Positions 1 to 64,000 of a stretch of 64,000 bases of DNA are shown in pieces (positions within the stretch are counted from its first letter, which is position 1; each line of letters starts with the position of its first letter). The DNA is taken from positions 28,308 to 92,307 of the IMG/VR virus record IMGVR_UViG_3300028591_000150. One strand, 5' to 3'. Source of the stretch: a virus. Its lineage: Duplodnaviria; Caudoviricetes. The notes under the pieces are model-generated. The model made no database searches and was not told the DNA's origin. It saw only the letters and a program-made list of their open reading frames with translations. A program made the translations under genes and the position numbers.

Positions 1-639
1 AAGCAAGCCGAAGAAGCACGCGAAGCTTACGAGAGCACCTACAAGGCAGTAGATAACGAACTGGCAGTCCTGCACAAACGGCTCATGATTGATATCCCAT
101 ACACAGGTAAATTCAAGAACAAATTCAAAGGTGTAGATGTTGAAAAGGTTTTGCACATCACACGTCCTTACTATGAAAAAATCCGTAAGGAAGACCCGAC
201 AATCGACGAGCGAATTAAAACGCTCATCGAGCAGGACAGTCCTGAATATGCCGCAAAAATGAAGGCCGACGAAGAAAAGAAGCAGGAAGTTACCGAACTG
301 CTCCGCTATCTGAAACGTAAGGACAAGCCAAACGTGAAGCAACGCATTGAAACAATGGAAAAGCGCTATGCCAGATTGGTTGAACTTCTTGGAGAAGAAG
401 CAAAGGTGTATCGCCCCATTGTTGATGCCGCCATTCAGGACTACGATAAGAACTACAAGAAACTCGACGTAGAACCAACAGATACGGCTAACAAGAAACT
501 TGAAAAGGTTGCCGCAACAGGCAATGCCGCTGCTATGGAAAAGAAACCGGCAAAGCAAGAAAACAAGAAAGCAACAAATCAAGTAAGCAAGAAACCTGCG
601 AAGCAACAAATCCAAAAGACAAGAAAGGAGAATAAATAA
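1..639 (+). CDS. hypothetical phage protein, 5' partial
   Basis: Frame of ORF 85..639 is open back to position 1; charged coiled-coil; stop overlaps next ATG. Confidence 0.7.
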   Translation, partial: KQAEEAREAYESTYKAVDNELAVLHKRLMIDIPYTGKFKNKFKGVDVEKVLHITRPYYEKIRKEDPTIDERIKTLIEQDSPEYAAKMKADEEKKQEVTELLRYLKRKDKPNVKQRIETMEKRYARLVELLGEEAKVYRPIVDAAIQDYDKNYKKLDVEPTDTANKKLEKVAATGNAAAMEKKPAKQENKKATNQVSKKPAKQQIQKTRKENK

Positions 640-1430
640 TGAGCCAACCGTCGGATAGGTACATCCAAAAAGTCGTTGACTGGACATACGGAAGGATTAA
701 CCTTGCGCGAATAAACATGTCATTGCCAGGCCAGTTCAGGGCTCGGCTTGCCTTGGAGTGCTATATGCTGTGGCAGCAGAACAAGACGAGCAACGTGCGG
801 CGCATGGTGAAGAGCATAGCGGCACGCGACTATCAGACGCTGATGGCCAATGCCGAACTCGGCAACGAGGAAGCACAGGCGATGGTGGCCGCTCTAGGCA
901 TACGGCGGGACGATAATGGCGTGGTCAATTTCAGGAAGGAAACGGAAATCGCTAACGACATCTATGTCGTCAACCAGCTTGTAGGCCGTCTGGCTGTATC
1001 GAAAAACAACATCCAGCGGGCGATGTACGAGGACAACATCGAGTGGCTGATTCAGTTCGGCAGAAAAACGGGCAATGTGACTGCGATGCGAGAGGCGCAG
1101 CGAAACTTGGAGAAGATAAACAACGACTTCAAGGACGAAACAAATCCCGCAGACGTTTTGAAGCCAGGCGCAGAGCGCAACATCGTTGGCGACATCAGTA
1201 TCATCAAGAGCAACCGCAAGAACTACACAGAAGAAGAGATGAAAGACTTCGCCAAGAAAGTCGGCGCCAAGCTGGAGGATGTGCAGGAGTTCATCGAAGG
1301 AGAAGACGGTGTGTTCGTGGCTGCAGATTCTGATGAAGAAGAGGAAGTCCCCGCCGCCGTGCCTGTCGCATCTCCGGCTGGTCCCACTCCCACCGACGAG
1401 CCAGATACTTACGACCCATTTAATGTATGA
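639..1430 (+). CDS. hypothetical protein in packaging operon (possible small terminase)
   Basis: 263-aa ORF translationally coupled to upstream gene, upstream of terL; function from position only. Confidence 0.55.
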   Translation: MSQPSDRYIQKVVDWTYGRINLARINMSLPGQFRARLALECYMLWQQNKTSNVRRMVKSIAARDYQTLMANAELGNEEAQAMVAALGIRRDDNGVVNFRKETEIANDIYVVNQLVGRLAVSKNNIQRAMYEDNIEWLIQFGRKTGNVTAMREAQRNLEKINNDFKDETNPADVLKPGAERNIVGDISIIKSNRKNYTEEEMKDFAKKVGAKLEDVQEFIEGEDGVFVAADSDEEEEVPAAVPVASPAGPTPTDEPDTYDPFNV

Positions 1431-1575
1431 ACAGATGTATATAGTAAAGAAGAAAGACCCTTGGGGAAACTTTGTGGATATGTTTCACGCCCACCACGGC
1501 TATATAGCTTTCAACTTCTACAAGTTATTAGAAAAACGCGAAGGGAAAAACAATGTAATAATCGTTCAAAAATGA
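1423..1575 (+). CDS. small hypothetical protein
   Basis: 50-aa ORF overlapping previous stop and filling the gap. Confidence 0.4.
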   Translation: MYEQMYIVKKKDPWGNFVDMFHAHHGYIAFNFYKLLEKREGKNNVIIVQK

Positions 1576-1643
1576 AACATGCAAATACCCTGTTGCAGCA
1601 GACAGTTGGATGATTTTAACCACGAATTACACGAATTACACGA

Positions 1644-2300
1644 ATGGCAAAGGATTGGAAAGGAAACGGCAATAGCATCTATAAGACGCTGGGCGCATCG
1701 AACCATACGAACGAAGAGCGAGAGGTGGATGATTTCTACGCTACTTCGCCAAAAGCCATTGATATTCTTGTTGGCTATCCGCACATTTCTTTGCCAAAGT
1801 ACATCTGGGAACCTTCGTGCGGCAGCGGTTGCCTGTCGAAAAGACTGGAGCAGAAAGGTCATGTCGTGACATCTACTGACCTTATTGACCGTGGCTACGG
1901 ACAGGGGGGGGTAAACTTCTTCGAGCAGTCAAAAATGCCAGACGGCTGTACTGCTATCGTAACAAATCCACCTTACAAATACGCTACAGAATACGTTCTG
2001 CACGCTCTCAGGCTGCTGTCAGAAGGCGGTATTCTATGCCTATTCCTGAAAACGACATTCGCAGAGGGAAAGGAACGCTACTACAAAATCTTCGGTCCTC
2101 AACGGCCACAGTTCGTTCTTCAATGCTCAGAGCGCATACTATGTGCCAAGAATGCCGATTTCGACTACATGCAAGCTCATGGCGGCTCAGCGGTAAGCTA
2201 TGCCTGGTGGATATGGCGCAAGGGCTACAAGGGTGCCACAACACTCGACTGGATTAACCACTCGAATACAGAATATGTGGAACAGTTGTTGCTCTTCTGA
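1644..2300 (+). CDS. DNA adenine methyltransferase (MTase1)
   Basis: DFYAT, WEPSCGSG SAM-binding motif, TNPPY catalytic motif; C-terminal QLLLF; in-frame G8 at 1904-1911. Confidence 0.88.
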   Translation: MAKDWKGNGNSIYKTLGASNHTNEEREVDDFYATSPKAIDILVGYPHISLPKYIWEPSCGSGCLSKRLEQKGHVVTSTDLIDRGYGQGGVNFFEQSKMPDGCTAIVTNPPYKYATEYVLHALRLLSEGGILCLFLKTTFAEGKERYYKIFGPQRPQFVLQCSERILCAKNADFDYMQAHGGSAVSYAWWIWRKGYKGATTLDWINHSNTEYVEQLLLF

Positions 2301-2341
2301 TTTTCGCTTCAATTTAAAACTACAAAATAAAAATAAGCTTT

Positions 2342-2605
2342 ATGACACCACAACAACGCAAAGCCATCGAGATACTGAATGGCATTAGAAACAATTTAGG
2401 CGAGAATTATGAACCTGTAATCAACGAAGACGATTATTTCTTTCTGCTGTCGTTCATCATTGACAAGCCGCAGGAGATAAGTGTACCGACACCGTATTAT
2501 CCAGTTATTCAGCCGTGGCAACCACCAACGATTCAGCCATACTATTATCAGCGATGGGAAGTTACTTGTAAAATTGATGACAATTTTCAAAAATCTGAAG
2601 TGTAA
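2342..2605 (+). CDS. hypothetical protein
   Basis: 87-aa ORF with AT-rich leader, in operon orientation. Confidence 0.6.
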   Translation: MTPQQRKAIEILNGIRNNLGENYEPVINEDDYFFLLSFIIDKPQEISVPTPYYPVIQPWQPPTIQPYYYQRWEVTCKIDDNFQKSEV

Positions 2606-2783
2606 ACTCGGCTTTCACGAGCCTATACGATATCATCAGACGTTCAAGCTCAAATGCCGCACCACGAACAAAGGACGCAGCAAAAAGCGATGGATGACTT
2701 TGGCAAGAGAAATCGTCAATATAACTTACTGCGGAAGATGCGGGAAGACACTTGAAACGAAACGACGCTGGCGGTGGAGATAA
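2577..2783 (+). CDS. small Cys/His zinc-binding phage protein
   Basis: LKCKLGFH...CGRCG pattern. Confidence 0.5.
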   Translation: MTIFKNLKCKLGFHEPIRYHQTFKLKCRTTNKGRSKKRWMTLAREIVNITYCGRCGKTLETKRRWRWR

Positions 2784-2808
2784 TTGTTTTATAGATTATT
2801 ATAATAAT

Positions 2809-3150
2809 ATGGCAAAGCGAAAGAAAAAACGTTACTGGGACGATTGGGACGACGAACCCAACGTGGATGGCGGACTTCCTGAGCCGGATGTGGAAAATAT
2901 TAGCCTGCGCGACTTTATTGTTCCACAAAAAGTCTCGGCCTTTGTACACGAATATGAACATTGCAACGAGGGCGATCCTGGCTATGAACAGTTCGATGAC
3001 GGACGCCTGCGAGAGGTGTTCAAGGCTTATGTGTGTGCTCTTGGCGACCCGCTAAAGTTATATCTCGATGACCTCATGATGGCAGGCTTCATAATGAACA
3101 TCAGTATGGCGACAGGAGAACCGTGTATCTTCGCAAGACGAAAAAATTGA
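2809..3150 (+). CDS. hypothetical protein
   Basis: ATG after AT-rich leader, directly upstream of terL. Confidence 0.65.
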   Translation: MAKRKKKRYWDDWDDEPNVDGGLPEPDVENISLRDFIVPQKVSAFVHEYEHCNEGDPGYEQFDDGRLREVFKAYVCALGDPLKLYLDDLMMAGFIMNISMATGEPCIFARRKN

Positions 3151-3162
3151 ACATTTAACAAT

Positions 3163-5163
3163 ATGGCAGACAGCGTAGATATCTACATGAACCGACCGCA
3201 AAGGATGAACCACATCATCAAGGCGCACGATGTCAGAGGTGTAGCCTCTCGTCGTGTCGGTAAGACGGAAAGCATTGGAGATCGCGTGTTTCAGGTCGCT
3301 AAAAGTATGCCGCAAGGCTTGGGAGCATGGGGAGGCATCAGCAGAGCACAGTTGTACTGCAAACTGATTCCTGGCGCTTTGAGTGCAATGAGCCGTTTCT
3401 ACGGTCTGACAGAGGGTACGCACTATGGCGCAGGCAAACCGCCGTCGTGGGTACCGAAACCTATTGCAAACATGCGCAACTACTCCGACTCCATTTGGTT
3501 TGCTAATGGGTTTATATGGCAAATGATCAGCATGGCGCAGGTGGCCAGCGCCAACTCCTACACTTTCAACCACGGTCTCTTCGACGAGTGTCGTTTCGCC
3601 AAGAAACAGAAAATATACGAGGAACTGATGCCAGCAATCAGCGGACAGACACATCCGTTCGGCGACAAGGCATTCAGCCGTGAGAACCCCTTCTACTGCG
3701 GCACCTACTTTGTAAGCGATGCTGCACTGACGTTGAAGCAGTCGTGGCTGGAGCAGGAAGAGGACAAGTTGGAGGAACATCCGCAGATTGGTCCGTTCAC
3801 GGATATGACATATAGACAGATACAGGACGAATTGGAGGAGTTCGCAAAAAAAGTCATTAAGTACAACGACCTTATCTACTATGCGAAGAAGGAAGGCAGG
3901 AGAATTATAGAGGTAACGCCTGAGAAGAAGCGCTCGATTAAGGCGCTCTACGATGCGATTGAAAAGCGCGAAGGCGGTTTCAAGATTATCCCCAAACATC
4001 AACACGCCGACTCGAAGGGTACATTGCAGATGCTTGTATCATATAAGTTGGTGACAGAGGAAGATGCCGAACTGCTCTATTCCCACTCATACCTTATCAC
4101 CAAGGATGACCAGTTTGAGATGATGAAGCTGAACATCCCGAACAACACCTACCTGAAACGCATTCAGCAGTTGCGTTCATGGGCATTCTACTGTTGGAGG
4201 GCATCGACGCTTGACAATGCCGATGTCGTAGGCTTCGAGTACATCGCACAGATGAAGCGTGACCTGTCACCTGGTTTGTTCTCCGTGTCTATCCTTAATG
4301 AGAAGAAAACCAAGGCCAACGAAGGTTTCTATACCAACCTCGACATAGAAAACGTACATGGCTACATTCCCGATGACGCGCCCTGCATAGACAAGAGCAT
4401 ACATATTGCCAGCAGCGAGTATGTGAAAAGCGGCATGAAGTACAAAGAAGACTACGAAACCTACGACTTCACAAGGCTCGGGAAGGTGGACGATTGCACT
4501 CAGGATGGCGACGTGATAGATGCGCTGCCGCTGCACATTGCCTTTGACTACAATGCCAATATCACGACCGTAGTGACAGGTCAGGTGCAGCGGCGCGACG
4601 GTGTGGAATGTCTGTGTGTGCTTGGCTCCATGTACGCCCTCTATGAGCGTAAGATACACGCACTCGTAGAGGACTGGAACCGCTATTATGCGCCGCACAG
4701 GGGCAAAAACCGCACCGTATATTATTACTACGACTCAACGGCCAAGTTCCGTGGCTATGCCATCGAGAAGAGCGATGACTTCAAGGACACAATCATCAAG
4801 GACCTGCGTCGCTACGGTTGGGATGTCGTTGGTATAGACATGGGAACGCCTATGCTGCATCACGACAAATGGCGAATCATCAACGAAGCACTCGGCGGCT
4901 TCTCATCTCCTGCTATCCGCATCAACCAGGTGAACAACGAGGAACTCATCATCGCCATGCAGATGACTGAAATTCGCGAGCGCTACAACGGTACACAGAA
5001 GACCATCAGCAAGGACAAATCCGGCGAGAAACGGGCTGACACAGAAGATGGCGTGCCACTTCAGAACCGCACTGACATCACAGATGCTTTTGACTCGCTT
5101 TTCATCGGTGTGAAGATGTTCAGGTTCAGGACAAGTCTGCTGATGATGCCTAACGGGAAGTGA
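3163..5163 (+). CDS. terL: terminase large subunit
   Basis: Walker A (ASRRVGKT), Walker B (GLFDECR), nuclease motifs (IAFDYN, YDSTA, TDITDAFD). Confidence 0.85.
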   Translation: MADSVDIYMNRPQRMNHIIKAHDVRGVASRRVGKTESIGDRVFQVAKSMPQGLGAWGGISRAQLYCKLIPGALSAMSRFYGLTEGTHYGAGKPPSWVPKPIANMRNYSDSIWFANGFIWQMISMAQVASANSYTFNHGLFDECRFAKKQKIYEELMPAISGQTHPFGDKAFSRENPFYCGTYFVSDAALTLKQSWLEQEEDKLEEHPQIGPFTDMTYRQIQDELEEFAKKVIKYNDLIYYAKKEGRRIIEVTPEKKRSIKALYDAIEKREGGFKIIPKHQHADSKGTLQMLVSYKLVTEEDAELLYSHSYLITKDDQFEMMKLNIPNNTYLKRIQQLRSWAFYCWRASTLDNADVVGFEYIAQMKRDLSPGLFSVSILNEKKTKANEGFYTNLDIENVHGYIPDDAPCIDKSIHIASSEYVKSGMKYKEDYETYDFTRLGKVDDCTQDGDVIDALPLHIAFDYNANITTVVTGQVQRRDGVECLCVLGSMYALYERKIHALVEDWNRYYAPHRGKNRTVYYYYDSTAKFRGYAIEKSDDFKDTIIKDLRRYGWDVVGIDMGTPMLHHDKWRIINEALGGFSSPAIRINQVNNEELIIAMQMTEIRERYNGTQKTISKDKSGEKRADTEDGVPLQNRTDITDAFDSLFIGVKMFRFRTSLLMMPNGK

Positions 5164-5172
5164 TTGGTTCCT

Positions 5173-5679
5173 CTACGTATTCGGCAACTCGTACTTGCTC
5201 CAGTCGATGTTGTCCTTCTGCTGCCATCCTTCGCCAAGGCATTGCTGGATGAAGGCGACGGCAGAGAGGTAGAAGCCAGTCAGCTCTTCTGTCGTGGTGA
5301 ACTCGTGGTACACGGGCTGTCCGTCCGCGTCCTCCCCGAGCTTGAACGTCACGGGAAGGCTCAGGCCGTTTGTCATAAGCGCCACGCGCTGCGCCTCCGA
5401 GAAGTTGCGCTGGTTCTCGGAGGACAGCCACACGTTGATGCCGTTCCACACGAAGCCCGACAGAATGCGCTCGTCTGTCTTGGCGTTGATGTAGTCCAGG
5501 ACAGCCTTCTTTATCTCTGAGAAGTCAAGATTTGGTTCATGATGGTTCAATACCACTTCGTCGCATTCCCATCCGTTTTCCGTTTCTTCAATGTCGAATC
5601 GCAAGGCGGTTGTGACTAAGCCAACCGAAATGACCTCTTCTATAATAGGAGGCTTTTCTGTATAAATCACTCTTTCCAT
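5173..5679 (-). CDS. DUF4376-like tail-fibre-associated protein
   Basis: ILSGFVWNG..VWLSSENQRNF motif typical of the gene following Bacteroidales phage fibres. Confidence 0.7.
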   Translation of the reverse strand: MERVIYTEKPPIIEEVISVGLVTTALRFDIEETENGWECDEVVLNHHEPNLDFSEIKKAVLDYINAKTDERILSGFVWNGINVWLSSENQRNFSEAQRVALMTNGLSLPVTFKLGEDADGQPVYHEFTTTEELTGFYLSAVAFIQQCLGEGWQQKDNIDWSKYELPNT

Positions 5680-5712
5680 TTGAATAACCAGTTGGGGGTT
5701 TAAAATTGTACT

Positions 5713-8700
5713 TTACGGAACGAATCTGAATGTTGTAAAAGGCCGCACTATGTAATTGTAATTCTTTACTGTGCCGTTTACTAAGGCATTTCCAAAATTC
5801 ACGTAGCACCCATAAGTGCTATGAAACTCTGTAGAACACCAATATACAGAATTGGCACTGACGGCACTTAACCAATGATGTCCGCTTGAAACATAAGGAT
5901 AAACTACATCACGACCACGCGCAATAGCGTTTGCGAACAATGGCAGTTGCGCTTCCAATTCTATATTCTCATTGGCATAGTTCTCCGATACTGCACCATA
6001 ATTCGTGTTATATCCGCTTTTGCTGTTACCAAAAAAGTTGTACACTCTTGCCATTATTCCGGTTGAAGGAAGCATCCAATTTCCGCGTTTATAGTTTTCG
6101 TGCAATTTGCTTTCGTCAATCATGGCGCCATCAATGTCGGCAGGACACCATACATTGCATCTTCTTGCGGCCATGAACATAAACAGTCTGTACCTGGCAG
6201 GTCTGGTGGCATTATATGGAGGTTCGCTTGCCTTCTGTACAACAAGGTCTGCAATTCCGCGAAGTCCTTGTGTGGTAAGAGGTATGCCTTCGCTGTCACA
6301 GCCGCCGCTCAAACGTATGTCATTATAGTCCTCTTGTGAAATTCCAAGATATTGGAATATGGCTTTCAACATGGCGTTGGCGTATGATATGAGCACCGCA
6401 TTTTCTTCCTTCATGTCGAAATTATTGATCTCGGCGTTTGCCGAAGCTGCATAGCCGTCTGCCCCGTTCACATCCTGCATGGCATAGCCGCTTCCTGCCG
6501 CAGACACAGCAGCGGCATCCTTTCTGATAACAATGTACCCCCCCCAATTTCTTAGTGGTGTATCAAATATCTCTGTCTTGAAGTTGTTGCTTATAGCATA
6601 CGCAACATCACTTGGTTTGGTCCATGACTGAAGTGCCTGGCGAATCGCTTCAAGAAGGCTGTCGTTGTAAGCTCCGTTTGTTTTTGCGCTGGAAAATCCT
6701 CCAGTTTGAGCACTGTCTGCAAATAATCCCCAAGTATCTTCGTAGCCAGTAGCTACAAGACTTGTCGGGAACGTGGTGTCGGCAGAAGAGATAATGTCCA
6801 AATCATATACAGTGCTCCCATCAACTTCCACTGCAGTCTTGCGGATTACCAATCCTGCAAGCTTCTTAGAAACGTCATTCTGATTGTCAAATTCTCCGTC
6901 AGTCCACGCAAAGTCGCCTACTTCAGGGATGCGCCTCCATAAGCCAACCTTACTAACTACACTTACAGTGCTGTTATCAAGATTTGTTATAGTCACCCTG
7001 ACATTTATCGACGGCCTGGATCCACTTGGGATAACACTGAGTATCGAAATCACAGGGCTGTACATGTTGGTGAACTCTGCATACGAAGATGTGGTAGCCA
7101 CCCATTCGCCGTCCTGGAGTTCCACCAGTTCCCATTTTACATTCGGCACCACTTTGCCACTGGCATCCGTCGTCACTCCGACATCGTTCCCGTTTCCACT
7201 CACGGAAACAGAAAGGCCATTGTAGTTCATGTTTTCATCAAGGTCGTAAGTCGGGCTGCTCGGATTGGTGTTGATGTACTTCTTACCCTCGATATTGACG
7301 CTTCCGCTATCAATGTTATAGGTTCTGAAACTGATATACAAACCGTTTTGCTCGGAACGTATATCGCCGAAATGGTCAATGAGGCGTTTTACATCCTCAA
7401 ACGTGATGACATTCGCTATGCCGCTGTCAACGTAAATATCCGGAACAACACTCACTTCTCCCGTGTGGTCGTGCCCAACCAATTCGCATACGGCATTGTC
7501 TGCCAAATCCAAAAGCCAGCGTATCGCACTTGCCTGCACGGGATTTGAAGCGGGCCACTTGATATGGGCAAGACGCAGCAGACTGAGTTGCGCACCGGCC
7601 TCCCTTGTGCTTAACACGATATTCTCCATGACACTTCCGCCGACCAGAGGGCTTCCCGTAATGACAAGCTGCGTCAATGCCGCATATCCCTGCATGGTGA
7701 GCGACGACAAATTGGCCTGCGCAGTCAATGACAATGCAGTGAGCGAAGCAGGCAGTTTCAAGGTCTGCAGAGTGGAAGTCTCGGGCACCCTTACCTGCGA
7801 TATGCCCGTGTCACGGAGGTCAATGCTCTCGCACACGGTCAAGGCAGAAAGGTTGAGTGTACCGGTTCCGATGACAGCACCCTTTACGTTGAACTCCTTC
7901 AGACGGGTTGCCGTGCCGATGATGATGTTGTTCACTCGGAAAGCAGGAAGTTGCTGGTCTGTATAGAACAGCGTAGGCTCGCAGACGAACTTCGTCAGCC
8001 TGCGTCCGTTGAGTGTGAAGTTCGCCTGTCCGTTGTTGGCCACCATGTCGCCGACATTGCCGATTTCCCGATAATAGTTTAAGCCAAGAATCGTACAGCC
8101 TTGGTCACTCGTCTCTCCGACAGATATATCAAGAGGGAAATATCCATTCGGCATGTTAGTGGCGCCTGGGGCGACACGCACATGGGGGTCTTCGAGGTTG
8201 TTCGTCTGTCTGCTACCAGTCGGATAAATCCACTGGTGCGGCACAAGGTGGAACACGTAGGTCGAAGGCGACGAGCTGCCTGGCAGGGGATATGGTGTCA
8301 TGCCGAATCCTTCCGATGCGCCTTCAAGACCAGTCAGGCTGCCGCCTCTCAATCCGACTGCAGTGAACTCTCCGAATGCGGCATACGAAGCCATATAGAC
8401 AAGTCTGCGCTTCATGAACTGCATTTCCGATTGGAGTTGGTCGCCAAGGCTCTGCTTGATTGGGCGGACTCGTCTTACGTCCGACAAGAAGCCGATAAGC
8501 TCTGGAAGCTCATAACGTATTCTCGCGGCTTCGTTGTAAACCGTCTCTGGGAAGTACCTCTGAATGTCGAAGAGGTATCTGTTGAGCGAACGCCAGACAC
8601 CATTCAAGGCATTCGACTCTTCCGAACCGACACCGCCCGTGAGCGAAGCCATCGTTGAGAGTATAGTTCTCATCATGGACTGCAATTCTCCGGTCGGCTC

Positions 8701-11700
8701 ATACATCAGCTCGATAAGGTCGAACAGCACATTGTAATAGCCTTCATACAGAATCCTCTCGTTGTCTATGTCGCCAGTCATGGCCACATCCGCAGCCTTG
8801 TCTCCGGCATACGGGTGCATTCTGTCGATGTAGTAAGGCTTCGACTGCAAGCCGCTGTTGTCGGTAGCAAGTGTCGTGTCAACGTCGTCCTGGTGCAGCT
8901 CAAACAAATGTGTCGCTGGGTCGAGGACGTAATACGTGTTCTTCGAGCAGTTGTCCGTTCCTGCTATGAAATGGTTCTGGAAACAGTAGTGGAATTTCAG
9001 TGAGTTCACTTTGAAATAGCTGCCGATGTTCGCACGGGCGTCTGCGACAACCGCATCGACGAAAACGCTGTTCACCAGTTCGGACTGGTTCTTCTCCGAT
9101 GCCGTCAGCGCATTCCATGCAGATGCCGTCATTGCGTCTGTGCGCATGTCAATCTGCGCATACTGGGTGCCGTTCCAGAGACCTGCGTCCACCCACTCTC
9201 CGTCCGTGTAGTCGTAGCGCTTCAGAATGTAGTCTCCAGTTGACGTCACGCCCTCCTTGCGGCACCAATACTTGTTTGCCGTGTTCACTCTTGAACGTGC
9301 AAGCTCGATGCGCTCACGTTCTTCTTGCGTAGTGTCTGCCGTGATTTCAAGTTTGGCGTAGTCGGCATCGACCATGAACTCTGCCAGACTTCCGTTGTAG
9401 TGGCGTATTCTCGGTGCGTGCAGATAAAGGAAATTCCATGCAGCCTTGATATACCCTACGATGGCTGAAGACGGATAGCCTGCATCGTCCGTCTTGCCTC
9501 CGTCGAAGTCAAGACACTTCTCGGTACTGCCTCCTGCAATGCGATAATAGAACGCCTCTTCTTCGGGGTCGTAGAACACCTTTGCAGGGCTGTTTCCGTG
9601 CGCTTCATCATCCCAAGGCACACGCATGTCAGTCAGCTGCTTGTCGTTGTCCGCTCCCTCTATCATGCAGAAATCGGGGTGCGCTGACTTCACATAGCCC
9701 CAAGAGGGCTTGTCCATCTTGCCTGCGCCGAAAGCGCAAGGGCCACGGAACACCGCTCTGTTGGAGCCTTCCGCCTGCGTGAAGAAGAGGAACGGCTCGG
9801 TATGCTTTGCAACGACTGCTCCAGGAACGTCCAGCTGCATCTTGTTCTTGCCGACAATGGCCGTATGCAGTTCGTTGTACAGCCAGTTGATGCCGATAAG
9901 GTGCGACTGCATGGAGCTTGCATAGTTGATTTTATTGACAAGCTTCTGTGCCATAGGAATACCCTCTGCCACTTGGTAGCCTTGACCACGATACTTGCCA
10001 TTGCCGTCTATCCAACCATCGGGAACCACGATTGAAGACTCCGTGCCGTGATAGGGCTGTGCAGACTCCGTAGAGAGAGGGAAGTTCTTGCCGAGGAAAC
10101 CGCCTTTCAGCATCCATGCGCCCGTCTCTCCGGTCGGGTTGTCGTCGCCATCCTTCCAGACATAAGCCGCATTCCATGTCGCAGTAATGGAGCTGTGCAG
10201 GTCAGACGGGGCAATCGTGATTGTGGCCGTCACATCTTTGATACTGACTTGGATATTATGGTAATAGTACGTCTTTGCCGTTGTACCCTGCGCTTTTTGA
10301 GGAACACTCTTTGTCTGTTCGCATATCTTGCCAGACAACTCTGGAAGATAGTTGCCCTCGCTGTCATAGCGACGCATTTCGAGCCATCCTGTCTCGCCCT
10401 TGTAGGCATTCTCGTGATACGGCTCGTTGCCGTGCCAGATAAGGACGTTCTTCTTGATGCCCGTCACGGAACCTTCGCCAGTTATGTAGTCCAAGCCAAT
10501 CAGACCAGTGTTCGGGTCTATGATGCTGTTCACGGCCTTCAAGCGACGTTTCTTGTCGCTGTTGGGGATAGTGGAGATGTAGTCCTGCAGCACCTGCTCT
10601 GGCGTGAGCGCAGTGCCCTCCCATATCCTTATGCCGTATATGTCGATGTCTGCACCGTCCTGCCCGAACACCATTCCACCGTTGCTCATAGCACCCGTGC
10701 AGAACTCGGAGGAATTGGGCGAATAGACGAACTCCCTGTTGATGATGCCGTTGATGAACACCCTCACAAGGGAGAATGAGCCTTGCGACTGAGACACCTT
10801 GTCTGCCGTCACCAGCGCATCACCATGCGCATTCGGATAGACGGCATTCACGATGTTGATTGCAATGTGCGTCCTGACATCCTCCTGCCAACGGAAATCA
10901 CTTTCCTCTATTGAGTTCCAGCTCTCCGTTGTCATGTAGCCGACCATCGGCAGAAGGCGCAATCCTTGCCAGACACCGCCGACCTGCTCTGCAAGCTTCA
11001 ATATCGGGTCGTCCTCGTTCGTCACATTCCTGATGCAGACGTCAAACTCCATGTTCAAGGACGAGTTGGGCGACCGGTACAGCAGCGCCAACGGATTGTA
11101 CTGAATATTCAACAGCCTGCCTGCTGGCACACGGAGGCACGACTCGCCGTTGTCGTCTTTGACATAGCCGTCCTCGAGGCCGAGACGGAAGTTCTGCCAT
11201 GTGCTTTGCACAACCGCATTGTTGTTCTTGGCGTTCAAGATAGTCTTCGGGTTCGCCTCGTCATTGTTCCTCTGCTTCGGGTTAAGTAAGAATGTGGAGC
11301 CTGCAGTCGGCTGGAAGCCTCCCGTATTGTCAACACTGACGAAGATATTGCCGCTTCCTGTACTTTCCTCCAAGAAATCCTTTGTCACGCCATTGTCGTC
11401 GCGAGTGGCGTGCAGGAAAGCAGAAAGCGTGTCGCCCTCCTGCTCAATCTCGACAGTCATGTCCAGATAATACTTAGTGCCTGGAACTGGATTGACAAAC
11501 AAACTCGAATAGATAGTCTGCTGAGAGGACAAGATGTTGTTCGCAGAGTTGGTCAGCAGGAACGTCATAGGAACGGACGGGCCAGAGTTTACAATATCTC
11601 CGTCATTATTCACAACGGGCGAATAAACGGCATACGCAAGAAGCCTTGTCTGAACAAAGTTCTCCACTACCTCCTTCATTTCCGAAATGAGAAGCATCGG

Positions 11701-12768
11701 TTGCATGACATTCTCGGCCGAGGACTTGACGACCATGATGTTCACGACAAGATGCTCGCTTTCCAGCTCGCCGGTCGTCGAATTGCCTGCCGTAAGCCAC
11801 GCCTCCAGCTTCTTGATGCCGTGCGTGAGGAATCCGTATGCAGACTGCTCCAACAGATTGAACGCGACAGATGTCTGCGCAGCCGTAATCGGTTGTGTCG
11901 TTTCGTACGTACCTGCGCTGCCAGTGACCTCCAAGTGAAATTCCCTTGCCACCATGCCACGTACCGTATATGTGAACGCCAGCGAAGACGGATCGACCTG
12001 CGTCTCCTGCCATGCAGTAGCCATCTCGAGTGTCAGCGTCACGCTATTGATACTGAGAATGAGCGGCGTTGTGCCGAGTGTCTTGTGCTCGCCTTCGTTA
12101 TTCGTGTAATCGAATGTGGCACGAAGCCTTATGTAATTCATGCTGCCTTCAAGCAGAAGACCTTTGAGGTCAAGAGTGACCGGATAGCCCGTTGTCTCGC
12201 TGCTTGCGGGAATGGTCATTGTGCGTATCTGCGCCCAACCGGAAGTTCCGTTCGGACTGCGCTCAACTATGAGAGTGCCGTTGCCAGACATCGGCTCTTG
12301 GGTGGATGTCGCAGCAATGATATGCGTGGCATTGAATCGAAGAGGTATCTCGAACGAATCCCCGTCATTGACAAGGTATTGGATTGCCGTCGAGCGACTG
12401 GTTGACAACGTGCCGATGAAGCTGTCAACTGATGCTGTGGAAATGGGGATTGTGAGGTCTTTAATTACAAGTTCCAATCCTGCTATCGGGTCTTCGTCAT
12501 AGACGGCTGCATCGCTTGCACTCGCGAAGCAGAGGATGTGGACAAAGTTGTTCTCGTCCGGCTCCGTTGTACGGAAATCACCGAACTTGCCTCTAAACTG
12601 GGATTTAATGAAGCGCTCTACCTCACCCCTATTCATACCCCACTCCGATCCAGCAGGAACAGATGTACCATACACATTAACGGCACCACCAGTCTCGTTC
12701 TTTCCTCCCCAATCATCAGAAAGGCTGTTGAGTTTGTTGCTACCTTCGATAGTTACTTTCTTTGCCAT
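5713..12768 (-). CDS. giant tail fibre/adhesin: Ig-like, LamG-like, CotH-kinase-like, LRR and C-terminal CLec-type domains
   Basis: 2351 aa; VRVFINGII..DIDIYGIRIW (LamG-like); GTDNCSKN..HQDDVDTTLATDNSG (CotH-like); Leu-rich repeats; YWCSTE..YVNF..VRPF C-terminus. Confidence 0.75.
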   Translation of the reverse strand: MAKKVTIEGSNKLNSLSDDWGGKNETGGAVNVYGTSVPAGSEWGMNRGEVERFIKSQFRGKFGDFRTTEPDENNFVHILCFASASDAAVYDEDPIAGLELVIKDLTIPISTASVDSFIGTLSTSRSTAIQYLVNDGDSFEIPLRFNATHIIAATSTQEPMSGNGTLIVERSPNGTSGWAQIRTMTIPASSETTGYPVTLDLKGLLLEGSMNYIRLRATFDYTNNEGEHKTLGTTPLILSINSVTLTLEMATAWQETQVDPSSLAFTYTVRGMVAREFHLEVTGSAGTYETTQPITAAQTSVAFNLLEQSAYGFLTHGIKKLEAWLTAGNSTTGELESEHLVVNIMVVKSSAENVMQPMLLISEMKEVVENFVQTRLLAYAVYSPVVNNDGDIVNSGPSVPMTFLLTNSANNILSSQQTIYSSLFVNPVPGTKYYLDMTVEIEQEGDTLSAFLHATRDDNGVTKDFLEESTGSGNIFVSVDNTGGFQPTAGSTFLLNPKQRNNDEANPKTILNAKNNNAVVQSTWQNFRLGLEDGYVKDDNGESCLRVPAGRLLNIQYNPLALLYRSPNSSLNMEFDVCIRNVTNEDDPILKLAEQVGGVWQGLRLLPMVGYMTTESWNSIEESDFRWQEDVRTHIAINIVNAVYPNAHGDALVTADKVSQSQGSFSLVRVFINGIINREFVYSPNSSEFCTGAMSNGGMVFGQDGADIDIYGIRIWEGTALTPEQVLQDYISTIPNSDKKRRLKAVNSIIDPNTGLIGLDYITGEGSVTGIKKNVLIWHGNEPYHENAYKGETGWLEMRRYDSEGNYLPELSGKICEQTKSVPQKAQGTTAKTYYYHNIQVSIKDVTATITIAPSDLHSSITATWNAAYVWKDGDDNPTGETGAWMLKGGFLGKNFPLSTESAQPYHGTESSIVVPDGWIDGNGKYRGQGYQVAEGIPMAQKLVNKINYASSMQSHLIGINWLYNELHTAIVGKNKMQLDVPGAVVAKHTEPFLFFTQAEGSNRAVFRGPCAFGAGKMDKPSWGYVKSAHPDFCMIEGADNDKQLTDMRVPWDDEAHGNSPAKVFYDPEEEAFYYRIAGGSTEKCLDFDGGKTDDAGYPSSAIVGYIKAAWNFLYLHAPRIRHYNGSLAEFMVDADYAKLEITADTTQEERERIELARSRVNTANKYWCRKEGVTSTGDYILKRYDYTDGEWVDAGLWNGTQYAQIDMRTDAMTASAWNALTASEKNQSELVNSVFVDAVVADARANIGSYFKVNSLKFHYCFQNHFIAGTDNCSKNTYYVLDPATHLFELHQDDVDTTLATDNSGLQSKPYYIDRMHPYAGDKAADVAMTGDIDNERILYEGYYNVLFDLIELMYEPTGELQSMMRTILSTMASLTGGVGSEESNALNGVWRSLNRYLFDIQRYFPETVYNEAARIRYELPELIGFLSDVRRVRPIKQSLGDQLQSEMQFMKRRLVYMASYAAFGEFTAVGLRGGSLTGLEGASEGFGMTPYPLPGSSSPSTYVFHLVPHQWIYPTGSRQTNNLEDPHVRVAPGATNMPNGYFPLDISVGETSDQGCTILGLNYYREIGNVGDMVANNGQANFTLNGRRLTKFVCEPTLFYTDQQLPAFRVNNIIIGTATRLKEFNVKGAVIGTGTLNLSALTVCESIDLRDTGISQVRVPETSTLQTLKLPASLTALSLTAQANLSSLTMQGYAALTQLVITGSPLVGGSVMENIVLSTREAGAQLSLLRLAHIKWPASNPVQASAIRWLLDLADNAVCELVGHDHTGEVSVVPDIYVDSGIANVITFEDVKRLIDHFGDIRSEQNGLYISFRTYNIDSGSVNIEGKKYINTNPSSPTYDLDENMNYNGLSVSVSGNGNDVGVTTDASGKVVPNVKWELVELQDGEWVATTSSYAEFTNMYSPVISILSVIPSGSRPSINVRVTITNLDNSTVSVVSKVGLWRRIPEVGDFAWTDGEFDNQNDVSKKLAGLVIRKTAVEVDGSTVYDLDIISSADTTFPTSLVATGYEDTWGLFADSAQTGGFSSAKTNGAYNDSLLEAIRQALQSWTKPSDVAYAISNNFKTEIFDTPLRNWGGYIVIRKDAAAVSAAGSGYAMQDVNGADGYAASANAEINNFDMKEENAVLISYANAMLKAIFQYLGISQEDYNDIRLSGGCDSEGIPLTTQGLRGIADLVVQKASEPPYNATRPARYRLFMFMAARRCNVWCPADIDGAMIDESKLHENYKRGNWMLPSTGIMARVYNFFGNSKSGYNTNYGAVSENYANENIELEAQLPLFANAIARGRDVVYPYVSSGHHWLSAVSANSVYWCSTEFHSTYGCYVNFGNALVNGTVKNYNYIVRPFTTFRFVP

Positions 12769-12788
12769 ATTATCTTGTCTTTAATTTT

Positions 12789-12893
12789 TTACCACGATTC
12801 ACTTCTAAACCAACCCTCACTACGGAACCAAGCAGACACATATTCTGCAACGGCTGCGGCCATCATCATCAGCCTTCTTCTGAATGTACTCAT
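12789..12893 (-). CDS. 34-aa peptide MSTFRRRLMMM...WFRSEGWFRSESW
   Basis: ATG overlaps upstream TGA (ATGA); RRRLMM N-terminus resembles Bacteroidales tail-region proteins. Confidence 0.5.
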   Translation of the reverse strand: MSTFRRRLMMMAAAVAEYVSAWFRSEGWFRSESW

Positions 12894-13867
12894 AACGTCC
12901 TTTCTGCCTTGCGTGCGGCTGCATAAAGAGTTTTGCTGATATTTGCGAGCTTTGCCTTTATCTTCTGGCGGCTTATGTCGCTCCACTTGTTAGGCCCTTG
13001 TAGATGCTGATAGCCTATCTTATCGGCAACGACATTGGGATTGTGCATAGGAACGAGTGTCACTGCATTGTAGCCTCTGCTCATGTAGGAAAGATTCACC
13101 TGCTCCAAGATGAAGTCAAACAGAAGGCATGCGCCTTTGTCTTTCTTTCTGTACTCTTCGAAACATTGTTTCGTGTAGATATTCAGAGCAGCAAAATAGT
13201 TGTCGAAATACTCACACGCAAGCGACGGGTTATTGAAACCTATCGTTCCAGTATTGATACTACCCCTCCATTCGGGATATGTTGAAGCTGGATAGCCGAT
13301 TGCACGCATTGCTTGTATCTTATCTTTATGATTGCAAAGATGCCCATAGTCTTCTTCCTGCTGACATAACACATCTATACTCTTGTCTTCATAGAACTTA
13401 TCAATGACACCAGGCTTCTTCAAGAACACGTCTATGTCAATGTGAACCTTACCGACTCTGCCTTCTTCTCGCATGGCAAAGAACTTGCCTGCTGCAAATA
13501 AATCAGACGGAACGCTGTCTGGTATCATATCCAAAGTGGTCAAAAGCTTGTCATATCCGTAATTCTTCAACAACTTCGCTCCGTACGAGTCTGTGTGCAT
13601 GTGTACCTTATAGCCACTTCTGTGGGCATAAGCAAGGCTGAGGGCTGCGAGATATAGTGTATCACGCATCCTATGTTTCTTTTCAAGTGAAGCTGTATTG
13701 CCATAACCTACGGAACAATCGACCTGCTCCATTATAGGCTTCGTCCAAAGGCTTTGAATGACCACATACTTCTTCGCTTCTGCAGGAGTAGAATCACCTG
13801 CTCCAAAATTGCCGATAGTTCCATAATAATACGGACTGGCTGCATACTCATTCTTGTGTTCTGACAT
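12890..13867 (-). CDS. GT-A-like glycosyltransferase (DUF6734-like)
   Basis: HTDSYG, AAGKFFA, VHIDIDVFL (DxD), INTG, ILEQ, YQHLQG motifs. Confidence 0.6.
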   Translation of the reverse strand: MSEHKNEYAASPYYYGTIGNFGAGDSTPAEAKKYVVIQSLWTKPIMEQVDCSVGYGNTASLEKKHRMRDTLYLAALSLAYAHRSGYKVHMHTDSYGAKLLKNYGYDKLLTTLDMIPDSVPSDLFAAGKFFAMREEGRVGKVHIDIDVFLKKPGVIDKFYEDKSIDVLCQQEEDYGHLCNHKDKIQAMRAIGYPASTYPEWRGSINTGTIGFNNPSLACEYFDNYFAALNIYTKQCFEEYRKKDKGACLLFDFILEQVNLSYMSRGYNAVTLVPMHNPNVVADKIGYQHLQGPNKWSDISRQKIKAKLANISKTLYAAARKAERTL

Positions 13868-13879
13868 ATCTTTTCAATT

Positions 13880-14578
13880 TTAATCGTCCCAATTTCCAAT
13901 TTCGTTATAGTAGTTTACCTCATCATCGTCAATATCTGGTTCTGTCGGAGTTTCAATAATCTCCGCTTCGCCCTCCCACCTTGCTGCAATAGCAAGATTG
14001 TTCACGATGCTCACTTGGTAAGTATATCCTTCCTCCCACTCCAATTCTTCTACCCAAATGACACCATTCGGAAGTGTAATGGAGAAGCCACTATCGGCCA
14101 CCATAAACTGTAGCAGGAACTCGTTTACCTTGCCACTCGCTGCACCCGTAAACGATGTGATTTCAAGCGAGTCAATACCCTCCCACACATGAAGTACGTT
14201 CGGGTTTATGGAAAGCTCTGTGTCTGACGAAGCGTGTAGAACTATCGGCATCGCAATATCAGCACCAGTAATATGACGTGCAGCTGCAATCGCCAACGCC
14301 CTCACTCTTGCTTGGAAGAAGGAAGTAGGAACACCATTCGACAGACGGGCCATAGGAATAGAGGCATTATCAGCATCAAGTGCGCTGTCTTCAATCAATG
14401 GAACATCGCCATCGGGACCATTGTCTTCAATAGCCGCACCATAGTTTTGCATATAGCTCATTACAGCTTGCGATATCGCCTCCGCGGTTATATTCCCCAA
14501 ACGCTCTGCGATGTGCGCATCCATGTAGTCGCTGATATACTCGTCCAGTTCTTCTGTTGTCGTTGGAAAATCTGCCAT
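13880..14578 (-). CDS. putative tail structural protein
   Basis: 232-aa acidic, beta-rich C-terminal domain; tail operon. Confidence 0.6.
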   Translation of the reverse strand: MADFPTTTEELDEYISDYMDAHIAERLGNITAEAISQAVMSYMQNYGAAIEDNGPDGDVPLIEDSALDADNASIPMARLSNGVPTSFFQARVRALAIAAARHITGADIAMPIVLHASSDTELSINPNVLHVWEGIDSLEITSFTGAASGKVNEFLLQFMVADSGFSITLPNGVIWVEELEWEEGYTYQVSIVNNLAIAARWEGEAEIIETPTEPDIDDDEVNYYNEIGNWDD

Positions 14579-14592
14579 AGTAATACTTGTTT

Positions 14593-14886
14593 TTAAGAAA
14601 TGCCGTTATCATTGCCAGCGAGTAATGCGTTCAAGTGACGCTTTACAGCTGCGATATAGTTGCACTCGTTGATAACCCTCAACATAGGCTGAACATACTG
14701 GTCTGGAACCTCAACTATGCCATCAGAGAAATAGATTTTACGCGCCAATTCCTCAAACCCTATATCCATAATCACAGATCCGTTATACATCATGTCATTG
14801 CCGAGTACCTTTGCGATATTCAGCACTCTCTTCGTACCATCAAAACTGACCTGTACTTCCATTTTCGTAAAGTCTATTTTCTTCAT
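14593..14886 (-). CDS. hypothetical protein (tail operon)
   Basis: 97-aa ORF tightly packed in operon. Confidence 0.65.
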   Translation of the reverse strand: MKKIDFTKMEVQVSFDGTKRVLNIAKVLGNDMMYNGSVIMDIGFEELARKIYFSDGIVEVPDQYVQPMLRVINECNYIAAVKRHLNALLAGNDNGIS

Positions 14887-14906
14887 TGCTATCTGTTTTA
14901 TTGTTT

Positions 14907-17900
14907 CTATTCTAAAGTATCTATCTCTTGAATATAGTAGTTAGTGCCGTCATAGCATAGGCAAACTATGGCCACATCACCTTGGTTCATACTCCAATCA
15001 TTGCTTCCCCATTGGCTAATGTCATGGTCGTATATTGGCGACGAAGCTGTTATATAAAATTTTGCAGTACCTTTACATGCAATTATTGTTAGTCGAACGC
15101 AAAAATGTTCTTCACTTCCCAAACCTAATTGCTGCTGAACATCTGACAACTCGGGCATGTAGAAAGTACCACTTGCAGTACATTTTACTAAAAAGGTTGT
15201 TCCAAGAGTTAAATTAAAAGTGTTGACATTATATGGTTCGACTCCAGTATAATACAAATATCTCCCTTTTTCTATCACTCCACCATGCGCTTGCAACGCT
15301 CCGTCTAATCGCAAAGCGACATTAGCAAAGCCGACGTTATCGGAATGTATTCTTACGGCAGGTTTATACATGTCATGGTCTTTGCTTGATGCCATTCTAC
15401 GATATATGTACATTGCGCTGTCACATAAATAATCACTTCTGTTTTCGTATGGGTCTGAATCTTTTCCAATAAATACTTTCAGACTTGCAATTTCATTGCC
15501 AGAATAGCTAATTCTCTGTCCAAGACGGAAAGACGATTCATGAAGGTAAGCAAAGTTGTTACTTGAAGTTTTCCAGTTGTCTATAATGCCACAATACAAG
15601 CCATCATCACCGATATGGAACGGCCCAATTATCCCTTGATTGGCTGTAATCTTTCCTTCTATGTCAACATTCTGTGCCCTTAGACCATTTATATAAGCAT
15701 TCTGCGCTGTCAAACCATTTATGGTCGCATTTGTTATGACGGCATCATCTGCGTGAAGCGCTCCAGAAGTTGATTCAATCCAAATCTTTGGGCTCTGCAA
15801 TGTACCAGCAGAATTTTGGAACGTTACTTTATCTCCACGTAGTTCTATGCTACGATTGTCACCGCTTATGTTTATACCAGTCTCTCCAAGCTTGTTTATG
15901 ATAGCCAAGGATATGTCGTCTGCAGTCTGCAAGATAAGACTCAACGACTGATCAAGGATAGGAGCATCAAACTCTGTGACAGACGTACCTTTCTCCAACT
16001 GAGGGAAACGTATCTTTGGAGCTATCACATACAACGTGTAGTTTCCACTTAAAGCTTCGGTTATCTGAATAACCGCAGCACATTCCCTACGTTCCGCTCC
16101 GCTGTTTGTGGTTATGGGTATCGAGTTTGAAGAATTTTTCAAATAGCATGTAATCGAGGGATAGTCAACAGCAGGCGTTCCAGTCTCTGATACTGCAATA
16201 GAATGCAAAGACAGCATATACGATTCAGCTGCAAGAGAAATACCTTCTAAAGCAAAGCAATTATCATCTGGCGAGTTTTTGATAAACCAACTATCTTCGT
16301 CAACTGATATATCGCCAGACGGAGTAAAAGTGCCATTATCCCAAACACCACTCTTCCAACCATTACCAGTCAACACACCATTGAGTATGTTTCTCGCCAA
16401 GGTGTTTTGGGAAACCATAGACATCAATCCTGCAGCAGTCTGTATCAGTTGTGATATGTTACCCTCTGCATCACTGACACGGGTTTCAATGCCGTTTATA
16501 TCAACCTTCAAAGTTGACTTCGACTCATCATTCAAGCCTCTGTCTTCCCATCCTGTCTGTGTAGCGACGAACCGATGCCCATTCGACTGATTGATATAGT
16601 AATCGCCTGGATCCGCCTTATACGAAGTCCATGTGATGCCACCTCCGGAAGGAATGCCTGTAATTGGATTTATGACAGCAGGCTCCACGTGACATATTTT
16701 GAGTGCATTGTCAGTTGCGATATTGTTATACACAAGTAGCACAATAGCGCCATCCGTAGCCATCCCGGTTGACTGGCCTGGAATGTTGTCATACCTATAG
16801 GCCAATCCTTTGTATCTCTCGTTATAAAGTTCTTCTCCAGTCATTCCGTTGTCAGTTGTAACAACAAAAGACGGGGCAACAAACTTGTTACCTGCGACTG
16901 GACTGATTCTTGTGCGCTCCTTGCCGTTTAGACTCCAATCAATAGATGTGCCATCCGTATAGCCGACACCGAGCATTTCTCTGATGCAAGGTGCGTCACT
17001 ACCAACAGTCTCTATCGTAATGAGGTTAGACAAACTTCTGTCTAACCAGTCTCCATAGCATACGATATTGTCAAGTGCCTCTGGTCTGTCGCTACCCGTG
17101 AGATAAAGCTGAACATCGTTTTCGTCTGTGTAGTTCGCAAGGTCGATGTAGTTATGCGTCAGTCCGTCTTCGAGGATATGGTTCGGCTTGGTATAGTCTT
17201 GTTTTGTCACAGCCGTTTCGGTTGCAGTCACAGCCCTCCAATACAATTTGTTCGTGACGTTCATTCCGTACCATGTGCCAGACTGGGTGCCGCTACCTTG
17301 TGACTGATCGAATGTCTGACATCTTGCCAACATGCCGACTCTCCATGTGTTGATTGTCCTTGTAGTGCCATCATCGGCCTTTATCCAGCATCGGAATATA
17401 TCTACCTTATCCCAATCTTCTGCGCTCATTGTGGAGCGAACCATTTTTTTTCTGCTGAGTATCTTGCCTACTAACGACAATGGAACAAGTCGAAGAACCC
17501 AAGGCACTTTGATATACTCATACCCGAGCACCTCCTCTCCGACAATCTCATCTCCATCTTTTATGAGGTGTATATAGTCCACTTCCTCGATGATGCTTGC
17601 AGCAGGCGAGAACACATAGTTTCCTGCCATTGCAACGAACTTGCGGACTTCAAGTTCATTGAAAACGGCCTTCATTCTGACAAACAGATTATCGACAACC
17701 AACCTTGAATTGCCGTTGCCATCATCATCAGTAAGCTGCCAGCCAGTACCGAACATTGAATCTCCACCGCTAAAGTTAAGACTCTGCAATGTCTTTGTAA
17801 GAATGTTCTTTGCCACACGGAGAATGCCGCCTATGACACCACTTTCTGACACCTCCAATCCAAGATTCTTGCGTGTCGCATTGTCAATATCCGTTGTCGT

Positions 17901-18740
17901 GGCACCGCTAGTTCCCAGAGCCTTCAATGAACGTGCAACAATGTCACCATCCTCAGAAAAACCGAACAGTCCTGATGCCTTAACCCACAGGCCTTTCACA
18001 AAACCTATCAGCCCCGTTGCTTGGTCGTCAGCATCCTTGCGAAGATAGTGTTGTGTGACGAAATTAGGAGTGGCGACCAATGTGTCGCTGTCAACATTAT
18101 CAGTAGAGGCTGTTGCGACGCCTTTAAGTTCGTGGTCGCCAAGGAAAAGATTCTCGAAGAATGAGCCTGCATTCATCACAATCTTTTTCAGGAACGTCAC
18201 AGTGTTACTCACCTTCGAGTATGAGTACCAGTCGGTTTCGGACATATTCATTATGTCCTCGTATGTACCAAGAGAACCCCATGTGATTTCCTGCGTCCAT
18301 TCGCGCTTCAAAACCCCGCTATTGATGACTGGCGCACTGATGATGCCCTGCAGCCATATATAAAAATAATCACTGGAGCCTATCTGCTCGTCATTGGCGT
18401 TCACACCATAGATGTCTATCTTTTCACTTGGAAAGACAATAACGGCTTGTGTGCTGAAACTAGACCTGCGAGGGATAGCTGCATAGACATACTTTTGGGT
18501 ATCGCTATTGAAATACGTCGGGGATATGACAAGCGGCCATCGTTTCGGATTTCTCCCATTGTCAAGTCCAAGCCCATCGCCATTTGCACCACCCGGTGTA
18601 ACCGACTCTATATAGCAGGATATGACAGCTCCGCTTGCTACGCTTCCCTGTATGCGATTTTCGTTGCCAAGCGCATTCAAAGTTATGTTGACAGCGTTTG
18701 GCGCTATCCAGTAATTATTTATTTTGGCTTCAATTCCCAT
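14907..18740 (-). CDS. tail/host-specificity protein
   Basis: 1277 aa; VDNLFVRMKAVFNELEVRK segment, coiled-coil and trimeric beta-repeat stretch, AT-rich variable C-terminus. Confidence 0.7.
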   Translation of the reverse strand: MGIEAKINNYWIAPNAVNITLNALGNENRIQGSVASGAVISCYIESVTPGGANGDGLGLDNGRNPKRWPLVISPTYFNSDTQKYVYAAIPRRSSFSTQAVIVFPSEKIDIYGVNANDEQIGSSDYFYIWLQGIISAPVINSGVLKREWTQEITWGSLGTYEDIMNMSETDWYSYSKVSNTVTFLKKIVMNAGSFFENLFLGDHELKGVATASTDNVDSDTLVATPNFVTQHYLRKDADDQATGLIGFVKGLWVKASGLFGFSEDGDIVARSLKALGTSGATTTDIDNATRKNLGLEVSESGVIGGILRVAKNILTKTLQSLNFSGGDSMFGTGWQLTDDDGNGNSRLVVDNLFVRMKAVFNELEVRKFVAMAGNYVFSPAASIIEEVDYIHLIKDGDEIVGEEVLGYEYIKVPWVLRLVPLSLVGKILSRKKMVRSTMSAEDWDKVDIFRCWIKADDGTTRTINTWRVGMLARCQTFDQSQGSGTQSGTWYGMNVTNKLYWRAVTATETAVTKQDYTKPNHILEDGLTHNYIDLANYTDENDVQLYLTGSDRPEALDNIVCYGDWLDRSLSNLITIETVGSDAPCIREMLGVGYTDGTSIDWSLNGKERTRISPVAGNKFVAPSFVVTTDNGMTGEELYNERYKGLAYRYDNIPGQSTGMATDGAIVLLVYNNIATDNALKICHVEPAVINPITGIPSGGGITWTSYKADPGDYYINQSNGHRFVATQTGWEDRGLNDESKSTLKVDINGIETRVSDAEGNISQLIQTAAGLMSMVSQNTLARNILNGVLTGNGWKSGVWDNGTFTPSGDISVDEDSWFIKNSPDDNCFALEGISLAAESYMLSLHSIAVSETGTPAVDYPSITCYLKNSSNSIPITTNSGAERRECAAVIQITEALSGNYTLYVIAPKIRFPQLEKGTSVTEFDAPILDQSLSLILQTADDISLAIINKLGETGINISGDNRSIELRGDKVTFQNSAGTLQSPKIWIESTSGALHADDAVITNATINGLTAQNAYINGLRAQNVDIEGKITANQGIIGPFHIGDDGLYCGIIDNWKTSSNNFAYLHESSFRLGQRISYSGNEIASLKVFIGKDSDPYENRSDYLCDSAMYIYRRMASSKDHDMYKPAVRIHSDNVGFANVALRLDGALQAHGGVIEKGRYLYYTGVEPYNVNTFNLTLGTTFLVKCTASGTFYMPELSDVQQQLGLGSEEHFCVRLTIIACKGTAKFYITASSPIYDHDISQWGSNDWSMNQGDVAIVCLCYDGTNYYIQEIDTLE
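16615..16802. repeat. 188-bp direct repeat, copy 1 (inside 1277-aa gene)
   Basis: Aligns without gaps to 19371-19558, about 14 mismatches, same reading frame. Confidence 0.95.
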
Positions 18741-18790
18741 TAGATTTCTCCGTTATTATCGTTTGCCCGATTTCATTATTACGTTTGCCG

Positions 18791-20221
18791 TTATAATGAC
18801 GGTCCATATATATCGAGTTGGACTTTGAACTCTATTGACATCATTGACGCTTTTACTTTGTCAATCAACATGGTTGTTTCTTCTGGAAGGACATGGCAAG
18901 GAACCCATATCGTTTGGGAGTTTTTGATTATTCCAATCCACATCAACTTAGCCATTAGGAACTCATGGATATACCATGACGCCCACGCTTCATCGAGCGG
19001 TCCGCTGGCGAGCGACCACGTTTCGTGATTTTCCGATTTTACAGCCAAAACACGACTGAACTTTTTCAGCGTTTCCTGACGGGCAATGGTGTATGACTCT
19101 GTATTGATGTCCACTTCTTTCTTGACAAGCGAAGTTACGCATACACTTTCCAGACATCCCATGCTGTTGACGAAGCGCAGATCGTAGCCGTTTGTTGGAC
19201 GCTCCACAACATATATTTCATGACCACCCACTGTCATCGCACCTTCTTCGGAAAGTGTCTGACTAACAGATTTCGGTCCGTCACTTGCGGCTAGTCCCTC
19301 TTCCCAACCAGTCAAAGTGGCGATATAGACTTTCCCGTCATACTGGCTAAGATAAGCATCATCGAGATTAGCCTTATACGAAGTCCAAGTGATGCCACCT
19401 CCGGAAGGAATGCCTGTAATTGGATTTATGATAGTCGGCTCAACATGGCATATTTTGAGCGCATTGTCTGTCTCGATATTGTTATACACAAGTAGCACAA
19501 TAGCGCCATCCGTAGCCATCCCGGTTGACTGGCCAGGAATGTTGTCGTACCTGTAGGCTGTGTTTACTTCCGTATCATAAGTGGGTTCGGCGCTAACAAA
19601 AACGGGATTAGCATCATCCGACATGTGATCAACTTCCATTCCGCGATTGATTGCCGAAGGATAGACAAATTCGATGTCTTTAAAAACAATCTCTGGAGAA
19701 GTGTTCGGCTTTCGCGACAGATATGTAACGTCAAGATACTCCATTCCGCTTTGGTCAACAGGCGCAGTCATTCTTTCTATGTCATTGAATGCGCCCTGAA
19801 AGGCATAGCAGTAGAAATGGTCGTCACCTACCGGTAATGATGGCCATGCCACCACGCCTTGATTGGACGACACATTCCCGTCCACCATCCACTCATCCCA
19901 TGCTTCTATGCGGAACTTGATATATGGATAATGCTCTGGCGGTTCTGGGGTGTACTCATACTTTTCTGCAATCGCCTGCAATGCAGAACTGATATCAAAC
20001 AGAGATGGCTGGGTGACATACGACTGTCCGTTCTGCTTTACTTCTGCAGGATGCGAGAAATCAAACGTCGTAAAGTCTTCATCGGTTTCAAGACCTGCAT
20101 AGACACGTACAATAATGCGATGGAATGTGCGGTTAGCACTATACGCCGCAGGCGACACCCTGAAAACGATGGGATTGCCTATGAGTGGTGAACCGCTGAT
20201 TAGTGATATTCCTTGTGCCAT
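18791..20221 (-). CDS. putative tail structural protein
   Basis: 476 aa, first gene of tail operon; LRFVNSMGCLES motif. Confidence 0.65.
   Translation of the reverse strand: MAQGISLISGSPLIGNPIVFRVSPAAYSANRTFHRIIVRVYAGLETDEDFTTFDFSHPAEVKQNGQSYVTQPSLFDISSALQAIAEKYEYTPEPPEHYPYIKFRIEAWDEWMVDGNVSSNQGVVAWPSLPVGDDHFYCYAFQGAFNDIERMTAPVDQSGMEYLDVTYLSRKPNTSPEIVFKDIEFVYPSAINRGMEVDHMSDDANPVFVSAEPTYDTEVNTAYRYDNIPGQSTGMATDGAIVLLVYNNIETDNALKICHVEPTIINPITGIPSGGGITWTSYKANLDDAYLSQYDGKVYIATLTGWEEGLAASDGPKSVSQTLSEEGAMTVGGHEIYVVERPTNGYDLRFVNSMGCLESVCVTSLVKKEVDINTESYTIARQETLKKFSRVLAVKSENHETWSLASGPLDEAWASWYIHEFLMAKLMWIGIIKNSQTIWVPCHVLPEETTMLIDKVKASMMSIEFKVQLDIYGPSL
19371..19558. repeat. 188-bp direct repeat, copy 2 (inside 476-aa gene)
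   Basis: See copy 1. Confidence 0.95.
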
Positions 20222-20241
20222 AACTTGATTTGTTTCTGCAA

Positions 20242-20277
20242 CAAAGGTACGGCAAAGTGAAAATAACAGACGGACAT
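20242..20277 (-). promoter_or_regulatory. putative phage late promoter ATGTCCG-N21-TACCTTTG
   Basis: Same architecture at 25135, 53757 and 53860; precedes tail operon. Confidence 0.75.
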
Positions 20278-20300
20278 TGTGTTTTATGAAAACTTATTCG

Positions 20301-20308
20301 TACCTTTG
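20301..20308 (+). promoter_or_regulatory. -7 element TACCTTTG for lipoprotein moron
   Basis: Matches Bacteroidetes TAnnTTTG, 33 bp before ATG. Confidence 0.55.
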
Positions 20309-20341
20309 CAGCAGAAAGTCAAACTTAAAACAAATGGTGAT

Positions 20342-20761
20342 ATGAAAACTACTAAGATTTTATTTGTAATGCTGCTAATGCTCGTAATGACAGGCTGCAG
20401 CAAGGATGACGACCAACAGAATCCGCCAAAGATTGACAATCCTGCACTGCTTGGCGTATGGACTAACGGGGATATCAAGACCACGAAAAATCTATCAGAG
20501 GCCGCTTACTTTGAGCAGAACAGTGTGCTTTTTCTCTACGAAGGAGCTTGGTATCATGGTAATTACTCTATTCTGGATGCCAATCACTTCACGGCCAAAG
20601 TCTGCAAGGTGACAAGAATGGATTTTACGTGGTTCGACAATTACAAAGCATTCTCCACAGACCCTTATTACTACGATTGGGTATTCATCTACAAAATCAC
20701 TGGCGACAATCTCTACTTAGAACGAGGCGGCAGGAGTATGAATCTTGTAAAATACCAGTAA
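20342..20761 (+). CDS. lipoprotein moron
   Basis: Signal peptide, lipobox VMTG-C, acidic SKDDD export-like signal; opposite strand to flanking tail genes. Confidence 0.8.
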   Translation: MKTTKILFVMLLMLVMTGCSKDDDQQNPPKIDNPALLGVWTNGDIKTTKNLSEAAYFEQNSVLFLYEGAWYHGNYSILDANHFTAKVCKVTRMDFTWFDNYKAFSTDPYYYDWVFIYKITGDNLYLERGGRSMNLVKYQ

Positions 20762-20774
20762 GTCATACAAATTG

Positions 20775-20810
20775 ATGATGCGCACCAAACAAGTCGTTTG
20801 TGCGCATCAT
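20775..20810. terminator. hairpin terminator between convergent genes
   Basis: ATGATGCGCA..CAAAC/GTTTG..TGCGCATCAT inverted repeat followed by T-rich tract. Confidence 0.7.
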
Positions 20811-20825
20811 TTCGTTTATTCCTCA

Positions 20826-23549
20826 TTAAATGATATAGAAGTCTATCGTTACTTCGCCCAAATTCTTGTCAACGGCAAGTTGGTACTGCACTTTGTCAAT
20901 AAAGCCTGTCATGTCACCAATCCGCCATAACTGCCTCCAGTGATTCGGAATATCCGCCAGCTGCGCAACTGTTGTGGATGCCTTGATGCGCACTTTCTTG
21001 CGATGAAGCAGGAAGAAGCATAGCGCGGCCATAAAAGTGTCATACAGTCCGCGAGTACGAATTTTCGTTTCCACCTTGCCTGTAACCTGATTAACGACAT
21101 CCGGGTCACATGGCACAAGCCATGATGAATCGTCAACCCATTCTTTCGGTTCGGTCGATATCTTCAACTGGCCGTTAACGTACTTATAACGGAAGGGCTT
21201 GTAGGCGGCAATCTTCAATGAAAAACGCTCGCCTTCTCCGATGCCTGATGCCGTACCGTTATAATCGAACTCGTTGCCTATCTGGTCCATAGTGTCGCTC
21301 GTCAGAGCATATTCGCCACTGACAGTCCGCCACTTGTCATTGTTGAAGCCGTCGTAATCGTGGCTGTAATTCTGCACAGTCATATTTGTTCCACCACCGC
21401 GCATCATGGCGACAGACAGTCCCCAGTCAATCTCCTGCAATGGTGAGTTGCCGTCATCCGTATCGCAAGGGTCATAGCTTTCAACCAGATTCAGAAACTC
21501 CGTAAGATATAAATCCACCAAGTCGTTAGACAGCACGTTGTTTATCCTGTAATCCACAAACTCGTGCTTGAAATCCTCGTCAACGTATGCAACGAGCATC
21601 GGCTGGCCACCGGATTGTATATCTTTAAAGATATACGTGTTCCCCTGCGTGTCCGTAGCTGTACGCTCTTTGTTCAATCCCAGCACAGAAATGGTGTTTA
21701 CATCGTTGAAAGCCATCGGCTGAAAGTCGCTGATGTACTCGCGGATGGTGCCGCGCTTATCGGCTACTGCAGAGCAGTCGCCAAGTTCTACTCCGTGAAA
21801 CTGCCCAACCTCGAAAAGCCGTGCGTCGGCCATTGTCTCACCATTTACCTTGTATCTGTAGGCATCGCCTGTGGTCAGGTCAACGTAAACCTTGGCGTTT
21901 GTGGCGCTTGCTTGCTTGGCAATGTCAATAAAAGTCTCGTCAATTAAGACGCGCCCTTCAGGATATTCTTTGTAGTCGAAATCGGTATCGTAATCGCTCT
22001 TCTTCCTACGGATATACTGTTCTTGCTCCTTTGGGGTGTTCTCAGCAGAATACTTCATGCGGAAGCCCGTAATCTTTTCAGTGAGTTTATACACGCGATG
22101 CACTTTGCCGTTGAAATTGACGGTCTGCAGTCGTGTGCCGTCCGGCATGACCTGTCGGAACACATCGCGAAGCAGATATGCAGTTACCTTATTCTTTTCG
22201 TAGTCATAGTGGAAGCGGATGCCAAACGATGCTTCAAGCGAGTCGAGTATGCTCTTTACGCTCGAGTCTGGAAAGTTATCGCTGTTGGCCCACATCTTGC
22301 AGACGTTACAGGAGAAAATGACTTTTCCAAGAGTCGCTGTGACAGTGATGGTCTGCACATCGTTCTTTCCTACTTCAACGTGTTCCCAGTTACCGCTATT
22401 CTTCTTGTAGTTGAACTCCTGTATCTGCTTCGGCTCAGGGTCTTCAACGCCAAGTTTACCTCCGCAACCACGAGAGTTGAGCCATTTATTCGCATCTTCA
22501 ATGCTATAAAAAGAATGTTCCTCGTCGGTCATTGGTTCAACGTCATACTTACAGTGAGTGGTGAAGAAACACAAATGTTTGAAATCTTCCACTGCAAGTA
22601 GCGCACTCTTGTCGAAATCCACGCCAAGGTGAGCAAACAGGCAGTCCAGGAAATAAAGCACATAGAAGCAGATGCCAGACTGCGGTCTGTCTGCATCCAG
22701 AACCCAATAAGGATATTTGCCTTCATACACATCTTCCGTGTCCTTCCGCTTGATAACGTCATCGCTGCTGGTTCCGTCATCTTTGAGCCCCTTGTGCAGA
22801 TAGCATACACGTGCATTGCAATACTTGGCGCCTCCTGCACCCCAGTGTTCGCTATTCTCACCGTATGCGTCCGTCACATTGATAAAGGTGGAGTTGGCAT
22901 AATCATCCACCTCCCGAGGTATATTCACCGTCTGACCTTCAGGATAGGTCTTTATCGTTTTAAGAACCGCCTGTTGTTTGTCTCCGGTGACAGCACAAAT
23001 GCCAGGATATGAGAATCCGAGTGCCTGCGGCTCGAAATCTCCTTCAACAGTATCGTTGTCATAAGTATAGTTGCTCCACTCGTCCTTCTTTCCTGACTGG
23101 AAATGGATATCCACCTTATAACTGTACGATACCTGTACGTGGATGTTGCCAATCTTCTCGCCAATCTGAATGCGGTCTTTCATCGGTACATCCTGACACT
23201 GCAAATCGCCTATCAAATCATCAAACGACTGTTTAGATGCGTCAATGTTCAGGCTCATGCTTCCTGCAAGTTCTTCTTCCTCCTGCACAACTGTAATGCC
23301 TGAATGCAATGGCAACCCTTCGCCATATACAACAGCAGGAAGACCGTCCATAGTCATAGGACTGACATCGCTCTGTACGTTGTCAATATTCTTCATCAAG
23401 TGCCTGTTCTGCTCAAATGGTGGATTGAACGGCAGGGAAAACATCTCTGTATCGTTAAAAAGGGGGTTGGCCAGTTCGAAGTCAATGGTCTGATCGGGAC
23501 GTAAGGTCATCTCCTTTCCCGTTACTTTTATGGCGAGGTGGCTTTTCAT
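20826..23549 (-). CDS. putative tail/baseplate structural protein
   Basis: 907 aa; N-terminal ELANPLFND..FSLPF pattern; structural operon. Confidence 0.6.
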   Translation of the reverse strand: MKSHLAIKVTGKEMTLRPDQTIDFELANPLFNDTEMFSLPFNPPFEQNRHLMKNIDNVQSDVSPMTMDGLPAVVYGEGLPLHSGITVVQEEEELAGSMSLNIDASKQSFDDLIGDLQCQDVPMKDRIQIGEKIGNIHVQVSYSYKVDIHFQSGKKDEWSNYTYDNDTVEGDFEPQALGFSYPGICAVTGDKQQAVLKTIKTYPEGQTVNIPREVDDYANSTFINVTDAYGENSEHWGAGGAKYCNARVCYLHKGLKDDGTSSDDVIKRKDTEDVYEGKYPYWVLDADRPQSGICFYVLYFLDCLFAHLGVDFDKSALLAVEDFKHLCFFTTHCKYDVEPMTDEEHSFYSIEDANKWLNSRGCGGKLGVEDPEPKQIQEFNYKKNSGNWEHVEVGKNDVQTITVTATLGKVIFSCNVCKMWANSDNFPDSSVKSILDSLEASFGIRFHYDYEKNKVTAYLLRDVFRQVMPDGTRLQTVNFNGKVHRVYKLTEKITGFRMKYSAENTPKEQEQYIRRKKSDYDTDFDYKEYPEGRVLIDETFIDIAKQASATNAKVYVDLTTGDAYRYKVNGETMADARLFEVGQFHGVELGDCSAVADKRGTIREYISDFQPMAFNDVNTISVLGLNKERTATDTQGNTYIFKDIQSGGQPMLVAYVDEDFKHEFVDYRINNVLSNDLVDLYLTEFLNLVESYDPCDTDDGNSPLQEIDWGLSVAMMRGGGTNMTVQNYSHDYDGFNNDKWRTVSGEYALTSDTMDQIGNEFDYNGTASGIGEGERFSLKIAAYKPFRYKYVNGQLKISTEPKEWVDDSSWLVPCDPDVVNQVTGKVETKIRTRGLYDTFMAALCFFLLHRKKVRIKASTTVAQLADIPNHWRQLWRIGDMTGFIDKVQYQLAVDKNLGEVTIDFYII

Positions 23550-23578
23550 AGGACTACTGATTATGTGTTAGTATCATT

Positions 23579-24238
23579 TTATGCCTTATCGAATTGAGAG
23601 CCTGAAAGTGGATATAGTCTGCTCTGTCCACCCAATTCGATGCCTTTTGTAACATCACTGTAAACCTTCGTACCACCGTATGCTGCTATCCGACGATGGC
23701 CATGGTCGTACAGGGTACCGTTCGCTATCACCACCTCGGCTGCATTATAAGTATGACACTGCATGTCACCATCTGCGTGAGCAAAGTTATGTACAGACAC
23801 AATCGTATCACGACTTTCACAATGACAATAAGCGTGTCCTCGCAAGGTTATTTTCGAGCCAGGCGCACGACAATAAACCTGAGCATTGTCGGTGGCAGAT
23901 ACCTCGGCACTTGTAAAGATATAAGCCTTAGCAGTTCCAGAAACATTGACTAACTTGTCCGGATTGCTTATAATGACATATCCTTCATCTCGGTTCTCGT
24001 TGACATAGACGCCGCCATTGCGGAACTCTTCAATCATCGGTTGGCCAACAACAGACAACTGCTTGACCATAATGTCGGCATACCGCGAACGGTACACATC
24101 GTCCCAGTTTTCTTTCCACACCTGCATAATCTGCACGATGTTTTCCGTCTTCATCAGTGCTTCAAAACCATGCCTACAGGCATTTCGCTCGTGACAAGCC
24201 ACGCGGCATATCTCTTTGAGTTGTTCGAAGTTGTTCAT
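23579..24238 (-). CDS. hypothetical protein with beta-solenoid-like repeats
   Basis: 219-aa ORF with repeated A-x-V spacing. Confidence 0.65.
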   Translation of the reverse strand: MNNFEQLKEICRVACHERNACRHGFEALMKTENIVQIMQVWKENWDDVYRSRYADIMVKQLSVVGQPMIEEFRNGGVYVNENRDEGYVIISNPDKLVNVSGTAKAYIFTSAEVSATDNAQVYCRAPGSKITLRGHAYCHCESRDTIVSVHNFAHADGDMQCHTYNAAEVVIANGTLYDHGHRRIAAYGGTKVYSDVTKGIELGGQSRLYPLSGSQFDKA

Positions 24239-24248
24239 ACTATTATCA

Positions 24249-25094
24249 TTATTTCTTTTTGCTGATGCGTTCCATCTCTGCTGCTTTATCGGCCATGTTC
24301 TGCAGTTTCTGTAAAGTTACACTGTAAGTCTCGTCGCGCTGGTCTTTCTCGCTGGTCTTGTATTCGTCAGCAAGTGTTGCGGTTACATGGTTGTAGAAGT
24401 CCCAAGGGGATTCCTGACGCTGACCACGCTTCACGGGTCGTGCTTTGAAAACTTTTGGGAACTTTTGCGCAAGCTGCTGCATCAAAGCACTCCACCAGAA
24501 GAGAATGACCTGCCACTTGACAGGCGAAAAGTTCTCGAATGTATTTGGGTTTACGGGTGATCCGTCTGACGAGCGAAACAGGACAGCAAGGAACTGGCGT
24601 TGTGCTTCGCCTGCATCAAGTCTTGCATTGTTGTTACGAACGTATATCTGCATCCAGTCACTGAGCAGGCGGTAATCGTTCCATGAATAGCCGTCAAGCA
24701 ATGGCGATGCGCCTTGCAAAGTGACGTTGCCGATAATCAGCTTCGGATAAGGAAAGTTGAACAGTGGGCGGGCTTTTTCGTCAGTAAGCCATGAAAGTTG
24801 TTTGCACAGAGAGACAAGTTGCCCCACGTTAATAGGCCAAGCCTCTTCGTCCTGCGTGCGTTTTACTAGCCACTCTTGTCCGTCTCTCACTTCTTCATTT
24901 TGAGATGGCACTATGGAGATGCCATTAACGGCAAGGACGATTTTCAACTTTACCTTGTCCCAATCAAACTGGTGATAACGTCCAACAAGCAGTTGCTCGC
25001 TGATGATTTCTGCAGCAATGTACTCCAGTTCATCAGTTGTGCAGCGGTTCCAGGCATTTGGAAGGTGCAGATGTATATGTCGTTGTTCGTTCAT
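24249..25094 (-). CDS. hypothetical protein, first gene of structural operon
   Basis: 281-aa ORF downstream of late-type promoter. Confidence 0.65.
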   Translation of the reverse strand: MNEQRHIHLHLPNAWNRCTTDELEYIAAEIISEQLLVGRYHQFDWDKVKLKIVLAVNGISIVPSQNEEVRDGQEWLVKRTQDEEAWPINVGQLVSLCKQLSWLTDEKARPLFNFPYPKLIIGNVTLQGASPLLDGYSWNDYRLLSDWMQIYVRNNNARLDAGEAQRQFLAVLFRSSDGSPVNPNTFENFSPVKWQVILFWWSALMQQLAQKFPKVFKARPVKRGQRQESPWDFYNHVTATLADEYKTSEKDQRDETYSVTLQKLQNMADKAAEMERISKKK

Positions 25095-25134
25095 CGTTTC
25101 TTTATTCCGTCAACTCTCACTTGTTTTACAGACG

Positions 25135-25170
25135 CAAAGTTAAAAAAAGCCCGCCCAAGTGGACGGACAT
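25135..25170 (-). promoter_or_regulatory. putative phage late promoter ATGTCCG-N21-TAACTTTG
   Basis: Identical spacing to the 20242 and 53757 copies. Confidence 0.75.
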
Positions 25171-25240
25171 TGCCTTCTTCACACACATTCTTGATATGTA
25201 AAGACGGCTTTTTCATTTTTGTGCTTAATGCAGTCTTCTT

Positions 25241-26479
25241 TTAGTTTACTTGCATTGGCATTTGAAGTATCAGGCGACTGCTGTGAGCATCATCAGGGCG
25301 ATATAGCACGGGGCGTCTTGGCTCACTGAGGAACAACACCACGCTCTCAGTCTGTATGCGGTCCAGTATGCCGACTGCTGTGCTAATTTTCAAGCCGATT
25401 GCGAAGCCTTCTGGCAGGAAAGCATCTTGGTCTGTTATCGCTACGCGCTCCTGACCGCTGCGACCATTATCCATATTTGCTGCACATACAATGAAGGCAT
25501 CACCATCGCGCCGCAATTCTACCATATTTGTCTGCTCGTTAGCTGACAGCTGAACGCGGCGCAATGCCATCCGAAATGATTCGCGGTCTGCTGACACACG
25601 GTACTGGCTGTCATTCGGAATGACACTATCGTAGTTTGGATAGTTGCCCTCGATGAGTCTTGCAACAATGCGAGCGCCCTTTGTGCAGAACTCACATCGC
25701 TGTCTGTCTGCAGTAACTGTAATCTGTCCGTCGCTTACGACTGATGACAACGCTTTACGAGCCTTCTTTGTGATTAGCAGTTTCGCAGAACCTGGCTGTT
25801 GTGTTTTGGGATCGAAAGCAGGAAACGTCGCATAATCAAGCCATCCGCTGCCGACGCCAGTCTCTATGACATCCTTGAACAACTCGCGGCCGTTTGTTCC
25901 AACAACAATCAACTTGTCATTATACACATCCAGACAAACACCGTTCAATACCATCCTGAGTTCATCATCTGCACTACTTTCTATGGCTGCGGCCATAAGT
26001 GGCAGTAGTTTGGAGGCATCGAGTGTGAATCGGCATAATGCACCTTCCTTGTCTTTTTCAGCGACAGGCAAAGGCAAAGGGAATGTATCACAGTCTTCCC
26101 AACCCATCTCGAACTCACCGATTCCATAGTTTACCTTCATCAAGTGGTCCGTGGTGAACCATACCTGCAACAGCTGTGCGCTTGGCAGTAGGCTTACAGC
26201 CTCTTTTAGCGCAGAAAAAGAAATGGCCACCTCTTTGAACTTGTCCTTCTGGTCGTCTTCAATCATGCGCATCCATTGCTGTCCGTCACTGTCCACGCAG
26301 TCGAGTGTAATCCATGTCTCGCTGTCCGATGCGGTCATAGTAAACACATCTCGACCTTCGTCATACTTCAACACTACACTTCCCAAAATAGGCAGAGCAT
26401 TCTTGGCGTTAATAACAGGAGCAATTTGTGCGAGCGCTTTTCTCCAATAGTTCACGTCAACCGTTAATTTTGTCTTCAT
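25241..26479 (-). CDS. dnaN: DNA polymerase III beta sliding clamp (phage-encoded)
   Basis: KNALPIL, ASDSE, LRMVLNGV, VGTNGREL, RLIEGNYPNY, C-terminal MPM motifs. Confidence 0.9.
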   Translation of the reverse strand: MKTKLTVDVNYWRKALAQIAPVINAKNALPILGSVVLKYDEGRDVFTMTASDSETWITLDCVDSDGQQWMRMIEDDQKDKFKEVAISFSALKEAVSLLPSAQLLQVWFTTDHLMKVNYGIGEFEMGWEDCDTFPLPLPVAEKDKEGALCRFTLDASKLLPLMAAAIESSADDELRMVLNGVCLDVYNDKLIVVGTNGRELFKDVIETGVGSGWLDYATFPAFDPKTQQPGSAKLLITKKARKALSSVVSDGQITVTADRQRCEFCTKGARIVARLIEGNYPNYDSVIPNDSQYRVSADRESFRMALRRVQLSANEQTNMVELRRDGDAFIVCAANMDNGRSGQERVAITDQDAFLPEGFAIGLKISTAVGILDRIQTESVVLFLSEPRRPVLYRPDDAHSSRLILQMPMQVN

Positions 26480-26495
26480 TTTTTAAACTTGATAT

Positions 26496-26738
26496 TTATG
26501 AAATTTTCTTTTCTATAATCTCGTAAATGTCACCTACTGTTTTAATAGCAACGGTTTCCTCGTCGGTGATTTTGATTTGAAACTCGCTTTCGCACTGCAT
26601 CAGTATCTCCATACAGTCAAGCGAATCTGCACCGATATCTCCATCCAATGCTGCATTTTCCTTTAGCATTTTGACATCAACGCCGAGGATGTTTACAATA
26701 ATCTCGTTTACTTTCTCAATAATTTCTTGTCTGTTCAT
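26496..26738 (-). CDS. acpP: acyl carrier protein
   Basis: 80 aa, acidic, DIGADSLD phosphopantetheine site, EFQIKITDEE..IKTVGD. Confidence 0.9.
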   Translation of the reverse strand: MNRQEIIEKVNEIIVNILGVDVKMLKENAALDGDIGADSLDCMEILMQCESEFQIKITDEETVAIKTVGDIYEIIEKKIS

Positions 26739-26795
26739 AATTGTGATGATTTAATTGTGAAACAATGTTTATTAAATGTAATTTGATGATGATTT

Positions 26796-26987
26796 TTACC
26801 ACCTACGTGGACCGAAGTAGCAGTGACGGCAACGATTGCAATTCCTCTTCTCTGACTTGATACTACATTCGTAGCCGTAGGCACAATCTGATCCGAATCC
26901 TTTGCGGTCGGTCTTACGACAATACTTACAATCCTTGATGATGTCGCTCTTGTCTCTTTGGATGTAGATTCCGAGATGGTGGTCCAT
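26796..26987 (-). CDS. small Cys-rich protein
   Basis: 63 aa with CxxC pairs. Confidence 0.5.
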   Translation of the reverse strand: MDHHLGIYIQRDKSDIIKDCKYCRKTDRKGFGSDCAYGYECSIKSEKRNCNRCRHCYFGPRRW

Positions 26988-27030
26988 ATATCAACTTGTC
27001 CTCCTTTATTTGTTAGATGTCACTGAATCT

Positions 27031-27693
27031 TCAATTATTATTCTGACTCGTCGATGGCTGGCTTGTTCCTCTCATATCTTTTCCTTTGAACTCCACGATC
27101 TTGACGATTGAGCGGAGGCGGCTGAGCACTAAGTCGCCGTAGCGGTCCTCGATGCTAGGGATGATGTTACCCTGCTTGTCAACCCCATGAGTGGTTCGCA
27201 GGTTGGCGGTCATCATCAGCAGTATGCCTCGCTTCTCCGCTGCATCGCACAGTTTCAGAAAAGGGGTCGAGCGTTCGCCGAAGTCGAACTTCACAGCAGG
27301 CTCAGTCCCAATGTCATCCACAACTACAAGATTGCGCTTCACAATATCTTGTATGCGGTCGTTCATCTCTTGTGCAGAGTAACTGCTGACAATACGCTGA
27401 TACTTCATGTGAATAAGGACTGGTAGAATGTTCTGTACTATAAGTGTTTTACCCAATCCGCACGGACCGAGACAAAGCAAACCTCGACCACGGTTGTCTG
27501 AGAGCCACGCCGCCACCTGGTCGTAACACGGCAACCACTTCGCGTCATCACCAAGGTAGTAGCGCAGCCCAGAAGACAACAATTCACGAGCCTGCGGAAT
27601 CTGCATATGTAGGCACTTCGGATATGGATTAAAGCCAGAGTCTCGCATCAACTCCACACTTTTACTAAATATGTCTATTTGCTTCTGTTCCAT
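27031..27693 (-). CDS. DnaC/IstB-like ATPase (helicase loader)
   Basis: GPCGLGKT Walker A, VVDDIGTE Walker B, DRYG..SRL, GKDMR. Confidence 0.8.
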   Translation of the reverse strand: MEQKQIDIFSKSVELMRDSGFNPYPKCLHMQIPQARELLSSGLRYYLGDDAKWLPCYDQVAAWLSDNRGRGLLCLGPCGLGKTLIVQNILPVLIHMKYQRIVSSYSAQEMNDRIQDIVKRNLVVVDDIGTEPAVKFDFGERSTPFLKLCDAAEKRGILLMMTANLRTTHGVDKQGNIIPSIEDRYGDLVLSRLRSIVKIVEFKGKDMRGTSQPSTSQNNN

Positions 27694-27704
27694 GACTTAC
27701 GGTT

Positions 27705-28479
27705 TTAAAATAGAGTTAATTGTTGTTGTTCTAATTTAATTCTCTTGCAGGCTTTGTCGAAGTATTCCTTGTTCAGCTCGAAGCCTATGAAGTGGCGATG
27801 CTCCCTGATACAGGCGATTGCGGTTGTGCCAGAGCCTATTGTAGCGTCCAAAATTACCCCCCATGTTGCTGTATGTAAGAACCAGGTAGCGGAGCAAATC
27901 GACTGGCTTCTCTGTCGGATGGTACGATTTTCCGTTTATGTGCTCCTTGGCGAAGTTAATAATGCTTGACGGATATTTCTCGTCGCTGATAATTGTCGGT
28001 GTCTCAACAAACTTTCCATAGCAACGGTTCTGTGTTGGCTTTGCCATATTGCCTTTTGAATGGTTGCGCTTATGTGGCGGTACTTTAACCATCTGCGGAT
28101 TGTACGTTGGCAATTCCTTGTAGAACACAGCAATGTCCTCATGCTGACGGAGTGGCATACGATTAGCATTAAGAAATCCGCTTTTGAGCGACTTGTCCCA
28201 TATCAGATTGTACCTCCACATCTTCGGCTGCGACATCATCAGCTTTGCCGTAAACATACCCTGGCAGAACAGAACGATAGCCGAATTTGGTTTGGTCACT
28301 CGCTTAAACTGCTCCCACATTGGCTCAAGTGGTATTATACTATCCCAAGAACCGCCTTCGCTCTCTGCATTTAGCACTCCATAAGGAAGATCTGTAATGA
28401 TGCAGTCTATGCTGTTGTTATCAATACGCTTCATGCCTTCAAGACAATCCTCATTATATATTCTGTCTATTTCAATCAT
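27705..28479 (-). pseudogene. N6/N4 DNA methyltransferase (MTase2), frameshifted in a G6 tract
   Basis: TDLPYG and HPTEKP in the first frame; after the G tract at 27857-27862 another frame reads VILDATIGSGTTAIAC..GFELNKEYF..QLTLF* ending at 27705. Confidence 0.85.
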
Positions 28480-28491
28480 AGTGAAATAATA

Positions 28492-29754
28492 TTACCATGT
28501 TTCCTGGCCGGCAAAGTTATCTTCATCAACATGCTTTGGAATCTCTTCTGAACGTCGTGGTTGAGACCGATGTACTTTCGGCTGAGATACGGCAATTTCG
28601 TTCTCGCTGATAATCTCATCCTCCCATGAGCGGTGACGCAGGAATGTAGTCGGGTCCTTACGGAAACGTTTTGTGGGCTGGGCTCTCTTATATAATGGAA
28701 TATAGGCCATAATAGCTTCCCTGTCTGACTGTTTCAACGCATTCCACAACTTTTCGCTTGCCACACGGTCGCGTTTCTTGTCGTAAGCATCCCAGAACTC
28801 GTCAAACGTAAGTGAAGTTTCTGTGGGGCTTTTTGGGGGCATTGCGGGGCTGTCATCGCGTTTTTCCCCCTCTGGTGGTATAGATGTACCCTCGCGGGAT
28901 TTTTTTTGCTCTAAACCGCCTTTCTCGACCTTGACAGATTTTTTCGGGTTATTGTTTTGCGTTTTTGAATCGTCGGCCTCGTTTTTCCCCATACCCCTTT
29001 TCCTTATACTTTCATTATTTGTTTTATTTATATTATTATCTCTAACTCCAACTCTCTTTGATTGGGCGTGCGCGTCACCTGCGCCTGCGCGAGGATTTTT
29101 TATATCTTTTTTGCCATCTTTTTCTGCACTAAAATCATCACTTTTTTGCATTCTTACGCGCTCTGCATCTTGGTCGCTTGTGGCATCGTCCGGTGAACCT
29201 ACTACGGTCACACCATCGTCTGTCAAAAGGCGCGGATTGCCCTCTTCGTCGGTCAACTCAAAGCCGTTGTCCAGATACATTCGAGGCTGTATCATCGTGT
29301 CTCCCTCAATGATAATCATACCTCTTAAATATAGTTCCTGCAGACCATGTATTAAACCAGGTCTAGGACCACTTGCGCCACTCACTGCTATGGCTTCTGC
29401 AAAATACACAATAGACTGATATTCACCCACTTTTGCTTTCTTCTGACATTGGAGGCAGCGGAATGTAAGCGAGCGTTCGTTCTTTGGTCGAAGATCGAAA
29501 TCCCGCAGACATATTGACCCTGGATTGGGCTGCAATGCCAGCACGTTCAACAAGTCACAGTACACGCCCTTGGCATTCCAAGAGCAACGTCTGTAGCGTT
29601 GCGACGAGAGCAAGTCTCGCGAGAACATATAGAAGCCTTTTCTCGTCGAGTTCTTGGTAGAGACTCTGCCGTTTTTCTTATTTGTTTTCATACACAAAAC
29701 CCTATTAAAATACCCCGTCATTTTGCTCGCAATTTGCAAAGCATTTTGCAACAC
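28492..29754 (-). CDS. phage replication initiator (start uncertain)
   Basis: N-terminal wHTH-like AKGVYCDLL, Lys-rich linker, C-terminal FDEFWDAYDKK..KDPTTFL..WEDE domain; upstream of loader. Confidence 0.7.
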   Translation of the reverse strand: MLQNALQIASKMTGYFNRVLCMKTNKKNGRVSTKNSTRKGFYMFSRDLLSSQRYRRCSWNAKGVYCDLLNVLALQPNPGSICLRDFDLRPKNERSLTFRCLQCQKKAKVGEYQSIVYFAEAIAVSGASGPRPGLIHGLQELYLRGMIIIEGDTMIQPRMYLDNGFELTDEEGNPRLLTDDGVTVVGSPDDATSDQDAERVRMQKSDDFSAEKDGKKDIKNPRAGAGDAHAQSKRVGVRDNNINKTNNESIRKRGMGKNEADDSKTQNNNPKKSVKVEKGGLEQKKSREGTSIPPEGEKRDDSPAMPPKSPTETSLTFDEFWDAYDKKRDRVASEKLWNALKQSDREAIMAYIPLYKRAQPTKRFRKDPTTFLRHRSWEDEIISENEIAVSQPKVHRSQPRRSEEIPKHVDEDNFAGQETW

Positions 29755-29921
29755 AAATTGCTAACAAATTGCACGGCAAATTGTACGGCATTTGTTGTAC
29801 AAATTGTGAAGCAAAACAGCGCACGTTCTGCACAAAACAAGCACGATTTTGCATTGTATTTTGTATAACGAGGGATAAAAGGATGTTTTTTATTATCATA
29901 TCGCCATCATTTGTTATATGC

Positions 29922-30140
29922 TCAACGTTCTGCTGACATTTCTCCATTATTGTATGCCCAGCGTTTTGCCTTCGGCCACATGTGAGGCTCGTGAATTAAG
30001 GCATACGTTTCCTTGGTGAGCATAACGGACCATATCATCTTGTCGTCGGTTAGAAACACATCCACACGCCGTTTTCCACTCCTACCAAAATTAGGAGATT
30101 CCGTGATGGGATGCCATTCAAGTTCTTTCCAGTTAATCAT
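29922..30140 (-). CDS. hypothetical protein
   Basis: 72-aa ORF in operon. Confidence 0.5.
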   Translation of the reverse strand: MINWKELEWHPITESPNFGRSGKRRVDVFLTDDKMIWSVMLTKETYALIHEPHMWPKAKRWAYNNGEMSAER

Positions 30141-30221
30141 GTTATATCGCCTAATAAAAAGTTATTCGCCATTTGTATCTGTCGCAAATGTATGAATTTT
30201 GTATTTTATCGAGTGGACAAA

Positions 30222-30569
30222 CTAAGCGTTAAGGAACTTCTCGAAATTGTCGAAATATGTCACTGTATAGTGTGTTTCCTTCTGTAACATGTGTATTATC
30301 ATATTCGCCAATTCTTTCTCGGATAGAATGTCAGTATCAGCTTTCGTTCTGACAAAAACGCTTCTCTGGCATTTCCCATTTGTGATGTTGTGTAGTAATG
30401 AGTCCGTCGTTATTTGACAGTCCCCACAGAATTGCGTTAATCTGTCGAACAAATTACCTATGACTTGTTTTGTTGCTCCATGAAAGGCGAAACACAGTTG
30501 TCCGTCGCGCCATTCCTTTGCAAAAGAAATAGTCTGGTGTATTGACAGAAGTTTTCTATTATTTTGCAT
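30222..30569 (-). CDS. hypothetical protein
   Basis: ATG at 30569 avoids overlap with upstream gene. Confidence 0.55.
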   Translation of the reverse strand: MQNNRKLLSIHQTISFAKEWRDGQLCFAFHGATKQVIGNLFDRLTQFCGDCQITTDSLLHNITNGKCQRSVFVRTKADTDILSEKELANMIIHMLQKETHYTVTYFDNFEKFLNA

Positions 30570-30604
30570 ATCTATCTGTTTAATCGAAGTCGGATTCTTC
30601 GGTG

Positions 30605-31309
30605 TCAATGAACATCTTTTTGAAAATGTGAAAGAGAACATCCAATTCGTTGATGGTGCTCTTCCTCGTCCAAAACTGTCATGACAGCAACCGTAATGCC
30701 GTCGCAGGCGCTGAAGGTGTTGGCAAAGCCCTGCTTGGACTTCCACGTCATGCTGTCATACCCCATCAGCCTCAATCCTTCGACGACCCGCATCATTAAA
30801 CGGGCGTCAAAGATCTGGTCTTCCAGCCCGAACGTGGAGTGCTCAGGCAATAACATGCGGCCTGTCTCCACAAGCTCAAAGTCGTCACGCATACCAGTTC
30901 CGAGACAGATAGGACATTCACCGTAAATGTAGTGTTCGTTCATGTCGCTGTCCTCATACATATATTCAACCTCTCCTGACCCGTCGCACTCCGGGCATTC
31001 GCATGGTTTGCCGTCCTTGCTCACCTTTTCGGGTATAAGGGGGAAGAGGTTGAAAGCTGCTTCGATGTCCGCGAAGCGGATTGTCTTGTCGATGTCACAC
31101 CGCTCGTAGTCTAAATTCGGAAGACGCTGCTCGAAATGCGGGTACTTGCAGCGGATGAGCTTGGGGTCAACGAGAACCATGACCTGACCGTCTGTCGCCA
31201 TCAGTCGGCCATTGTCCATGTCATTGATAAATGGATTGCTGTGACGCTTTATGAAACTGCTTTCGTTGCAGAACATCCGCAACGCTTTTTTCTCATTCTT
31301 GATTTTCAT
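30605..31309 (-). CDS. protein with DnaJ-type zinc finger
   Basis: CPECDGSG and CPICLGTG; N-terminal LMATDG. Confidence 0.65.
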   Translation of the reverse strand: MKIKNEKKALRMFCNESSFIKRHSNPFINDMDNGRLMATDGQVMVLVDPKLIRCKYPHFEQRLPNLDYERCDIDKTIRFADIEAAFNLFPLIPEKVSKDGKPCECPECDGSGEVEYMYEDSDMNEHYIYGECPICLGTGMRDDFELVETGRMLLPEHSTFGLEDQIFDARLMMRVVEGLRLMGYDSMTWKSKQGFANTFSACDGITVAVMTVLDEEEHHQRIGCSLSHFQKDVH

Positions 31310-31310
31310 G

Positions 31311-31499
31311 CTACTTGCCCTCCTTCTTTTCCAATATCTTTTTCGCAATATCTTGCATCTCCCTCTGCGTAACCTCAAAAATGACCCTGATGCCCTTCGG
31401 ATTCTTCTTCACCTTGCACTCTACCGTAAACGGGTGTGTGCGCAACAAGTCTGCAATACCTTGTATTATTTTGCGCTCTCTTATTACTTCGTCATTCAT
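31311..31499 (-). CDS. hypothetical protein
   Basis: Short ORF packed in operon. Confidence 0.5.
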   Translation of the reverse strand: MNDEVIRERKIIQGIADLLRTHPFTVECKVKKNPKGIRVIFEVTQREMQDIAKKILEKKEGK

Positions 31500-31639
31500 A
31501 GTTTGTTCTCCTTCCCTTTTCCTAAATAAATTGCTCGATTTAACCACGCAATAAATACGCATCTATACTCGATATCCATTCCTATTGTTGGAATGAACAA
31601 AAACATTTTGTTTAATTTGTGAATTTCAATTCTCATAGT

Positions 31640-31918
31640 TTATTCTCCTTTCATGTATTTTATAAAGTCCTTAATCATACCCTTTCTAAGAACAATTTGT
31701 CCATCTACAATCGAAATGTAGCCATTACCCTTGTCTTTCAAAAACTCACAAGCCTTGTCAATAAAGGCATCAGTACGGGTGTATTCAATATCATTTTTAA
31801 AGATTTTATCCTTCCACCAAGTAACAGTGTCTTCCAAATCCTCAAACTTACAGTTCTCGCAGTCATTGCCGTTACAATCGCCACATATCTGCAAATAAAT
31901 CTTATCTGGTGCTTTCAT
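31640..31918 (-). CDS. hypothetical phage protein
   Basis: MKAPDKIYL..DIEYTRTDAFIDKA. Confidence 0.6.
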   Translation of the reverse strand: MKAPDKIYLQICGDCNGNDCENCKFEDLEDTVTWWKDKIFKNDIEYTRTDAFIDKACEFLKDKGNGYISIVDGQIVLRKGMIKDFIKYMKGE

Positions 31919-31921
31919 AAC

Positions 31922-32407
31922 TTATTTTCCTTTCAGTCTTTCTTTTAATGATTTGAGCCAATCAATACACTTTCCAACTTTGCCATAATCCTTACCATAC
32001 AAATCTTTAAGTTCCGTAAGATTACTAAGTGTATCATACATCAAATCTCTATCCTCTTCACTCCAAGCAGGTGTCTTCTCACCTTGCTTTTCAAGCCAAG
32101 CAATAGCACGCTGTTTGTCTTTTGTGCCACCAACAACCATATCACCTTTTACGGCTTCAATTAGTTTCTTTCTTATCCTCTCATCCTCTGACTCTGACTC
32201 TTTGAGTTCAGGGGAAGTTGAATCCATAGTTGCCGAGTGAACTCGGTCGGCATCTTCAACATTGTAGCCTTTGAATATAAGGTCTATTCCCCACCATAGC
32301 CAGCCGATAAACAGCTTACGGCCCTCATAGTCGTACCAAAAATTTATGTTCGGTATTGACATGAAGCACTTGTAATCGTTGTTAATCTTGATTTTCATAA
32401 TTTTCAT
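31922..32407 (-). CDS. hypothetical phage protein
   Basis: ESEDERIRK..AWLEKQGE..WSEED..WLKSLKER module. Confidence 0.6.
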   Translation of the reverse strand: MKIMKIKINNDYKCFMSIPNINFWYDYEGRKLFIGWLWWGIDLIFKGYNVEDADRVHSATMDSTSPELKESESEDERIRKKLIEAVKGDMVVGGTKDKQRAIAWLEKQGEKTPAWSEEDRDLMYDTLSNLTELKDLYGKDYGKVGKCIDWLKSLKERLKGK

Positions 32408-32415
32408 AATTCGTG

Positions 32416-32853
32416 TCAATTCGTTAAATACTCTTTAATCTTGTTGATGTATTCGGGGAAGTCTGGGATGGGATATTCGTCACGTTCCAGTTGTGCAATC
32501 TGCTGCTGCACTTCGCCGATACGCTTTGCGTGGTCTGCCTGTGCAAAGCCGAACAGGTCGCCGTCGGGGGTGGTGCGTTGCAACTGATTCAATTTGATAT
32601 TGCGCGATTTCAGCATAGCCTGCCGTCTGTGCTCGTGCCACTCTTGCCCCAGCATAATGTCGGCTGGGCCGTGATATATCTCTACACGTCGGCGCGGATT
32701 GGCCACTTTTACTCTTGCGCCCAAATATTCAAAGAACCACATCCATCGCGCCACGAAGTCGGGCGACATACCGCTGCGATAATATACCACATCGTCAATA
32801 TGGGTGTAGTTCTCGGCTGTGCTGACTGCTATCTTTACAACACACTGCTTCAT
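32416..32853 (-). CDS. hypothetical protein
   Basis: 145-aa ORF in operon. Confidence 0.65.
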   Translation of the reverse strand: MKQCVVKIAVSTAENYTHIDDVVYYRSGMSPDFVARWMWFFEYLGARVKVANPRRRVEIYHGPADIMLGQEWHEHRRQAMLKSRNIKLNQLQRTTPDGDLFGFAQADHAKRIGEVQQQIAQLERDEYPIPDFPEYINKIKEYLTN

Positions 32854-32905
32854 AAATTCGTTTTATTCGTTTAATTCGTGGAAATTAGTGAAATTAGTGG
32901 TTCGC

Positions 32906-33352
32906 TTATTCCTTTACTATCTTGCCATAGTGCTCCAACATGCGGTGGTCGCCATTGCCCATGCCCCACCAGCGGCCCTCGGTGTCCTGCAGCAGCCAGC
33001 CGCCGGTCTCGACTGTCGTGTGTCGGTCGTTGAGCCAAATGCTGATGGTCGGGTCGTGGCTTACGTCATACGACATCTCCAAAACGACTCCTTCTTTCAA
33101 CAATTTGTGTATCTTGTCGAAGTTTCGCACCATGACCTGAAACTCCTGTTTGATGTGCATCATAGGGTGCTGCTTGTACCGTTCCAGCTGCTTCTCGCGC
33201 CGCCAGTGCTCCTCGATGGTGCGGAAGGCATCGAGTGCATACGCCTGGCTCTTGGTGTCGGCCCCGTTGAACGGCACCATCCTGCCCGGCTCGTCCATCG
33301 GCTCGATGCTGCACACGGCAAACGCCCCGTTGTATTCGATTTCGATTTTCAT
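32906..33352 (-). CDS. hypothetical protein
   Basis: ATG at 33352 (MKIEIEY). Confidence 0.6.
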   Translation of the reverse strand: MKIEIEYNGAFAVCSIEPMDEPGRMVPFNGADTKSQAYALDAFRTIEEHWRREKQLERYKQHPMMHIKQEFQVMVRNFDKIHKLLKEGVVLEMSYDVSHDPTISIWLNDRHTTVETGGWLLQDTEGRWWGMGNGDHRMLEHYGKIVKE

Positions 33353-33383
33353 TGTCTCAGTTCTCTTTTGTTCAGAATAATAA

Positions 33384-33566
33384 CTATACTGGTACTGCAT
33401 TGTCCAATTCCTCAGAACGATCAATCTCGTAATGAAGACAAAACCTTCCGTCGGAGTACCGTGCGCAAAAGCCACCGTAGCGAATCTCCAGTTCTTCCCT
33501 CTTGCTTTTGACGAAGTTCTCAACGGCTTCGTCCTTCTTTGCTGAAGAAATAAACATGTTGTTCAT
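33384..33566 (-). CDS. hypothetical protein
   Basis: ATG overlaps upstream TGA. Confidence 0.45.
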   Translation of the reverse strand: MNNMFISSAKKDEAVENFVKSKREELEIRYGGFCARYSDGRFCLHYEIDRSEELDNAVPV

Positions 33567-33946
33567 ACGCAGTCCTCTCCGTGTCGTTTGATATAGTTCT
33601 CGCGTCGGCGGTTCCACTCCTTGTCGAAGCCCTTCACGAACTGGTCCACCGTCTTCTTGAAGTCGGACAAAAGCTCGTTGTTCTTGTTCGCAGGGTAGAA
33701 CTGATGCAAGTTCCAACTCTTCTGATAGTCCTCCTGCCCGAACACATCCATCACCGTAATGCTGATACTGATTTGGGGTTCTCGCACCACGCCACCGAAT
33801 ATCGCGCCGTGGTCGTTCAGTAGATCCAAAGCTACCGTTATCTTTCCTGCGGCCTTCCTCTGAAATTCATGCACCTTCGTCAGATAGTCCAGCATTTGCT
33901 CGCGAGTACAATCGCCGTACTCATTCTCGATGTCTTTCCTTGTCAT
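33563..33946 (-). CDS. hypothetical protein
   Basis: 127-aa ORF with AT-rich leader. Confidence 0.65.
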   Translation of the reverse strand: MTRKDIENEYGDCTREQMLDYLTKVHEFQRKAAGKITVALDLLNDHGAIFGGVVREPQISISITVMDVFGQEDYQKSWNLHQFYPANKNNELLSDFKKTVDQFVKGFDKEWNRRRENYIKRHGEDCV

Positions 33947-34108
33947 ATCGCCTAAATTTTAATTAAAACTTCCGTTTTGATTTTGCTCCCGCTCGGCTGT
34001 CATCAAGCCAGTTTGTGACCGCTCTCACTTAATCGCAAAATTCGTTTAATTCATTTTATCAGTGTTCATAAAAATCAGTTCGCTTCGTCGCAGTCTTCGT
34101 GGTGGTGG

Positions 34109-34618
34109 TTAATACGTCAGATGCTCTTCGGGATAACTCGTCGTCTTCGGACCGATGGGATTGTGCGCACGGCTCATTTCCATCAGTTCGTTGAACATCG
34201 TCTCTGCCTGCCCGATAAGCCTGTCCCACTCTTTCGGATAAGTCCACGGCTCGCCCAGACGCTGACCTTCGTAGCGGTGATAGAACATCATCCCCTGTAG
34301 GGTGCCGACTAAATAGCTGGCCTTTTTCATAAACTCGTCCTTTTCTTTCTTGACAGGCTCGTCGCAAGGTTCGACACATTCGGGCAGTTCCTTTCTATCC
34401 TCAAAAGCCTCGTAAGCCTGATAGAGCTTACCGATGGCCGAGAACAGCCCGAAGTCGTCACGGCTCTCGCCAACGATGCCGTCGCCGTATTCGTCAAAGA
34501 CACACACTATGTCAGCCGTGGTTTGAATAGTCATATACAGCTCGCGGTCAGTAGTCCTGTAGCCGCCGAAGATTTCGTCAGTGTCCTCGCACTTGACCTT
34601 GAAATTGATTGCGCTCAT
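34109..34618 (-). CDS. hypothetical protein
   Basis: 169-aa ORF. Confidence 0.65.
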   Translation of the reverse strand: MSAINFKVKCEDTDEIFGGYRTTDRELYMTIQTTADIVCVFDEYGDGIVGESRDDFGLFSAIGKLYQAYEAFEDRKELPECVEPCDEPVKKEKDEFMKKASYLVGTLQGMMFYHRYEGQRLGEPWTYPKEWDRLIGQAETMFNELMEMSRAHNPIGPKTTSYPEEHLTY

Positions 34619-34690
34619 AAAAAATCCCTATAATTACGTTGTTCATTCACATAAATTGCTAATACTATGCCTTGCGGCGGTTGTTATTAC

Positions 34691-35059
34691 TTAGTCAATA
34701 AATCCTTTTCGCTTTGGCTTCACGTAGAGATTCCACACGCCCACTTTCTCTTCAGCATTGGCACCGTAGATGCGCCGTGTCACCTCGTAGTGATGGTGTT
34801 CTCCTTTATCCCAGAGTATTATCTGTTCGCCGATGTCAGGCACGCTTGTCGTCCACAGGTCGCAGATGATGTCACCCGCTTCCTCGTCTTTGAAGATATA
34901 GACGTGCTGGTTCTCGTTCTGACGCAGAGCAAACATTGCCATCCGCAGTGCGTCGGTCAGTTCGTTTGCGCCGTACTCGAATAGTTCCTCGGAGCGGATA
35001 TGCCCGTCGGCGTTCAGAAACGCAAACTCGATGATTTGTGATGCTTGTTGCTTATCCAT
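34691..35059 (-). CDS. hypothetical protein
   Basis: 122-aa ORF. Confidence 0.65.
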   Translation of the reverse strand: MDKQQASQIIEFAFLNADGHIRSEELFEYGANELTDALRMAMFALRQNENQHVYIFKDEEAGDIICDLWTTSVPDIGEQIILWDKGEHHHYEVTRRIYGANAEEKVGVWNLYVKPKRKGFID

Positions 35060-35072
35060 AGGTCAGTCCTCC

Positions 35073-35834
35073 TTATCTGATTGTATCAAACACTTCGCCT
35101 GCGATGTACTCCACCCTGCTGCCGGGCTTCACCTCGGGAAACAGCAGCGGGTTCAGTTCCACTTGGTTCGGGCTGCGGAAGTTGTTGATGTCGCCCCAAT
35201 GCGGATAGGCAAAGTGCAGGAGCAGTTTGCCGTCAACGTCGCGGCTGACGTACAGCTTCGTCTTGTGGTCGGGGTCGTAACGGAACTCGTTGCAGGCATC
35301 GGCCAGCTCGTTGCCGTCGGGACAGAAGCGGCGCAGCATCGCCATCGTCAGCCCCGCCGACATGCCGCTGTGACCTGCATCGTTGAAAATCTTGTAAGCC
35401 TTGCGCAGTCGCCCTATGCGGCTTAGCGTCTCGTCGCGCATCACCCTGGCGCAGTCGAGCACCTGGTCAAGCTCCATGCCACGGTAGAGGTCGCCGAGAC
35501 GGATGGGCACTATCTCGTCCCAATACTCCAGTTCGCCCTCAATGATTACGCCGCGAGCCGCCTTGCGGTAGTGTTCCGTCAGCTCGGGGATGCGTGCCTC
35601 GTGTTCCTCGCGCTGGCGCTTCAGCTCATCGAGCCTCTTCTGCACAAGTGCATCATGCTCCGCTTTCGTCTTGCCCGTCACCTTCATATAGGCTTCGTCC
35701 AAACTATCGCTCGAAAGCAGTTTCTCCCCGTTAAACTCTCCGCAGCAAAGCTCTCCCGATTCATCGGCTTCCTGCTGCAGCATGTGCCACGCTTTCTCTA
35801 CGTTGCACGCTCCGTAAAATGTAATTTGCTTCAT
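35073..35834 (-). CDS. conserved phage hypothetical protein
   Basis: 253 aa; RLGDLYRGMELD..GHSGMS motifs. Confidence 0.7.
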   Translation of the reverse strand: MKQITFYGACNVEKAWHMLQQEADESGELCCGEFNGEKLLSSDSLDEAYMKVTGKTKAEHDALVQKRLDELKRQREEHEARIPELTEHYRKAARGVIIEGELEYWDEIVPIRLGDLYRGMELDQVLDCARVMRDETLSRIGRLRKAYKIFNDAGHSGMSAGLTMAMLRRFCPDGNELADACNEFRYDPDHKTKLYVSRDVDGKLLLHFAYPHWGDINNFRSPNQVELNPLLFPEVKPGSRVEYIAGEVFDTIR

Positions 35835-35837
35835 ACT

Positions 35838-36038
35838 TCAATAGTTTATTTGCGTTTCATAAGCCCATACACTTGAATAGCCCGTACCATGCCCGCCCTC
35901 CGTGATGTATGAAAAAGCAGAACCCAACATAAAGCCAAGTTCATTCGTGTGTGGCACACATCTCTTTTTGTAGATGTGCTTCGCGCGGCCTGCCGAAAAC
36001 AGATACACAGCGCAAACAATCAAAATAATCCATTTCAT
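35838..36038 (-). CDS. small membrane protein
   Basis: N-terminal hydrophobic helix; coupled start/stop. Confidence 0.5.
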   Translation of the reverse strand: MKWIILIVCAVYLFSAGRAKHIYKKRCVPHTNELGFMLGSAFSYITEGGHGTGYSSVWAYETQINY

Positions 36039-36262
36039 TATTCAATCATTTTATATTCACCGATATTAAATGCTGCTTCAGTAAGATTAAGGTCTTCCCA
36101 TTCCTCTTCGTGGACATATCCTTCAAAAGAATGGCATTCGACCCTAAGTTTGTTTAATGGTCTGTCAATACTGAGCACCTTGAACCACATCGGCCTCTTG
36201 CATCCTTCCCATGCCTGCCGGAAGAGGTCGCCTACCTTCAATGTTACTTTTCTCTGTGCCAT
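36038..36262 (-). CDS. hypothetical protein
   Basis: 74-aa ORF, tightly packed. Confidence 0.55.
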   Translation of the reverse strand: MAQRKVTLKVGDLFRQAWEGCKRPMWFKVLSIDRPLNKLRVECHSFEGYVHEEEWEDLNLTEAAFNIGEYKMIE

Positions 36263-36265
36263 AAT

Positions 36266-36475
36266 CTATTTTTCCTTGAAATATACACACCCGTTGGCAG
36301 GTGTCTGTTTGCTTACATGGTGTTTCACTTGTTTGCAATATGTGCCACCCATGTAGAAGTAGCAGTCTTTGCAAGTACGTTTAGGCAGTGGCGGATCATC
36401 TGGCATGACGGCACTCGCGCCAAGCATCATCATGGCCATTGCCTCCATTGTCGATTCTTTCAGTGGCTTGTGCAT
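36266..36475 (-). CDS. small Cys-rich protein
   Basis: TCKDC..C..C. Confidence 0.55.
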   Translation of the reverse strand: MHKPLKESTMEAMAMMMLGASAVMPDDPPLPKRTCKDCYFYMGGTYCKQVKHHVSKQTPANGCVYFKEK

Positions 36476-36478
36476 ACG

Positions 36479-36976
36479 TCAGTCCTCCAAATACCAAAGC
36501 ATGATTTCATCGTCGCTGTATCGGAACATTCCCTTGTTGTCGAAGATATTGCCGACAACCTCCACGTTCTCCATCTGCAAGTCGTAGAACGATTTGTTGG
36601 TGAAGTTGCTGATGCCGCGCCTTTCCGATTCCTTGGTGACGTACAGCATCACATAGAACTCGCCAATAGCGTCGTGTGTGTCGCATGACACGATGCCCAG
36701 ATAGTTCGTTTTGCCCTCATCCATGAATGGGTAGTCGGTAGATTTGATGATGTCGCCCTCGTAGATTTCCTTGCCGTTCTTATCATTCAGCCCTGTGAAC
36801 TGGCCGACGGTTTCGGATGAAACTTGTGCGGCGGATAAACTTCCATCTTTGCTAATGAGCATTTGGTCCTCCGGAATAATCCACAGCGCACCATCCTTTT
36901 CTTTCACAAGAGAACCATACTCCCATCGGTTATTAAAGGTATTCTTTCCTCTAAATTTGATTGTTCTCATAGTCAT
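36479..36976 (-). CDS. YopX family protein
   Basis: RTIKFRGK, ETVGQFTGLNDKNGKEIYEGDI, EVVGNIFDN. Confidence 0.9.
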   Translation of the reverse strand: MTMRTIKFRGKNTFNNRWEYGSLVKEKDGALWIIPEDQMLISKDGSLSAAQVSSETVGQFTGLNDKNGKEIYEGDIIKSTDYPFMDEGKTNYLGIVSCDTHDAIGEFYVMLYVTKESERRGISNFTNKSFYDLQMENVEVVGNIFDNKGMFRYSDDEIMLWYLED

Positions 36977-37038
36977 TCCTCCTTTTCATCAAAGTCCATA
37001 CCTCGTATGGCATAACGGAAATTTTTATAATGGTTAAA

Positions 37039-37209
37039 CTATTGAAGTATTTTGAGTAACTGTTTAGCGCGTTCAAGTGTGTCAAAACCTTTGACATCCA
37101 CCCATTTGTTTAAAAACATACCTTCTTTCAGCCTTTGAACAAAATATCCTGTAAATGGGATGCAACCATTATAACACGGGTATTTGGCTACAATACGATA
37201 TCTTGCCAT
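37039..37209 (-). CDS. hypothetical protein
   Basis: 56-aa ORF MARYRIV. Confidence 0.5.
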   Translation of the reverse strand: MARYRIVAKYPCYNGCIPFTGYFVQRLKEGMFLNKWVDVKGFDTLERAKQLLKILQ

Positions 37210-37537
37210 AGTTATTCCTCCATTGCTTTTTCTGTTCCATTTCCAACACCTTGGCAAGTCGGACGACATGGTTCTCAAGGACGAGGATTGCATCCGGGAT
37301 TGATATCTGATAAATCCTCGCACCGTTACAATGACGGTCTTCTGCCCTAAGAAAGTTTTCGGGAATAGCCAACTCAATAGACTGATAACTTCCCCACCCG
37401 TTACGAATTATGTCTATCCCCTCGTTGTTCTTTTCGTACCTATCCTTGCATTTCTTCAGGATTTCAACGAGTTCATTACTTTTTTCAATCTGGGAATACA
37501 GATTGTAGATTTGCCTTGCATTTTCTTTTGTTACCAT
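37169..37537 (-). CDS. hypothetical protein
   Basis: 122-aa ORF. Confidence 0.55.
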   Translation of the reverse strand: MVTKENARQIYNLYSQIEKSNELVEILKKCKDRYEKNNEGIDIIRNGWGSYQSIELAIPENFLRAEDRHCNGARIYQISIPDAILVLENHVVRLAKVLEMEQKKQWRNNYGKISYCSQIPVL

Positions 37538-37552
37538 AATATTAAGAAATTT

Positions 37553-38077
37553 TCAAATTTTTGATTTCACACACTGCCGCACTATCTGTTCGGTTATGAT
37601 GTCGTCATTAGCCTTTGCCATCTGGTCGAGTTTCTCCACGTCGAACTCCTCGGCAGAGAACTTGAACTGAATCCAGTTCGGTTCAAACTCACGGTAGTCG
37701 AGGAACGTCTCCGGTTCGTCCGTCTCGAGAATGTACTTCACCATACGCAGCAGCCGATCGCCTGCCGGCTTCGACGCCACGAAGCCGCTGACATCATAGG
37801 AGCTGGCTCCACGGCTTTTCCAATACTCGCCGCCACCTTCAGGACGTTTGTCCTTCGGGTCGAAACGTACGATGTCGCTGTCAAAATACTCAATACGCAC
37901 AGATGCGCCTTTATTCCCAAATCCGAGGCTTCCTGCGAACGGACGATACCTGCGGTTCTTGTTCTCGATATAAAATGGCACGTCTTTAGGATTGATATCG
38001 TTTAGAGAGCATGTCCGAATCCAATCTTCAACCCATTCGACCAGGTCGTGAAGGGTAATTACTTCTTGTTCGTTCAT
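37553..38077 (-). CDS. hypothetical protein
   Basis: ATG at 38077 just after upstream stop. Confidence 0.6.
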   Translation of the reverse strand: MNEQEVITLHDLVEWVEDWIRTCSLNDINPKDVPFYIENKNRRYRPFAGSLGFGNKGASVRIEYFDSDIVRFDPKDKRPEGGGEYWKSRGASSYDVSGFVASKPAGDRLLRMVKYILETDEPETFLDYREFEPNWIQFKFSAEEFDVEKLDQMAKANDDIITEQIVRQCVKSKI

Positions 38078-38081
38078 AATT

Positions 38082-38417
38082 TTATTCCTCCTTGTATTTT
38101 CCGACATATCGCACAATCGGGTTAATCCAATCGCCGTCATACAACCAATCACTGTACCTTGACTCATTCTTAAAGCCGACGATCTCATACAGGTAGCGTC
38201 TGCCTTTGTTGTTGTAAATGACTGTGCCGCCGATTCCGGGGCAGTTGATATAACAGTTGTTCTTGTCGAAGATCTCGATAAAGGACTTTTCGGCAAGTTC
38301 ATCTTTCGGCAGCATTGCCCGGTAGTTGTACCACATGCGCTTTTCGTAGGGTACACCCTCGCGCTTCGCTTCGCGCCTCCTCATGAGGCTCCTGAAATAA
38401 CTGATGATTTTTCTCAT
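38082..38417 (-). CDS. hypothetical protein
   Basis: ATG at 38417. Confidence 0.6.
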   Translation of the reverse strand: MRKIISYFRSLMRRREAKREGVPYEKRMWYNYRAMLPKDELAEKSFIEIFDKNNCYINCPGIGGTVIYNNKGRRYLYEIVGFKNESRYSDWLYDGDWINPIVRYVGKYKEE

Positions 38418-38433
38418 TGTGTAGATTTTGTTA

Positions 38434-38607
38434 TTAGTCTTCAAATTCAATTTCATCGCACCAATATGCTTCACCTTTAACATCTATGACTTTAAGCAGG
38501 TCTTCGGCACCTGGATTACCAGCCATGCAGTACACGTACTCCAAATCATCCGTTGACAGTCTTCCTACCTCCTGGTGAGAAGACAATAAAACTGCTGTCT
38601 TTGCCAT
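38434..38607 (-). CDS. small hypothetical protein
   Basis: 57-aa ORF MAKTAVLL filling the gap (below ORF-track cutoff). Confidence 0.45.
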   Translation of the reverse strand: MAKTAVLLSSHQEVGRLSTDDLEYVYCMAGNPGAEDLLKVIDVKGEAYWCDEIEFED

Positions 38608-38619
38608 ATTATTTGCAAT

Positions 38620-39054
38620 TCAGTCTTTAACGTCATTGTAATGGTAGCTCCTGCAGGCAAGCATGGCGAATAACCTGACAATGCCGTCAAGCCTGTACAT
38701 GGTGGTAGCGCACAGGACTTTCAGCACTTGGCGGTTGTACACCTTGCAGCAGTAGTCGGTACGCTCCACCTTGTTCTCCGGTTTCAGGTCCTCAATCGGG
38801 TCGAGGTCAGGGTTGCGGTACATGGCTTTGTATTCGCGCATGTAACCAGACGGTACATCGAATGTGACGAGCACGTCTGTGCAGCACGCACCCTGAAGCC
38901 AGTGTACAGCCTTGTCAGGTTCCTCGCTGAAGAAGCAGAACCCTACGGCATCCGAGTCTCTGCCCATGTCTCTGTGGACGGTGCGGTTCTCCAGTGTCTC
39001 GCCGGCCATCAGGCGCTCGTACTCCAGCTCACCCATGAATCTGTGAAGTATCAT
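38620..39054 (-). CDS. hypothetical protein
   Basis: 144-aa ORF; LHRFM..GFCFF. Confidence 0.65.
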   Translation of the reverse strand: MILHRFMGELEYERLMAGETLENRTVHRDMGRDSDAVGFCFFSEEPDKAVHWLQGACCTDVLVTFDVPSGYMREYKAMYRNPDLDPIEDLKPENKVERTDYCCKVYNRQVLKVLCATTMYRLDGIVRLFAMLACRSYHYNDVKD

Positions 39055-39073
39055 AAATCCTGTCCGTTAATCG

Positions 39074-39556
39074 TTACATTTCCTTTCGCCTTGCGGCTCT
39101 TGTTGCGGCGGCCTTCTCCGCCTTCCTCTTCGCTTCGATGGGATGGTCCCTGTACCACTTCCTCATGTTTTCGGCCTTCCTAGCTTTCTGCTCTTCAGTG
39201 AGCGTGTGCCCCGGCCTGAACTCCGTGCCCGGACTCACCCGCTCGCCCTTTATGAAGCGCCCGGGATATCCGAGCCTCTTGCTTATGATGTGCGCCAGCT
39301 TCCGGTTCTCGTCGAACACGCCTGAGAGCCATCTGGCGTCCTTCTCCAGCCCGAGCTCCCTGGCCTTCCTGACCAGTGTCCGGTAGCTGACGCCGAGACA
39401 TCCTGCAAGCTCCTCGTTAAGGGTAGTGGGGAAGTGCCTGCGCAGGTAGTCGAGCATGTCCTTACTCCAGAAGATACGCGTGGAGTAGCCGCGATGCTCG
39501 ACGACCCTGCCGTGCTTTTGGCTGAAAAATACGCCGTCCTCGATCCTTCTGTACAT
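39074..39556 (-). CDS. HTH-containing protein
   Basis: NEELAGCLGVSYRTLVRKARELGL. Confidence 0.65.
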   Translation of the reverse strand: MYRRIEDGVFFSQKHGRVVEHRGYSTRIFWSKDMLDYLRRHFPTTLNEELAGCLGVSYRTLVRKARELGLEKDARWLSGVFDENRKLAHIISKRLGYPGRFIKGERVSPGTEFRPGHTLTEEQKARKAENMRKWYRDHPIEAKRKAEKAAATRAARRKEM

Positions 39557-39587
39557 CAGCTGATGAATAATTAGTGATAATTCGTGT

Positions 39588-40445
39588 TTACAATTCAATC
39601 CGCTTCCCATCCATATCCACGGTGTGCGAGAGGAAGGCTTCGTAGGCACCAGGCTGGAAGTATTGTTGCAGCAGTCGGCGGGTGCTCTCCTTCAGGTAGA
39701 CGGTCTTGCCGAAGTTTTCCACCGTCCGCACGATGCGCTCGATGGCAGCACCGCTCTTGGCGATGTCGTAGTAGTCCTTCTTCACGCCGCTGCGAAGGCC
39801 TATCTTGTAGTGGTCGCAATAGGCGAAGCTCCTGCGGATGACAGCCTCGGCGGAGTCCCAGTCGATGACCGGCTCAATGCTTGCCCATGTGCTGAAGCCC
39901 ATGAGGTGCATCCGTTGCATCGCCATGATGCGGTGGTCGTTGATGCTCGCACGCGGTTCCATCTCGTCGTGTCCTGTGAGCGTGAATCCGAAGTGGATGT
40001 CCTGACGCTTCCCCGGTTCGATTGTTTCCAGATACGCAAGGATAGTGGCGTCATAGATAAAAGTGGAATCCTTGGTCAGCACCCATACGGGGATGTCTCT
40101 CTGGATGGCACCGTAAATTGCAGAGACGGTCATGTCCCTTGTCTCTTCCAGCATGGGGTCCGTGGTGAAGCTGAGGAAGATGCCGTATTTGCGGCACGGC
40201 TCTATCCACCTGTCCATTTCCCGTTGCAGGATGTCGGCGGCATGGAACTCATTCTTGAAGCACTTCTTCAGCCGCACCTTATTCCCACCCAGCTGCTTCG
40301 ATGGCGCACCACGCTTCAGGTAACAGTACGTGCATTCGTGCGGACAGCCGGTGTAGAAGTTGCAACCGATTCGTCCGTATTCCCGTGCGGCGCCCTTCGT
40401 CGTGTAGAGCGCCTTGCCGTTGATGGTGAAGTCCTGTGTTGCCAT
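39588..40445 (-). CDS. radical SAM protein (spore-photoproduct-lyase-like)
   Basis: GCPHECTYCY (CxxxCxxC), TTDP, LTK, TWASIEP. Confidence 0.85.
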   Translation of the reverse strand: MATQDFTINGKALYTTKGAAREYGRIGCNFYTGCPHECTYCYLKRGAPSKQLGGNKVRLKKCFKNEFHAADILQREMDRWIEPCRKYGIFLSFTTDPMLEETRDMTVSAIYGAIQRDIPVWVLTKDSTFIYDATILAYLETIEPGKRQDIHFGFTLTGHDEMEPRASINDHRIMAMQRMHLMGFSTWASIEPVIDWDSAEAVIRRSFAYCDHYKIGLRSGVKKDYYDIAKSGAAIERIVRTVENFGKTVYLKESTRRLLQQYFQPGAYEAFLSHTVDMDGKRIEL

Positions 40446-40454
40446 ACGCTTACA

Positions 40455-41039
40455 TTACACTAATTCAAACTCGTATGCGAACACCCACGGATTGCGCTGC
40501 CATGTGCCACGTCCGCTGATGCGGTCGATAAGGTCTGCAAATAACATACGAGGGTCTGCGGAAAGATGAATCTTCCCGTTCTCATCAAATCGGTATGGCA
40601 TACCTTCTTCCATTTTCTTTATTCCCTCTCTCAGACAATCCTCTTCGCTGATGTCTTGCAACCGCTCCACGCGGATGTCGGTGATTCGGATGCGGTGGGG
40701 CATAAGGTCGGCGCGGACAAACATCTTGTTCGTCCAGCCGGGAGTGTAACGGAACTGCTTGACGTAGTAGTTGCCATAATCGTTGTCAGGGTCTTGCTTA
40801 ACGATAGACTTATACGACTGCGCCACTGCCACACCTTCGCCGATGCGGTAGATCGATTTTAAAGTTCCTGCATATTGGGAAGCCTCGAAAACATCCCCTG
40901 TCAATCGGTCATCAATGTCAAAATGCGAATCTATTTTTTCAACATTTCCTATGATGCGCCGCGTCATGGTCTTTCTCCCGTCAAGCACGGCCTGCGTGAG
41001 CCCAAACCGATCATTGAACATTATCTTCTTCATCGCCAA
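40455..41039 (-). CDS. ASCH/PUA-like phage protein
   Basis: AVLDGRKTMTRR..RVERLQDISEEDCLREG..NPWVFAYEF. Confidence 0.75.
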   Translation of the reverse strand: MAMKKIMFNDRFGLTQAVLDGRKTMTRRIIGNVEKIDSHFDIDDRLTGDVFEASQYAGTLKSIYRIGEGVAVAQSYKSIVKQDPDNDYGNYYVKQFRYTPGWTNKMFVRADLMPHRIRITDIRVERLQDISEEDCLREGIKKMEEGMPYRFDENGKIHLSADPRMLFADLIDRISGRGTWQRNPWVFAYEFELV

Positions 41040-41125
41040 ATGATTTATTTATTTTTTTTGCAGTAGCACTATTTCTTGTTTCAACGTGTAGAGCTCCTTG
41101 TCGTTAAAGGAGAAGTCTTGTGTGG

Positions 41126-41902
41126 TCATACGCTTAGTCCTAGTTCCTCCAAGTCCTCCGTGCTGGTGTATTTCTTGGCTATATCAATGTTCATTTCGAT
41201 GGCTTTCTTGCCGATTCGGTTGAGGAGATCCGCATCTGACAATTTACGGGATAGTACGGTTGCAGCGAGGCGGAGATTTGCGTCTTGATTTAGGTCAATA
41301 ACTTCGTTCATATCGTCTGTTTTTGCATGGATGTCGCAGAGCCGCTTCCACGTCTGAAGGGGTTGAGTGTACCGGCCTTTTATAAATATTGGTGCATAAT
41401 CGACTCCAAACTTTGCCTTAATGTCACGCATCAGTGAATCATATTGCCCTACTGCTAGTTCTGCACAAATCAGCCCACACTCCAATCGTGCCTTCAGTTC
41501 TGTATTTGTTTGGTGACGCTTGTCAAGCACCATCTTTACGGCATTATAGACGTTGAATATGTGTCTGCGGTATTCCTGCTCAGTTCCGTCGAGGTAGTCG
41601 AGCCACAGACTGAGCCTTTCGCCAAAGTTTGAGTTATGGACGGATTCGTACTCTTCCTGCCTTCTCACTGTTTCTTTGCAGAGCTGCTTTGTTTTCTGTT
41701 TGTAAAGTCCAGCCTTTTTAATGGCTTCTATTCCATCGCTTATGGCAAGTCTTGCAACCTCATTAGCTATGCCAATCAAGGTGTTTACCATCGTATTTGT
41801 GTGGTCGAATCCCTGAATAAAACGCTCCTCTGTTATTGTAGGGCAGTTCTGCATAACTTGCCTTGCGTACTGCTTCGAGTAGTATATCGGATTTGCAGAC
41901 AT
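41126..41902 (-). CDS. hypothetical protein
   Basis: 258-aa ORF. Confidence 0.7.
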   Translation of the reverse strand: MSANPIYYSKQYARQVMQNCPTITEERFIQGFDHTNTMVNTLIGIANEVARLAISDGIEAIKKAGLYKQKTKQLCKETVRRQEEYESVHNSNFGERLSLWLDYLDGTEQEYRRHIFNVYNAVKMVLDKRHQTNTELKARLECGLICAELAVGQYDSLMRDIKAKFGVDYAPIFIKGRYTQPLQTWKRLCDIHAKTDDMNEVIDLNQDANLRLAATVLSRKLSDADLLNRIGKKAIEMNIDIAKKYTSTEDLEELGLSV

Positions 41903-41903
41903 T

Positions 41904-42374
41904 TTATTTTGAGATTATGGGTTTGCTATTTATTGCATTATATATTTTCTCAACAATATGTTGGCATGATGGTTCTTCCCAAAGCCGTGCTACATTCCAT
42001 GAAATAGATTTTTTGGGAATCCAGTTTTCCAACTTTATAGAGTGGTGAGAAAGACGACCTTCCGTAGGTTTCAGTCCAAGGTCGTGAAGTTCACACAACC
42101 CATCGTGGAAAAACGTACACCATCCGCCATCAATGCGAGCCTGTACCATTTGCACAATATGAGTTGTACATCCCATAATAACGCCAGCTGCCCACTCGGT
42201 AGTAGTCAGTCTGTCGCCATAGCCAGCATCAATGAGACGCAAGATATCTTGTGGTGTGCCTAAGCAAGGGGCGTGGCATTGTGTTTGACACAATTTGCAT
42301 TTGCACTGTACAGGCTTACGTCCTGTCTTGCGTACTACATATTGTAATTGGCTTTCGCCGACTTTACATATCAT
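41904..42374 (-). CDS. Cys-cluster (YkgJ-like) protein
   Basis: CKCKLCQTQC..CTFF..LCELH..KPTEGR. Confidence 0.6.
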   Translation of the reverse strand: MICKVGESQLQYVVRKTGRKPVQCKCKLCQTQCHAPCLGTPQDILRLIDAGYGDRLTTTEWAAGVIMGCTTHIVQMVQARIDGGWCTFFHDGLCELHDLGLKPTEGRLSHHSIKLENWIPKKSISWNVARLWEEPSCQHIVEKIYNAINSKPIISK

Positions 42375-42795
42375 AATTTTGTGATTTAGAATGAGTTTTT
42401 GCACTTTGTGGAGCCTTTGGCCCGCCACTGCAGGCCATGCGACTGCTTTTAATGTGGATTGTTTGAGACGCCGCATTTTTCAGGCTCCAGAAAGTGCTTT
42501 ATCAGAAGCATTCCATATATGAATCTGATACGGGTCTTTGGTCTTTAAGCGTGAGTGTATATAGACGTGTAGGATTTGATCTATCCAGTATTTAGGGCAT
42601 ATTCTACTTTGATTTCTTCATAGGGTCAAACAAATCGCGTTCTTTTTCATCGCATTTGTCAATCCAAACGTACTTTTTACTGTTGTTTTGCAGGTAAATG
42701 TTCTGGCCGTCAAGGTACCGCTTGCAGTTCGAGCGAAGAAGACAATGGTTCCCGTTGCAGTAAGGGCTGTATGATTTAGCCATATTGCTTTGTCT

Positions 42796-43527
42796 TTAGA
42801 GAAGGAATAATCTAAGTGCTTGCCAAGTAAACCATGATGAACGCACGCAGTCGTAGAGTGCATCATGTGCATTTCGGCCAAATGACTCTGGCAGCTGCGG
42901 CAGGAGTTTGTAGGCCAACGTTGGATCTTTCAGCAAGTCTAACTTCGTATAAGGATGGTCCACATCGTCGCGTTCTAACCATTTAGCCGTGCATTCATAA
43001 ATTGCAGTGCGACAGTCGCGGAAATACTTATGGTGAAGTGCCATTGGCAGAAGCTTGTTGCATTTTGTACGCTCTGCGGCATAGCGCAGGATGGGGATAT
43101 CAAAGTCTGTTCCTTGGCACCAAATGCAGAAGTTCTCTGCATCGTGTTCTTTTAGTTGTCCACGAATCCATAAGTCTAAATTTTCGAGAGCATCGTTAAG
43201 TAACTCCTGGCTTTTCAACTCTGTCAATGCTGGATGATTAGAGACTGTAATATCATCCGCAACGGCGTGTTTTGCTTCGCGGCTCTGTTTTCCCCACCAG
43301 CCAGAAGTGTTCTGGTCGAAGTCCCATAGCCCCTCAACAAACTGAGAGTTCAGGTCAATGGTGTTGGCGAAGTGACATGTATCTTCCGGCACAGCAGCCT
43401 CATTGAAGAACATCTGACTTTCGTTCTTTGAAAGTCTGTCCCAAGCCACAGCCGCAATCTGCAGAATCGCTGCGTGTGAGGAAAGTGAACATGTTTCCAA
43501 ATCCAATGTAATATCCAATAGTCTCAT
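42796..43527 (-). CDS. DEDDh 3'-5' exonuclease
   Basis: LDLET, FDIPIL, RDCRT, HDALYD. Confidence 0.85.
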   Translation of the reverse strand: MRLLDITLDLETCSLSSHAAILQIAAVAWDRLSKNESQMFFNEAAVPEDTCHFANTIDLNSQFVEGLWDFDQNTSGWWGKQSREAKHAVADDITVSNHPALTELKSQELLNDALENLDLWIRGQLKEHDAENFCIWCQGTDFDIPILRYAAERTKCNKLLPMALHHKYFRDCRTAIYECTAKWLERDDVDHPYTKLDLLKDPTLAYKLLPQLPESFGRNAHDALYDCVRSSWFTWQALRLFLL

Positions 43528-43545
43528 AGTATATACATTTTATAA

Positions 43546-43857
43546 TTATACATAGTCATGTTCGGTCTTGTTGGTGATGTCCTTCAGGCGAAGTGAAGAA
43601 ATCAGCGTCTTGATTTCGGACATAGAGTAAAGCACAACTGCATTTTGAGCAACACCCGTCTTGACAGGTGTCAACAGATGTGCGTTAACCCACCGCTGCA
43701 ACATCGCAGGCTTGTAGCCCATTTTGGCGATGTATCGCTTCGCCTCGCCTTGCTTGATGTAGTCAGCATTCGGCTCGATGCTCTTGATATACGCCTGTAC
43801 ACCTGCATCAACCGCACGGCTTACTAAATCGAGCAAGTCCTTCATTTCGATGTTCAT
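43546..43857 (-). CDS. putative excisionase-like DNA-binding protein
   Basis: wHTH-like (EAKRYI..LQRWV..LYSMSEI); early in the operon divergent from the repressor. Confidence 0.5.
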   Translation of the reverse strand: MNIEMKDLLDLVSRAVDAGVQAYIKSIEPNADYIKQGEAKRYIAKMGYKPAMLQRWVNAHLLTPVKTGVAQNAVVLYSMSEIKTLISSLRLKDITNKTEHDYV

Positions 43858-43860
43858 CTC

Positions 43861-44088
43861 CTACAAGTTTAGAACCTTTTCGTCGCCCTCACGCAGTGCG
43901 TGAATTAACAGAATGTTTTTGCCGAAAAATTTTTGGCTCTCGTAGTCCGATACTCCATCCGGCATACCTGTTCGCTTCATTTGCGAAAGAAGTGATACAG
44001 CAGAGTGCATCTTGGCTGCATCCTCACACAGAAAAGGCTCGAATGCACCAGGCTTGATGTTCTTAATGTCTTCCTTTGTTACGTTCAT
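43861..44088 (-). CDS. hypothetical protein (Cro position)
   Basis: First gene divergent from repressor. Confidence 0.55.
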   Translation of the reverse strand: MNVTKEDIKNIKPGAFEPFLCEDAAKMHSAVSLLSQMKRTGMPDGVSDYESQKFFGKNILLIHALREGDEKVLNL

Positions 44089-44134
44089 TTGAGCTTGTTT
44101 GATTGATTGACTTTAGAATATTTTTAGCGCAAAG

Positions 44135-44166
44135 TTTGGTCGGTTCGGGATTTTTCCTTACCTTTG
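44135..44166 (+). promoter_or_regulatory. sigmaA-type promoter TTTG-N20-TACCTTTG
   Basis: Full Bacteroidetes consensus pointing toward repressor. Confidence 0.65.
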
Positions 44167-44247
44167 CATTGCTGATACTTAGGGCGATAGGCTAAAACCG
44201 TCGCCAACCTCTCTTTTGCGCCGTTCTTTATTGATTGATTGACGGTG

Positions 44248-44279
44248 CAAAATTAGAAAATATCCATTGATTACGCAAG
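44248..44279 (-). promoter_or_regulatory. lytic-operon promoter CTTG-N20-TAATTTTG
   Basis: Exact -7 element, one mismatch in -33. Confidence 0.55.
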
Positions 44280-44328
44280 AAAATCGTGGAAAAATTTTAT
44301 TTTTTGATATAAATTTAATATTTGCACC

Positions 44329-44676
44329 ATGAACGCAACAACAAGATTTAAGGCATATCTCGATGCTAAAGGCATCAGAAACGCACAAGCAGAAAGGGAT
44401 TGCGGACTGTCTAACGGACTTTTGGCAAGTGCCCTTCATAAGAACACTGCATTAGGCGGTGACAAATTAGAACAAATTCTAAATACCTACTCTGACCTTT
44501 CCGCAGAATGGCTACTGCGCGGAACTGGGGAAATGCTCATCGCAGACGGCATCAATCAGGAACAAATTTTTAGAGCTCTAAACATGCCGACAAACAGCGA
44601 CCAGATAATAGAGATATGGAAGGAGTTTATGGAATGCACTAAGAGGATGCAAGATCTATATAAACAATCCATGTAG
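44329..44676 (+). CDS. CI-like HTH repressor
   Basis: AERDCGLSNG HTH, LSAEWLLRGTGEM motif; divergent from lytic operon. Confidence 0.8.
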   Translation: MNATTRFKAYLDAKGIRNAQAERDCGLSNGLLASALHKNTALGGDKLEQILNTYSDLSAEWLLRGTGEMLIADGINQEQIFRALNMPTNSDQIIEIWKEFMECTKRMQDLYKQSM

Positions 44677-44704
44677 TCAATAAAAGTATAAATTATTCCG
44701 CGAA

Positions 44705-44975
44705 ATTTCCGTCAAACGCGGATAACAGAAATATTGAATATATAGTAAACAAAGGGAAACTGGCAAATATTACGGCATAGTTTCCGGTTCGGTAGCGTCC
44801 GAATTGGGAAACATCAAAAAAAAGAAACAGGAAAAACGCCGATGCGCCCGTAGTTTAATGGATAGAATAAAGGATTCCGGTTCCTTTGATAAGGGTTCGA
44901 TTCCCTTCGGGCGTACTTCACTTTTGGATGTAATTTCCACTTTTGAGCCTGTAAATTTCCGTCAGATTTCCGTCA
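44705..44975. mobile_element. putative attP: ATTTCCGTCA arm-type repeats flanking a tRNA core
   Basis: ATTTCCGTCA at 44705, 44955 and 44966, directly upstream of the integrase. Confidence 0.65.
44844..44915 (+). tRNA. tRNA-Arg(CCG)
   Basis: Acceptor GCGCCCG/CGGGCGT; anticodon arm AAGGA-TTCCGGT-TCCTT; T arm AAGGG-TTCGATT-CCCTT; no encoded CCA. Confidence 0.9.
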
Positions 44976-44987
44976 AATCTAAGGATT

Positions 44988-46181
44988 ATGGCAACAATTA
45001 CGATAGAGATTGGAAAAAAGAACAAGAAAAGGGTGCATCCCGTGTCTTTCCTGATATGCGAAGGGAGGACTAAGAAGCGCATCCCTACCGGAATTACCGT
45101 GTCGGACTCTGAGCTTACCACGAACGGAAAGAAGATTCGTGAGCCAGAAAAGGCGAAGCAGATAGAGAGGAAACGCCAAGAACTGCAGGAGCGCCTTGAT
45201 AGATTATCGTTGGAGATAATCGGGCAGAAGGAGATAGATGCAGGTGAAATTGTTGAACGGATTACCGAAAGTAAGGAAGAACTTGATTTCTTCATTTTTT
45301 CGGAAGAATGGATTGCGAAGTCACCTGTTAAAGACAAGAAGAATTACTTCTGCATGTTAAATTCACTGGAGCGTCATCTGGGATGTAGAGCGCTCCCATT
45401 CAATAAGATTACCTATAAGCTGTTAGATGACTATGGACTGACTTTGAGATGTAAACCACGCGCTCAGTCCCTATATCTTGGTCTCATACGCCACATTTAT
45501 CGAGAAGCAATGCGGCGCTACAACACAGACTTTGATACAGTTATACCCAATGACCCTTTTTTGCGGTACAGAGTACCAAAGCAGCAAATTAAAAAAGGGG
45601 TCCGAGCGCTGACCTTAGAACAGTTGATTTCCATCTATAACTATAAAGGCAAGGCTCATAGTCGTGCGCAACTTGCCCGAGACTGCTTCGTTCTTTCGTT
45701 CTGCCTGATGGGGATGAATAGCGTTGATATGTACGAGGCAAAGTGCATAAAAAACAATGTAATCAAGTATAATCGTGCAAAAACGCAGGACAGAAGAAGC
45801 GACAATGCCTATATCGAAGTGAAAGTCCATCCTGTTATAAGCGGCCTGATGAAATTATATAAAGGAAGAAGCAGAGTGTTTTCATTCTGTGAGCGATATG
45901 CTGATGCACCAGCATTTAATAAATCAATCAATATCGGGCTGAAAGAAATAGGCAAAGATATAGGTATTGACTGTCTTCAGTTTTACCAGGCACGCCACAC
46001 ATTTGCTACGTTGTCCCGTAACATGATGCACTTCTCCAAGAGCGACGTTGATGAAGCCTTAAATCACGTTGGATCCTATGACATTGCTGATATCTACATT
46101 GCAAAGGACTTTACAATTATCAACGAAAATAACTTCAAGCTGCTCGACAGGGTATTTGAAACAAAAAACAAGGAGGTGTAA
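44988..46181 (+). CDS. int: tyrosine integrase (Bacteroidetes type)
   Basis: N-terminal arm-binding domain, GMNSVD, RAKT, YQARHTFAT, ALNH, catalytic Tyr in ADIY. Confidence 0.9.
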   Translation: MATITIEIGKKNKKRVHPVSFLICEGRTKKRIPTGITVSDSELTTNGKKIREPEKAKQIERKRQELQERLDRLSLEIIGQKEIDAGEIVERITESKEELDFFIFSEEWIAKSPVKDKKNYFCMLNSLERHLGCRALPFNKITYKLLDDYGLTLRCKPRAQSLYLGLIRHIYREAMRRYNTDFDTVIPNDPFLRYRVPKQQIKKGVRALTLEQLISIYNYKGKAHSRAQLARDCFVLSFCLMGMNSVDMYEAKCIKNNVIKYNRAKTQDRRSDNAYIEVKVHPVISGLMKLYKGRSRVFSFCERYADAPAFNKSINIGLKEIGKDIGIDCLQFYQARHTFATLSRNMMHFSKSDVDEALNHVGSYDIADIYIAKDFTIINENNFKLLDRVFETKNKEV

Positions 46182-46182
46182 A

Positions 46183-46518
46183 ATGCTCGAATACAATTAC
46201 AACTTCCTACGAGAATGGATAGAACAGACCAGAACTACATATAAGGAAGTGATGCAGGCTGTTGGCAATAGTAGCAGTAGTAATCTACATGACTGGATTG
46301 GCGACGGACCTGCGCAAAAGAGGCAGGCGGATAAGGGAGAGCGAGTACGTCCTGTAGCAATGAACGTGGAGTCAATGATACGTTTCTGTAACCATTTTAA
46401 ATTGCCGATCGGCGTGTTTTTTCTGAAAGATGGCAAACCTCTGTCAGAAACAACCGAAAAGACTTGGCAACAACTCGACATGCGGCTCCGTGTCATAGAG
46501 GAATTATTGAAGATATAG
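46183..46518 (+). CDS. XRE-like HTH protein
   Basis: ATG 1 bp after int stop; MIRFCNHFKLPIGVFF; 3' end overlaps rep. Confidence 0.55.
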   Translation: MLEYNYNFLREWIEQTRTTYKEVMQAVGNSSSSNLHDWIGDGPAQKRQADKGERVRPVAMNVESMIRFCNHFKLPIGVFFLKDGKPLSETTEKTWQQLDMRLRVIEELLKI

Positions 46519-47776
46519 GCTCAGGGCGTTTCGGCACACTATACATCCAAGTGATATTATTGCCAAAGTGCTTCGTGAGCGTTGGCCTTACTAGTTCTCC
46601 AGACACATGCGGCTGCACAATCCATTGGTAGTCCTCGTAGCTATTCATCCGGAGCATAAGTGTATGCGTACTATCTTCCCACGACTCGAATGAAAGCGAT
46701 GATATGACGTGAATGCTGTAATCGCGAGTGCATTTCCCAAGCATATCGGCCTTGCATTGTTCCCAGCGATCAGCTGCTTCTTGCTTGCGAATAATAGTTT
46801 GCTTTGCCATGTCTTTAGCCTCTCCTGTTGCAGGTGTGTCTTTCTTTGTAAGTAGAGAATATCCGATGCCGAGGTCGGTGCTCATAATCGTAAACTCTAT
46901 GAAGTCAGGGTCGCCGCGCCTTCGTCCGTTCAGATAGACAGGCTCATACGAAAATGTGATGTCTGTATGGTTATCACGCGCCATCTGGTCGAGGTCGTCC
47001 TTCACGGCATCCAGCACCTTCGTCTTGAAGTGGGCGAACTTCTGATATGGTACCACCCACTCGCCCGTCGCATCATCCTTGAACGTTTCAAAGCCGAGAA
47101 AGTTCTTAATCTCCTGCACCGTCAGGCGGACGCGGGTGTGCCGCTCCCTACCCATCAGCTCTTGTAACTTGAAGTAGAGCCTTGGTGTGCTCCGCTTCGT
47201 GGCATATCGGGCAATCAGCTTCGGGTGATTGGCGTAGCCTTGACTCATGTCGAAGGCATACTGCGCCACGTCTTTGTTAATCTCCACTTCGATGTAACCG
47301 CTATGCCTCGCAGACTCCACGATAATCTCGCCCTGCTCGTCGCGCTTGCGGTAGTAGTCGCCCGTCCTCGGCACGCGGAACTTGGTGAACACAGGCGAGA
47401 AGATGGTATGTCCCGTCGGCTTGCCGTTCTCATCGAACTCCTGGTGCTCCACAAGCAGGTTCATTTCCTCTATGGCCTTACGCACCACCTTGTAATTGGC
47501 GGGGTCAATGTCCATATCTGCCAGGTTGATGCGGAACGGCGGGATGCCATGCTCCAAAAGATACTTCGTAAAGAGTGCCCTTGGTTTCGCCTCTGTGCTG
47601 TTCAGGTTCAGGTCGAAGAAGTTCTTCACATACTGCTGCAGGTGGTCCGACACCATAAGCATCGTGTCCTGTTGGAACAAAGTTAGCTTCGGCCCGAGCT
47701 TGATGTACGAGAACGGTGTCTTGATCCACACCTCCTGCCGTGCGCACTCCATCAACTGTTGCTTGTTTTCTTCCAT
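46493..47776 (-). CDS. plasmid-type replication initiator (Rep_3/RepB) with C-terminal DnaA_N-like domain
   Basis: PRLY..LTVQEIKNFLG..YQKFAHFKTKVLD..DITFSYE winged-helix pattern. Confidence 0.8.
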   Translation of the reverse strand: MEENKQQLMECARQEVWIKTPFSYIKLGPKLTLFQQDTMLMVSDHLQQYVKNFFDLNLNSTEAKPRALFTKYLLEHGIPPFRINLADMDIDPANYKVVRKAIEEMNLLVEHQEFDENGKPTGHTIFSPVFTKFRVPRTGDYYRKRDEQGEIIVESARHSGYIEVEINKDVAQYAFDMSQGYANHPKLIARYATKRSTPRLYFKLQELMGRERHTRVRLTVQEIKNFLGFETFKDDATGEWVVPYQKFAHFKTKVLDAVKDDLDQMARDNHTDITFSYEPVYLNGRRRGDPDFIEFTIMSTDLGIGYSLLTKKDTPATGEAKDMAKQTIIRKQEAADRWEQCKADMLGKCTRDYSIHVISSLSFESWEDSTHTLMLRMNSYEDYQWIVQPHVSGELVRPTLTKHFGNNITWMYSVPKRPEPISSIIPL

Positions 47777-47952
47777 AACTATTGAAATCTTCAATTCTGT
47801 TGTGCAAAATGCACGATTCTACTATAACATTGTTCACCTCGACACACCGCAAACCCTTTGTTTATCGCATTTTTCGCATTCTGTACTATACTCAACCATA
47901 CCCTTTTTAATTCTCTATATAAAGAGTAATTCTATATATAGTATATAAATAA

Positions 47953-48043
47953 GGTGTCCAAACATATAGTTGTATTCACCTTCTTATATAGTTTGTGGTG
48001 TCGGATATTATAGTTTACCTTTAGGTGTCCATTTATATAGTTT
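47953..48043. repeat. iteron-like repeats (putative plasmid origin)
   Basis: TATAGTT at 47965, 47987, 48009 (22-bp period) and 48036; three copies preceded by GGTGTC; adjacent AT-rich tract. Confidence 0.65.
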
Positions 48044-48494
48044 CGGACACTTCATTGCCCATCAGCAGACGTACTGCGGCTTCTTTTGATATGGGCTGAC
48101 CATAGTAGTGCCACGTCTTCTTATTGCTGTGCATAATGCGATCTGTGATGCGTTCAATGAGCATCCTCCGTTCATCATCTGTAGGCGTGTAGTAGCCCTG
48201 GTATTCGTCCGGCACACCATAGACAAAGTTCTCCTCATAGTCTTTCACATTGAAGTGACGCAAATGACACTCAACATAGATACTTCGATACCGCAGCCTA
48301 CAGAACAGCATCTTGTTCAGGAAGAACTTCACATGTCCATTGCCCAGCACGAACTTATTAGGTATCTGCTTAACACTTCCTGTCCTGATAGCTTCATACA
48401 AGCAGAACGGCAGCCTCTTAATTTCCCGATGCTCTGCAACCAAGTGTTCATCAGTTAGGCATCGTACATGAATGGCACTGTTAATTCTGGTCAT
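48033..48494 (-). CDS. denV: pyrimidine-dimer DNA glycosylase (T4 endonuclease V family)
   Basis: MTRIN..LTDEHLVAEHREI..FVLGNGHVKFF. Confidence 0.88.
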   Translation of the reverse strand: MTRINSAIHVRCLTDEHLVAEHREIKRLPFCLYEAIRTGSVKQIPNKFVLGNGHVKFFLNKMLFCRLRYRSIYVECHLRHFNVKDYEENFVYGVPDEYQGYYTPTDDERRMLIERITDRIMHSNKKTWHYYGQPISKEAAVRLLMGNEVSETI

Positions 48495-48498
48495 AACT

Positions 48499-48813
48499 TT
48501 AACTTTCAATTTTCTTTTTGCCCTCTTGTACGTCTAGCCACATATCTATGGCCTGCGCAACCAATGCAGCTATATTCTCTCCCCTTGTGAGCTTAATATC
48601 GTTCAAACGTCTGTATTGCGACATAGGTATATAGGTCTGTACACCCTTGGTCTGTTCTGTTGGCTTATCAACTATCGGTGGTTCATTTAGAGCATGTTTC
48701 TGCTCTTTTTTCTCGATGGCCTCGTAGCCATTTTCGATTTTTTCCTCTGTCTGCTTAATCAGCGGTGAGTTTCCGAAATTGAAAGGAGCCTTGTGATTGT
48801 TTTCGTTTGCCAT
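48499..48813 (-). CDS. ParA partner, ribbon-helix-helix (type Ib centromere-binding)
   Basis: Unstructured N-terminus plus C-terminal VQTYIP..RL..LVAQAIDMWL; downstream of parA. Confidence 0.65.
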   Translation of the reverse strand: MANENNHKAPFNFGNSPLIKQTEEKIENGYEAIEKKEQKHALNEPPIVDKPTEQTKGVQTYIPMSQYRRLNDIKLTRGENIAALVAQAIDMWLDVQEGKKKIES

Positions 48814-48828
48814 AATATTATTATTTTA

Positions 48829-48860
48829 AGTTATTAAGTAGTTATTAAGTAGTTATTAGG
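48829..48860. repeat. 11-bp tandem repeat AGTTATTAAGT (parS-like)
   Basis: Two exact copies plus a partial third, between parA and partner gene. Confidence 0.55.
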
Positions 48861-49677
48861 TAAATAGTTCCATACATAATTTTTCATAGTCTATACCTGG
48901 CGCAGAGTAGGGCCTGTACTGATAGATGTCCTTTGTCATTGTCTGCGATTCGTTCATCTTCACACTTCGCCTTATCTTTGTCCTGCATACATATCCTTTG
49001 TATGATCGCTCCAAATAATCAATGAATCCGCGAGCTATTTTTGGCCTTGCATCCACCATTGTCGGGAGCAAACCGCGAAGCTGCAGATTTTTGTTTAGTT
49101 CCGACTGAACTTCGCGCATGGCAAGGATAATATTCCCGAGCCCATTAACGCTAAGCCCTTCCATCTGAACAGGCACCAACAAACCAGTAGCAACAGCCAT
49201 AGCGTTGTATGTTGATTGGCTCAATGCGGGTGGGCAGTCTATCAGTACATAATCAAAACTTTCGATGATGTCTGTCAGTCCGATGCCCGTGTGGTCGTCT
49301 AACGGCAGGCAAAAGCACTTCTGTAACACCTTTTTCGGGTTCATCTGTCGGAACAAATCACTATCCACATCCTGCATCTCCATATCTCCTGGGACAAGAT
49401 ATACGCCTTCTCGATTAGTCTTATATACAGGCAAGTTAGTTCCTGTACGCATAGCGCTGTAAATGGTTGGTGTGGTAAAAAAATCATCGGACTGATTCCA
49501 TCCGTGTAGAATACTTAGGTGCATCTGAGGATCGAGGTCTATAACCAAAACACGCCATTCTTGGTGCTCGCGAACCATCGCAGCAGCTAGGTTCTGGACG
49601 GTAGTAGTCTTCCCTACCCCACCTTTGTTATTCACTATTGCCAACACTTCTTTCAGTCTTGTTTTGCTTGTTTCCAT
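48856..49677 (-). CDS. parA: ParA partition ATPase
   Basis: NKGGVGKTTT, IDLDPQ, LIDCPP. Confidence 0.92.
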   Translation of the reverse strand: METSKTRLKEVLAIVNNKGGVGKTTTVQNLAAAMVREHQEWRVLVIDLDPQMHLSILHGWNQSDDFFTTPTIYSAMRTGTNLPVYKTNREGVYLVPGDMEMQDVDSDLFRQMNPKKVLQKCFCLPLDDHTGIGLTDIIESFDYVLIDCPPALSQSTYNAMAVATGLLVPVQMEGLSVNGLGNIILAMREVQSELNKNLQLRGLLPTMVDARPKIARGFIDYLERSYKGYVCRTKIRRSVKMNESQTMTKDIYQYRPYSAPGIDYEKLCMELFT

Positions 49678-49695
49678 ATTTCTTCAATTATTGGT

Positions 49696-51021
49696 TTATT
49701 TGATGATTCCTGCCATCACAAGCCCTATAAGTCCAAGTGGAATGAGCAATCCAGTCTGCCAGACAACAACAAGCGCAACTGACATCGCAGCCGCTAGACC
49801 CGCAGCTTTCATTATTTGATGACTATTATCTTTCTGCACGTTGGGTTCTTCTTGATTACTTTGAATGCTCGAATTATCCGGAATGTTTTTCGTTTCAACG
49901 GCAGCGCCATCAACGACACCGTAAATCTTTGGGGTAACATCATTACTCAGACCAACTTCAACAAGACACCCCGCTGTTACGCCCATTTCTGTCATTTTGT
50001 TCTCTGAGTATAATGATACCTGCTTTACTTCCCTGCCCATAATCATCACGGGCTCTAGATAAGCGACAGGTGTGCGCTTGCCTGTTTTGCCTACACTGAT
50101 CTCAATGCGCAGCACACGAGTAACTGTCTTCTTGGCCGAGAATTTATAGGCAATGTTGCCATTCTGGTGATGCTCTGTGCAGCCAAGAGATGCGGCAATC
50201 TGCTTTTGGTCAATCTTGATGACCACACCATCCGTAGGATAAGGCAGCGATTCCCGAAGCTCGCTATATTCGTCAAGCACCTTGCAGATGCCCTCACCGT
50301 CACACGTCCTGACATCACACAAGAACCCCTGCTGCTGTGCGGCCACGATGCTCGCGCTCTCCGTGCCAAACGGCTGATTGTCGCTATCCATCTGCCAGGC
50401 AATAAACACAAGGTGCTTCATGTCGTCCGATGGTACAACTTGATTGGTCAGTGCAGCAGCAGCCGTGCGGCAGTCCTTATAACCCAACCCTTGCAATTCT
50501 TTCTTAGGACAGACAATCTCTCCGCGTACTTCTACGCGACCTGTCATTTTTATTGCCTTCGGTACTGATGGTATTGCCATCACATGAGCAAACAGATCCT
50601 GGCCTTTATATTTGTCACCGCGTGTGGCAGCTGATACAAGTATGCCGTCCTGATAGACAAGGGAGCAGCTGATGCCGTCGTATTTCCATTCCAGTGCATA
50701 CGTTACGCCAATGCCATTCAAAGCCTTATTGACCTTGCTGAGCCACTTCGTTACTGCATCCATAGTTTGAGCTTTCTGACAGCTCAGCATACGTGTGCGA
50801 TGACGAATTAACCTGCGTCCATTATCTTGGAGGTCGCTACCAACAATCTGCGTCGGACTATCGGCAAGCGTCCATTCTGGATGCTCTGCCTCTGCCTGTT
50901 CAATGTCATTCACCATCGCGTCAAACTGTGAATCGCTTACAGTAGGCTGTGCGAGCACATAATACTCGTAACTAAATCTTTTTGCCCTGTCAACGAGTGC
51001 TATATATTCTTTCTGTGTCAT
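49696..51021 (-). CDS. NAD-dependent DNA ligase-like protein, truncated, with C-terminal membrane anchor
   Basis: Domain Ia YY..P.VSD..FD, KYDG, VRGE, DGVVIK, IAYKF and OB fold; no Zn finger, HhH or BRCT; hydrophobic C-terminus. Confidence 0.85.
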   Translation of the reverse strand: MTQKEYIALVDRAKRFSYEYYVLAQPTVSDSQFDAMVNDIEQAEAEHPEWTLADSPTQIVGSDLQDNGRRLIRHRTRMLSCQKAQTMDAVTKWLSKVNKALNGIGVTYALEWKYDGISCSLVYQDGILVSAATRGDKYKGQDLFAHVMAIPSVPKAIKMTGRVEVRGEIVCPKKELQGLGYKDCRTAAAALTNQVVPSDDMKHLVFIAWQMDSDNQPFGTESASIVAAQQQGFLCDVRTCDGEGICKVLDEYSELRESLPYPTDGVVIKIDQKQIAASLGCTEHHQNGNIAYKFSAKKTVTRVLRIEISVGKTGKRTPVAYLEPVMIMGREVKQVSLYSENKMTEMGVTAGCLVEVGLSNDVTPKIYGVVDGAAVETKNIPDNSSIQSNQEEPNVQKDNSHQIMKAAGLAAAMSVALVVVWQTGLLIPLGLIGLVMAGIIK

Positions 51022-51048
51022 AATATATTATATATTTTAAATTATTGG

Positions 51049-51318
51049 TTATGCAAACAGAAACGCCTCAATGATAATTCCGACACCCATCAGCCAAAGA
51101 ACAGCGTCAGTAGTTGCCGGATGATTTTCTATAAATTGTGCAATGTAGTTGATCATGCGCAGCTGATTGCGATAGATACGTGGCATCGACAATGCTCTGA
51201 AAGCATTTAATACACTTTTTTTTACTGATTGCAATGTTCCATTGATGTTTGCATTCATTGTTTCAATCTTGATTGCAATGTTTGTTGCTTGGTTGTCTGC
51301 TTGAATTGTCGCTTTCAT
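51049..51318 (-). CDS. small membrane protein
   Basis: C-terminal AVLWLMGVGIIIEAFLFA. Confidence 0.55.
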   Translation of the reverse strand: MKATIQADNQATNIAIKIETMNANINGTLQSVKKSVLNAFRALSMPRIYRNQLRMINYIAQFIENHPATTDAVLWLMGVGIIIEAFLFA

Positions 51319-51378
51319 AATTGTAATGTTTATTGGTTTCTTGAAATGTTGTTTTATTGTTTGATTGATTTCTTGGTG

Positions 51379-51410
51379 CAAAATTACAACAAATATATTG
51401 TATCACCAAA
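51379..51410 (-). promoter_or_regulatory. sigmaA-type promoter TTTG-N20-TAATTTTG (ligase-par operon)
   Basis: Full consensus. Confidence 0.7.
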
Positions 51411-51526
51411 CAAATTACGCCAAAAATACAATATATACATTAAATTTAACAATATTTTACAACTACAATGTATGTATTTACAATAATTTACAAAAACAAT
51501 ATATATATTTATAAATTCCCGAAAAG

Positions 51527-51558
51527 TTTGGTAGTTTACAAAGAAAGTGCTAAATTTG
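51527..51558 (+). promoter_or_regulatory. sigmaA-type promoter TTTG-N20-TAAATTTG
   Basis: Full consensus upstream of HTH gene. Confidence 0.7.
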
Positions 51559-51588
51559 CAACCGAAAACTTATCAAGATATATATTGT

Positions 51589-51849
51589 ATGCCAGATATA
51601 AAGAAGAAAATCAAGGAACTCGGTTTTACTTCGCAGCAAATCGCCGAGAAGTTAAACATCAGTCAGCAGGCAGTAAGTCAGGCCATCAACGGCAACCCGA
51701 CCTTATCACGCCTCAATGATATTGCAGGAGCTATTGGTATTACTGTATCGGAACTTGTCAGCGATGAACCTCAGACACAAGAAAACGAAGCCGTCTTCAC
51801 AATTCCAAAAGACGTGAAGAAGGTTACAATAAAAATAGAGCAACAATAA
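51589..51849 (+). CDS. XRE HTH regulator
   Basis: QQIAEKLNISQQAVSQAINGNPTLSRL. Confidence 0.85.
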   Translation: MPDIKKKIKELGFTSQQIAEKLNISQQAVSQAINGNPTLSRLNDIAGAIGITVSELVSDEPQTQENEAVFTIPKDVKKVTIKIEQQ

Positions 51850-52011
51850 GCGAAAACTGCTTTCATTTTGGTGCGGCAAAATGGAACATTTACGAACATA
51901 ATATGTTGTCAAAACATGTTTAGTGTTGATTGATGGCGCTTATGTACCAATTTATCAATCCAATGGTAGGTATATAAAACCAAAGTCTTCCCGTTCTTCG
52001 CACTCAAACAA

Positions 52012-52043
52012 AAGTGCGGCGAGCCTCACGGCCAGCCGCACTT
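52012..52043 (-). terminator. intrinsic terminator
   Basis: AAGTGCGGC..GCCGCACTT stem with GTGA tetraloop and T tract on the minus strand. Confidence 0.6.
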
Positions 52044-52091
52044 CCTCTTGATGAACAAGATTTTAAGAACTCATTCTTTTACTATTCGTGT

Positions 52092-52760
52092 TTAGGGCCA
52101 TTCGCCCAAAGGTCCGTTTGTGTTAGGATTGGGAAAAGCCGGACACCAGTTTGTCACTTCGCCCGTTACAGCATCAACGAAAATAACATCGACAACATTG
52201 CCGATTACCCATTGTGCGTTGCATTTTCTTGGGCCTAGCGGACAGCGTAGCGTCATGCCTTCTGATGGTGGAATAAGTCCGTTGTACTCCTTCAGCCGCT
52301 GCAAAACGTCATCCACATTAAGTTTGATTTCCAGCTCGCCCATATCGCAGTCCTCTATCCAAATGTCCGGTATGGAAGGCGGAATGATTGTGCCCTTCTC
52401 GGCATTTGTCGAGATATACTGGCATTCTGCAGGGTTGAACGTCTGGAAGATGTCAGTCACATCTACGACATTCAGATTGTCAAGCGTTTCGTAGCAGATG
52501 TTTTCATTGAACAACACACGTGTTTCATACCAAGCATACCTTTTCCCTTCGTAGAGGGAGAACATCGTCTGTCGATGCAGCGCCTGGATATGGCTCACGC
52601 CCGCCGTGAAGTCAGGCATTACACCGTCATAGTCGTTACCATTGATTACCATTTGCTCCTGTTGAGCATCCTGCTTATTCTCGGACTTGCAGGAATTACA
52701 GCCCGTGGCCATGATGCTGACTATCGCCAGCAAAAAGCCGAAAAAAAGAAATTTCTTCAT
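52092..52760 (-). CDS. lipoprotein downstream of endolysin
   Basis: Signal peptide, lipobox MATG-C; C-terminal IFVDAVTGEV (PepSY-like). Confidence 0.7.
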   Translation of the reverse strand: MKKFLFFGFLLAIVSIMATGCNSCKSENKQDAQQEQMVINGNDYDGVMPDFTAGVSHIQALHRQTMFSLYEGKRYAWYETRVLFNENICYETLDNLNVVDVTDIFQTFNPAECQYISTNAEKGTIIPPSIPDIWIEDCDMGELEIKLNVDDVLQRLKEYNGLIPPSEGMTLRCPLGPRKCNAQWVIGNVVDVIFVDAVTGEVTNWCPAFPNPNTNGPLGEWP

Positions 52761-52797
52761 GTTGGAAATAATTTAGTTAAACAAATGTGTTTATTTC

Positions 52798-53235
52798 TTA
52801 CCTTTTAAGCAGGTTGTTAATCACCTGCTTTCTGTTCTTGCCGTCAGGACGGAAGCTCACATGAACCCAATAACTGCCTTTCACATTGTGCTCCCAAATA
52901 AGCTGGTCAAAGACACAATGCGCCTTGATCCAGTTGAACCACCGCTTGCCTTTCGCCATGTCGCCGTCAATGCAGAGATCCACAGCCTGCCCAAGCATGT
53001 GCTGCGAGTTGCTCACGCCGCCTACGGCCTTGTTTAGTGCAGAATTTCGGTAGCCTGAGCCAATCTTGATAGGTTCCCCCATCGCATCGCGAAGCGGTTG
53101 CAAAATGTTATTCACAAGTGCGCACAGAGCGCACACCTCTGTAGTACCTGGAACGTTGCGAATGCCCTTTGCCTTCGCCGTTTCACTTGCCAGAAGTTCA
53201 TCCAGCGTGAAATTTTTGGAAATTTGAGTTGCCAT
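52798..53235 (-). CDS. endolysin, peptidase M15 family
   Basis: SGYR..NKAVGG..SQH..GQAVD..WVHVS zinc-peptidase motifs. Confidence 0.88.
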   Translation of the reverse strand: MATQISKNFTLDELLASETAKAKGIRNVPGTTEVCALCALVNNILQPLRDAMGEPIKIGSGYRNSALNKAVGGVSNSQHMLGQAVDLCIDGDMAKGKRWFNWIKAHCVFDQLIWEHNVKGSYWVHVSFRPDGKNRKQVINNLLKR

Positions 53236-53430
53236 AATATAATAAATTAGTTTAGAAAATGTATGAGTGCGCATACAATGGCGATAATTCCGAGGATTGC
53301 GAATACAACAATAAGATATATGATGCAAATGTGTTTAATTTCATTGTCTGTCAGTTTTTTACAATGTTTGGGTTCTAACCAACCATGCGAGTCGTAGTCG
53401 AACAAGTACATATAATATAATTTTTAAAGT

Positions 53431-53748
53431 TCAGTGAGTAATTACTCTGACGCCGTTCACTTCTATTACTAAGTAATCTCTTATTCTTCTTATCTCGCCG
53501 CTGGCGGTAAAGCGCACCATTCGCTGCCTACATTCCAGAAACACCTTCAGGCAGATGGCTTCGCCGCTTATGACTTCTCCTTTGCTAGTGATGGCTCGGA
53601 AGTAGAACGGTTTTTGCCTCCTGTATTTAGCTTTATCAGGCGGATTAAATCCTGTCACTTCGCAGCCAGTACGCGGGTCCTGCCACGTCCATTGCTCCAT
53701 GTAGTTGCGGAGCTGCTGCCACGATATAGTAGGTTGTTGTTTTGGCAT
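53431..53748 (-). CDS. hypothetical protein
   Basis: 105-aa ORF right after late-type promoter. Confidence 0.65.
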   Translation of the reverse strand: MPKQQPTISWQQLRNYMEQWTWQDPRTGCEVTGFNPPDKAKYRRQKPFYFRAITSKGEVISGEAICLKVFLECRQRMVRFTASGEIRRIRDYLVIEVNGVRVITH

Positions 53749-53756
53749 GACATTGG

Positions 53757-53792
53757 CAAAGGTAGGACATTTTCAAATTTTAGGTCGGACAT
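53757..53792 (-). promoter_or_regulatory. putative phage late promoter ATGTCCG-N21-TACCTTTG
   Basis: Third copy; points at lysis genes. Confidence 0.75.
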
Positions 53793-53859
53793 AAAAAGAG
53801 CCTGCGACCTTCACAGGCGGCAGGCTGGCTCGCGGAAAACGGCTCGGCACGGTGGCGTT

Positions 53860-53894
53860 ATGTCCGCTCGTTTATTATATATGCCGTAGTTTTG
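53860..53894 (+). promoter_or_regulatory. putative phage late promoter ATGTCCG-N20-TAGTTTTG
   Basis: Fourth copy; 20 bp upstream of MTase3. Confidence 0.7.
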
Positions 53895-53914
53895 CAGTGT
53901 AAAACAATGGCGAT

Positions 53915-54622
53915 ATGATTTCAGAGGTTTTCAATCAGGACTGCATAGCGTATATGCGCACCTTGCCGGACGGGTTCTTTAATCTGGCTGTGGCAGATCC
54001 GCCGTATGGGTTTGGCGATAGCTATGTGCCTCACGACCCACGCGGACGCTTTGGAGGGCGTTTCGACAAGTACAGAGATACCAGCGTGACCACACCAACG
54101 GAGTGGGACACTGCCCCCGATGCTGCTTTCTTCGCGGAGCTGGCTCGCGTCTCTCAGCATCAAATCATTTGGGGGGCCAACTTCTTTCCAGATATGCCTC
54201 CGTGCAAGTGCTTCCTGACATGGGTCAAGACGAACATCCCCGACGGCTTTTCGATGGCGCAGGCCGAGTATGCTTGGACCAGCCTGACGTGCAATGCCCG
54301 CGTGTGGCAAGGCAGTAGTGCCCGCTCGAAGGATAGCGACCACTTCCACCCGACGGAGAAGCCTGTCGGTCTCTACCGCTGGCTGATGCGGGTCTGGATG
54401 GAGTCGGTGCAGGTCACGCCAGCCGATACTCCAAAGGTATTCGACCCGATGATGGGGAGCCAGTCGTCGCGCATCGCTGCCTACAGCCTTGGACTTGACT
54501 ATTACGGCTGCGAACTGGATACCGAGTATTTTCGACGCGGCTGTCTGCGTTATGAAAAAGAAACCGCCGGACTGATTGCTCAATCCGGCGGTCAAACCAT
54601 ACGTCAATTAAGTTTATTCTGA
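53915..54622 (+). CDS. N6/N4 DNA methyltransferase (MTase3)
   Basis: ADPPYG, HPTEKP, FDPMMGSQSS, GCELD; C-terminal QLSLF; in-frame G6 at 54171-54176. Confidence 0.9.
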   Translation: MISEVFNQDCIAYMRTLPDGFFNLAVADPPYGFGDSYVPHDPRGRFGGRFDKYRDTSVTTPTEWDTAPDAAFFAELARVSQHQIIWGANFFPDMPPCKCFLTWVKTNIPDGFSMAQAEYAWTSLTCNARVWQGSSARSKDSDHFHPTEKPVGLYRWLMRVWMESVQVTPADTPKVFDPMMGSQSSRIAAYSLGLDYYGCELDTEYFRRGCLRYEKETAGLIAQSGGQTIRQLSLF

Positions 54623-54871
54623 TTTCCTTACAATCACCAACCGTTCTCCGTCAGGATATTGCAGCGCAGTCTTGAAGAGCTTCTGACACCTGTGAGGACA
54701 GTTAGCCCAAGTGTGGTGCCACTCGTCCCACATCGTGCAGTGGCACTTTCCGCCCGTTCCGCCTCCAGATGGCAGAAAGCTGGGAGCATCCTTGCCTGGT
54801 ATGAACAGAAACGGACACGTGCCGCACGATGTCGGTTCGTCGTAGAATGTTTTATCGTTGATGTAAAACAT
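54614..54871 (-). CDS. small Cys-rich protein
   Basis: PTSCGTCPF..C..CPHRC. Confidence 0.6.
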   Translation of the reverse strand: MFYINDKTFYDEPTSCGTCPFLFIPGKDAPSFLPSGGGTGGKCHCTMWDEWHHTWANCPHRCQKLFKTALQYPDGERLVIVRKSE

Positions 54872-54906
54872 AAGGAGTCGGTAGTAAATTCTTCACTCTT
54901 CGTTAT

Positions 54907-55770
54907 TCACTGCTTAATCAGTCTGTACGCTGCCACGTTTGCGCAAGCCTGCTGTGCCAGTCGTGCAAGCGCATCCTTGTCGAGCGTTTCGCCCCTGTCT
55001 ATCGCATCTTGTTTCAGAAGTTGATACTCCTCCTTTTCTGCATCTGTCATTGTATGCTTCGGGAAAGGCATGGGCCGGCGGCTTTCATCCACGTGGTCGA
55101 AGCCGATGCCGCGCTGTTCAGGACGCCGGAAGTACTCCTCCGCATCAAAGTCCTCCTGCCAGTCGTCACGCGGCTGCCAGTCGCCCATCCGTGAGCCGCA
55201 GTCGCGCTGCTCCTTCTTCGGCATAGTGGCTCGCACGAAGTACGCCATGCGGTTCAGTGCCGTAGCCGCTGCCGCGTCGATCATGCGGTCGAAAGGCTGT
55301 CGGATAGTCACCCCTGCCGAGTCCTGATGCTCCTGTGCCCAATACTGCTCGCCATCCACGTCCTGCGGTCCCATCGTGCCCAGCAGTTCCAGATAGGCGT
55401 TCAGTCCTGGCACCTTGGCAATCATGCGGGGCTCGTCCAGTTCCTCGTCGTAGTGTTCGCCGCACAGCTCGCGCATCGTCAGCCCCTTCTTTGCCGCCTC
55501 CTGTGCCGTACCGTAGGCGTTCATCCTTCCCGTCAGCCACTGGCAGCGTTCCTGCTCGTTACGTTCGCTGACCTCCACGCGCTTGTCCTGCGTCTTGAAC
55601 ATACGCAGACGTGCCACGAAGTAAGGCGTGCGCAGCTGCACCACGCACAGCCCCAGGTCGCATCGCTGCATATAGTTGGCGTTAGTCACTAAGAACTCTG
55701 AATGTTCGCTCATGCCGTAGCGCACTGAGTGCAGCTTACACGGCTTCTGTAAAAGTTTCAATGTGTGCAT
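54907..55770 (-). CDS. hypothetical protein
   Basis: 287-aa ORF with AT-rich leader. Confidence 0.7.
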   Translation of the reverse strand: MHTLKLLQKPCKLHSVRYGMSEHSEFLVTNANYMQRCDLGLCVVQLRTPYFVARLRMFKTQDKRVEVSERNEQERCQWLTGRMNAYGTAQEAAKKGLTMRELCGEHYDEELDEPRMIAKVPGLNAYLELLGTMGPQDVDGEQYWAQEHQDSAGVTIRQPFDRMIDAAAATALNRMAYFVRATMPKKEQRDCGSRMGDWQPRDDWQEDFDAEEYFRRPEQRGIGFDHVDESRRPMPFPKHTMTDAEKEEYQLLKQDAIDRGETLDKDALARLAQQACANVAAYRLIKQ

Positions 55771-55828
55771 AATCTTGTTTTGTTTTAATTGTGAATAATG
55801 TCGTTTAATTCGTATATAATTCGTTGTT

Positions 55829-56050
55829 TCACTTCAGCAGCGTACCGCAGCACGGGCAGCGTTCGCCGTCACGCTCCTTGATAGCCTCCATCGTCACGCG
55901 GTCTTCCTGCATCGCTTGCAGTGTCAGTCCCTCGTCCATCGCCTTGATCGTCGCCTTGCGCATGTTGTCCGAGTAGTCCTCCTTGTCGTTCCAGTCGTAG
56001 GTCACGGCCTTCTGCTCAGTGCCCACGGGAAAAGTTATCTTCAGTTTCAT
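55829..56050 (-). CDS. hypothetical protein
   Basis: 73 aa, C-terminal CPCCG. Confidence 0.6.
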   Translation of the reverse strand: MKLKITFPVGTEQKAVTYDWNDKEDYSDNMRKATIKAMDEGLTLQAMQEDRVTMEAIKERDGERCPCCGTLLK

Positions 56051-56054
56051 AGTT

Positions 56055-56402
56055 TCACTGATTTTTAGGTTCTTTATAATAAGTAATAACTCTCACACCC
56101 AGTCTTACAAAGTATTTTTGCAAGGTGAGGCATTGCTTGTAGTAGAGGTTCAGCTTTGCTGTCTTGATGTCGGCAAAGAATTTTGGGTCGTTCTTCACGA
56201 TGCGCTTCAGATGCAGCTCGTCGCCAAGGAACCACGCCAGCTGATACTTCTCTTTGTCGCCTTCCTTATACTCGTAGAGTGACACACATAGGCAGTTGCC
56301 CTGATAGATGTTCTCCTTGTAGGTTTGGGTCGTTCCGTCCTTGCGCTTTGTTCGGCAAGTCACCTCGCCCATCTTGTCTTTCCAATTCCATGTAAGTGGC
56401 AT
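56055..56402 (-). CDS. hypothetical protein
   Basis: 115-aa ORF. Confidence 0.65.
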   Translation of the reverse strand: MPLTWNWKDKMGEVTCRTKRKDGTTQTYKENIYQGNCLCVSLYEYKEGDKEKYQLAWFLGDELHLKRIVKNDPKFFADIKTAKLNLYYKQCLTLQKYFVRLGVRVITYYKEPKNQ

Positions 56403-56438
56403 ATTCTTCTAATTTTTAATGTTTGTTATAACGGATAA

Positions 56439-56591
56439 TTATTTTATCTCGGTCACTTCATACTTCTCGATGTCGGGAGCATTCAGCCCGTAGAAGTCTA
56501 TAACCTGCTGTCTGTTCAGGTTTCCATGATGTTCGGAAGTAAGGGGGCGTTTGCACCCCTTCTCCCACATAGTCACTTTCCAGTTTGCCAT
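56439..56591 (-). CDS. hypothetical protein
   Basis: ATG at 56591 with the same leader as the 56886 start. Confidence 0.55.
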   Translation of the reverse strand: MANWKVTMWEKGCKRPLTSEHHGNLNRQQVIDFYGLNAPDIEKYEVTEIK

Positions 56592-56625
56592 AGTCACTAA
56601 TTTTTCACAGGTTCTATAATAAGGG

Positions 56626-56886
56626 TTACTTGCGCCCATTGGGGCACTTGATCTGCACGTCGTAAGGCTCGCCGTCTGGAGTCGTTGGCGCATCCTCCAC
56701 CCAGTGCATACGGATATTCTTCTGCGGGTTGTGTCCGCGCTTCACCGCTTCCTCGAAAGCGGCGCAGCTCTGTTCCCATCCGCTCTTCGTGCTGTCGGCC
56801 TCGAACGTGAATGTCGTCAGTTCGTAGCGGTCGCGCTCGCCGATGCCGCTAACCTTCTTTGGGAATGTCACTTCAATCTTTGCCAT
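56626..56886 (-). CDS. hypothetical protein
   Basis: 86-aa ORF with conserved leader. Confidence 0.6.
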   Translation of the reverse strand: MAKIEVTFPKKVSGIGERDRYELTTFTFEADSTKSGWEQSCAAFEEAVKRGHNPQKNIRMHWVEDAPTTPDGEPYDVQIKCPNGRK

Positions 56887-56935
56887 AGTCACTAATAATT
56901 TATAATAATTTAGAGGTTCTATATAAAGGGGTTAA

Positions 56936-57535
56936 TCACTTCGCAGCATCCAGCGTCTTGCTGATAATCATCTTCGCCTGTGACTCGGTGCGGATAGGCT
57001 TGCCGTCACGCTGAGCCTGCTCCAAAAGCTGCTGCAGCTGCTTGGCCGAGTCTTTGTCCCTTGGCTCGCACACCAGGTTCACGCCAGCCTCCGGCACTTC
57101 AATCGTCAGCCGTCGCCACACCTGCCAGCCCATATCGAGAGCCACACGCAGCGGATCCGTCACGGGTGCCATCACCTGCTCGTCGGTGTCGGCGGGGTTC
57201 GGCACAGGCTGCCACGTCACGAAACGCTCCGTATAGTGCTTGCCCATTATGTCCACAGCATCGTACTTCACCACCACCTTCAGCCCGTCTTCCGCATCGT
57301 CCTCCAGCCATTTCACAGCCGAAATATAGTTGCAGATCACTTCGGGCCACTGCTGCTCCTTCACATACTTGCACAGTTCGCTAATCACATCCTGCTCCGT
57401 ACCCCCGTCCATCGCCTTGATGATAGGGTCGCACATGTCGGGCCAAGTCTCTGCATACTGCATCAGCTCCAGATAAAAGTCGTTGGCCACATACTTCACG
57501 CCGCTTTTGCGGTCAAGAATCAAATCTATAATCAT
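56936..57535 (-). CDS. hypothetical early protein (paralog of 59627-60361)
   Basis: Shared N-terminal domain. Confidence 0.7.
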   Translation of the reverse strand: MIIDLILDRKSGVKYVANDFYLELMQYAETWPDMCDPIIKAMDGGTEQDVISELCKYVKEQQWPEVICNYISAVKWLEDDAEDGLKVVVKYDAVDIMGKHYTERFVTWQPVPNPADTDEQVMAPVTDPLRVALDMGWQVWRRLTIEVPEAGVNLVCEPRDKDSAKQLQQLLEQAQRDGKPIRTESQAKMIISKTLDAAK

Positions 57536-57612
57536 AATCCTAATCTTTTTAATGCCCTATACAGGGCGGTTAAACACTAATTTTTCCGATACGCTATAAT
57601 TGTGTGGGGTGC

Positions 57613-58092
57613 TTACTTCATGCACCCCGTCTGTTCGTCTATTTCAGTCCATACACCGAGCAAGTAGTTGTCGGTGCCCTTCTCATAGTGAGTATATTGG
57701 CAGTAGGTAGTGCCGCGCTCGTCGTCGCCGTCGTCGATAGTCCAGTCGGCGCAGGGCATCAGCGTTATCAGTCTGTCATATACAGGAGCGTTGCGGTTCA
57801 CAATCCCGATGTTTGTGATGTTGGCGTCGAAGTCTTTGGAGTAGATTACCATGCAGTCGTTGCCAACGTGAGCCGTGATAGAGAGAATATACTTTGCAAT
57901 GATACTGATTTCCTCGGCAAAGACTTCTTCGTTCTGATACTCGAAGCCGTCTGGCCTGCGTTGCATTTCGTCGTACTTCACGATGTAAGTTGTTTTCCCT
58001 TCGTCTGTGCCAAAGTCCGTGATTGTTCCTTTTGCGCCCGTTGCGTTGTTCTTCACGCGGTCGCCTATTTGGTAATTATTTTTTCTATTCAT
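57613..58092 (-). CDS. hypothetical protein with N-terminal SH3/KOW-like domain
   Basis: YQIGDRVK..GTI..YIVKYD. Confidence 0.65.
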   Translation of the reverse strand: MNRKNNYQIGDRVKNNATGAKGTITDFGTDEGKTTYIVKYDEMQRRPDGFEYQNEEVFAEEISIIAKYILSITAHVGNDCMVIYSKDFDANITNIGIVNRNAPVYDRLITLMPCADWTIDDGDDERGTTYCQYTHYEKGTDNYLLGVWTEIDEQTGCMK

Positions 58093-58155
58093 AATAATAA
58101 AAGTTGAAAAAGTTGAAATCTCTAATTTTTACGATATGCTATAATTAATATAATG

Positions 58156-58500
58156 TTATGCGGCCTTGCGGTTTTCGCGTTCATAGACTTCATCAACGAT
58201 GTCGCCCGCAGCCAGCCAGACCAGATAAAGCTCCAAGATGTTACGCGGCACTTCGCGCCCTTCGTACTCTTCAAATTGCACACCGTACTCGCGGACAGCC
58301 ACTTCAATCTGCTTGTTGGTCAGTTGGTCAAGCTGCTGGCGCATATAGGGCAGTTGCATCACTCCCTCGCAGTCGTAGTCGCATGGGCCTGGGTGACAAC
58401 ACGCCTTCGCGTCGCCGTACTTCATCATCAATTCAAAACATGGTTCCTTGTCGAAGCTCGTATCAAAATACGCCCACTCCTTTTGATTTTTCCTTGCCAT
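58156..58500 (-). CDS. hypothetical acidic early protein
   Basis: 114 aa; HPGPCD..VWLAAGDI. Confidence 0.65.
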   Translation of the reverse strand: MARKNQKEWAYFDTSFDKEPCFELMMKYGDAKACCHPGPCDYDCEGVMQLPYMRQQLDQLTNKQIEVAVREYGVQFEEYEGREVPRNILELYLVWLAAGDIVDEVYERENRKAA

Positions 58501-58579
58501 AGTCGTAAATGTTTTAATGCTAATTTCTCAGCGGTTCTATAATAATATATAATATAATATATAGTAGATAATATTCGCC

Positions 58580-58765
58580 CTATATAATTGCGTTCTCCCT
58601 AAATTCGCGGGTAAGGCCGTAACGCCTGCCGAGTTTTTCAAAATGTTCTGTAGCGAATGCGAGCCCTTCGTAGGAAATATTGTTCTCATAGAGCCATTCC
58701 TGAAATTCGATTGCTTGCTCACGTGCTGCCTCTTTGCGTGCAGCATAGGTCATTGTCTGTGCCAT
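58580..58765 (-). CDS. conserved small phage protein
   Basis: KEAAREQAIEFQ..GRRYGLTREFRENAII. Confidence 0.7.
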   Translation of the reverse strand: MAQTMTYAARKEAAREQAIEFQEWLYENNISYEGLAFATEHFEKLGRRYGLTREFRENAII

Positions 58766-58825
58766 AACTTTTAATTTTTATTGCCCCTTTCGGGGCGGGT
58801 TATACTTAATTGTTGTTTTCTGCTG

Positions 58826-58857
58826 CAAAGTTACAACAAAATGTTGAAACTGCCAAA
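58826..58857 (-). promoter_or_regulatory. sigmaA-type promoter TTTG-N20-TAACTTTG (early cassette operon)
   Basis: Full consensus. Confidence 0.75.
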
Positions 58858-58996
58858 CATTTTTGCAATTATTTTCAATAAAAAGCAAAAAAATCGCGTT
58901 TTTCTTTGTTCTTTATTGAAAAAGCCCGTATTTTGCACCCGATTTAAGTATATTATAATATAAATATAGATTATTAAAACATAAACACGCAAAACC

Positions 58997-59473
58997 ATGA
59001 CAGAAGAAGAAATCGCCCTGCAAGAAGAATTGATCCTGCAAGAAGCAAGCCAAGCGGCACCGCAAGACCGCCCCGCCAAACTCACCGCCCTGCTGAAAGA
59101 CCTGATGCAGCAACGCTCCATGTCCCCCACGCAGCTCGCCACCGCCCTTGACCTGAACCCCAGCAACGTCACCGGCTTCCTGAAAGGACAGAAGAACCCC
59201 ACGCTCTCCACCATCGACCGAATTGCCGCAGCCCTGGATGTTCCCGCCTGGATGTTGCTCAACACTCCCGCCGAAGTCATCGCCGACCTCCGCGCCGCCG
59301 GACAGTTGCCACCAGAACCCGCCGCTATACCAGAACCTGCCGCCGTGCCGAGCGTTTCTTCCGCGAGAAAAGAAGAAAGGGAAGAAACCCGCACCAGCGG
59401 CCTCCCTTACGACCTGCTGACCATTGACCCCATGACGGGCGAAACCCGCCGCTACAGGCTTGTAAACGACTAA
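58997..59473 (+). CDS. XRE HTH regulator
   Basis: PTQLATALDLNPSNVTGFLKGQKNPTLSTIDRIAAAL. Confidence 0.85.
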   Translation: MTEEEIALQEELILQEASQAAPQDRPAKLTALLKDLMQQRSMSPTQLATALDLNPSNVTGFLKGQKNPTLSTIDRIAAALDVPAWMLLNTPAEVIADLRAAGQLPPEPAAIPEPAAVPSVSSARKEEREETRTSGLPYDLLTIDPMTGETRRYRLVND

Positions 59474-59498
59474 TTTTTCACACCGACTATAATAGAGC

Positions 59499-59533
59499 GA
59501 AAAGGGCCGCGTCATCACGACGCAGCCCTTTTC
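59499..59533. terminator. bidirectional terminator
   Basis: GAAAAGGGC..GCGTC-ATCAC-GACGC..GCCCTTTTC between convergent genes. Confidence 0.7.
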
Positions 59534-59626
59534 TATCAAAGTATTATGAATAAATTTGAAAAACCTAATTTCGCAGACTTTCTATAATATATAATATATA
59601 ATTCTTAATTCTTCATTCTTCATTTT

Positions 59627-60361
59627 TCATTTTTCATTTTGTATGTACCACTCCCTCGGATGGGCCGAGACGTGCTGATGCTTCACATGCAGAGTCACCA
59701 CGCGGTCCACTGCGAACCCTTCGCAACAACTTTCGCCCGTTCTGATTGTTACATGCACGTTGAAATGCACATCGCGAATTGTCGCCTCCTTTTGTTCTTC
59801 GGGCGGTAGGTGCCTGTTCTTTTCGTGTTGCGCCATAAAAGCACCCTGCACGCGGTCTCTGTCCGCCTTCAAGCAGCGAAGCGAAACACACTCCACATTA
59901 AACCGATTTCGCGGAAGCTCTATAACGATACCCCGCCAAGGCTTGTGGCCGTGCCTCAAGGCTTGCAGATACGCCCCAAGGACCTGCCTGCGCAGTGTGA
60001 GCCGCGCGTCCGCCTGATATGTCGCCTCAATCTCGTACTCGTCCTCCTGCGTGTCAAGTGCGTGCTCCGTGCTGTGCATCGTCACGTAGGTCCCGTATGT
60101 CAGAGGGTTGCTCTGTTCGGGGTCATCATTCAGCCAGCTTGCTGCAGCCACATAGTGCAGCGCAAGCGGATAAAGCTGATGCCGAGTAAAGTAGTCCGAT
60201 ATGGCACGTTTCACGTTTGCCTCACAAGCTGAGTCGATTGCGTCCAAGATAGGCTCCGCGTCAGCCTTCGGAAGGTTCTCGCTCACCCACCAATAGAACT
60301 CCGGTGCTCCGTACTTCGCGCCATTCATACGGCCAACAATATAATTTAATAACAAGTCCAT
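59627..60361 (-). CDS. hypothetical early protein
   Basis: 244 aa, paralogous N-terminus with 56936-57535. Confidence 0.7.
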   Translation of the reverse strand: MDLLLNYIVGRMNGAKYGAPEFYWWVSENLPKADAEPILDAIDSACEANVKRAISDYFTRHQLYPLALHYVAAASWLNDDPEQSNPLTYGTYVTMHSTEHALDTQEDEYEIEATYQADARLTLRRQVLGAYLQALRHGHKPWRGIVIELPRNRFNVECVSLRCLKADRDRVQGAFMAQHEKNRHLPPEEQKEATIRDVHFNVHVTIRTGESCCEGFAVDRVVTLHVKHQHVSAHPREWYIQNEK

Positions 60362-60384
60362 AACAATAAATTATAATTCAAAAT

Positions 60385-60615
60385 TCAAAATCTGTAATTT
60401 CTCCTATGTCCTATAATATATATTAATATGTAAGGCTCAGCCGCTTTATATTTGGCCGTGTGCGAAGCATGTCCGCCTATGGTCCTGCCAAGTCCGCTCC
60501 TATCAACGTACCCGTACCGCCAAAACCAAACAAAGTGAGGCTTGTCGGCATACCGCTCAACAAAATAGGTTGTATTGTTGATTTTATATTCCCTATGATT
60601 TTTAACGATGGTCAT
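60385..60615 (-). CDS. hypothetical protein
   Basis: 76 aa, leader like that of the 58092 start. Confidence 0.5.
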   Translation of the reverse strand: MTIVKNHREYKINNTTYFVERYADKPHFVWFWRYGYVDRSGLGRTIGGHASHTAKYKAAEPYILIYIIGHRRNYRF

Positions 60616-60677
60616 AACAATAAAAGTTGAAAAGGTTAAAATGTGAAAAGTTGAAAATCTCTAATTTCGCAGATGGC

Positions 60678-61238
60678 CTATAAATAGACCACCTGCGCTC
60701 CGTGCTCCTTTGCGTAGGCAAGTTCAGGATAACTTGCCTTTATTTGAGCATCATACTCCTCCTTTGTCTTGTCGCCCGTTTCCACGAGGCGGTCTATAAG
60801 CGAGCCAAGTCCGTCGCAATATACCTCCTCGTGGCGGCTGCCTTCGATGGCGAAAAATTGCTCGTCCGCCAATTCCACCTCGTACACGTCCGCCCCTTCA
60901 TTCAGGCTGACGATCACCCACCCGTCATGCTCATAGCCATGCACACGCAGCGCGATGGCGGGCATCTCGCGCCAGCGGATCACTCGGTGAACAATCTTCC
61001 CCTCAATCGTCACGCAGCCCCAGGAACTGATGACTCCAACCCAGTGATCCTTGCCGAAGTCCTCCGCAAGGCTGCCGAAGATTTGCCGCAGGGCCGTGGC
61101 CGCGATGTTCTTTGCATAGTCGCGGCTCTCCCAATACCGCTCGGGGTCCTTGTTGTTGAAAGGTGTTACAAAACTTTGGCTCATGCCGTTGCCGTTCTCG
61201 TTTGCGATCTTTGTCGCATTCATTTTAATTGTTGCCAT
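60678..61238 (-). CDS. conserved Bacteroidales phage early protein
   Basis: 186 aa; SWG..L.V.G..H.GWV.VSLNEGADVYEV..VYCDGL..LID.LVE. Confidence 0.7.
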   Translation of the reverse strand: MATIKMNATKIANENGNGMSQSFVTPFNNKDPERYWESRDYAKNIAATALRQIFGSLAEDFGKDHWVGVISSWGCVTIEGKIVHRVIRWREMPAIALRVHGYEHDGWVIVSLNEGADVYEVELADEQFFAIEGSRHEEVYCDGLGSLIDRLVETGDKTKEEYDAQIKASYPELAYAKEHGAQVVYL

Positions 61239-61333
61239 AATCTATAATTTTTTTAATGCCCTATAAAGGGCGGTTAATTATTTTGTGATTTCCTTAATTT
61301 CCTATAATGTGTATAACGTATAATATATTATAT

Positions 61334-61925
61334 ATGTGTGTGCCTGTTCCTTTGGCGGTCATCCGTGGGCGTGCGGTCATCCGTGCCCGTGTGCCTGTTC
61401 CTGTGGCGGTCATCCGTGGGCGGTTGGTCATCCATTGGCCGTGTGCGGTCATCTGTGGGGCGGTTTGCCCCTGTGTTTGTGTCTGTGTCATATCGTGGGC
61501 GGTTGGGACACGCTCCCCTGTTGGCCTGTTCCTGTTTGCCATACCCCCGTGCCCCGTTTGGGCGTGTGCGGTCATCCGTTGGCCGTGTGCCTGTTCCTGT
61601 TCCTGTTCCTGTGGCGGTCATCTGTGGGCGGGCGGTCATCCGTGCCCCCATCTGTGCCCGTGTGCCTGTGCCTGTTCCTGTGGCGGTCATCTGTGGGCGG
61701 GCGGTCATCCGTTGGGCGGTTTGCCCCTGTGTTTGTGTCTGTGTCATATCGTGGGCGGTTGGGGTCATGCTCCCCGTGTTGGCCTGTTCCTGTTTGCCAT
61801 ACCCCCGTGCCCCTGTTGGGGCGGTGCGGTCATCTGTTGGGGCGGTGCGGTCATCTGTGCCCCATCTGTGCCCCGTGGCGGGCGCAAACAGGGCGGGGCG
61901 GTCATCCGTACCCCTTTGCCCTGTT
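61334..61925. repeat. complex non-coding repeat array
   Basis: 12 GCGGTCATC copies, CCTGTT runs, ~100-bp direct repeat (61458-61555 / 61714-61813); very few A on the + strand. Confidence 0.9.
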
Positions 61926-61943
61926 TGGCCGCCTGTTGGCGTG

Positions 61944-62753
61944 TTATTTTACATTTTCCAATATCTTTGCAACCAATTGGGCGGGGTTTGTGCCGTGTGT
62001 GTCTTCATAATCCAAATATGAGTCATATTTGACGTTTGCACCTTTTAATAATTCTTTCGCCCGTGCCCCGTGTACGCTCGTGCCGTAACCGCTCACCCAT
62101 CTTTTTTCTGTGAGCCCCTGTGTTATTTCTGTTATCCTGAATATATGACGGCGCAAAAATGACGGGTTGGCAATAGGATATGCAATTTGCATAATGTTAA
62201 GCGGTTGGCAATCTGTTTTAATACGTACAACAGTCACGAGGGCCTCTTTGTCCTGTGCACGGGACACCTCGGCGGCGTATAAATTAACCCGTACCCCGTT
62301 GGCCTCTATTTGGTTAATGGCGGCCAAAAGGTTTGCACCCGCTTTTGCCATATCATCCGCCTTTATGTCACAATTGACGGAGGTGTTATAAATAATAGTT
62401 ACAACACGGGCGCGGGTTTTTCGGTTTTTCTTTGCCAACATGCAAACAGGATCGCCCGCAAGAAAAGCTCCGACAATTGGGGTATGTCCAACAATAGCGG
62501 GCACGGGGCGGGGGCGGTTTTGTTTTGTCCGTGCAATAATGTTTGTATATTCTTTTTTTACTTTATCTGCGCTCTTTTGGTCCCCGTTACGGAGTAAATC
62601 GTTGGCGGTTGCAAAATCCTTTGTCCCTGTAAATTTGGGGTCCCCCAAATCGGAGTACAAAGATTCATTTTCAAATAATTTTGATACGGGGGCCGTGTTG
62701 CAAAATTCTGCAAAACTATAGATATTGTTGAATTTGTGTGTGTACGTGTTCAT
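61944..62753 (-). CDS. vWA-like partner of AAA+ ATPase
   Basis: Degenerate MIDAS (IIYNTSVN), IEANGVRVNLY, NPSFLRR..GYG; downstream of AAA gene. Confidence 0.65.
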   Translation of the reverse strand: MNTYTHKFNNIYSFAEFCNTAPVSKLFENESLYSDLGDPKFTGTKDFATANDLLRNGDQKSADKVKKEYTNIIARTKQNRPRPVPAIVGHTPIVGAFLAGDPVCMLAKKNRKTRARVVTIIYNTSVNCDIKADDMAKAGANLLAAINQIEANGVRVNLYAAEVSRAQDKEALVTVVRIKTDCQPLNIMQIAYPIANPSFLRRHIFRITEITQGLTEKRWVSGYGTSVHGARAKELLKGANVKYDSYLDYEDTHGTNPAQLVAKILENVK

Positions 62754-62860
62754 TTTCTTTGTTTTATTGTGTTTGTGTCTGTGTTCCTGTTCCCTGTGGC
62801 GGTCATAACAGGGCGGGGCGGTCAGCTGTGCCCCTGTGCCCTGTTTGCCCATCCTGTTTG

Positions 62861-64000
62861 TTATGCGGCCTCACGTATTAACTTATTGTGTGCTTTTGCC
62901 CATACATTTTCTTTGTGGTCTAAATTCATATATAACGTGTTTAATATGTCACGTTGCAAACCGCTGAGTGTGGCGGTTTTGAGGGTCTGTGCGAGGTCCC
63001 CGTTGGTTAATTGGCGTATTCTAGCGGCGCGGCGCATGTCACGGGGGGATATAGGCAAAGTTACGCCGCACGTTGCAACCGCTTTTTTAAGGTCTGTATA
63101 ATACTCCAACAAAGCGGCGTCCCCGCCACAATTGGCGAGCTCTATGTTTGGATCTGCAAATACCTCAACCCGTGCCAATCCGTTAACAAAACTTATATCC
63201 TGTTCGTTGCGATCGTACCCGTCCGAGGCACCCATGCCGATCGTATTGTCTGCACAGATAAGGCGGAAATTTTCATGTGGGTAAATAAGCTCGCCCGCAA
63301 ATTCGACGGGGTCCCCGTCCCTCATGCCGTTAATGGCGAGGAGGGCCTGTGGGTCACTTGCAAATACCTCGTCAAGCAATAACACGCCGCCGTTTTTATA
63401 GGCACGGGCGGCGGGGGTCAATACCCTTTGCCCGTTTGCGTCAACATACCCCGTATAATCGTATTTTGTGCCTGCAAATCCCTGTTTGTAAAAATCCAAA
63501 CCGAGGGCCTGTGCAATCTGTTTTGCGAGCGTGGTTTTGCCTGTTCCGGCGGGGCCGTATAACAGGACGGGTATATTATTATTAACGAGGTTAAGGATTA
63601 AACCAAAATCCCTGTGCGTTTGTCCCTCTATGGCGTGTGTGCCTGTGGCGGTTTTTACCTCAATAACGCGGGCGGTCTGTTGGTTTGCCTGTGCCGCCTG
63701 TGCGGTCATCTGTTCAATAAGTGGCGTTAATTCTGTTAAGACTCTATTATATATATCTGTGGCCAAAAAATTAGACAAACCCGCGAGTATATTTGTGGGG
63801 TCTGTGGCGGGTGCGGTCTGTGCCTGTGGGCGTGGGGTTGGTTTGGGGGTTGGTGCGGGTTTGGGGGTTGGTACGGGGGCGGGTTGCTCCTGTTCCTGTT
63901 CCTGTGCGGGGGCGGGTTGGTCATCCGTTGGCACGGGTGCGGGTTGCTCGCGTACCTCTATACTATTAACAGGCTCACCAATAGCGGCGGCTATAGCGGT
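62861..64000 (-). CDS. MoxR/CbbQ-like AAA+ ATPase, 5' partial
   Basis: GPAGTGKT, LLLDEV, HENFRLICADNT, ISPR; frame open to window end; Pro/Gln-rich linker. Confidence 0.85.
   Translation of the reverse strand, partial: TAIAAAIGEPVNSIEVREQPAPVPTDDQPAPAQEQEQEQPAPVPTPKPAPTPKPTPRPQAQTAPATDPTNILAGLSNFLATDIYNRVLTELTPLIEQMTAQAAQANQQTARVIEVKTATGTHAIEGQTHRDFGLILNLVNNNIPVLLYGPAGTGKTTLAKQIAQALGLDFYKQGFAGTKYDYTGYVDANGQRVLTPAARAYKNGGVLLLDEVFASDPQALLAINGMRDGDPVEFAGELIYPHENFRLICADNTIGMGASDGYDRNEQDISFVNGLARVEVFADPNIELANCGGDAALLEYYTDLKKAVATCGVTLPISPRDMRRAARIRQLTNGDLAQTLKTATLSGLQRDILNTLYMNLDHKENVWAKAHNKLIREAA

What the first reader, a model, noticed from the sequence alone, without database searches (positions are those of the whole stretch)
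1644..54622. All three DNA methyltransferases end in a beta-clamp-binding motif, and the phage encodes its own clamp
Seen: MTase1 ends EQLLLF, MTase3 ends RQLSLF, and MTase2 (frame restored) ends QQLTLF. dnaN lies at 25241-26479. The DnaC-like loader begins with a weaker match, QIDIF. Known: QL[S/D]LF is the canonical clamp-binding pentapeptide, often C-terminal. Inference: divergent orphan MTases in three different transcription units (packaging, replication, late-promoter-driven) dock on the sliding clamp. They would methylate nascent phage DNA at the fork, giving replication-coupled anti-restriction methylation.
Basis: partly seen in the sequence, partly recalled or inferred. Interest (0 to 1): 0.82.

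Follow-up and report, generated by a model that had tools for sequence, protein, structure and literature searches.

The report
Clamp-binding tails on phage DNA methyltransferases
All three DNA methyltransferases of this Bacteroidales phage end in the short peptide that bacterial proteins use to hold the DNA sliding clamp, and the same tail recurs on several unrelated families of phage DNA-modifying enzymes, which suggests these phages methylate their DNA at the replication fork, as DNMT1 does on PCNA in animals.

Summary
The three methyltransferase (MTase) genes end exactly in QLLLF, QLTLF and QLSLF before the stop codon. The whole 92-kb genome has only eight QLxLF in six frames, and chance expects about 0.001 such C-termini. 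A three-domain beta-clamp gene lies at 25241-26479.

MTase2 is broken by a G6 tract, so its tail is made only if the frame is restored. The tract varies from G6 to G10 among relatives and looks like an ON/OFF phase switch.

The tail shows signs of selection:
- 109 of 119 MTase3 relatives and 85 of 120 MTase2 relatives carry Qxx[LMI]F, or the six-residue form Qxx[LMI]x[FL], at the C-terminus. A further 30 MTase2 relatives carry NPTLF-like forms.
- In MTase1 it is a lineage-specific add-on, seen in 4 of 150 relatives.
- Among 3,518 ORFs in 146 related loci, every strict tail sits on a DNA MTase (N6_N4, D12 or C5 class) or on a PAPS-reductase-like protein.

Cultured Bacteroides, Flavobacterium, Nonlabens and Streptococcus phages have the tail but no dnaN, so a phage clamp is not required. 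The QIDIF at the start of the DnaC-like loader is not conserved.

Binding to the clamp was not tested. I found no paper describing a bacterial or phage MTase as a beta-clamp partner. This scan has noted similar tails before on other DNA.

The parts
1644..2300 (+). MTase1, a 218-aa gamma-class (NPPY) N6-adenine-type DNA methyltransferase. The folded domain ends near residue 204, followed by the tail NHSNTEYVEQLLLF.
   Evidence: Translation. phrog_799 'DNA methyltransferase', E 2e-51. The AlphaFold2 (AF2) model has pLDDT 88.7 with residues 205-218 as coil. Its best structural matches are M.TaqI, M.BseCI and HsdM.
2283..2297 (+). C-terminal QLLLF of MTase1, directly before the stop codon
   Evidence: The tail is present only in the nearest relatives (P0244, P0280, P0358) and independently in P0324. 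144 of 150 representatives end at the domain boundary ...WI(N).
27705..28479 (-). MTase2, a beta-class N6_N4 DNA methyltransferase. It is out of frame in this sequence and is 257 aa when read through.
   Evidence: PF01555 E 2.8e-30 over the full length. phrog_67 E 1.9e-71. Both halves match PF01555 in the genome search.
27857..27862 (-). Poly-G tract (G6) inside the Gly-Gly of the SAM-binding motif. It is the site of the frameshift and a candidate phase-variation switch.
   Evidence: sequence; relatives have in-frame G7 (32 loci) or G8, and out-of-frame G7, G8, G9 or G10. Distant relatives have G3-G5.
27708..27722 (-). C-terminal QLTLF of MTase2, directly before the stop codon (in frame B)
   Evidence: Homologues end in QLTLF, QPSLF, NPTLF or QLxLDF.
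53915..54622 (+). MTase3, a 235-aa beta-class N6_N4 DNA methyltransferase with a ~14-residue variable linker before its tail
   Evidence: PF01555. phrog_67. In the AF2 model the last helix spans 203-217 and the final five residues have pLDDT 55. Alignment A3: Q231 and L234 are kept in at least 90% of sequences, F235 is invariant, and the linker varies.
54605..54619 (+). C-terminal QLSLF of MTase3, directly before the stop codon
   Evidence: 109 of 119 homologues carry a Q-type motif within 0-4 residues of the end.
53861..53894 (+). Phage promoter-like motif TGTCCG-N20-TAnnTTTG, 21 nt upstream of the MTase3 start codon
   Evidence: four matches in the window against 0.03 expected. That this is a late promoter was not tested.
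25241..26479 (-). Phage dnaN, a 412-aa beta sliding clamp
   Evidence: Pfam beta domains 1, 2 and 3. phrog_947. TIGR00663 scores 111 bits, below its cut-off. 47 solved beta clamps match. Pocket residues R152, L155, T172, G174, L177, P242, V247, M362, P363 and M364 (E. coli numbering) are conserved; H175R, R176E, N320K and Y323T differ.
27031..27693 (-). DnaC-like helicase loader directly downstream of MTase2. Its N-terminal QIDIF (27667-27681) is not a conserved clamp motif.
   Evidence: phrog_3277. In homologues the N-termini read xIDxIF or FDELF without a Q.
28492..29754 (-). Replication initiation/primosomal-like protein directly upstream of MTase2, which places MTase2 inside the replication module
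   Evidence: phrog_270 and phrog_9327.

Best explanation
The C-terminal QLxLF peptides are beta-clamp-binding motifs (CBMs). Each sits at the end of a short flexible tail beyond the methyltransferase fold.

Proposed mechanism: clamps are loaded at the replication fork and left behind on newly made duplex. The tail docks into the hydrophobic pocket between domains II and III of such a clamp, either the host's or the phage's own DnaN. This holds the enzyme on nascent phage DNA, so new copies are methylated as they are made and are protected from host restriction before packaging.

Shown here: the motif is present; it is under selection; it lies outside the fold; it is specific to DNA-modifying enzymes; it arose several times independently; and a clamp with a largely conserved pocket is encoded nearby.

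Inferred, not shown: physical binding; which clamp is used; coupling to replication; and the anti-restriction benefit.

The phage has no DNA polymerase or clamp loader that I could find. Its clamp must therefore work with host Pol III and the host loader, which themselves use this pocket. That argues the phage clamp accepts canonical motifs.
For: (1) The tails match the highest-affinity consensus QLxLF given in the 2024 beta-clamp review (PMC11139829). They sit at the extreme C-terminus, as in Pol II and Pol IV.

(2) Chance is excluded.

(3) Conservation follows the pattern of a short linear motif. In MTase3 relatives at 50-87% identity, F is invariant, Q and L are kept in at least 90%, and the linker varies. 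109 of 119 MTase3 relatives and 85 of 120 MTase2 relatives have a Q-type motif. In the strictly terminal tails, usage by position is Q/N, L/P, T/S, L, F.

(4) Homologues alternate between the pentamer Qxx[LM]F and the hexamer QLxLxF/L (QLTLDF, QLKLDL, QLSLDFG). This is exactly the two-form grammar of known CBMs.

(5) The tail was gained independently. MTase1 shows no sequence similarity to MTase2 or MTase3, and only its nearest relatives carry the tail. In related loci, D12-class Dam-like and C5-cytosine MTases and PAPS-reductase-like proteins also end in QLSLF, QLTLF or QLALF.

(6) The tail is specific. None of about 3,300 other ORFs in 146 loci, and none of 120 DnaC-like proteins, carries a strict tail.

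(7) The AF2 models place the tails after the last secondary-structure element of the fold, at low pLDDT.

(8) The tail occurs in phages of two phyla (Bacteroidota and Bacillota). A shared partner must therefore be universally conserved, as the clamp pocket is.

(9) Tailed MTase2 relatives in bacterial contigs lie in virus-like neighbourhoods, and tail-less ones do not (median 31% against 0% of neighbouring genes shared with viral loci, p = 5e-5).

(10) The hydrophobic core of the phage DnaN pocket is conserved.
Against: No binding, structural or methylation data exist; everything here is comparative.
- MTase2 is out of frame in this genome, so only two tails are certainly made.
- Subsite-2 residues of the phage clamp differ from E. 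coli (H175R, R176E, N320K, Y323T), so its specificity may differ.
- Many MTase2 relatives use NPTLF or QPSLF, with Pro at position 2, which has not been validated as a CBM.
- Some phage MTases of the same superfamily have no tail (E. coli EmilieFrey, Vibrio VchM-138, Staphylococcus BE08, Rhizobium 16-3), so tethering is not a general requirement.
- The neighbourhood test is not phylogenetically independent.
Confidence: 0.72

Rival explanations
1. The tails do bind the clamp, but their role is to occupy or deplete host clamps. This would slow host replication or repair, or displace host clamp partners such as MutS/MutL or Hda. It would not serve to target methylation. MuC of phage Mu perturbs Hda-clamp control in this way when overproduced.
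For: Overproduced MuC, through its clamp-binding motif, disturbs Hda-clamp control in E. coli (preprint 10.1101/2025.01.04.631326). Overproduced DNMT1 and Pol IV cause damage through clamp binding alone. The phage's own dnaN could compensate for such competition.
Against: The tail is found only on DNA-modifying enzymes of five or more unrelated families. It is never on other phage proteins in 3,518 ORFs. A pure decoy would not need a catalytic domain, yet the catalytic motifs are conserved.
Confidence: 0.1
2. The tails are tuned to the phage-encoded clamp only. That clamp would be a private platform on phage DNA that recruits phage enzymes without competing with host clamp clients.
For: The genome encodes dnaN, and four of five ~100-kb relatives with tailed MTases do too. 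In L091, dnaN sits directly beside two tailed MTases. The phage clamp has altered subsite-2 residues and two insertions.
Against: Bacteroides phage BF486P1, Flavobacterium phage filifjonk9-1, Nonlabens phage P12024L and Streptococcus phage Javan161 carry tailed MTases but no dnaN. Provirus G004 also lacks it. The tails match the canonical consensus, not a divergent one.
Confidence: 0.12
3. The conserved C-terminal ...LF peptide serves another partner or process. Examples are a protease degron, a signal for packaging the enzyme into virions, or an oligomerisation or autoinhibitory contact. Its likeness to the clamp motif would then be coincidental.
For: Binding was not tested. The NPTLF and QPSLF variants depart from validated CBMs. 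MTase1 lies in a unit with a terminase-like gene.
Against: The full Q-phi-x-L-F grammar, including the hexamer alternates, matches CBMs. Any other partner would have to be shared by Bacteroidota and Streptococcus phages and be relevant only to DNA-modifying enzymes.
Confidence: 0.05
4. Chance or compositional artefact.
For: None beyond the shortness of the motif.
Against: Expected 0.0013 per genome; shuffles gave a mean of 0.11 against 3 observed. The motif is conserved in hundreds of homologues.
Confidence: 0.01

Closest known systems
Bacterial beta-clamp-binding motif clients (Pol II, Pol III alpha, Pol IV, Pol V, MutS, MutL, Hda, delta, transposases, MuC)
   Same: The same peptide grammar: Q-phi-x-[L/M]-[F/L], or the hexamer with one extra residue. 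It is often at the extreme C-terminus on a flexible tail. The tails here equal the highest-affinity consensus QLxLF (PMC11139829).
   Different: No DNA methyltransferase appears among known beta-clamp partners in the reviews and papers I could search. The word 'methyl' does not occur in the 2024 review, and the 2022 review cites only DNMT1-PCNA. Here the clients are phage DNA-modifying enzymes, and binding is untested.
DNMT1-PCNA coupling in eukaryotes (PIP box; Iida et al. 2002, as cited in PMC9690074)
   Same: A DNA methyltransferase is tethered by a short peptide to the replication sliding clamp, so that newly replicated DNA is methylated promptly.
   Different: The clamp (PCNA trimer against beta dimer), the motif (PIP box against QLxLF), the enzyme class and the purpose all differ. 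DNMT1 serves epigenetic maintenance; here the likely purpose is evasion of restriction. The two are analogous, not homologous.
Orphan anti-restriction methyltransferases of phages (for example the Dam-like enzymes of T-even, P1 and T1 phages; from my own knowledge)
   Same: Stand-alone MTases without a partner endonuclease, encoded by phages and thought to protect phage DNA from host restriction.
   Different: To my knowledge none has been reported to use a clamp-binding tail. Three such enzymes checked here (E. coli EmilieFrey, Vibrio VchM-138, Staphylococcus BE08) have none.
Clamp-tail findings noted earlier in this scan (e1-3726720: ..PLF tails beside a phage beta-type clamp; e1-257572 and related notes: RB49-like phage MTase with a gp45-binding tail)
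   Same: The same idea: phage DNA-modifying enzymes carry the clamp-docking peptide of their replication system.
   Different: Those are on other DNA and other motif variants, and they are unverified AI notes. Here there are three canonical QLxLF tails in one genome, plus a survey across families.
Phase-variable methyltransferases (phasevarions) of Haemophilus, Neisseria and Helicobacter (from my own knowledge)
   Same: A homopolymeric tract inside an MTase ORF whose length differs between isolates and switches the frame ON or OFF.
   Different: Here the tract is in a phage orphan beta-class MTase. Known phasevarions are mostly Type III mod or Type I hsd genes of bacteria. Switching within a population has not been shown.

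Membership tests
Beta-clamp-binding-motif (CBM) client proteins | The peptide fits Q-phi-x-[L/M]-[F/L] or Q-phi-x-[L/M]-x-[F/L] | tested here: met
   QLLLF, QLTLF and QLSLF, against the definition in PMC11139829.
Beta-clamp-binding-motif (CBM) client proteins | The motif lies in an exposed, flexible terminus or loop, not inside the fold | tested here: met
   In the AF2 models, MTase3's last helix ends at 217 and the final five residues have pLDDT 55. MTase1's fold ends at 204 and 205-218 is coil. MTase2 was not modelled.
Beta-clamp-binding-motif (CBM) client proteins | The motif is conserved among homologues while the flanking linker varies | tested here: met
   109/119 for MTase3 relatives, 85/120 (+30 N-type) for MTase2 relatives, and 0/120 in the DnaC-like control.
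Beta-clamp-binding-motif (CBM) client proteins | Physical binding to the pocket between clamp domains II and III, lost on mutating the motif | not testable with these tools
   No multimer modelling or wet-lab assay was available.
Beta sliding clamp (DnaN) | Three tandem clamp domains (PF00712, PF02767, PF02768) | tested here: met
   All three domains match over their cut-offs (the N-terminal domain only marginally, 24.3 bits against 24.4). 47 solved beta clamps match.
Beta sliding clamp (DnaN) | Scores as an equivalog of bacterial DnaN (TIGR00663 cut-off 137.65 bits) | tested here: not met
   111 bits. It is a divergent phage-type clamp, about 23% identical to E. coli beta.
Beta sliding clamp (DnaN) | Conserved residues of the peptide-binding pocket | tested here: inconclusive
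   The hydrophobic core and the C-terminal MPM are conserved. H175R, R176E, N320K and Y323T differ. This rests on a pairwise alignment at 23% identity.
N6_N4 (beta-class) DNA methyltransferases, PF01555 | Pfam match over the cut-off, with a DPPY/DLPY catalytic motif and a GSGT-type SAM-binding motif | tested here: met
   MTase2 scores 106 bits and MTase3 33 bits. The DLPY, DPPY and SGTT/GSQSS motifs are visible.
Gamma-class N6-adenine DNA methyltransferases (M.TaqI-like) | Rossmann-type SAM fold with motif I before an NPPY motif IV, and structural likeness to solved members | tested here: met
   MTase1 has SCGSG followed by TNPPY. Foldseek's top hits are M.TaqI and M.BseCI. phrog_799 matches. 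There is no Pfam or NCBIfam hit, and the DNA target is not shown.
Phase-variable methyltransferase | A homopolymer inside the ORF whose length differs among isolates and toggles the reading frame | tested here: met
   G6 to G10 at the same codon pair across 146 loci, with both in-frame and out-of-frame states.
Phase-variable methyltransferase | Switching within one population, with a change in methylome | not testable with these tools
   This needs read-level data or experiments. Homopolymer sequencing error is not excluded.

The most novel reading that the evidence does not exclude
Docking on the beta sliding clamp through a C-terminal QLxLF-type tail is a general and so far unrecognised design of phage DNA-modifying enzymes across bacterial phyla. 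It has been gained independently by at least five enzyme families: gamma-, beta- and alpha-class adenine MTases, C5 MTases and PAPS-reductase-like enzymes. This would be the prokaryotic counterpart of DNMT1-PCNA. It would also mean that phage-encoded clamps serve partly as platforms for DNA modification.
Probability: 0.55. Interest if true: 0.85.

Novelty: new variant of a known kind. Interest (0 to 1): 0.78.

Why it matters
Replication-coupled DNA methylation through a sliding clamp is textbook biology for eukaryotes (DNMT1-PCNA). As far as I could find, it has not been described for bacteria or their viruses.

If the tails bind the clamp, three things follow:
- It explains how a fast-replicating phage keeps every new genome copy protected from restriction.
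- It adds a new client class to the beta-clamp 'tool belt'.
- It gives a simple sequence signature for telling phage anti-restriction methyltransferases from cellular ones.

It is directly testable in cultured systems that carry the tail: Bacteroides phage BF486P1, Flavobacterium phage filifjonk9-1 and Streptococcus prophage Javan161.

The conserved, length-variable poly-G tract in MTase2 also suggests that phages may phase-vary their own methylation.

Tried and rejected
- Megablast of 12 kb of the replication region against 50,697 phage records found no match.
- A search for close relatives of the phage DnaN in IMG/VR found none. Co-occurrence was therefore tested through MTase2 loci and whole-record Pfam searches.
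- I considered the loader's N-terminal QIDIF as a Hda-like N-terminal clamp motif and rejected it. Only 1 of 120 homologues keeps the Q. A phi-D-x-phi-F pattern is conserved but looks like part of the first helix.
- The QLPLF inside the 2351-aa protein (5935-5949) and the QLSLF at 49803-49817 are an internal and an antisense occurrence respectively, and I set them aside as background.
- I asked whether the tail is universal among phage N6_N4 MTases. It is not: E. coli, Vibrio and Staphylococcus phage enzymes lack it, and Rhizobium 16-3 and Bacteroides C3_41T2LP are unclear.
- MTase1 gave no Pfam, NCBIfam or PDB sequence hit. Its identity rests on PHROG, its motifs and the fold search.
- No polymerase or clamp-loader gene was recognised among the window proteins scanned. 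The scan did not cover every ORF.
- Multimer modelling of tail plus clamp was not possible with the tools.
Full report
**What is in the sequence.**
The window is 64 kb of a 92.3-kb viral record rated 94% complete by CheckV. It carries three DNA methyltransferase (MTase) genes.

- MTase1 (1644-2300, +) ends ...NHSNTEYVEQLLLF*.
- MTase3 (53915-54622, +) ends ...GGQTIRQLSLF*.
- MTase2 (27705-28479, -) is split between two frames at a G6 run (27857-27862). Read with one G fewer, it gives a 257-aa protein that matches PF01555 end to end and finishes ...KLEQQQLTLF*.

Genome-wide Pfam searches find no further N6_N4, C5 or D12 MTase. A 412-aa protein at 25241-26479 (-) matches all three beta-clamp domains, phrog_947 and 47 solved beta clamps.

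One caveat applies: the MTase2 tail is encoded but out of frame in this assembly.

**Is it chance?**
The whole genome holds eight QLxLF in six frames, and three of them abut a stop codon; these are the three MTases. From the proteome's composition, the probability of a QLxLF C-terminus is 1.0e-5 per protein, or 0.0013 expected in 121 ORFs. Three hundred shuffles gave a mean of 0.11 and never reached 3.

**Is the tail under selection?**

- *MTase3 family.* Of its 119 best homologues (36-87% identity), 107 carry Qxx[LMI]F and 2 carry the hexamer Qxx[LMI]x[FL], all within 0-4 residues of the C-terminus. In a 41-sequence alignment the terminal F is invariant, Q and L are kept in at least 90%, and the ~12-residue stretch before them varies freely. 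This is the signature of a short linear motif.
- *MTase2 family.* Of 120 homologues, 85 carry a Q-type motif and 30 more carry NPTLF-like tails. The 2024 beta-clamp review reports that Gln-to-Asn has only modest effects on binding.
- *Alternation of forms.* Homologues switch between the pentamer (QLTLF) and the hexamer (QLTLDF, QLKLDL, QLSLDFG). These are the two forms the review defines for natural clamp-binding motifs. It names QLxLF and QLxLxF as the tightest binders.
- *MTase1 family.* 144 of 150 cluster representatives end at the domain boundary (...WI/WIN). Only the nearest relatives (P0244, P0280, P0358), and independently P0324 with a different linker, carry an extension, and that extension ends in QLxLF. 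In this family the tail is a recent add-on.
- *Control.* None of 120 homologues of the neighbouring DnaC-like loader has such a C-terminus.

**Is it specific to DNA-modifying enzymes?**
I fetched 80 IMG/VR loci and 66 bacterial-genome loci around MTase2 homologues, 3,518 ORFs in all. Ninety-one ORFs end strictly in Q[LIVMP]x[LMI]F or the hexamer:

- 83 are MTase2 relatives and 1 is an MTase3 relative.
- 4 are D12-class Dam-like MTases (PF02086).
- 2 are C5-cytosine MTases (PF00145).
- 1 is a PAPS-reductase-domain protein. A second such protein ends QQMKLDFGEL.

No unrelated ORF has a strict tail.

MTase1 shares no detectable sequence similarity with MTase2. MTase2 and MTase3 are only 23% identical and have different linkers. 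The tail has therefore been acquired several times, always on enzymes that modify DNA.

**Where does the tail sit?**
The AF2 model of MTase3 (pLDDT 84.6) ends its fold with helix 203-217, and the final five residues have pLDDT 55. The model of MTase1 (pLDDT 88.7) ends its fold at strand 200-204, and residues 205-218 are coil. Its fold matches M.TaqI, M.BseCI and HsdM, which supports an N6-adenine DNA MTase with its NPPY motif.

**Which clamp?**
Aligned to E. coli beta, the phage DnaN keeps R152, L155, T172, G174, L177, P242, V247 and the C-terminal M362-P363-M364. It differs at H175R, R176E, N320K and Y323T (pairwise alignment at 23% identity, so approximate). I recognised no polymerase or clamp loader in the window. 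The phage clamp presumably works with host Pol III and the host loader, both of which use this pocket.

Four of five ~100-kb IMG/VR relatives with tailed MTases also encode a dnaN, more than 10 kb from the MTase. In locus L091, dnaN lies beside two tailed MTases.

However, several cultured phages carry tailed MTases and no dnaN:

- Bacteroides phage BF486P1 (QTSLFGV)
- Flavobacterium phage filifjonk9-1 (QLRLF)
- Nonlabens phage P12024L (QQTLF)
- Streptococcus phage Javan161 (QLKLF)

A phage clamp is therefore not required, and the host clamp must be a sufficient partner. The partner is shared by two bacterial phyla, which fits the universally conserved clamp pocket.

**Phage or cellular?**
MTase2 homologues in bacterial contigs are mostly from Prevotella, Bacteroides and other Bacteroidales. 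This fits the Bacteroidetes-type promoters noted for this genome. Tailed copies lie in neighbourhoods that share genes with the viral loci (median 31% of neighbours). Tail-less copies end at the catalytic domain and lie in unrelated neighbourhoods (median 0%; Mann-Whitney p = 5e-5). The test is not phylogenetically independent. More distant phage MTases from E. coli, Vibrio and Staphylococcus phages lack the tail.

- The loader's N-terminal QIDIF is not conserved. Homologues read KIDSIF, TFDELF or INF, and the Q is kept in 1 of 120.
- The transcription-unit claim is partly borne out. MTase2 lies between a replication initiator and the DnaC-like loader, 1.2 kb from dnaN. A TGTCCG-N20-TAnnTTTG motif sits 21 nt upstream of MTase3 (four matches against 0.03 expected). 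MTase1 lies upstream of a protein whose nearest language-model clusters are terminases, which is a lead only.
- Binding, fork coupling and anti-restriction benefit are untested.

**An unexpected extra.**
The MTase2 frameshift sits in a poly-G tract that is conserved across the phage clade. In-frame copies have G7 (32 loci) or G8. Out-of-frame copies have G6 (this window), G7, G8, G9 or G10. More distant relatives have G3-G5 with mixed glycine codons. This looks like a phase-variable ON/OFF switch, with the window copy OFF. Homopolymer sequencing error cannot be excluded.

**Comparison with what is known.**
The peptide and its placement match established beta-clamp clients. What is new is the kind of client. 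The 2024 beta-clamp review never mentions methylation. The 2022 clamp review cites only DNMT1-PCNA. Five further full-text searches found no bacterial or phage MTase described as a clamp partner. The mechanism would be analogous, not homologous, to DNMT1-PCNA.

This scan has flagged clamp-type tails on phage MTases before, on other DNA (e1-3726720, e1-257572 and related notes). Those are unverified notes and were not used as evidence.

**Verdict.**
The clamp-binding reading is strongly supported by comparative evidence but not demonstrated. The role of the phage's own clamp is optional rather than essential. The loader motif is rejected. I rate the finding as a new variant of a known kind and as of high interest.

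Noticed in passing
window 27857-27862 (and L066, L111, L120, L126, L127, L137 at the homologous site): MTase2 relatives carry a conserved poly-G tract in the Gly-Gly of the SAM-binding motif. It is G7 or G8 in frame, and G6, G7, G8, G9 or G10 out of frame. This is a candidate phase-variable switch in a phage methyltransferase, and the window copy is OFF. An MTase3-like gene in L077 (~9011) has a G8 at the same motif position.
   Followed up: partly
L085:5302-6240 (+); L018:7542-8699 (+): PAPS-reductase-domain (PF01507) proteins in related phage or prophage loci also end in clamp-motif-like tails (...PQLALF; ...QQMKLDFGEL). This suggests another DNA-modifying enzyme family is tethered in the same way.
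   Followed up: partly
L036:10793-11854 (+); L091:12262-12954 (+); L120:8380-8877 (+): A D12-class Dam-like MTase (...IQLSLF) and two C5-cytosine MTase ORFs (...RQLTLF, ...IQLTLF) in related loci carry the same C-terminal motif. In L091 they flank a phage-type dnaN (8118-9389).
   Followed up: partly
window 25241-26479 (-): Relative to E. coli beta, the phage DnaN has two insertions: about residues 55-66 in domain I, and about 208-226 just after the TNGREL strand that lines the peptide pocket. It also has the pocket substitutions H175R, R176E, N320K and Y323T. This may mean altered partner specificity.
   Followed up: partly
window 26496-26738 (-): An 80-aa acyl-carrier-protein-like gene (PF00550, E 1e-10) sits between dnaN and the DnaC-like loader. 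That is an odd place for a phosphopantetheine carrier.
   Followed up: no
window 20242-20276 (-), 25135-25169 (-), 53757-53791 (-), 53861-53894 (+): The motif TGTCCG-N20/21-TAnnTTTG occurs four times against 0.03 expected. Two copies face away from each other in the 53749-53914 gap, one of them driving MTase3.
   Followed up: partly
window 49696-51021 (-): An NAD-dependent DNA ligase core (adenylation and OB domains only, 441 aa) without the usual C-terminal Zn, HhH and BRCT domains. It has no clamp motif at its end.
   Followed up: no
window 42796-43527 (-) and 35073-35834 (-): A protein with an Rv2179c-like 3'-5' exoribonuclease domain (E 1e-16), and a weak, sub-threshold match to the Thoeris inhibitor Tad3 (E 4.6e-4).
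   Followed up: no
window 44988-46181 (+) and 46493-47794 (-): A tyrosine-integrase-like gene (phrog_1) lies next to a Rep3-type initiator-like gene (PF21205). The phage may be temperate or plasmid-like, and it has a second initiator besides the one at 28492-29754.
   Followed up: no

What the first reader, a model, noticed from the sequence alone, without database searches (positions are those of the whole stretch)
49696..51318. NAD-dependent ligase core with a membrane anchor in place of its DNA-clamping domains
Seen: domain Ia, the adenylation domain (KYDG) and the OB fold are present. Motif VI is degenerate (LSNDVTP versus RAGDVIP). Zn finger, HhH and BRCT are replaced by a polar linker and a ~35-aa hydrophobic tail (AAGLAAAMSVALVVVW..LLIPLGLIGLVMAGII). 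It is co-oriented between a small membrane protein and parA behind one promoter. Known: LigA needs the Zn/HhH domains for efficient nick sealing but not for self-adenylation. Inference: either a membrane-tethered ligase (e.g. acting on incoming or plasmid-state DNA) or a repurposed NAD-consuming adenylyltransferase, possibly a prophage defence effector.
Basis: partly seen in the sequence, partly recalled or inferred. Interest (0 to 1): 0.7.

Follow-up and report, generated by a model that had tools for sequence, protein, structure and literature searches.

The report
Membrane-tethered NAD-dependent DNA ligase core
A rumen Prevotella phage carries a DNA-joining enzyme that has lost its DNA-gripping domains and gained a conserved greasy tail that should tie it to the cell membrane, a layout I found described nowhere and shared by more than 130 relatives.

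Summary
The ORF at 49696-51021 (-) encodes 441 aa: LigA domains Ia, nucleotidyltransferase and OB, then a disordered spacer (373-399) and a two-helix hydrophobic tail (400-441). No Zn finger, HhH or BRCT domain is detectable anywhere in the 92-kb phage record.

The tail is not read-through or decay. About 130 relatives (42-98% identity) on 40-140 kb viral contigs keep such a tail. In the tail-A group, tail identity is 0.57, against 0.09 for the 36 residues before it. Where dS is measurable, tail dN/dS is 0.03-0.2, against about 0.5 for the spacer.

All catalytic and NAD-site residues are invariant. Four LigA DNA-contact arginines are replaced.

Tailed genes lie beside a ParA / RHH-like / Rep3 plasmid-type module. 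Tail-less and BRCT-bearing relatives do not.

The nearest precedent is the T5-like two-subunit ligase, split at the same OB/Zn border. No partner subunit is found here.

Best reading (confidence about 0.45): an active nick-sealing ligase leashed to the cytoplasmic face of the membrane, serving the phage-plasmid replicon. Neither membrane insertion nor ligase activity was tested. There is no support for a defence role.

First readers of this scan flagged the same layout in two other genomes.

The parts
49696..51021 (-). Ligase gene, 441 aa plus stop codon. Catalytic Lys113 codon is at 50683-50685.
   Evidence: ORF list. Pfam. PDB LigA alignments. The N-terminal MTQ.EY start is conserved in homologues.
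50842..51021 (-). Domain Ia (residues ~1-60), the NAD+-binding helical domain.
   Evidence: Weak Pfam Nlig-Ia hit. Y20, Y21, D30, F33 and D34 are invariant and align to E. coli Y22, H23, D32, Y35 and D36. M. tuberculosis LigA also has F at the Y35 position.
50131..50808 (-). Nucleotidyltransferase (adenylation) domain, residues 72-297, carrying motifs I, III, IV and V.
   Evidence: PF01653, E 1.9e-40. K113, D115, R134, E168, R185, R256, D264, K269 and K293 are invariant. They map to E. coli K115, D117, R136, E173, R200, R277, D285, K290 and K314.
49906..50121 (-). OB-fold domain, residues 301-372, with degenerate motif VI (GLSNDVTPK).
   Evidence: PF03120, E 1.7e-17. The L358 column is invariant. 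AF2 gives pLDDT 83-94 here.
49825..49905 (-). Disordered polar spacer, residues 373-399.
   Evidence: AF2 pLDDT below 50 for residues 373-398. In relatives the spacer is 27-241 aa long, mostly net acidic, and only 0.09 identical. Its dN/dS is about 0.5.
49699..49824 (-). C-terminal hydrophobic helix-turn-helix tail, residues 400-441: the predicted membrane hairpin anchor.
   Evidence: Helices at 400-423 and 427-440. Hydrophobic segments at 403-420 and 423-441. Conserved consensus ..TGLlIPlGLIGL..G.lK. K or R lies within the last 5 residues in 130 of 131 tailed proteins.
51049..51318 (-). Small upstream ORF, 89 aa from the ATG at 51318, with one C-terminal hydrophobic helix.
   Evidence: ORF list. 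A 41%-identical homologue occupies the same position only in L027. No family match.
51319..51546 (.). Divergent A+T-rich control region between the HTH gene and the small ORF / ligase operon.
   Evidence: Sequence read. A 31-nt tandem repeat at 51446-51507 and many inverted repeats. Promoter not verified.
51547..51849 (+). Divergent HTH_3 (Cro/CI-type) regulator.
   Evidence: Pfam HTH_3, E 3.4e-10. The same divergent position is seen in L022 and L027.
48856..49677 (-). ParA-type partition ATPase, 18 nt downstream of the ligase stop codon.
   Evidence: Pfam AAA_31, E 1.6e-38, and CbiA. The best NCBIfam hits are plasmid partition RepA/ParA. Syntenic in about 20 related loci.
48499..48813 (-). 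104-aa protein, a probable ribbon-helix-helix centromere-binding partner of ParA. This is inferred from position and sequence pattern only.
   Evidence: No family hit. Homologues follow ParA in L015, L017, L019, L021, L022, L024 and L027.
48033..48509 (-). DenV-like pyrimidine-dimer glycosylase. Its start overlaps the end of the previous gene.
   Evidence: Pfam Pyr_excise, E 1.3e-6. No homologue detected in any related locus.
47952..48042 (.). Three iteron-like 20-nt direct repeats (AGGTGTCCAnnnATATAGTT) upstream of Rep.
   Evidence: the repeat finder family D1.
46493..47794 (-). Rep3-type plasmid replication initiator.
   Evidence: Pfam Rep3_C, E 1.6e-5. PHROG replication initiation protein. 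Syntenic in relatives.
54907..55770 (-). 287-aa protein of unknown function. In most relatives its homologue lies directly between the ligase and ParA.
   Evidence: BLASTP synteny. Alignment A2. No Pfam, PHROG, PADLOC, NCBIfam or PDB match. The AF2 model is poor and gives no fold match.
25241..26479 (-). Phage-encoded DnaN-like sliding clamp, a possible DNA-tethering partner for ligases of this family.
   Evidence: Pfam DNA_pol3_beta domains 1-3. PHROG processivity factor, E 9e-32.

Best explanation
The gene encodes a catalytically intact NAD+-dependent ligase core (LigA domains Ia, nucleotidyltransferase and OB). It has lost the Zn-finger, HhH and BRCT domains. In their place, a disordered and fast-evolving spacer joins it to a conserved C-terminal hydrophobic helix-turn-helix of about 36 residues.

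That tail most likely inserts as a hairpin into the cytoplasmic membrane, with both ends facing the cytoplasm. The enzyme would then sit in the cytoplasm on a flexible leash. It is the phage's only ligase.

The gene sits at the head of the plasmid-type maintenance block (ParA, RHH-like protein, iterons, Rep3) of a Prevotella integrative phage-plasmid. I propose that it adenylylates itself from NAD+ and seals nicks (lagging-strand or repair nicks) in the element's own DNA close to the membrane. Confinement to the membrane surface would compensate for the lost DNA-encircling domains. In some relatives a clamp-binding-like motif in the spacer may add to this.

Shown:
- the domain content;
- intact catalytic and NAD-site residues;
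- conservation of the tail and purifying selection on it;
- synteny with ParA/Rep;
- absence of a Zn/HhH/BRCT gene in the record.

Inferred:
- membrane insertion and topology;
- nick-sealing activity;
- co-transcription with the downstream genes;
- the DNA it acts on.
For: Core:
- PF01653 and PF03120 hits.
- 27-35% identity to solved LigA structures up to the end of the OB domain.
- K113, D115, R134, E168, R185, R256, D264, K269 and K293 are invariant, as are the Ia residues Y20, D30, F33 and D34.
- Core dN/dS is 0.02-0.3.

Tail:
- AF2 models two helices.
- The Kyte-Doolittle mean is 2.1-2.8 over 19 residues in about 130 homologues.
- Consensus TGLlIPlGLIGL..G.lK. Tail identity is 0.57, against 0.09 for the 36 residues before it. 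K/R ends the tail in 130 of 131 proteins.
- Tail dN/dS is 0.03-0.2, against about 0.5 for the spacer.
- The tail was not found on any protein shorter than 242 aa or longer than 772 aa.

Context:
- The order ligase-(p287)-ParA-(RHH-like)-Rep3 is kept in about 20 loci of 44-70% identity.
- Five tail-less relatives and the one locus with a BRCT form have no ParA/Rep within 7 kb.
- Gene gaps are 27 and 18 nt.
- There is no other ligase and no Zn/HhH/BRCT domain in the 92-kb record.

Host and replicon state:
- In genome bins, relatives occur only on phage-sized contigs of 90-100 kb from Prevotella or Bacteroidaceae.
- The ends of the contig from isolate Prevotella sp. MGM1 overlap by 53 nt.
- That host keeps its own full-length LigA.

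Precedents:
- NT plus OB is the minimal working scaffold in ATP-dependent ligases (PMC7470946).
- The T5-like subunit A has the same domain content and also lacks the R208 and R333 equivalents.
Against: - E. coli LigA needs the HhH domain for nick sealing (established knowledge from the Shuman laboratory, recalled here and not re-read).
- The only characterised phage enzyme with this core, the T5-like/PR1 ligase, keeps Zn/HhH/BRCT as a second subunit. A lone core may therefore be a poor ligase.
- Motif VI has lost its basic residue: E. coli R379 corresponds to the invariant L358. The R208, R308 and R333 equivalents are N193, N287 and K312.
- ParA-type partition uses the nucleoid rather than the membrane, so nothing here shows that the replicon is membrane-bound.
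- The clamp-binding-like motif is absent from this window's own spacer.
- The shared promoter is unverified.
- No experiment exists. Membrane insertion rests on hydrophobicity and a model.
Confidence: 0.45

Rival explanations
1. It is an entry-site or establishment ligase. The same active, membrane-leashed enzyme acts on DNA at the point where phage genomes cross the membrane. It would seal cohesive ends or virion nicks of the incoming genome so that the plasmid state can be set up. Alternatively, in a lysogen, it would act on superinfecting DNA.
For: - The leash keeps the enzyme within tens of nanometres of the membrane.
- The gene sits with establishment and maintenance genes: Rep3, ParA and integrase.
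- T5-like phages pair a split NAD+ ligase with site-specific virion nicks (PDB title).
Against: - The ligase must be made from DNA that is already inside the cell.
- It does not lie in the proposed first-entry segment, being 10-14 kb from the contig end.
- No nicks or cohesive ends are known for this phage.
- Nothing separates this reading from the main one except timing and target.
Confidence: 0.15
2. It is a repurposed adenylyltransferase or a conflict effector. The core no longer joins DNA. Instead it senses or modifies something (broken DNA ends, NAD+ level, another 5'-phosphate substrate), and the two-helix tail perturbs the membrane. This would give abortive infection or exclusion from the resident prophage.
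For: - Several LigA DNA-contact arginines are lost, while the adenylylation residues are kept.
- Two-helix membrane modules serve as effectors in many defence systems, and ParA-linked immune systems exist (bioRxiv 10.64898/2026.10.19.760177).
- The gene is probably expressed with lysogeny and maintenance genes (inference).
Against: - There is no PADLOC match for the ligase or its neighbours beyond weak P-loop hits.
- The ParA paper does not mention ligases.
- The ParA here is followed by an RHH-like gene, iterons and Rep3, which is a standard partition/replication layout.
- It is the phage's only ligase.
- Tail-less relatives keep the same invariant core, so the core has a function of its own.
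- T5-like subunit A, part of a real ligase, also lacks the R208 and R333 equivalents.
Confidence: 0.12
3. The hydrophobic tail is not a membrane anchor. It is instead a buried interaction or oligomerisation element, for example one that docks into a partner protein.
For: - Each helix has only 14-18 hydrophobic residues, short for a full membrane span.
- The conserved Pro and Gly pattern (IPlGLIGL) could be a packing motif.
Against: - Thirty-five consecutive residues with a Kyte-Doolittle mean of 2.1-2.8 and basic residues at both ends are typical of membrane segments.
- Four sequence types of tail share hydrophobicity and layout rather than sequence. That fits a lipid environment better than a specific protein pocket.
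- No conserved partner gene accompanies all tail types.
Confidence: 0.05
4. The tail is a decaying gene or a chance read-through into hydrophobic sequence.
For: None beyond the unusual architecture.
Against: - The tail is conserved in about 130 sequences.
- Tail dN/dS is 0.03-0.2.
- The only apparently truncated member, P0106, lies on a 1.6-kb contig.
Confidence: 0.01

Closest known systems
Bacterial replicative NAD+-dependent DNA ligase LigA (E. coli 2OWO, T. filiformis 1V9P)
   Same: - Domains Ia, nucleotidyltransferase and OB, in the same order.
- 27-35% identity.
- All adenylylation and NAD-site residues are kept.
   Different: - No Zn finger, HhH or BRCT.
- The motif VI arginine is replaced by an invariant Leu, and the R208, R308 and R333 equivalents are changed.
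- It scores 282 bits against the equivalog cut-off of 444.
- It has an added disordered spacer and a hydrophobic C-terminal hairpin.
Two-subunit NAD+ ligase of T5-like phages (PDB 9HU3/9I5I, PR1 phage heterodimeric DNA ligase; Klebsiella phage Sugarland subunits A and B)
   Same: - The catalytic polypeptide ends at exactly the same border, just after the OB fold.
- It is encoded by a phage.
- It also lacks the E. coli R208 and R333 equivalents.
   Different: - T5-like phages encode a subunit B next door that carries Zn finger, HhH and BRCT. No such gene is detectable in this 92-kb phage.
- Identity is only 26%.
- The T5-like subunit A has no spacer or hydrophobic tail and keeps the motif VI arginine.
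Minimal ATP-dependent ligases (Chlorella virus ligase; periplasmic Lig E)
   Same: - They work with NT and OB domains alone.
- Lig E shows that a pared-down ligase can be sent to an unusual cell compartment by a targeting sequence (PMC7470946).
   Different: - They are ATP-dependent and have no Ia domain.
- Lig E uses an N-terminal signal peptide and is exported. Here there is no signal peptide, and the enzyme should stay in the cytoplasm, where NAD+ is available.
Membrane-anchored organisers of phage DNA replication (phi29 p16.7 and p1; recalled from the literature, not checked here)
   Same: A phage protein acting on DNA and fixed to the membrane by a hydrophobic segment, which places replication at the membrane.
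   Different: - Those proteins are non-enzymatic DNA or terminal-protein binders with N-terminal anchors.
- There is no homology to this ligase.
- Here the anchored protein is an enzyme, and membrane-bound replication is only inferred.

Membership tests
Bacterial LigA (NCBIfam TIGR00575 / NF005932 equivalog) | Domain Ia with NAD+-site residues (E. coli Y22, D32, Y35, D36) | tested here: met
   Y20, D30, F33 and D34 are invariant. M. tuberculosis LigA also has F at the Y35 position. The Pfam Nlig-Ia hit alone is below its cut-off, 17 bits against 27.
Bacterial LigA (NCBIfam TIGR00575 / NF005932 equivalog) | Nucleotidyltransferase motifs I (KxDG), III, IV and V | tested here: met
   K113-x-D115-G116, E164/E168, D264-G-V-V-I-K269 and K293 are all invariant. 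PF01653, E 1.9e-40.
Bacterial LigA (NCBIfam TIGR00575 / NF005932 equivalog) | OB fold with basic motif VI (R/K-x-G-D-V-I-P) | tested here: inconclusive
   The OB fold is present (PF03120, 63 bits). The motif VI basic residue is an invariant Leu, in GLSNDVTPK.
Bacterial LigA (NCBIfam TIGR00575 / NF005932 equivalog) | C4 zinc finger, four HhH motifs and a BRCT domain after the OB fold | tested here: not met
   Nothing follows residue 372 except the spacer and tail. The whole record has no HHH_2, HHH_5, ZBD or BRCT match at E <= 1.
Bacterial LigA (NCBIfam TIGR00575 / NF005932 equivalog) | Score at or above the curated equivalog cut-off | tested here: not met
   282 bits against 444 for TIGR00575, and 272 against 369 for NF005932. 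Only model positions 5-380 of 652 are matched.
T5-like two-subunit NAD+ ligase | Catalytic subunit that ends right after the OB fold | tested here: met
   The LigA-like part ends at residue ~372. Sugarland subunit A (320 aa) has aden and OB domains only. Foldseek hits to 9HU3_A and 9I5I_A have E about 1e-23.
T5-like two-subunit NAD+ ligase | Separate subunit B (Zn finger + HhH + BRCT) encoded in the same genome, usually adjacent | tested here: not met
   Sugarland subunit B shows BRCT, HHH_2 and ZBD. The 92-kb record has none. The conserved neighbour p287 shows no such fold, but its model is poor.
C-terminally anchored (hairpin or tail-anchored) membrane proteins | Strongly hydrophobic segment at the extreme C-terminus, no N-terminal signal peptide, basic residues flanking the segment | tested here: met
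   Segments at 403-420 and 423-441. The N-terminus MTQKEYIALVDRAKRF is polar. K405 lies before the tail and K441 ends it. K/R ends the tail in 130 of 131 proteins.
C-terminally anchored (hairpin or tail-anchored) membrane proteins | Demonstrated insertion into the membrane and its topology | not testable with these tools
   This needs fractionation and reporter fusions. No dedicated TM-topology predictor was available. Only Kyte-Doolittle scans and AF2 were used.
Known anti-phage defence systems (PADLOC-DB 2.0) | Match of the protein or its neighbours to a defence-system model | tested here: not met
   No hit for the ligase, small ORF, RHH-like protein, DenV-like protein, p287 or Rep. ParA gives only weak P-loop hits, E about 2e-4.
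Plasmid-type partition/replication module | ParA ATPase plus a small DNA-binding partner plus an iteron-type Rep initiator in one block | tested here: met
   ParA, Rep3_C and three 20-nt iteron-like repeats. The RHH fold of the 104-aa protein is inferred and has no family hit. The order is conserved in relatives.

The most novel reading that the evidence does not exclude
The ligase core has become a sensor or enzyme module of a prophage conflict system. It would detect nicked or broken invading DNA, or consume NAD+, at the membrane. Its conserved two-helix tail would then perturb the membrane, giving exclusion or abortive infection that protects the resident phage-plasmid. This would be a first case of a DNA-ligase fold used as an immune effector.
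Probability: 0.08. Interest if true: 0.85.

Novelty: new variant of a known kind. Interest (0 to 1): 0.62.

Why it matters
DNA ligases are regarded as soluble enzymes that find nicks by encircling DNA. This family is large, conserved and under selection, and it replaces the encircling domains with a membrane leash. I found no description of that layout:
- two full-text searches found nothing relevant;
- a survey of viral NAD+ systems never mentions transmembrane ligases;
- public records call these proteins 'hypothetical protein' or plain 'NAD-dependent DNA ligase'.

If the enzyme is active, it would show that confinement to a surface can stand in for a DNA clamp. It would also give a handle on an old, poorly tested idea: that plasmid and phage replicons work at the membrane.

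It marks a group of ~90-kb Prevotella phage-plasmids from rumen and gut. One of them sits in a cultured isolate, Prevotella sp. MGM1, so the questions are experimentally reachable.

The soluble core, about 370 aa, could also be of interest as a compact NAD+-dependent ligase.

Tried and rejected
1. A single-sequence scan of IMG/VR found nothing. The alignment-based scan did work.
Contexts therefore come from IMG/VR and GTDB loci only.
3. GenBank phages and PLSDB plasmids hold no relative above 35% identity. The 'plasmid' hits in Bacteroides and Parabacteroides are full-length housekeeping ligA genes among chromosomal genes.
4. p287 as a hidden DNA-clamping subunit: no match in Pfam, PHROG, PADLOC, NCBIfam or PDB. 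The AF2 model has pLDDT 58 and Foldseek finds nothing. This remains unresolved, not excluded.
5. Upstream neighbours in relatives have no family matches.
6. The small upstream membrane protein was rejected as an obligate partner. It occurs only in L027.
7. DenV plus ligase as a repair pair was rejected, because DenV is found only in this phage.
8. The tail searched on other proteins gave nothing among proteins shorter than 242 aa or longer than 772 aa. The ESM Atlas search on the tail returned only generic helices.
9. Promoter evidence is lacking. The sigma-70 scan is at chance level, and a Bacteroidota -33/-7 pattern was not enriched.
10. dN/dS for this window's own tail type could not be measured, because dS is saturated against L022 and L027. 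The estimates come from type-D relatives.
11. Literature on PDB 9HU3 was not found.
12. The ParA-immunity preprint does not mention ligases.
13. Rfam finds only the tRNA at 44844-44915.
Full report
**What is there**

The window is the right-hand 64 kb of a 92,307-bp IMG/VR virus record rated 94% complete. The ORF at 49696-51021 on the minus strand encodes 441 residues.

Pfam finds the NAD-dependent ligase adenylation domain at residues 72-297 (E 1.9e-40) and the ligase OB fold at 301-372 (E 1.7e-17). The N-terminal Ia domain gives only a sub-threshold hit. The protein aligns to solved LigA structures (T. filiformis 1V9P, E 7e-54; E. coli 2OWO, E 2e-42), but only up to LigA residue ~392, where the zinc finger would begin.

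NCBIfam's LigA equivalog models match only their first ~380 of 652 positions. The score, 282 bits, is below the cut-off of 444.

An AlphaFold2 model built on a 29-sequence alignment has mean pLDDT 81. It shows a confident core, a disordered stretch at 373-398 and two helices at 400-423 and 427-440. Hydrophobicity scans mark 403-420 and 423-441.

**Is the core still an enzyme?**

I mapped the protein onto E. coli LigA through the alignment.
- Every residue of the adenylylation chemistry is present: K113 (K115), D115 (D117), R134 (R136), E168 (E173), R185 (R200), R256 (R277), D264 (D285), K269 (K290) and K293 (K314). All are invariant across 29 diverse family members.
- The Ia residues that bind the nicotinamide half of NAD+ are also invariant: Y20, Y21, D30, F33 and D34. 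The Tyr-to-Phe change at E. coli position 35 also occurs in M. tuberculosis LigA.
- Four arginines listed as DNA contacts in the E. coli enzyme are not kept. This list is recalled from Shuman-laboratory work and was not re-read. R208 corresponds to N193. R308 corresponds to N287, which is Lys in most relatives. R333 corresponds to the variable K312. R379 of motif VI corresponds to the invariant L358.
- The subunit A of T5-like phage ligases also lacks the R208 and R333 equivalents. Only the motif VI change is therefore peculiar to this family.
- Core dN/dS among relatives is 0.02-0.3.

I conclude that NAD+-dependent self-adenylylation is very likely. Nick sealing is plausible but unproven.

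**Is the tail real?**

A search of 5.8 billion proteins gave 766 hits. The best 120 share 54-98% identity.
- Of those 120, 108 carry a strongly hydrophobic C-terminal stretch of 33-40 residues ending in Lys or Arg.
- IMG/VR added 26 family loci on viral contigs of 5-140 kb.
- I sorted the tails into four sequence types, A to D.
- Within type A, which includes this window, the consensus is ..TGLlIPlGLIGL..G.lK. Mean pairwise identity of the last 36 residues is 0.57. It is 0.09 for the 36 residues before them and 0.86 for a segment of domain Ia.
- The spacer ranges from 27 to 241 residues, with a median of 107, and is usually net acidic.
- Where synonymous divergence is measurable (type-D relatives), the tail is under purifying selection. 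L013 against L014 shows 1 non-synonymous and 10 synonymous changes, giving omega 0.03. L025 against L033 shows 0 and 8. L015 against L020 gives omega 0.20.
- The spacer sits near omega 0.5.
- The same comparison shows mosaicism. L013 and L025 differ by dS 1.15 in the core but only 0.38 in the tail.
- On a core tree the tail types are intermixed. Tails and spacers are therefore exchanged by recombination.
- The tail was not found on any protein outside the 242-772 aa range.

**Topology (inference)**

- There is no N-terminal signal sequence.
- The hydrophobic stretch is nearly twice the length of one membrane span.
- It is broken in the middle: Q-T-G here, F-F-G or a Gly in other types.
- Basic residues lie on both sides, with K/R at the end in 130 of 131 tails.

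This fits a helical hairpin with both ends in the cytoplasm and the enzyme on a disordered leash. Each helix has only 14-18 hydrophobic residues. A shallow or re-entrant hairpin is therefore as likely as two full spans. I had no dedicated topology predictor.

**Context**

Downstream, with gaps of 18 and 42 nt and one 11-nt overlap, lie the following:
- a ParA ATPase, whose best NCBIfam matches are plasmid partition proteins;
- a 104-aa protein that I read as a ribbon-helix-helix partner;
- a DenV-like glycosylase;
- three iteron-like repeats;
- a Rep3-type initiator;
- then, on the other strand, an integrase and a tRNA.

Upstream lie an 89-aa ORF with one C-terminal hydrophobic helix and a repeat-rich divergent region shared with an HTH_3 regulator.

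The order ligase-(p287)-ParA-(RHH-like)-Rep3 recurs in about 20 related loci whose ligases are only 44-70% identical to this one. The genes upstream of the ligase change. By contrast, the five tail-less loci (L004, L005, L008, L011, L023) and the one locus with a BRCT form (L003) have no ParA or Rep within 7 kb. Some of these lie next to ~1700-aa methylase-SNF2 helicase proteins, a PcfJ-like protein or DUF4942. Many of the tailed loci are close kin, so I count this as perhaps three independent lineages, not twenty.

The small upstream membrane protein recurs only in the nearest relative, L027. It is not a general partner.

Elsewhere the phage encodes a replication initiator, a DnaC-like loader and a DnaN-like clamp, but no recognisable polymerase and no other ligase.

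**Host and replicon state**

In one-genome-per-species bins, the family appears only on phage-sized contigs. These measure 93,576, 100,592, 90,283 and 95,594 bp and come from Prevotellaceae, Prevotella and Bacteroidaceae.
- One of them is contig 204 of the cultured isolate Prevotella sp. MGM1.
- Its two ends overlap by 53 nt at 96% identity.
- The same protein recurs on contigs of 90.1-91.0 kb in other samples.
- That isolate also has its own full-length LigA.

It is not proof.

**The closest precedent**

Foldseek lists PDB 9HU3 and 9I5I, titled 'PR1 phage heterodimeric DNA ligase in complex with 21-mer nicked DNA'. In the T5-like Klebsiella phage Sugarland, 'subunit A' (320 aa) holds the adenylation and OB domains. 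The neighbouring 'subunit B' (249 aa) holds the zinc finger, HhH and BRCT.

Nature has therefore split LigA at exactly the border where this protein ends, while keeping the clamping half in trans.

I searched the whole 92-kb record for HHH_2, HHH_5, the ligase zinc finger and BRCT at E <= 1 and found nothing, with positive controls in 13-14 of 14 reference genomes. The conserved neighbour p287 was my best candidate for a hidden partner. It has no sequence or fold match, and its model is poor. That question stays open.

Within the family, some members have BRCT directly after the OB fold. One, P0110, has BRCT plus a different hydrophobic tail. This suggests stepwise replacement.

**A lead from the spacers**

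- Six of 103 distinct spacers contain Q-L-[S/E/D]-L-F. Shuffling predicts 0.05.
- This matches the bacterial beta-clamp-binding pentapeptide QL(S/D)LF, and E. coli ligase is reported to contact the clamp (PMC9690074).
- Type-D spacers carry a conserved W-[L/I]-A-P-S-[L/F]-F after a run of Glu. Another clade has E-P-I-F-E-T-E-E.
- The phage has its own clamp.
- This window's own 27-residue spacer has no such motif. I report the motif as a property of relatives, not of this gene.

**Mechanism and rivals**

My best account (0.45) is an active NAD+-dependent nick-sealing enzyme, held at the cytoplasmic face of the membrane, that belongs functionally to the plasmid-type replication/partition block. 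Surface confinement would replace the lost clamp.

My rough component probabilities:

| Component | Probability |
|---|---|
| Membrane-anchored | 0.85 |
| NAD+-dependent adenylyltransferase | 0.8 |
| Seals DNA nicks | 0.6 |
| Serves the element's own replication or maintenance near the membrane | 0.4 |

Rivals:
- The same enzyme acts at the DNA entry site, for establishment or exclusion (0.15).
- It is a repurposed adenylyltransferase or a conflict effector using the two-helix tail (0.12). This is weakened by the lack of any PADLOC match and by the ordinary partition context.
- The tail is a protein-protein element rather than an anchor (0.05).
- The gene is decaying (0.01, refuted).

The main weaknesses of my account:
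- LigA without HhH is a poor ligase.
- ParA systems use the nucleoid, not the membrane.
- Nothing here has been tested at the bench.

**Novelty**

- Full-text searches for membrane-anchored or transmembrane NAD+ ligases returned nothing relevant.
- A 2022 survey of viral NAD+ systems discusses viral ligases and solo Ia domains but never uses the word transmembrane.
- A 2020 review of ligase architectures lists no such form.
- Public records name these proteins 'hypothetical protein' (WP_104369795.1) or 'NAD-dependent DNA ligase'.
- First readers of this scan flagged the same layout in two other genomes, without follow-up.

I class it as a new variant of a known kind: a well-known enzyme in an undescribed, conserved architecture and cellular placement.

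Noticed in passing
Relatives: P0037, P0040, P0044, P0047, P0056, P0091; L006, L015-L021, L024 (spacer regions): The spacers of several related ligases carry short 'LF plus acidic' motifs. These are QLSLF, QLELF and QLDLF (6 of 103 spacers, against 0.05 expected on shuffling), W[LI]APS[LF]F after an EEEE run, and EPIFETEE. They resemble the beta-clamp-binding pentapeptide. This window's own spacer has none.
   Followed up: partly
window 54907-55770 (-); L006-L033 at about 8.4-9.6 kb: A conserved protein family of about 275-290 aa with no known domain. It sits directly between the ligase and ParA in most relatives, but 4 kb away in this phage. The AF2 model is poor (pLDDT 58) and gives no fold match.
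   Followed up: partly
L004 10101-15152; L008 1043-6202; L023 653-5851; L004 2219-3541 and 8636-10051; L003 9475-11190: Tail-less and BRCT-bearing relatives of the ligase lie next to Eco57I-type methylase plus SNF2 helicase proteins of about 1700 aa, a PcfJ-like protein, an LPD29+DnaJ protein or DUF4942. This is the 'polyvalent protein' type of neighbourhood seen in phages and conjugative elements.
   Followed up: partly
L013, L014, L025, L033 ligase genes: The genes are mosaic. Core dS is about 1.1 between L013 and L025, while their spacer and tail differ by dS 0.4-0.5. On the core tree the tail types are intermixed. The spacer-tail module is therefore exchanged by recombination.
   Followed up: partly
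window 25241-26479 (-): A phage-encoded DnaN-like sliding clamp of 412 aa, longer than usual. Its residues 161-292 also hit a PHROG annotated as a RusA-like resolvase (E 8e-8). This may be an insertion or a mislabelled PHROG.
   Followed up: no
window 48033-48509 (-): A T4 endonuclease V-like pyrimidine-dimer glycosylase in a phage from the dark, anaerobic rumen. It overlaps the end of the RHH-like gene by 11 nt and has no detectable homologue in any related locus.
   Followed up: no
window 47952-48042 and 51446-51507: Three iteron-like 20-nt repeats (AGGTGTCCAnnnATATAGTT) lie upstream of Rep. A 31-nt tandem repeat and many short inverted repeats lie in the divergent HTH/ligase control region and are probably operators.
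   Followed up: partly
window 52092-53748 (-): A probable lysis block just beyond the HTH gene. It comprises a 105-aa protein, a 54-aa protein with one hydrophobic helix (holin-like), an M15-type endolysin (PHROG 894, E 8e-37) and a 222-aa protein with a lipoprotein-type signal (..IMATG|C).
   Followed up: no
window 35073-35834 (-): A weak, sub-threshold Pfam hit to Tad3, a Thoeris inhibitor (E 4.6e-4; 20 bits against a cut-off of 27).
   Followed up: no
G001 contig 204 (L130, L131): In the isolate Prevotella sp. MGM1 the related 90,283-bp element is a separate contig. Its first 53 nt repeat at its end (96% identity) within a short-repeat array. This fits a circular or terminally redundant replicon.
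   Followed up: partly

Follow-up and report, generated by a model that had tools for sequence, protein, structure and literature searches.

A word-purged island beside a conserved boundary element in a temperate rumen siphophage

Why would the last few kilobases of a viral contig lack short words that are common in the rest of the same genome? The question is raised by positions 61,321–64,000 of the window (the 64,000-nucleotide stretch analyzed here), which form the final 2.7 kb of a 92.3-kb viral contig. The source phage is a temperate rumen siphophage whose genome encodes an integrase and a Rep_3 initiator. The segment makes up the inner 2.7 kb of a word-purged island of ~4 kb, which extends ~1–1.5 kb past the contig end to include the rest of an AAA gene, a small ORF, a promoter, and a repeat array (array A). 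The outer limit of the island is a conserved element whose outer half sits at contig base 1, outside the window. From outside to inside, the island consists of this ~100-nt element, array A, the promoter, an AAA+ ATPase, its vWA-like partner, and a second array (array B) that terminates at the promoter of the next early gene. The contig is broken within the island, and many contigs of relatives likewise break in the arrays; the contig-end position alone is no evidence for the leading end of virion DNA that the first-pass annotation proposed. Nor do the genes point inward, as had been stated, in the sense of facing: both are on the − strand, co-oriented with the early genes to their left. The features within the window are as follows.

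61239–61320, − strand: inner boundary, comprising the AT-rich promoter and leader box of the next early gene (60678–61238), from the sequence
61321–61943, − strand: array B, degenerate direct repeats, from repeat analysis
61944–62753, − strand: DUF7192 gene (Pfam PF23822, E 1.3e-38; phrog_1909)
62754–62860, − strand: intergenic mini-array with the vocabulary ACAGGAAC, CCGCCCC, and GGCACAG (sense-strand T 7%)
62861–64000, − strand: MoxR-class AAA+ ATPase gene (AAA_5; phrog_249, “CobS-like”)
61321–64000, no strand assigned: in-window part of the word-purged island, from word counts, codon shuffling, and contig geometry

In the purged segment, CCAG, CTGG, GAGA, TCTC, GTAG, CTAC, and GAAG are each found 0 times and CTTC once, in exact agreement with the zero CCAG/CTGG, GAGA/TCTC, and GTAG/CTAC and the one GAAG/CTTC reported in the first-pass annotation. 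The expectation for an equal length of the remaining window is 9.4/7.1 for CCAG/CTGG, 5.3/11.6 for GAGA/TCTC, 9.6/5.1 for GTAG/CTAC, and 13.3/21.1 for GAAG/CTTC. The neighboring gene (60678–61238), said to hold about a dozen of these words, contains 12. The purge is broader than first described: the + strand also has zero GCAG, GATG, GTCG, GAAC, CGAA, ACTG, AGAG, and GACC, and 15 words occur 13 times between 61,321 and 64,000 versus 177 expected from the remaining genome. Relative to expectation, the dinucleotides AG, GA, CT, and TC stand at 0.39, 0.34, 0.64, and 0.77, while GGGG and CCCC are ~10-fold enriched.

Codon-shuffle controls were performed with the eight words of the first-pass annotation (CCAG/CTGG, GAGA/TCTC, GTAG/CTAC, and GAAG/CTTC). 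These are found 0 times in the AAA gene and once in the DUF7192 gene, versus 33.9 (z −6.5) and 23.3 (z −5.2), respectively, expected from shuffling by genome codon usage. Permutation of the genes' own synonymous codons still predicts 24.0 (z −6.2) and 12.8 (z −4.3). Because the deficit persists under this permutation, codon order is constrained in addition to codon choice, and the earlier suggestion that the depletion reflects constrained codon choice holds under codon shuffling. In the pooled coding DNA of six genomes, the observed counts versus own-codon permutation are 2 versus 81 for CCAG, 9 versus 87 for CAGC, 4 versus 65 for CAAG, 3 versus 64 for CTTG, and 1 versus 45 for CCGG. Both orientations of the words are depleted, which is what recognition in duplex DNA would produce. 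Throughout the island, in genes and non-coding DNA alike, both strands are kept free of CCAG/CTGG, GAAG/CTTC, CAAG/CTTG, CAGC/GCTG, GCAG/CTGC, GTAG/CTAC, and CCGG.

In the remaining genome these words are not avoided (CAAG 1.23, GAAG 1.16, GCAG 1.21, and CAGC 0.99 versus expectation). The only sense that we find in an avoidance confined to the segment is that the segment is exposed alone or first. The remaining genome does avoid GATC, CCGG, TTAA, AGCT, CGCG, GGCC, AATT, and CTAG. The island is not an intensified form of this genome-wide restriction avoidance: island and rest z-scores correlate at −0.07, and GGCC, AATT, and TTAA are 2–3 times commoner in the island than in its flanks although the remaining genome avoids these palindromes. 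The island shows no loss of inverted word pairs; strand bias by itself therefore gives no Type III immunity, and the idea that a single site orientation makes the DNA immune to two-site (Type III or ISP) enzymes is rejected.

The outer boundary is a conserved non-coding element of ~100 nt that reads ...AAACCCGATGCC...CGAGAC|CGCCGCCACACTG; a variable GC hairpin and TATATGC come next. The element is flanked on one side by the AAA/DUF7192 pair and on the other by small genes and then the head protease. Three independent contigs, the present one included, end no more than 4 nt from the same GAC in the element. The first bases of the present contig, reverse-complemented, end at ...CGCAAGAC, exactly at the conserved GAC, and a 2-kb rumen contig begins 4 nt ahead of it. 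A more distant phage, G002 (111.7 kb, CheckV 100%), begins with GACCGCCGCCACACTG and ends 32 nt beyond the same GAC; its terminal repeat is 32 nt long with one mismatch. These contig ends suggest that the element is most likely a packaging cut site, marking either a physical DNA end or the point where a terminal repeat begins, and that the outer edge of the island is probably a physical end of the phage DNA. Many contigs of relatives read through the element. Scans with 14- and 16-mers of the element returned, among the matches listed, mostly chance hits and few true relatives. No terminase profile match was found anywhere in the genome with Pfam or PHROGs, and candidate packaging genes, which neither collection recognizes, are located ~27 kb from the element. 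If array A is a cosB-like terminase site, the island end would be packaged first and injected last. Contig breaks also concentrate in the arrays, as repeats alone would cause.

The sharp inner boundary of the first-pass annotation is located at 61,240–61,320, and its “600-bp repeat array” at 61,321–61,943; the + strand of this array carries all 12 exact copies of GCGGTCATCYGT. To the left of this boundary, composition is normal again. The boundary holds a small GCCC-N4-GGGC hairpin (61257–61272), a single DnaA-box-like 9-mer (a match to TTWTNCACA at 61308–61316; zero in the array), and a box, GTATATATAATATAT...TTATAGGAAATTAAGGAAAT, that also closes the array in the relative L007. On the sense (−) strand the units of array B are ACRGATGACCGC, ACAGGAACAGG, GGGCACAGG, and CCCCGCCCC, arranged in a super-repeat of ~256 bp, and T accounts for only 5% of bases. 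No inverted repeats were found in 61200–64000, and the array has neither palindromes nor a DnaA-box cluster. Folding of the array gave no signal of structured RNA on either strand (z −1.4 and +1.3), and no Rfam families or tRNAs were found in the island or its relatives. The exact array unit has no match in IMG/VR, and a megablast search of 24 kb against GenBank phages found none. Array equivalents are present in L007, L014, L018, L020, and L022. ORFs on the + strand span array B (e.g., 61307–62032) because TAG and TGA are absent there, and the same arrays in relatives receive variable antisense ORF calls. A real antisense protein over the arrays is unlikely, since the lengths vary from 161 to 278 aa, no family is found, and the absent stops explain the ORFs.

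Five related rumen-phage lineages retain the island, and its two limits can be seen wherever a contig extends to them. The island is not the recent acquisition that had been raised as a simpler origin: it is found at the same place in relatives with 71–78% AAA identity and in weaker form at 46% identity. The 15 words are observed versus expected at 36/266, 38/307, 32/317, 33/271, and 23/253 in the five relatives and at 126/231 in the relative with 46% AAA identity, and both edges of the purge are sharp in L007 and L014. Between L007 and L020, dS is 0.31 and 0.16 in the island and 0.12–0.29 in flanking genes, with dN/dS about 0.15. Equal dS in island and flanks indicates that a statistical property is maintained, not fixed sites. 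As judged from these comparisons, the purge stems from continuing selection on words rather than from conservation of particular sites.

Two more distant phages, G001 and G002, have a one-sided tetramer purge of 5–12 kb that begins exactly at the element. In G001, six words fall from 24–36 per kb before the element to 1–4 per kb for 5 kb after it, and the purged words recover by about 12 kb. The first 9 kb of G002 are purged (CCAG/CTGG 0 versus 33 expected) and the opposite contig end is not. Under codon permutation, the purge in the distant phages gives CGAG 1 versus 26, GAAG 12 versus 44, and CTGG 0 versus 14, and the next 6 kb beyond the purged zone have no deficit. The purged word sets are lineage-specific. 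In the sister lineage L152/L162, the array after the element is built from CCTTGAAG, CCCTTGCAG, and GTGAAGATGCAG (including CTTGAAG and GCAG) and so makes use of words that the present island lacks, and this lineage purges ACCC, CCCC, CCAA, and CAAC, the words favored in the present clade.

From the purge, its boundaries, its conservation, and the clustered contig ends, we infer a physical end, the order in which the DNA is exposed, and selection by nucleases. The explanation that we tentatively prefer, with confidence short of even, is that the island is a terminal “pre-early” segment purged to escape sequence-specific nucleases of the host. It would be exposed and expressed while the remainder of the genome still lacks protection, and recognition words of host nucleases would matter in the island alone. 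Related lineages would purge different words because their hosts carry different systems. Restriction evasion needs neither extreme strand asymmetry nor a 10-fold excess of GGGG and CCCC.

A precedent for nuclease evasion of this kind, demonstrated by experiment, exists in T5 and BF23, which resist Type I, II, and III restriction as well as CRISPR if the first-transferred region is site-free; only this region, which is bounded by a long non-coding repeat region, must lack sites. The island resembles the T5 first-step-transfer segment in being a probably terminal segment of a few kilobases with a handful of putatively first-expressed genes and long non-coding repeats on the inner side (here array B, 61321–61943), and in lacking words – putative recognition sites – that are found elsewhere in the genome. 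Restriction and CRISPR sensitivity of T5 is set by sites in the first segment only, which matches the segment-confined purge. However, T5-like phages are virulent and carry the segment in a ~10-kb terminal repeat, whereas the present phage has an integrase and a Rep_3 initiator. The T5 stop region contains inverted repeats, palindromes, and eight paired DnaA boxes, in contrast to the direct, one-strand repeats with one DnaA-like 9-mer at the edge found here, and the T5 genes A1, A2, and dmp are unrelated to the MoxR-type ATPase and vWA-like protein. A role for array B as the stop signal of a two-step injection would be possible but is unsupported.

At the leading end of T7 and T3, gene 0.3 (ocr) enters first and Type III sites are biased to one strand. 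Entry order shapes site tolerance there, as it may here, and strand bias is an evasion device; the gradual recovery of words over 5–12 kb in G001 and G002 resembles slow, progressive entry. However, no Ocr-like gene is recognized here.

A more specific proposal, which we consider unlikely, is that this clade of temperate rumen Bacteroidota siphophages uses polar or staged delivery from a conserved terminal site. The first 4–12 kb would then be a “stealth” segment specific to each lineage, in which even codon junctions and amino-acid composition have been altered to remove words read by host defenses, with the one-strand array as a stop or buffer and the MoxR ATPase and vWA-like partner as pre-early effectors. 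If this is true, a T5-like first-step-transfer system would for the first time be described outside the T5 group and, moreover, in a temperate phage. If the preferred explanation of nuclease evasion is true, T5 logic would operate far outside the T5 group and would be strong enough to reshape protein composition, sequence alone could locate the entering end of uncultured phages, and purged words could reveal the specificities of host defenses. Such information could help to assign hosts and to select or engineer phages directed at gut and rumen Bacteroidota. Whatever the mechanism, the new descriptive facts are the conserved boundary element, the adjoining arrays that differ by lineage, and the polar purge from that element.

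Among the alternatives, the one with an appreciable, though minor, chance of being correct is that the island is a cis-acting platform, a lineage-specific field of binding words for one or a few DNA-binding proteins. Candidates include a terminase small subunit at a cosB-like site, a repressor with “stoperators,” and a partition or protecting protein; selection for many weak copies, or gene conversion from the arrays, would recast the genes, and the missing tetramers would be the reverse side of the vocabulary. Oriented words are indeed kept across relatives far above a background of 0.03–0.1 per kb, with sense versus opposite counts of 70 versus 4 for ACAGGAAC, 89 versus 0 for CCGCCCC, 55 versus 0 for GGGCACAG, and 53 versus 0 for GCCAACGG. 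They cluster in four patches, one of which is the linker-coding part of the AAA gene, and array length varies among otherwise identical contigs. The vocabulary beside the conserved element differs from lineage to lineage, and the words enriched and depleted in this clade mirror those of L152. Part of the “purge” may therefore be what a vocabulary particular to the lineage leaves out. Distinct 6-mers number 1197 in the island versus 1782 ± 55 in control windows, a loss of only about a third. However, dS of the island genes is not lowered, which implies coding DNA without fixed sites, and the purged 5–9 kb of G001 and G002 are AT-rich coding DNA of ordinary complexity without the GC-rich array words. 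The type of HTH_31 repressor shows no co-variation with the GATGACC unit that it would bind; the arrays are unlikely to be iterons of the Rep_3 initiator, whose gene lies at a distance of 14 kb and has small repeats of its own; and the AAA protein belongs by fold to the NorQ/CbbQ class, leaving a role as replication initiator or helicase unsupported.

Two further known systems invite comparison. In a lambda-type cos region, lineage-specific cosB repeats come after a conserved cosN cut site; here, a short conserved element with contig ends likewise has lineage-specific direct repeats directly after it, but terminase genes do not adjoin, the arrays are 0.3–0.8 kb long with three further recurrences, and no cos region explains a kilobase-scale purge. 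In mycobacteriophage L5, stoperators – about 30 dispersed copies of one 13-bp site – are bound by the immunity repressor; these are also short, asymmetric sites, scattered over a temperate early region in a single orientation relative to transcription, some of them intragenic, whereas the present arrays are dense and multi-word and the nearby HTH protein does not co-vary.

It is also conceivable, but quite unlikely, that the zone is an immediate-early transcription unit, the earliest operon to be transcribed, and that selection acts on its RNA or single-stranded non-template DNA rather than on entry order. Candidate agents would be defenses or toxins that cut RNA with a preference for certain dinucleotides, or thymidine-modifying enzymes that act on single-stranded DNA. 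The array bias is one-stranded: sense-strand T is 5–10% across arrays, an almost three-letter sequence, and on that strand CT and TC stand at 0.36 and 0.38 of expectation versus 0.68 and 0.60 for AG and GA. On the sense strand, the codons chosen in the island genes avoid NTC, NCT, and CTN; the proteins use less Ser, Phe, and Glu than distant homologues do; and in every lineage the zone begins upstream of the first early gene with all its genes co-oriented. However, the strongest deficits strike both orientations (CCAG and CTGG, CAAG and CTTG, and the palindrome CCGG), and array A is upstream of the promoter box. We know of no agent with such RNA or single-stranded DNA preferences in these hosts.

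A local mutational regime without adaptive value is improbable. Under such a regime, end resection, an R-loop, or strand displacement at an origin would frequently leave one strand of the terminal segment unpaired, and context-dependent transitions would produce a G+T-rich strand with homopolymer runs and low complexity. The composition of the segment has this tendency (+ strand A 0.168 and G 0.282 versus 0.244 and 0.220 elsewhere), the sign of the GC skew changes at 61 kb, and AA, CC, and GG steps are raised while AG, GA, CT, and TC are lowered. However, transitions are not in excess (island 61:64 and 25:15; flanks 16:16, 16:4, and 26:36), island dS is not raised, random A-to-G change would create rather than remove AG and GA, and the purged sets differ among lineages of the same architecture.

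No likelier is a Chi-like platform for end protection or recombination. The G/T-rich strand would run 5′ to 3′ toward the putative end with dense oriented motifs that switch AddAB/RecBCD from degradation to RecA loading, and fewer CRISPR spacers would then be acquired from the entering end. Strand polarity agrees with this, the 3′-ending strand at the outer end being the G/T-rich one; single-orientation G-rich words are found (e.g., GGGGCGG and CCTGTGCCC), and terminally clustered Chi sites have been described in a lambdoid phage. However, as of 2010 no Chi sequence had been established for Bacteroides AddAB, leaving no motif to match, a few sites would suffice and leave the recoding of genes and the word purge unexplained, and the L093 array has the opposite strand polarity. 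Finally, a chimeric contig end or a recent foreign cassette of donor composition, suggested by the location at a contig end and by a composition unmatched in any other 1-kb window of the 92-kb genome, is hardly credible and is refuted by the same island between the same neighbors within 88–110-kb contigs from other samples and by a composition kept at 46–78% protein identity with saturated synonymous sites.

The DUF7192 gene scores 133.4 bits against PF23822 (curated cut-off 27), and its likely start is the Met of MNTYTHKF; a longer ORF, to 62852, enters the intergenic mini-array. Its orthologues are 271 aa long. The AlphaFold2 model of the protein (pLDDT 79.6) has its best fold matches in the MDN1/Rea1 MIDAS and NorD VWA domains (Z 5.1–5.8); the best 50 VIA-align rows are nearly all vWA/MIDAS domains, with Z only 3.8–5.8, and the best Foldseek match is the NorD VWA domain (E 0.03). 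The model thus suggests a vWA/MIDAS-like fold for the C-terminal half. The MIDAS motif DxSxS was not found, the first core strand, VVTIIYNTSVNCD, reading N-T-S-V-N, and the invariant columns of DUF7192 include no Asp or Ser of this motif.

The AAA+ gene is truncated at its 5′ end by the contig end, with ~95 codons missing; the full-length orthologue P0003 has 474 aa and is 94% identical. Profile scores are 39.1 bits for PF07728 (cut-off 22) and 39.6 bits for PF00004, and the Walker A sequence GPAGTGKT is present. Foldseek places the protein with NorQ and CbbQ (E 1e-13, TM to target 0.68–0.73). A MoxR ATPase followed by a vWA-type partner is also the gene order of the NorQ/NorD, CbbQ/CbbO, and CobS/CobT pairs, but the present partner, at 271 aa, is short and has a weak fold match (Z 5–6), with N-T-S-V-N in place of DxSxS. 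Unlike NorQ and CbbQ, the ATPase has an additional N-terminal domain and a disordered linker. AlphaFold2 predicts this N-terminal domain, the disordered stretch (91–162), and then the AAA+ module, and the Pro/Gln/Glu linker (about 63,800–63,960) is itself written in the array vocabulary.

The source contig is 92,307 bases long, linear according to IMG/VR and 94% complete according to CheckV. Our window spans contig bases 28,308-92,307 and so reaches its last base, and the word-purged segment is therefore the final 2.7 kb of the contig. All of the genes in this segment lie on the − strand. Its features are as follows:

61,321-61,943: degenerate direct-repeat array, repeats in one orientation
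61,944-62,753, − strand: DUF7192 protein (profile match)
62,861-64,000, − strand: AAA_5 ATPase, C-terminal 379 residues (profile matches)

A full-length orthologue of the ATPase has 474 residues and is 94% identical. In its structural model an N-terminal domain is joined to an AAA+ module by a disordered Pro/Gln/Glu linker, and the module matches NorQ and CbbQ (E 1e-13). The C-terminal half of the DUF7192 protein is predicted, with modest scores, to resemble vWA/MIDAS domains, including that of NorD; the DxSxS motif is absent from it. Our literature search turned up no publication on DUF7192. The two proteins resemble a MoxR-type remodelling ATPase and its adaptor rather than replication proteins.

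The first-pass annotation had reported that four tetramer pairs are nearly missing from 61,321-64,000, and exact counting bears this out: CCAG, CTGG, GAGA, TCTC, GTAG, CTAC and GAAG occur 0 times each and CTTC once, where an equal length of the rest of the window would hold 5-21 of each word. The depletion extends past these pairs to a dozen more tetramers at zero. On the + strand, dinucleotide ratios to expectation are 0.39 for AG, 0.34 for GA, 0.64 for CT, 0.77 for TC and 1.91 for AA, and GGGG and CCCC are about 10-fold over-frequent. The segment contains 1197 distinct hexamers, versus 1782 ± 55 in control windows of equal length, and a composition scan of the whole genome revealed no comparable kilobase elsewhere.

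Codon choice was controlled in both genes in two ways, by redrawing codons from the usage of the genome and by permuting the synonymous codons of each gene. The depletion outlasts both controls. The eight words occur 0 times in the AAA gene and once in the DUF7192 gene, against 34 and 23 expected from genome usage and 24 and 13 after permutation. A neighbour rule governs codon choice in both genes, with NTC, NCT, CTG and AAG shunned, and residue usage differs from that of distant homologues, Ser, Phe and Glu being lower and Pro, Gln, Ala and Thr higher. Measured against permuted codons, 4-bp palindromes are strongly avoided by the genome outside the island (GATC 50 vs 205, CCGG 70 vs 161, TTAA 88 vs 172; also AGCT, CGCG, GGCC, AATT and CTAG), whereas GGCC, AATT and TTAA are abundant within it. 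Avoidance of the words purged from the island was not found in the remaining genome, in which CTGC, GATG and CATC are over-represented.

A protein search recovered one set of orthologues with 67-94% identity and another with about 46%, and the contigs of these relatives come from rumen samples. Their gene order is late (tail) genes (followed at times by a divergent HTH gene), a non-coding stretch of about 0.9-1.5 kb, the AAA gene, the DUF7192 gene, an array of 0.5-0.8 kb and small early genes. Every relative examined has a composition island, 3.3-4.6 kb in length. The sharpness noted earlier for one boundary holds at both edges in L007 and L014, two relatives whose loci include both sides. Fifteen purged words are depleted 7-14-fold in the islands of the window and of five relatives, and twofold in that of the relative at 46%. 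In contigs of 88 and 110 kb the island sits internally, which rules out both a chimera and an effect of contig ends.

The island of every relative starts at a conserved non-coding element of about 100 nt, ...TAACTTGCTGA..ATCA...AAACCCGATGCC...CGAGACCGCCGCCACACTG, followed by a hairpin, variable in sequence with its pairing kept, and then TATATGC. The element matches no Rfam family. It is located at:

Base 1 of the present contig (outside the window)
L007:9434-9620
L014:5033-5230
L011:9363-9560
L018:4547-4740
L020:1347-1540
L093:1300-1480

The first bases of the present contig, reverse-complemented, align to the outer half of the element and stop at ...CGCAAGAC, so the contig represents a whole genome opened inside the island. 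Missing from it are about 1-1.5 kb, comprising the outer array, a small ORF and 95 ATPase codons; the contig of the closest relative extends 600 bases further at this end. A more distant phage, G002 (IMGVR_UViG_3300021387_001464; an IMG/VR contig of 111,678 bases, rated 100% complete), begins with GACCGCCGCCACACTG and ends 32 nt past the GAC of the element at which the present contig stops, giving a 32-nt direct terminal repeat whose start is exactly this GAC (bases 1-32 and 111647-111678, one mismatch). The classification of the record as linear, despite its rated completeness, probably reflects this repeat. In addition, a 2-kb rumen contig begins 4 nt ahead of the GAC. With the present contig this makes three independent contig ends that fall within 4 nt of each other, with conserved sequence on both flanks, a clustering that repeats or strain variation would explain poorly. 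Read most simply, the element is a putative cut site, at which the DNA has a fixed end or a terminal repeat begins. Some contigs continue straight through the element, as would be expected of a terminal repeat or of intracellular forms.

G002 and a second distant phage, G001 (129.5 kb), have the element in common with the present clade; the genes and composition behind it are different. Six words (CCAG/CTGG, GAAG/CTTC and CAAG/CTTG) are nonetheless purged in both. In G001 they fall from 24-36 per kb ahead of the element to 1-4 per kb over the next 5 kb, then climb back step by step until normal density returns at about 12 kb. In G002 the purge covers the first 9 kb (CCAG/CTGG 0 vs 33 expected from trinucleotides), and the opposite contig end is normal. 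The purged DNA of these phages is AT-rich, coding and of ordinary complexity. Under codon permutation it retains deficits of CGAG (1 vs 26), GAAG (12 vs 44), GGAG (11 vs 32) and CTGG (0 vs 14), and no deficit was seen in the 6 kb that follow. In a sister lineage, L152/L162, the purged set is instead ACCC, CCCC, GAGA, CCAA and CAAC, and past the element lies an array whose units are CCTTGAAG, CCCTTGCAG and GTGAAGATGCAG (L152:1975-2540, IMGVR_UViG_3300028797_006177). This array consists of words purged in the present clade, and words favoured in the present clade are absent there.

Restriction avoidance in first-entering DNA is already known. In experiments on T5 and BF23, restriction and CRISPR are resisted unless sites fall in the first-transferred segment, which ends at a long non-coding repeat region. 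Here the purge of duplex words likewise affects a single segment, extends to one side of a probable DNA end and is lineage-specific, as those experiments predict, and we therefore rank first, though tentatively, a terminal, first-exposed, defence-evading segment. The DNA end would be exposed first, stripped of the words read by host defences. The abundance of GGCC, AATT and TTAA in the island is a caveat to this reading. Staged injection stays an analogy, since the T5 stop region has inverted repeats and DnaA boxes and the array here has neither. What is new is that several lineages of putatively temperate rumen phages show a kilobase-scale, codon-controlled purge running from a conserved element; new too are the one-strand, nearly three-letter arrays and the MoxR/vWA-like gene pair at such a position.

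Local mutation bias and Chi-like protection rank lower as explanations. Between L007 and L020, dS is 0.31 and 0.16 in the island genes, equal to the 0.12-0.29 of flanking genes, with dN/dS of about 0.15 and no excess of transitions. Island sites turn over freely, with the word statistics maintained.

The two lineages have mirror-image vocabularies, conserved words are oriented, and one strand is nearly devoid of T; these features suggest that a second constraint acts beside any evasion, most simply putative protein-binding arrays. T makes up only 5-10% of the sense strand of the arrays, and array length varies by whole units among contigs otherwise identical. A mini-array occupies the AAA-DUF7192 intergenic gap, and the coding sequence of the ATPase linker uses identical words. 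RNA-level selection, repressor stoperators and Rep_3 iterons are also ranked lower. The arrays yielded no folding signal, Rfam family or inverted repeats. Antisense ORFs of 160-280 aa are called over the arrays (window 61307-62032, + strand; L014:5002-5631, L018:8301-9137, L020:4557-5132, L022:3049-3645) because stop codons are nearly missing from the G/T-rich strand, and these ORFs are unlikely to be genes.

Upstream of each early gene lies CCGCCC(C)-N4-6-GGGGC, a run of A and about 8 nt to the ATG, often with TTATAG (window 61250-61275; L007:9960-10000, 12885-12930 and 13305-13350). This box seems to be a conserved leader signal for the early operon, and its half-sites double as array words.

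Elsewhere in the window, a Bacteroidetes-type tyrosine integrase (44988-46181, + strand; weak Pfam matches) adjoins a Rep_3 initiator WH2-domain protein (46493-47776, − strand). Small tandem repeats occupy 48829-48862 and 51444-51511. This phage may be temperate, be maintained as a plasmid, or both. The tape-measure gene ends 0.3-2.5 kb from the island in L007 and L014, and in the present genome (contig bases 17784-22550, − strand) about 17.8 kb of other genes intervene. Just beyond the island of one relative, beside the divergent HTH gene, is an IS605-type OrfB/TnpB (Cas12f-like) gene (L018:2461-3711, L019:463-1713).
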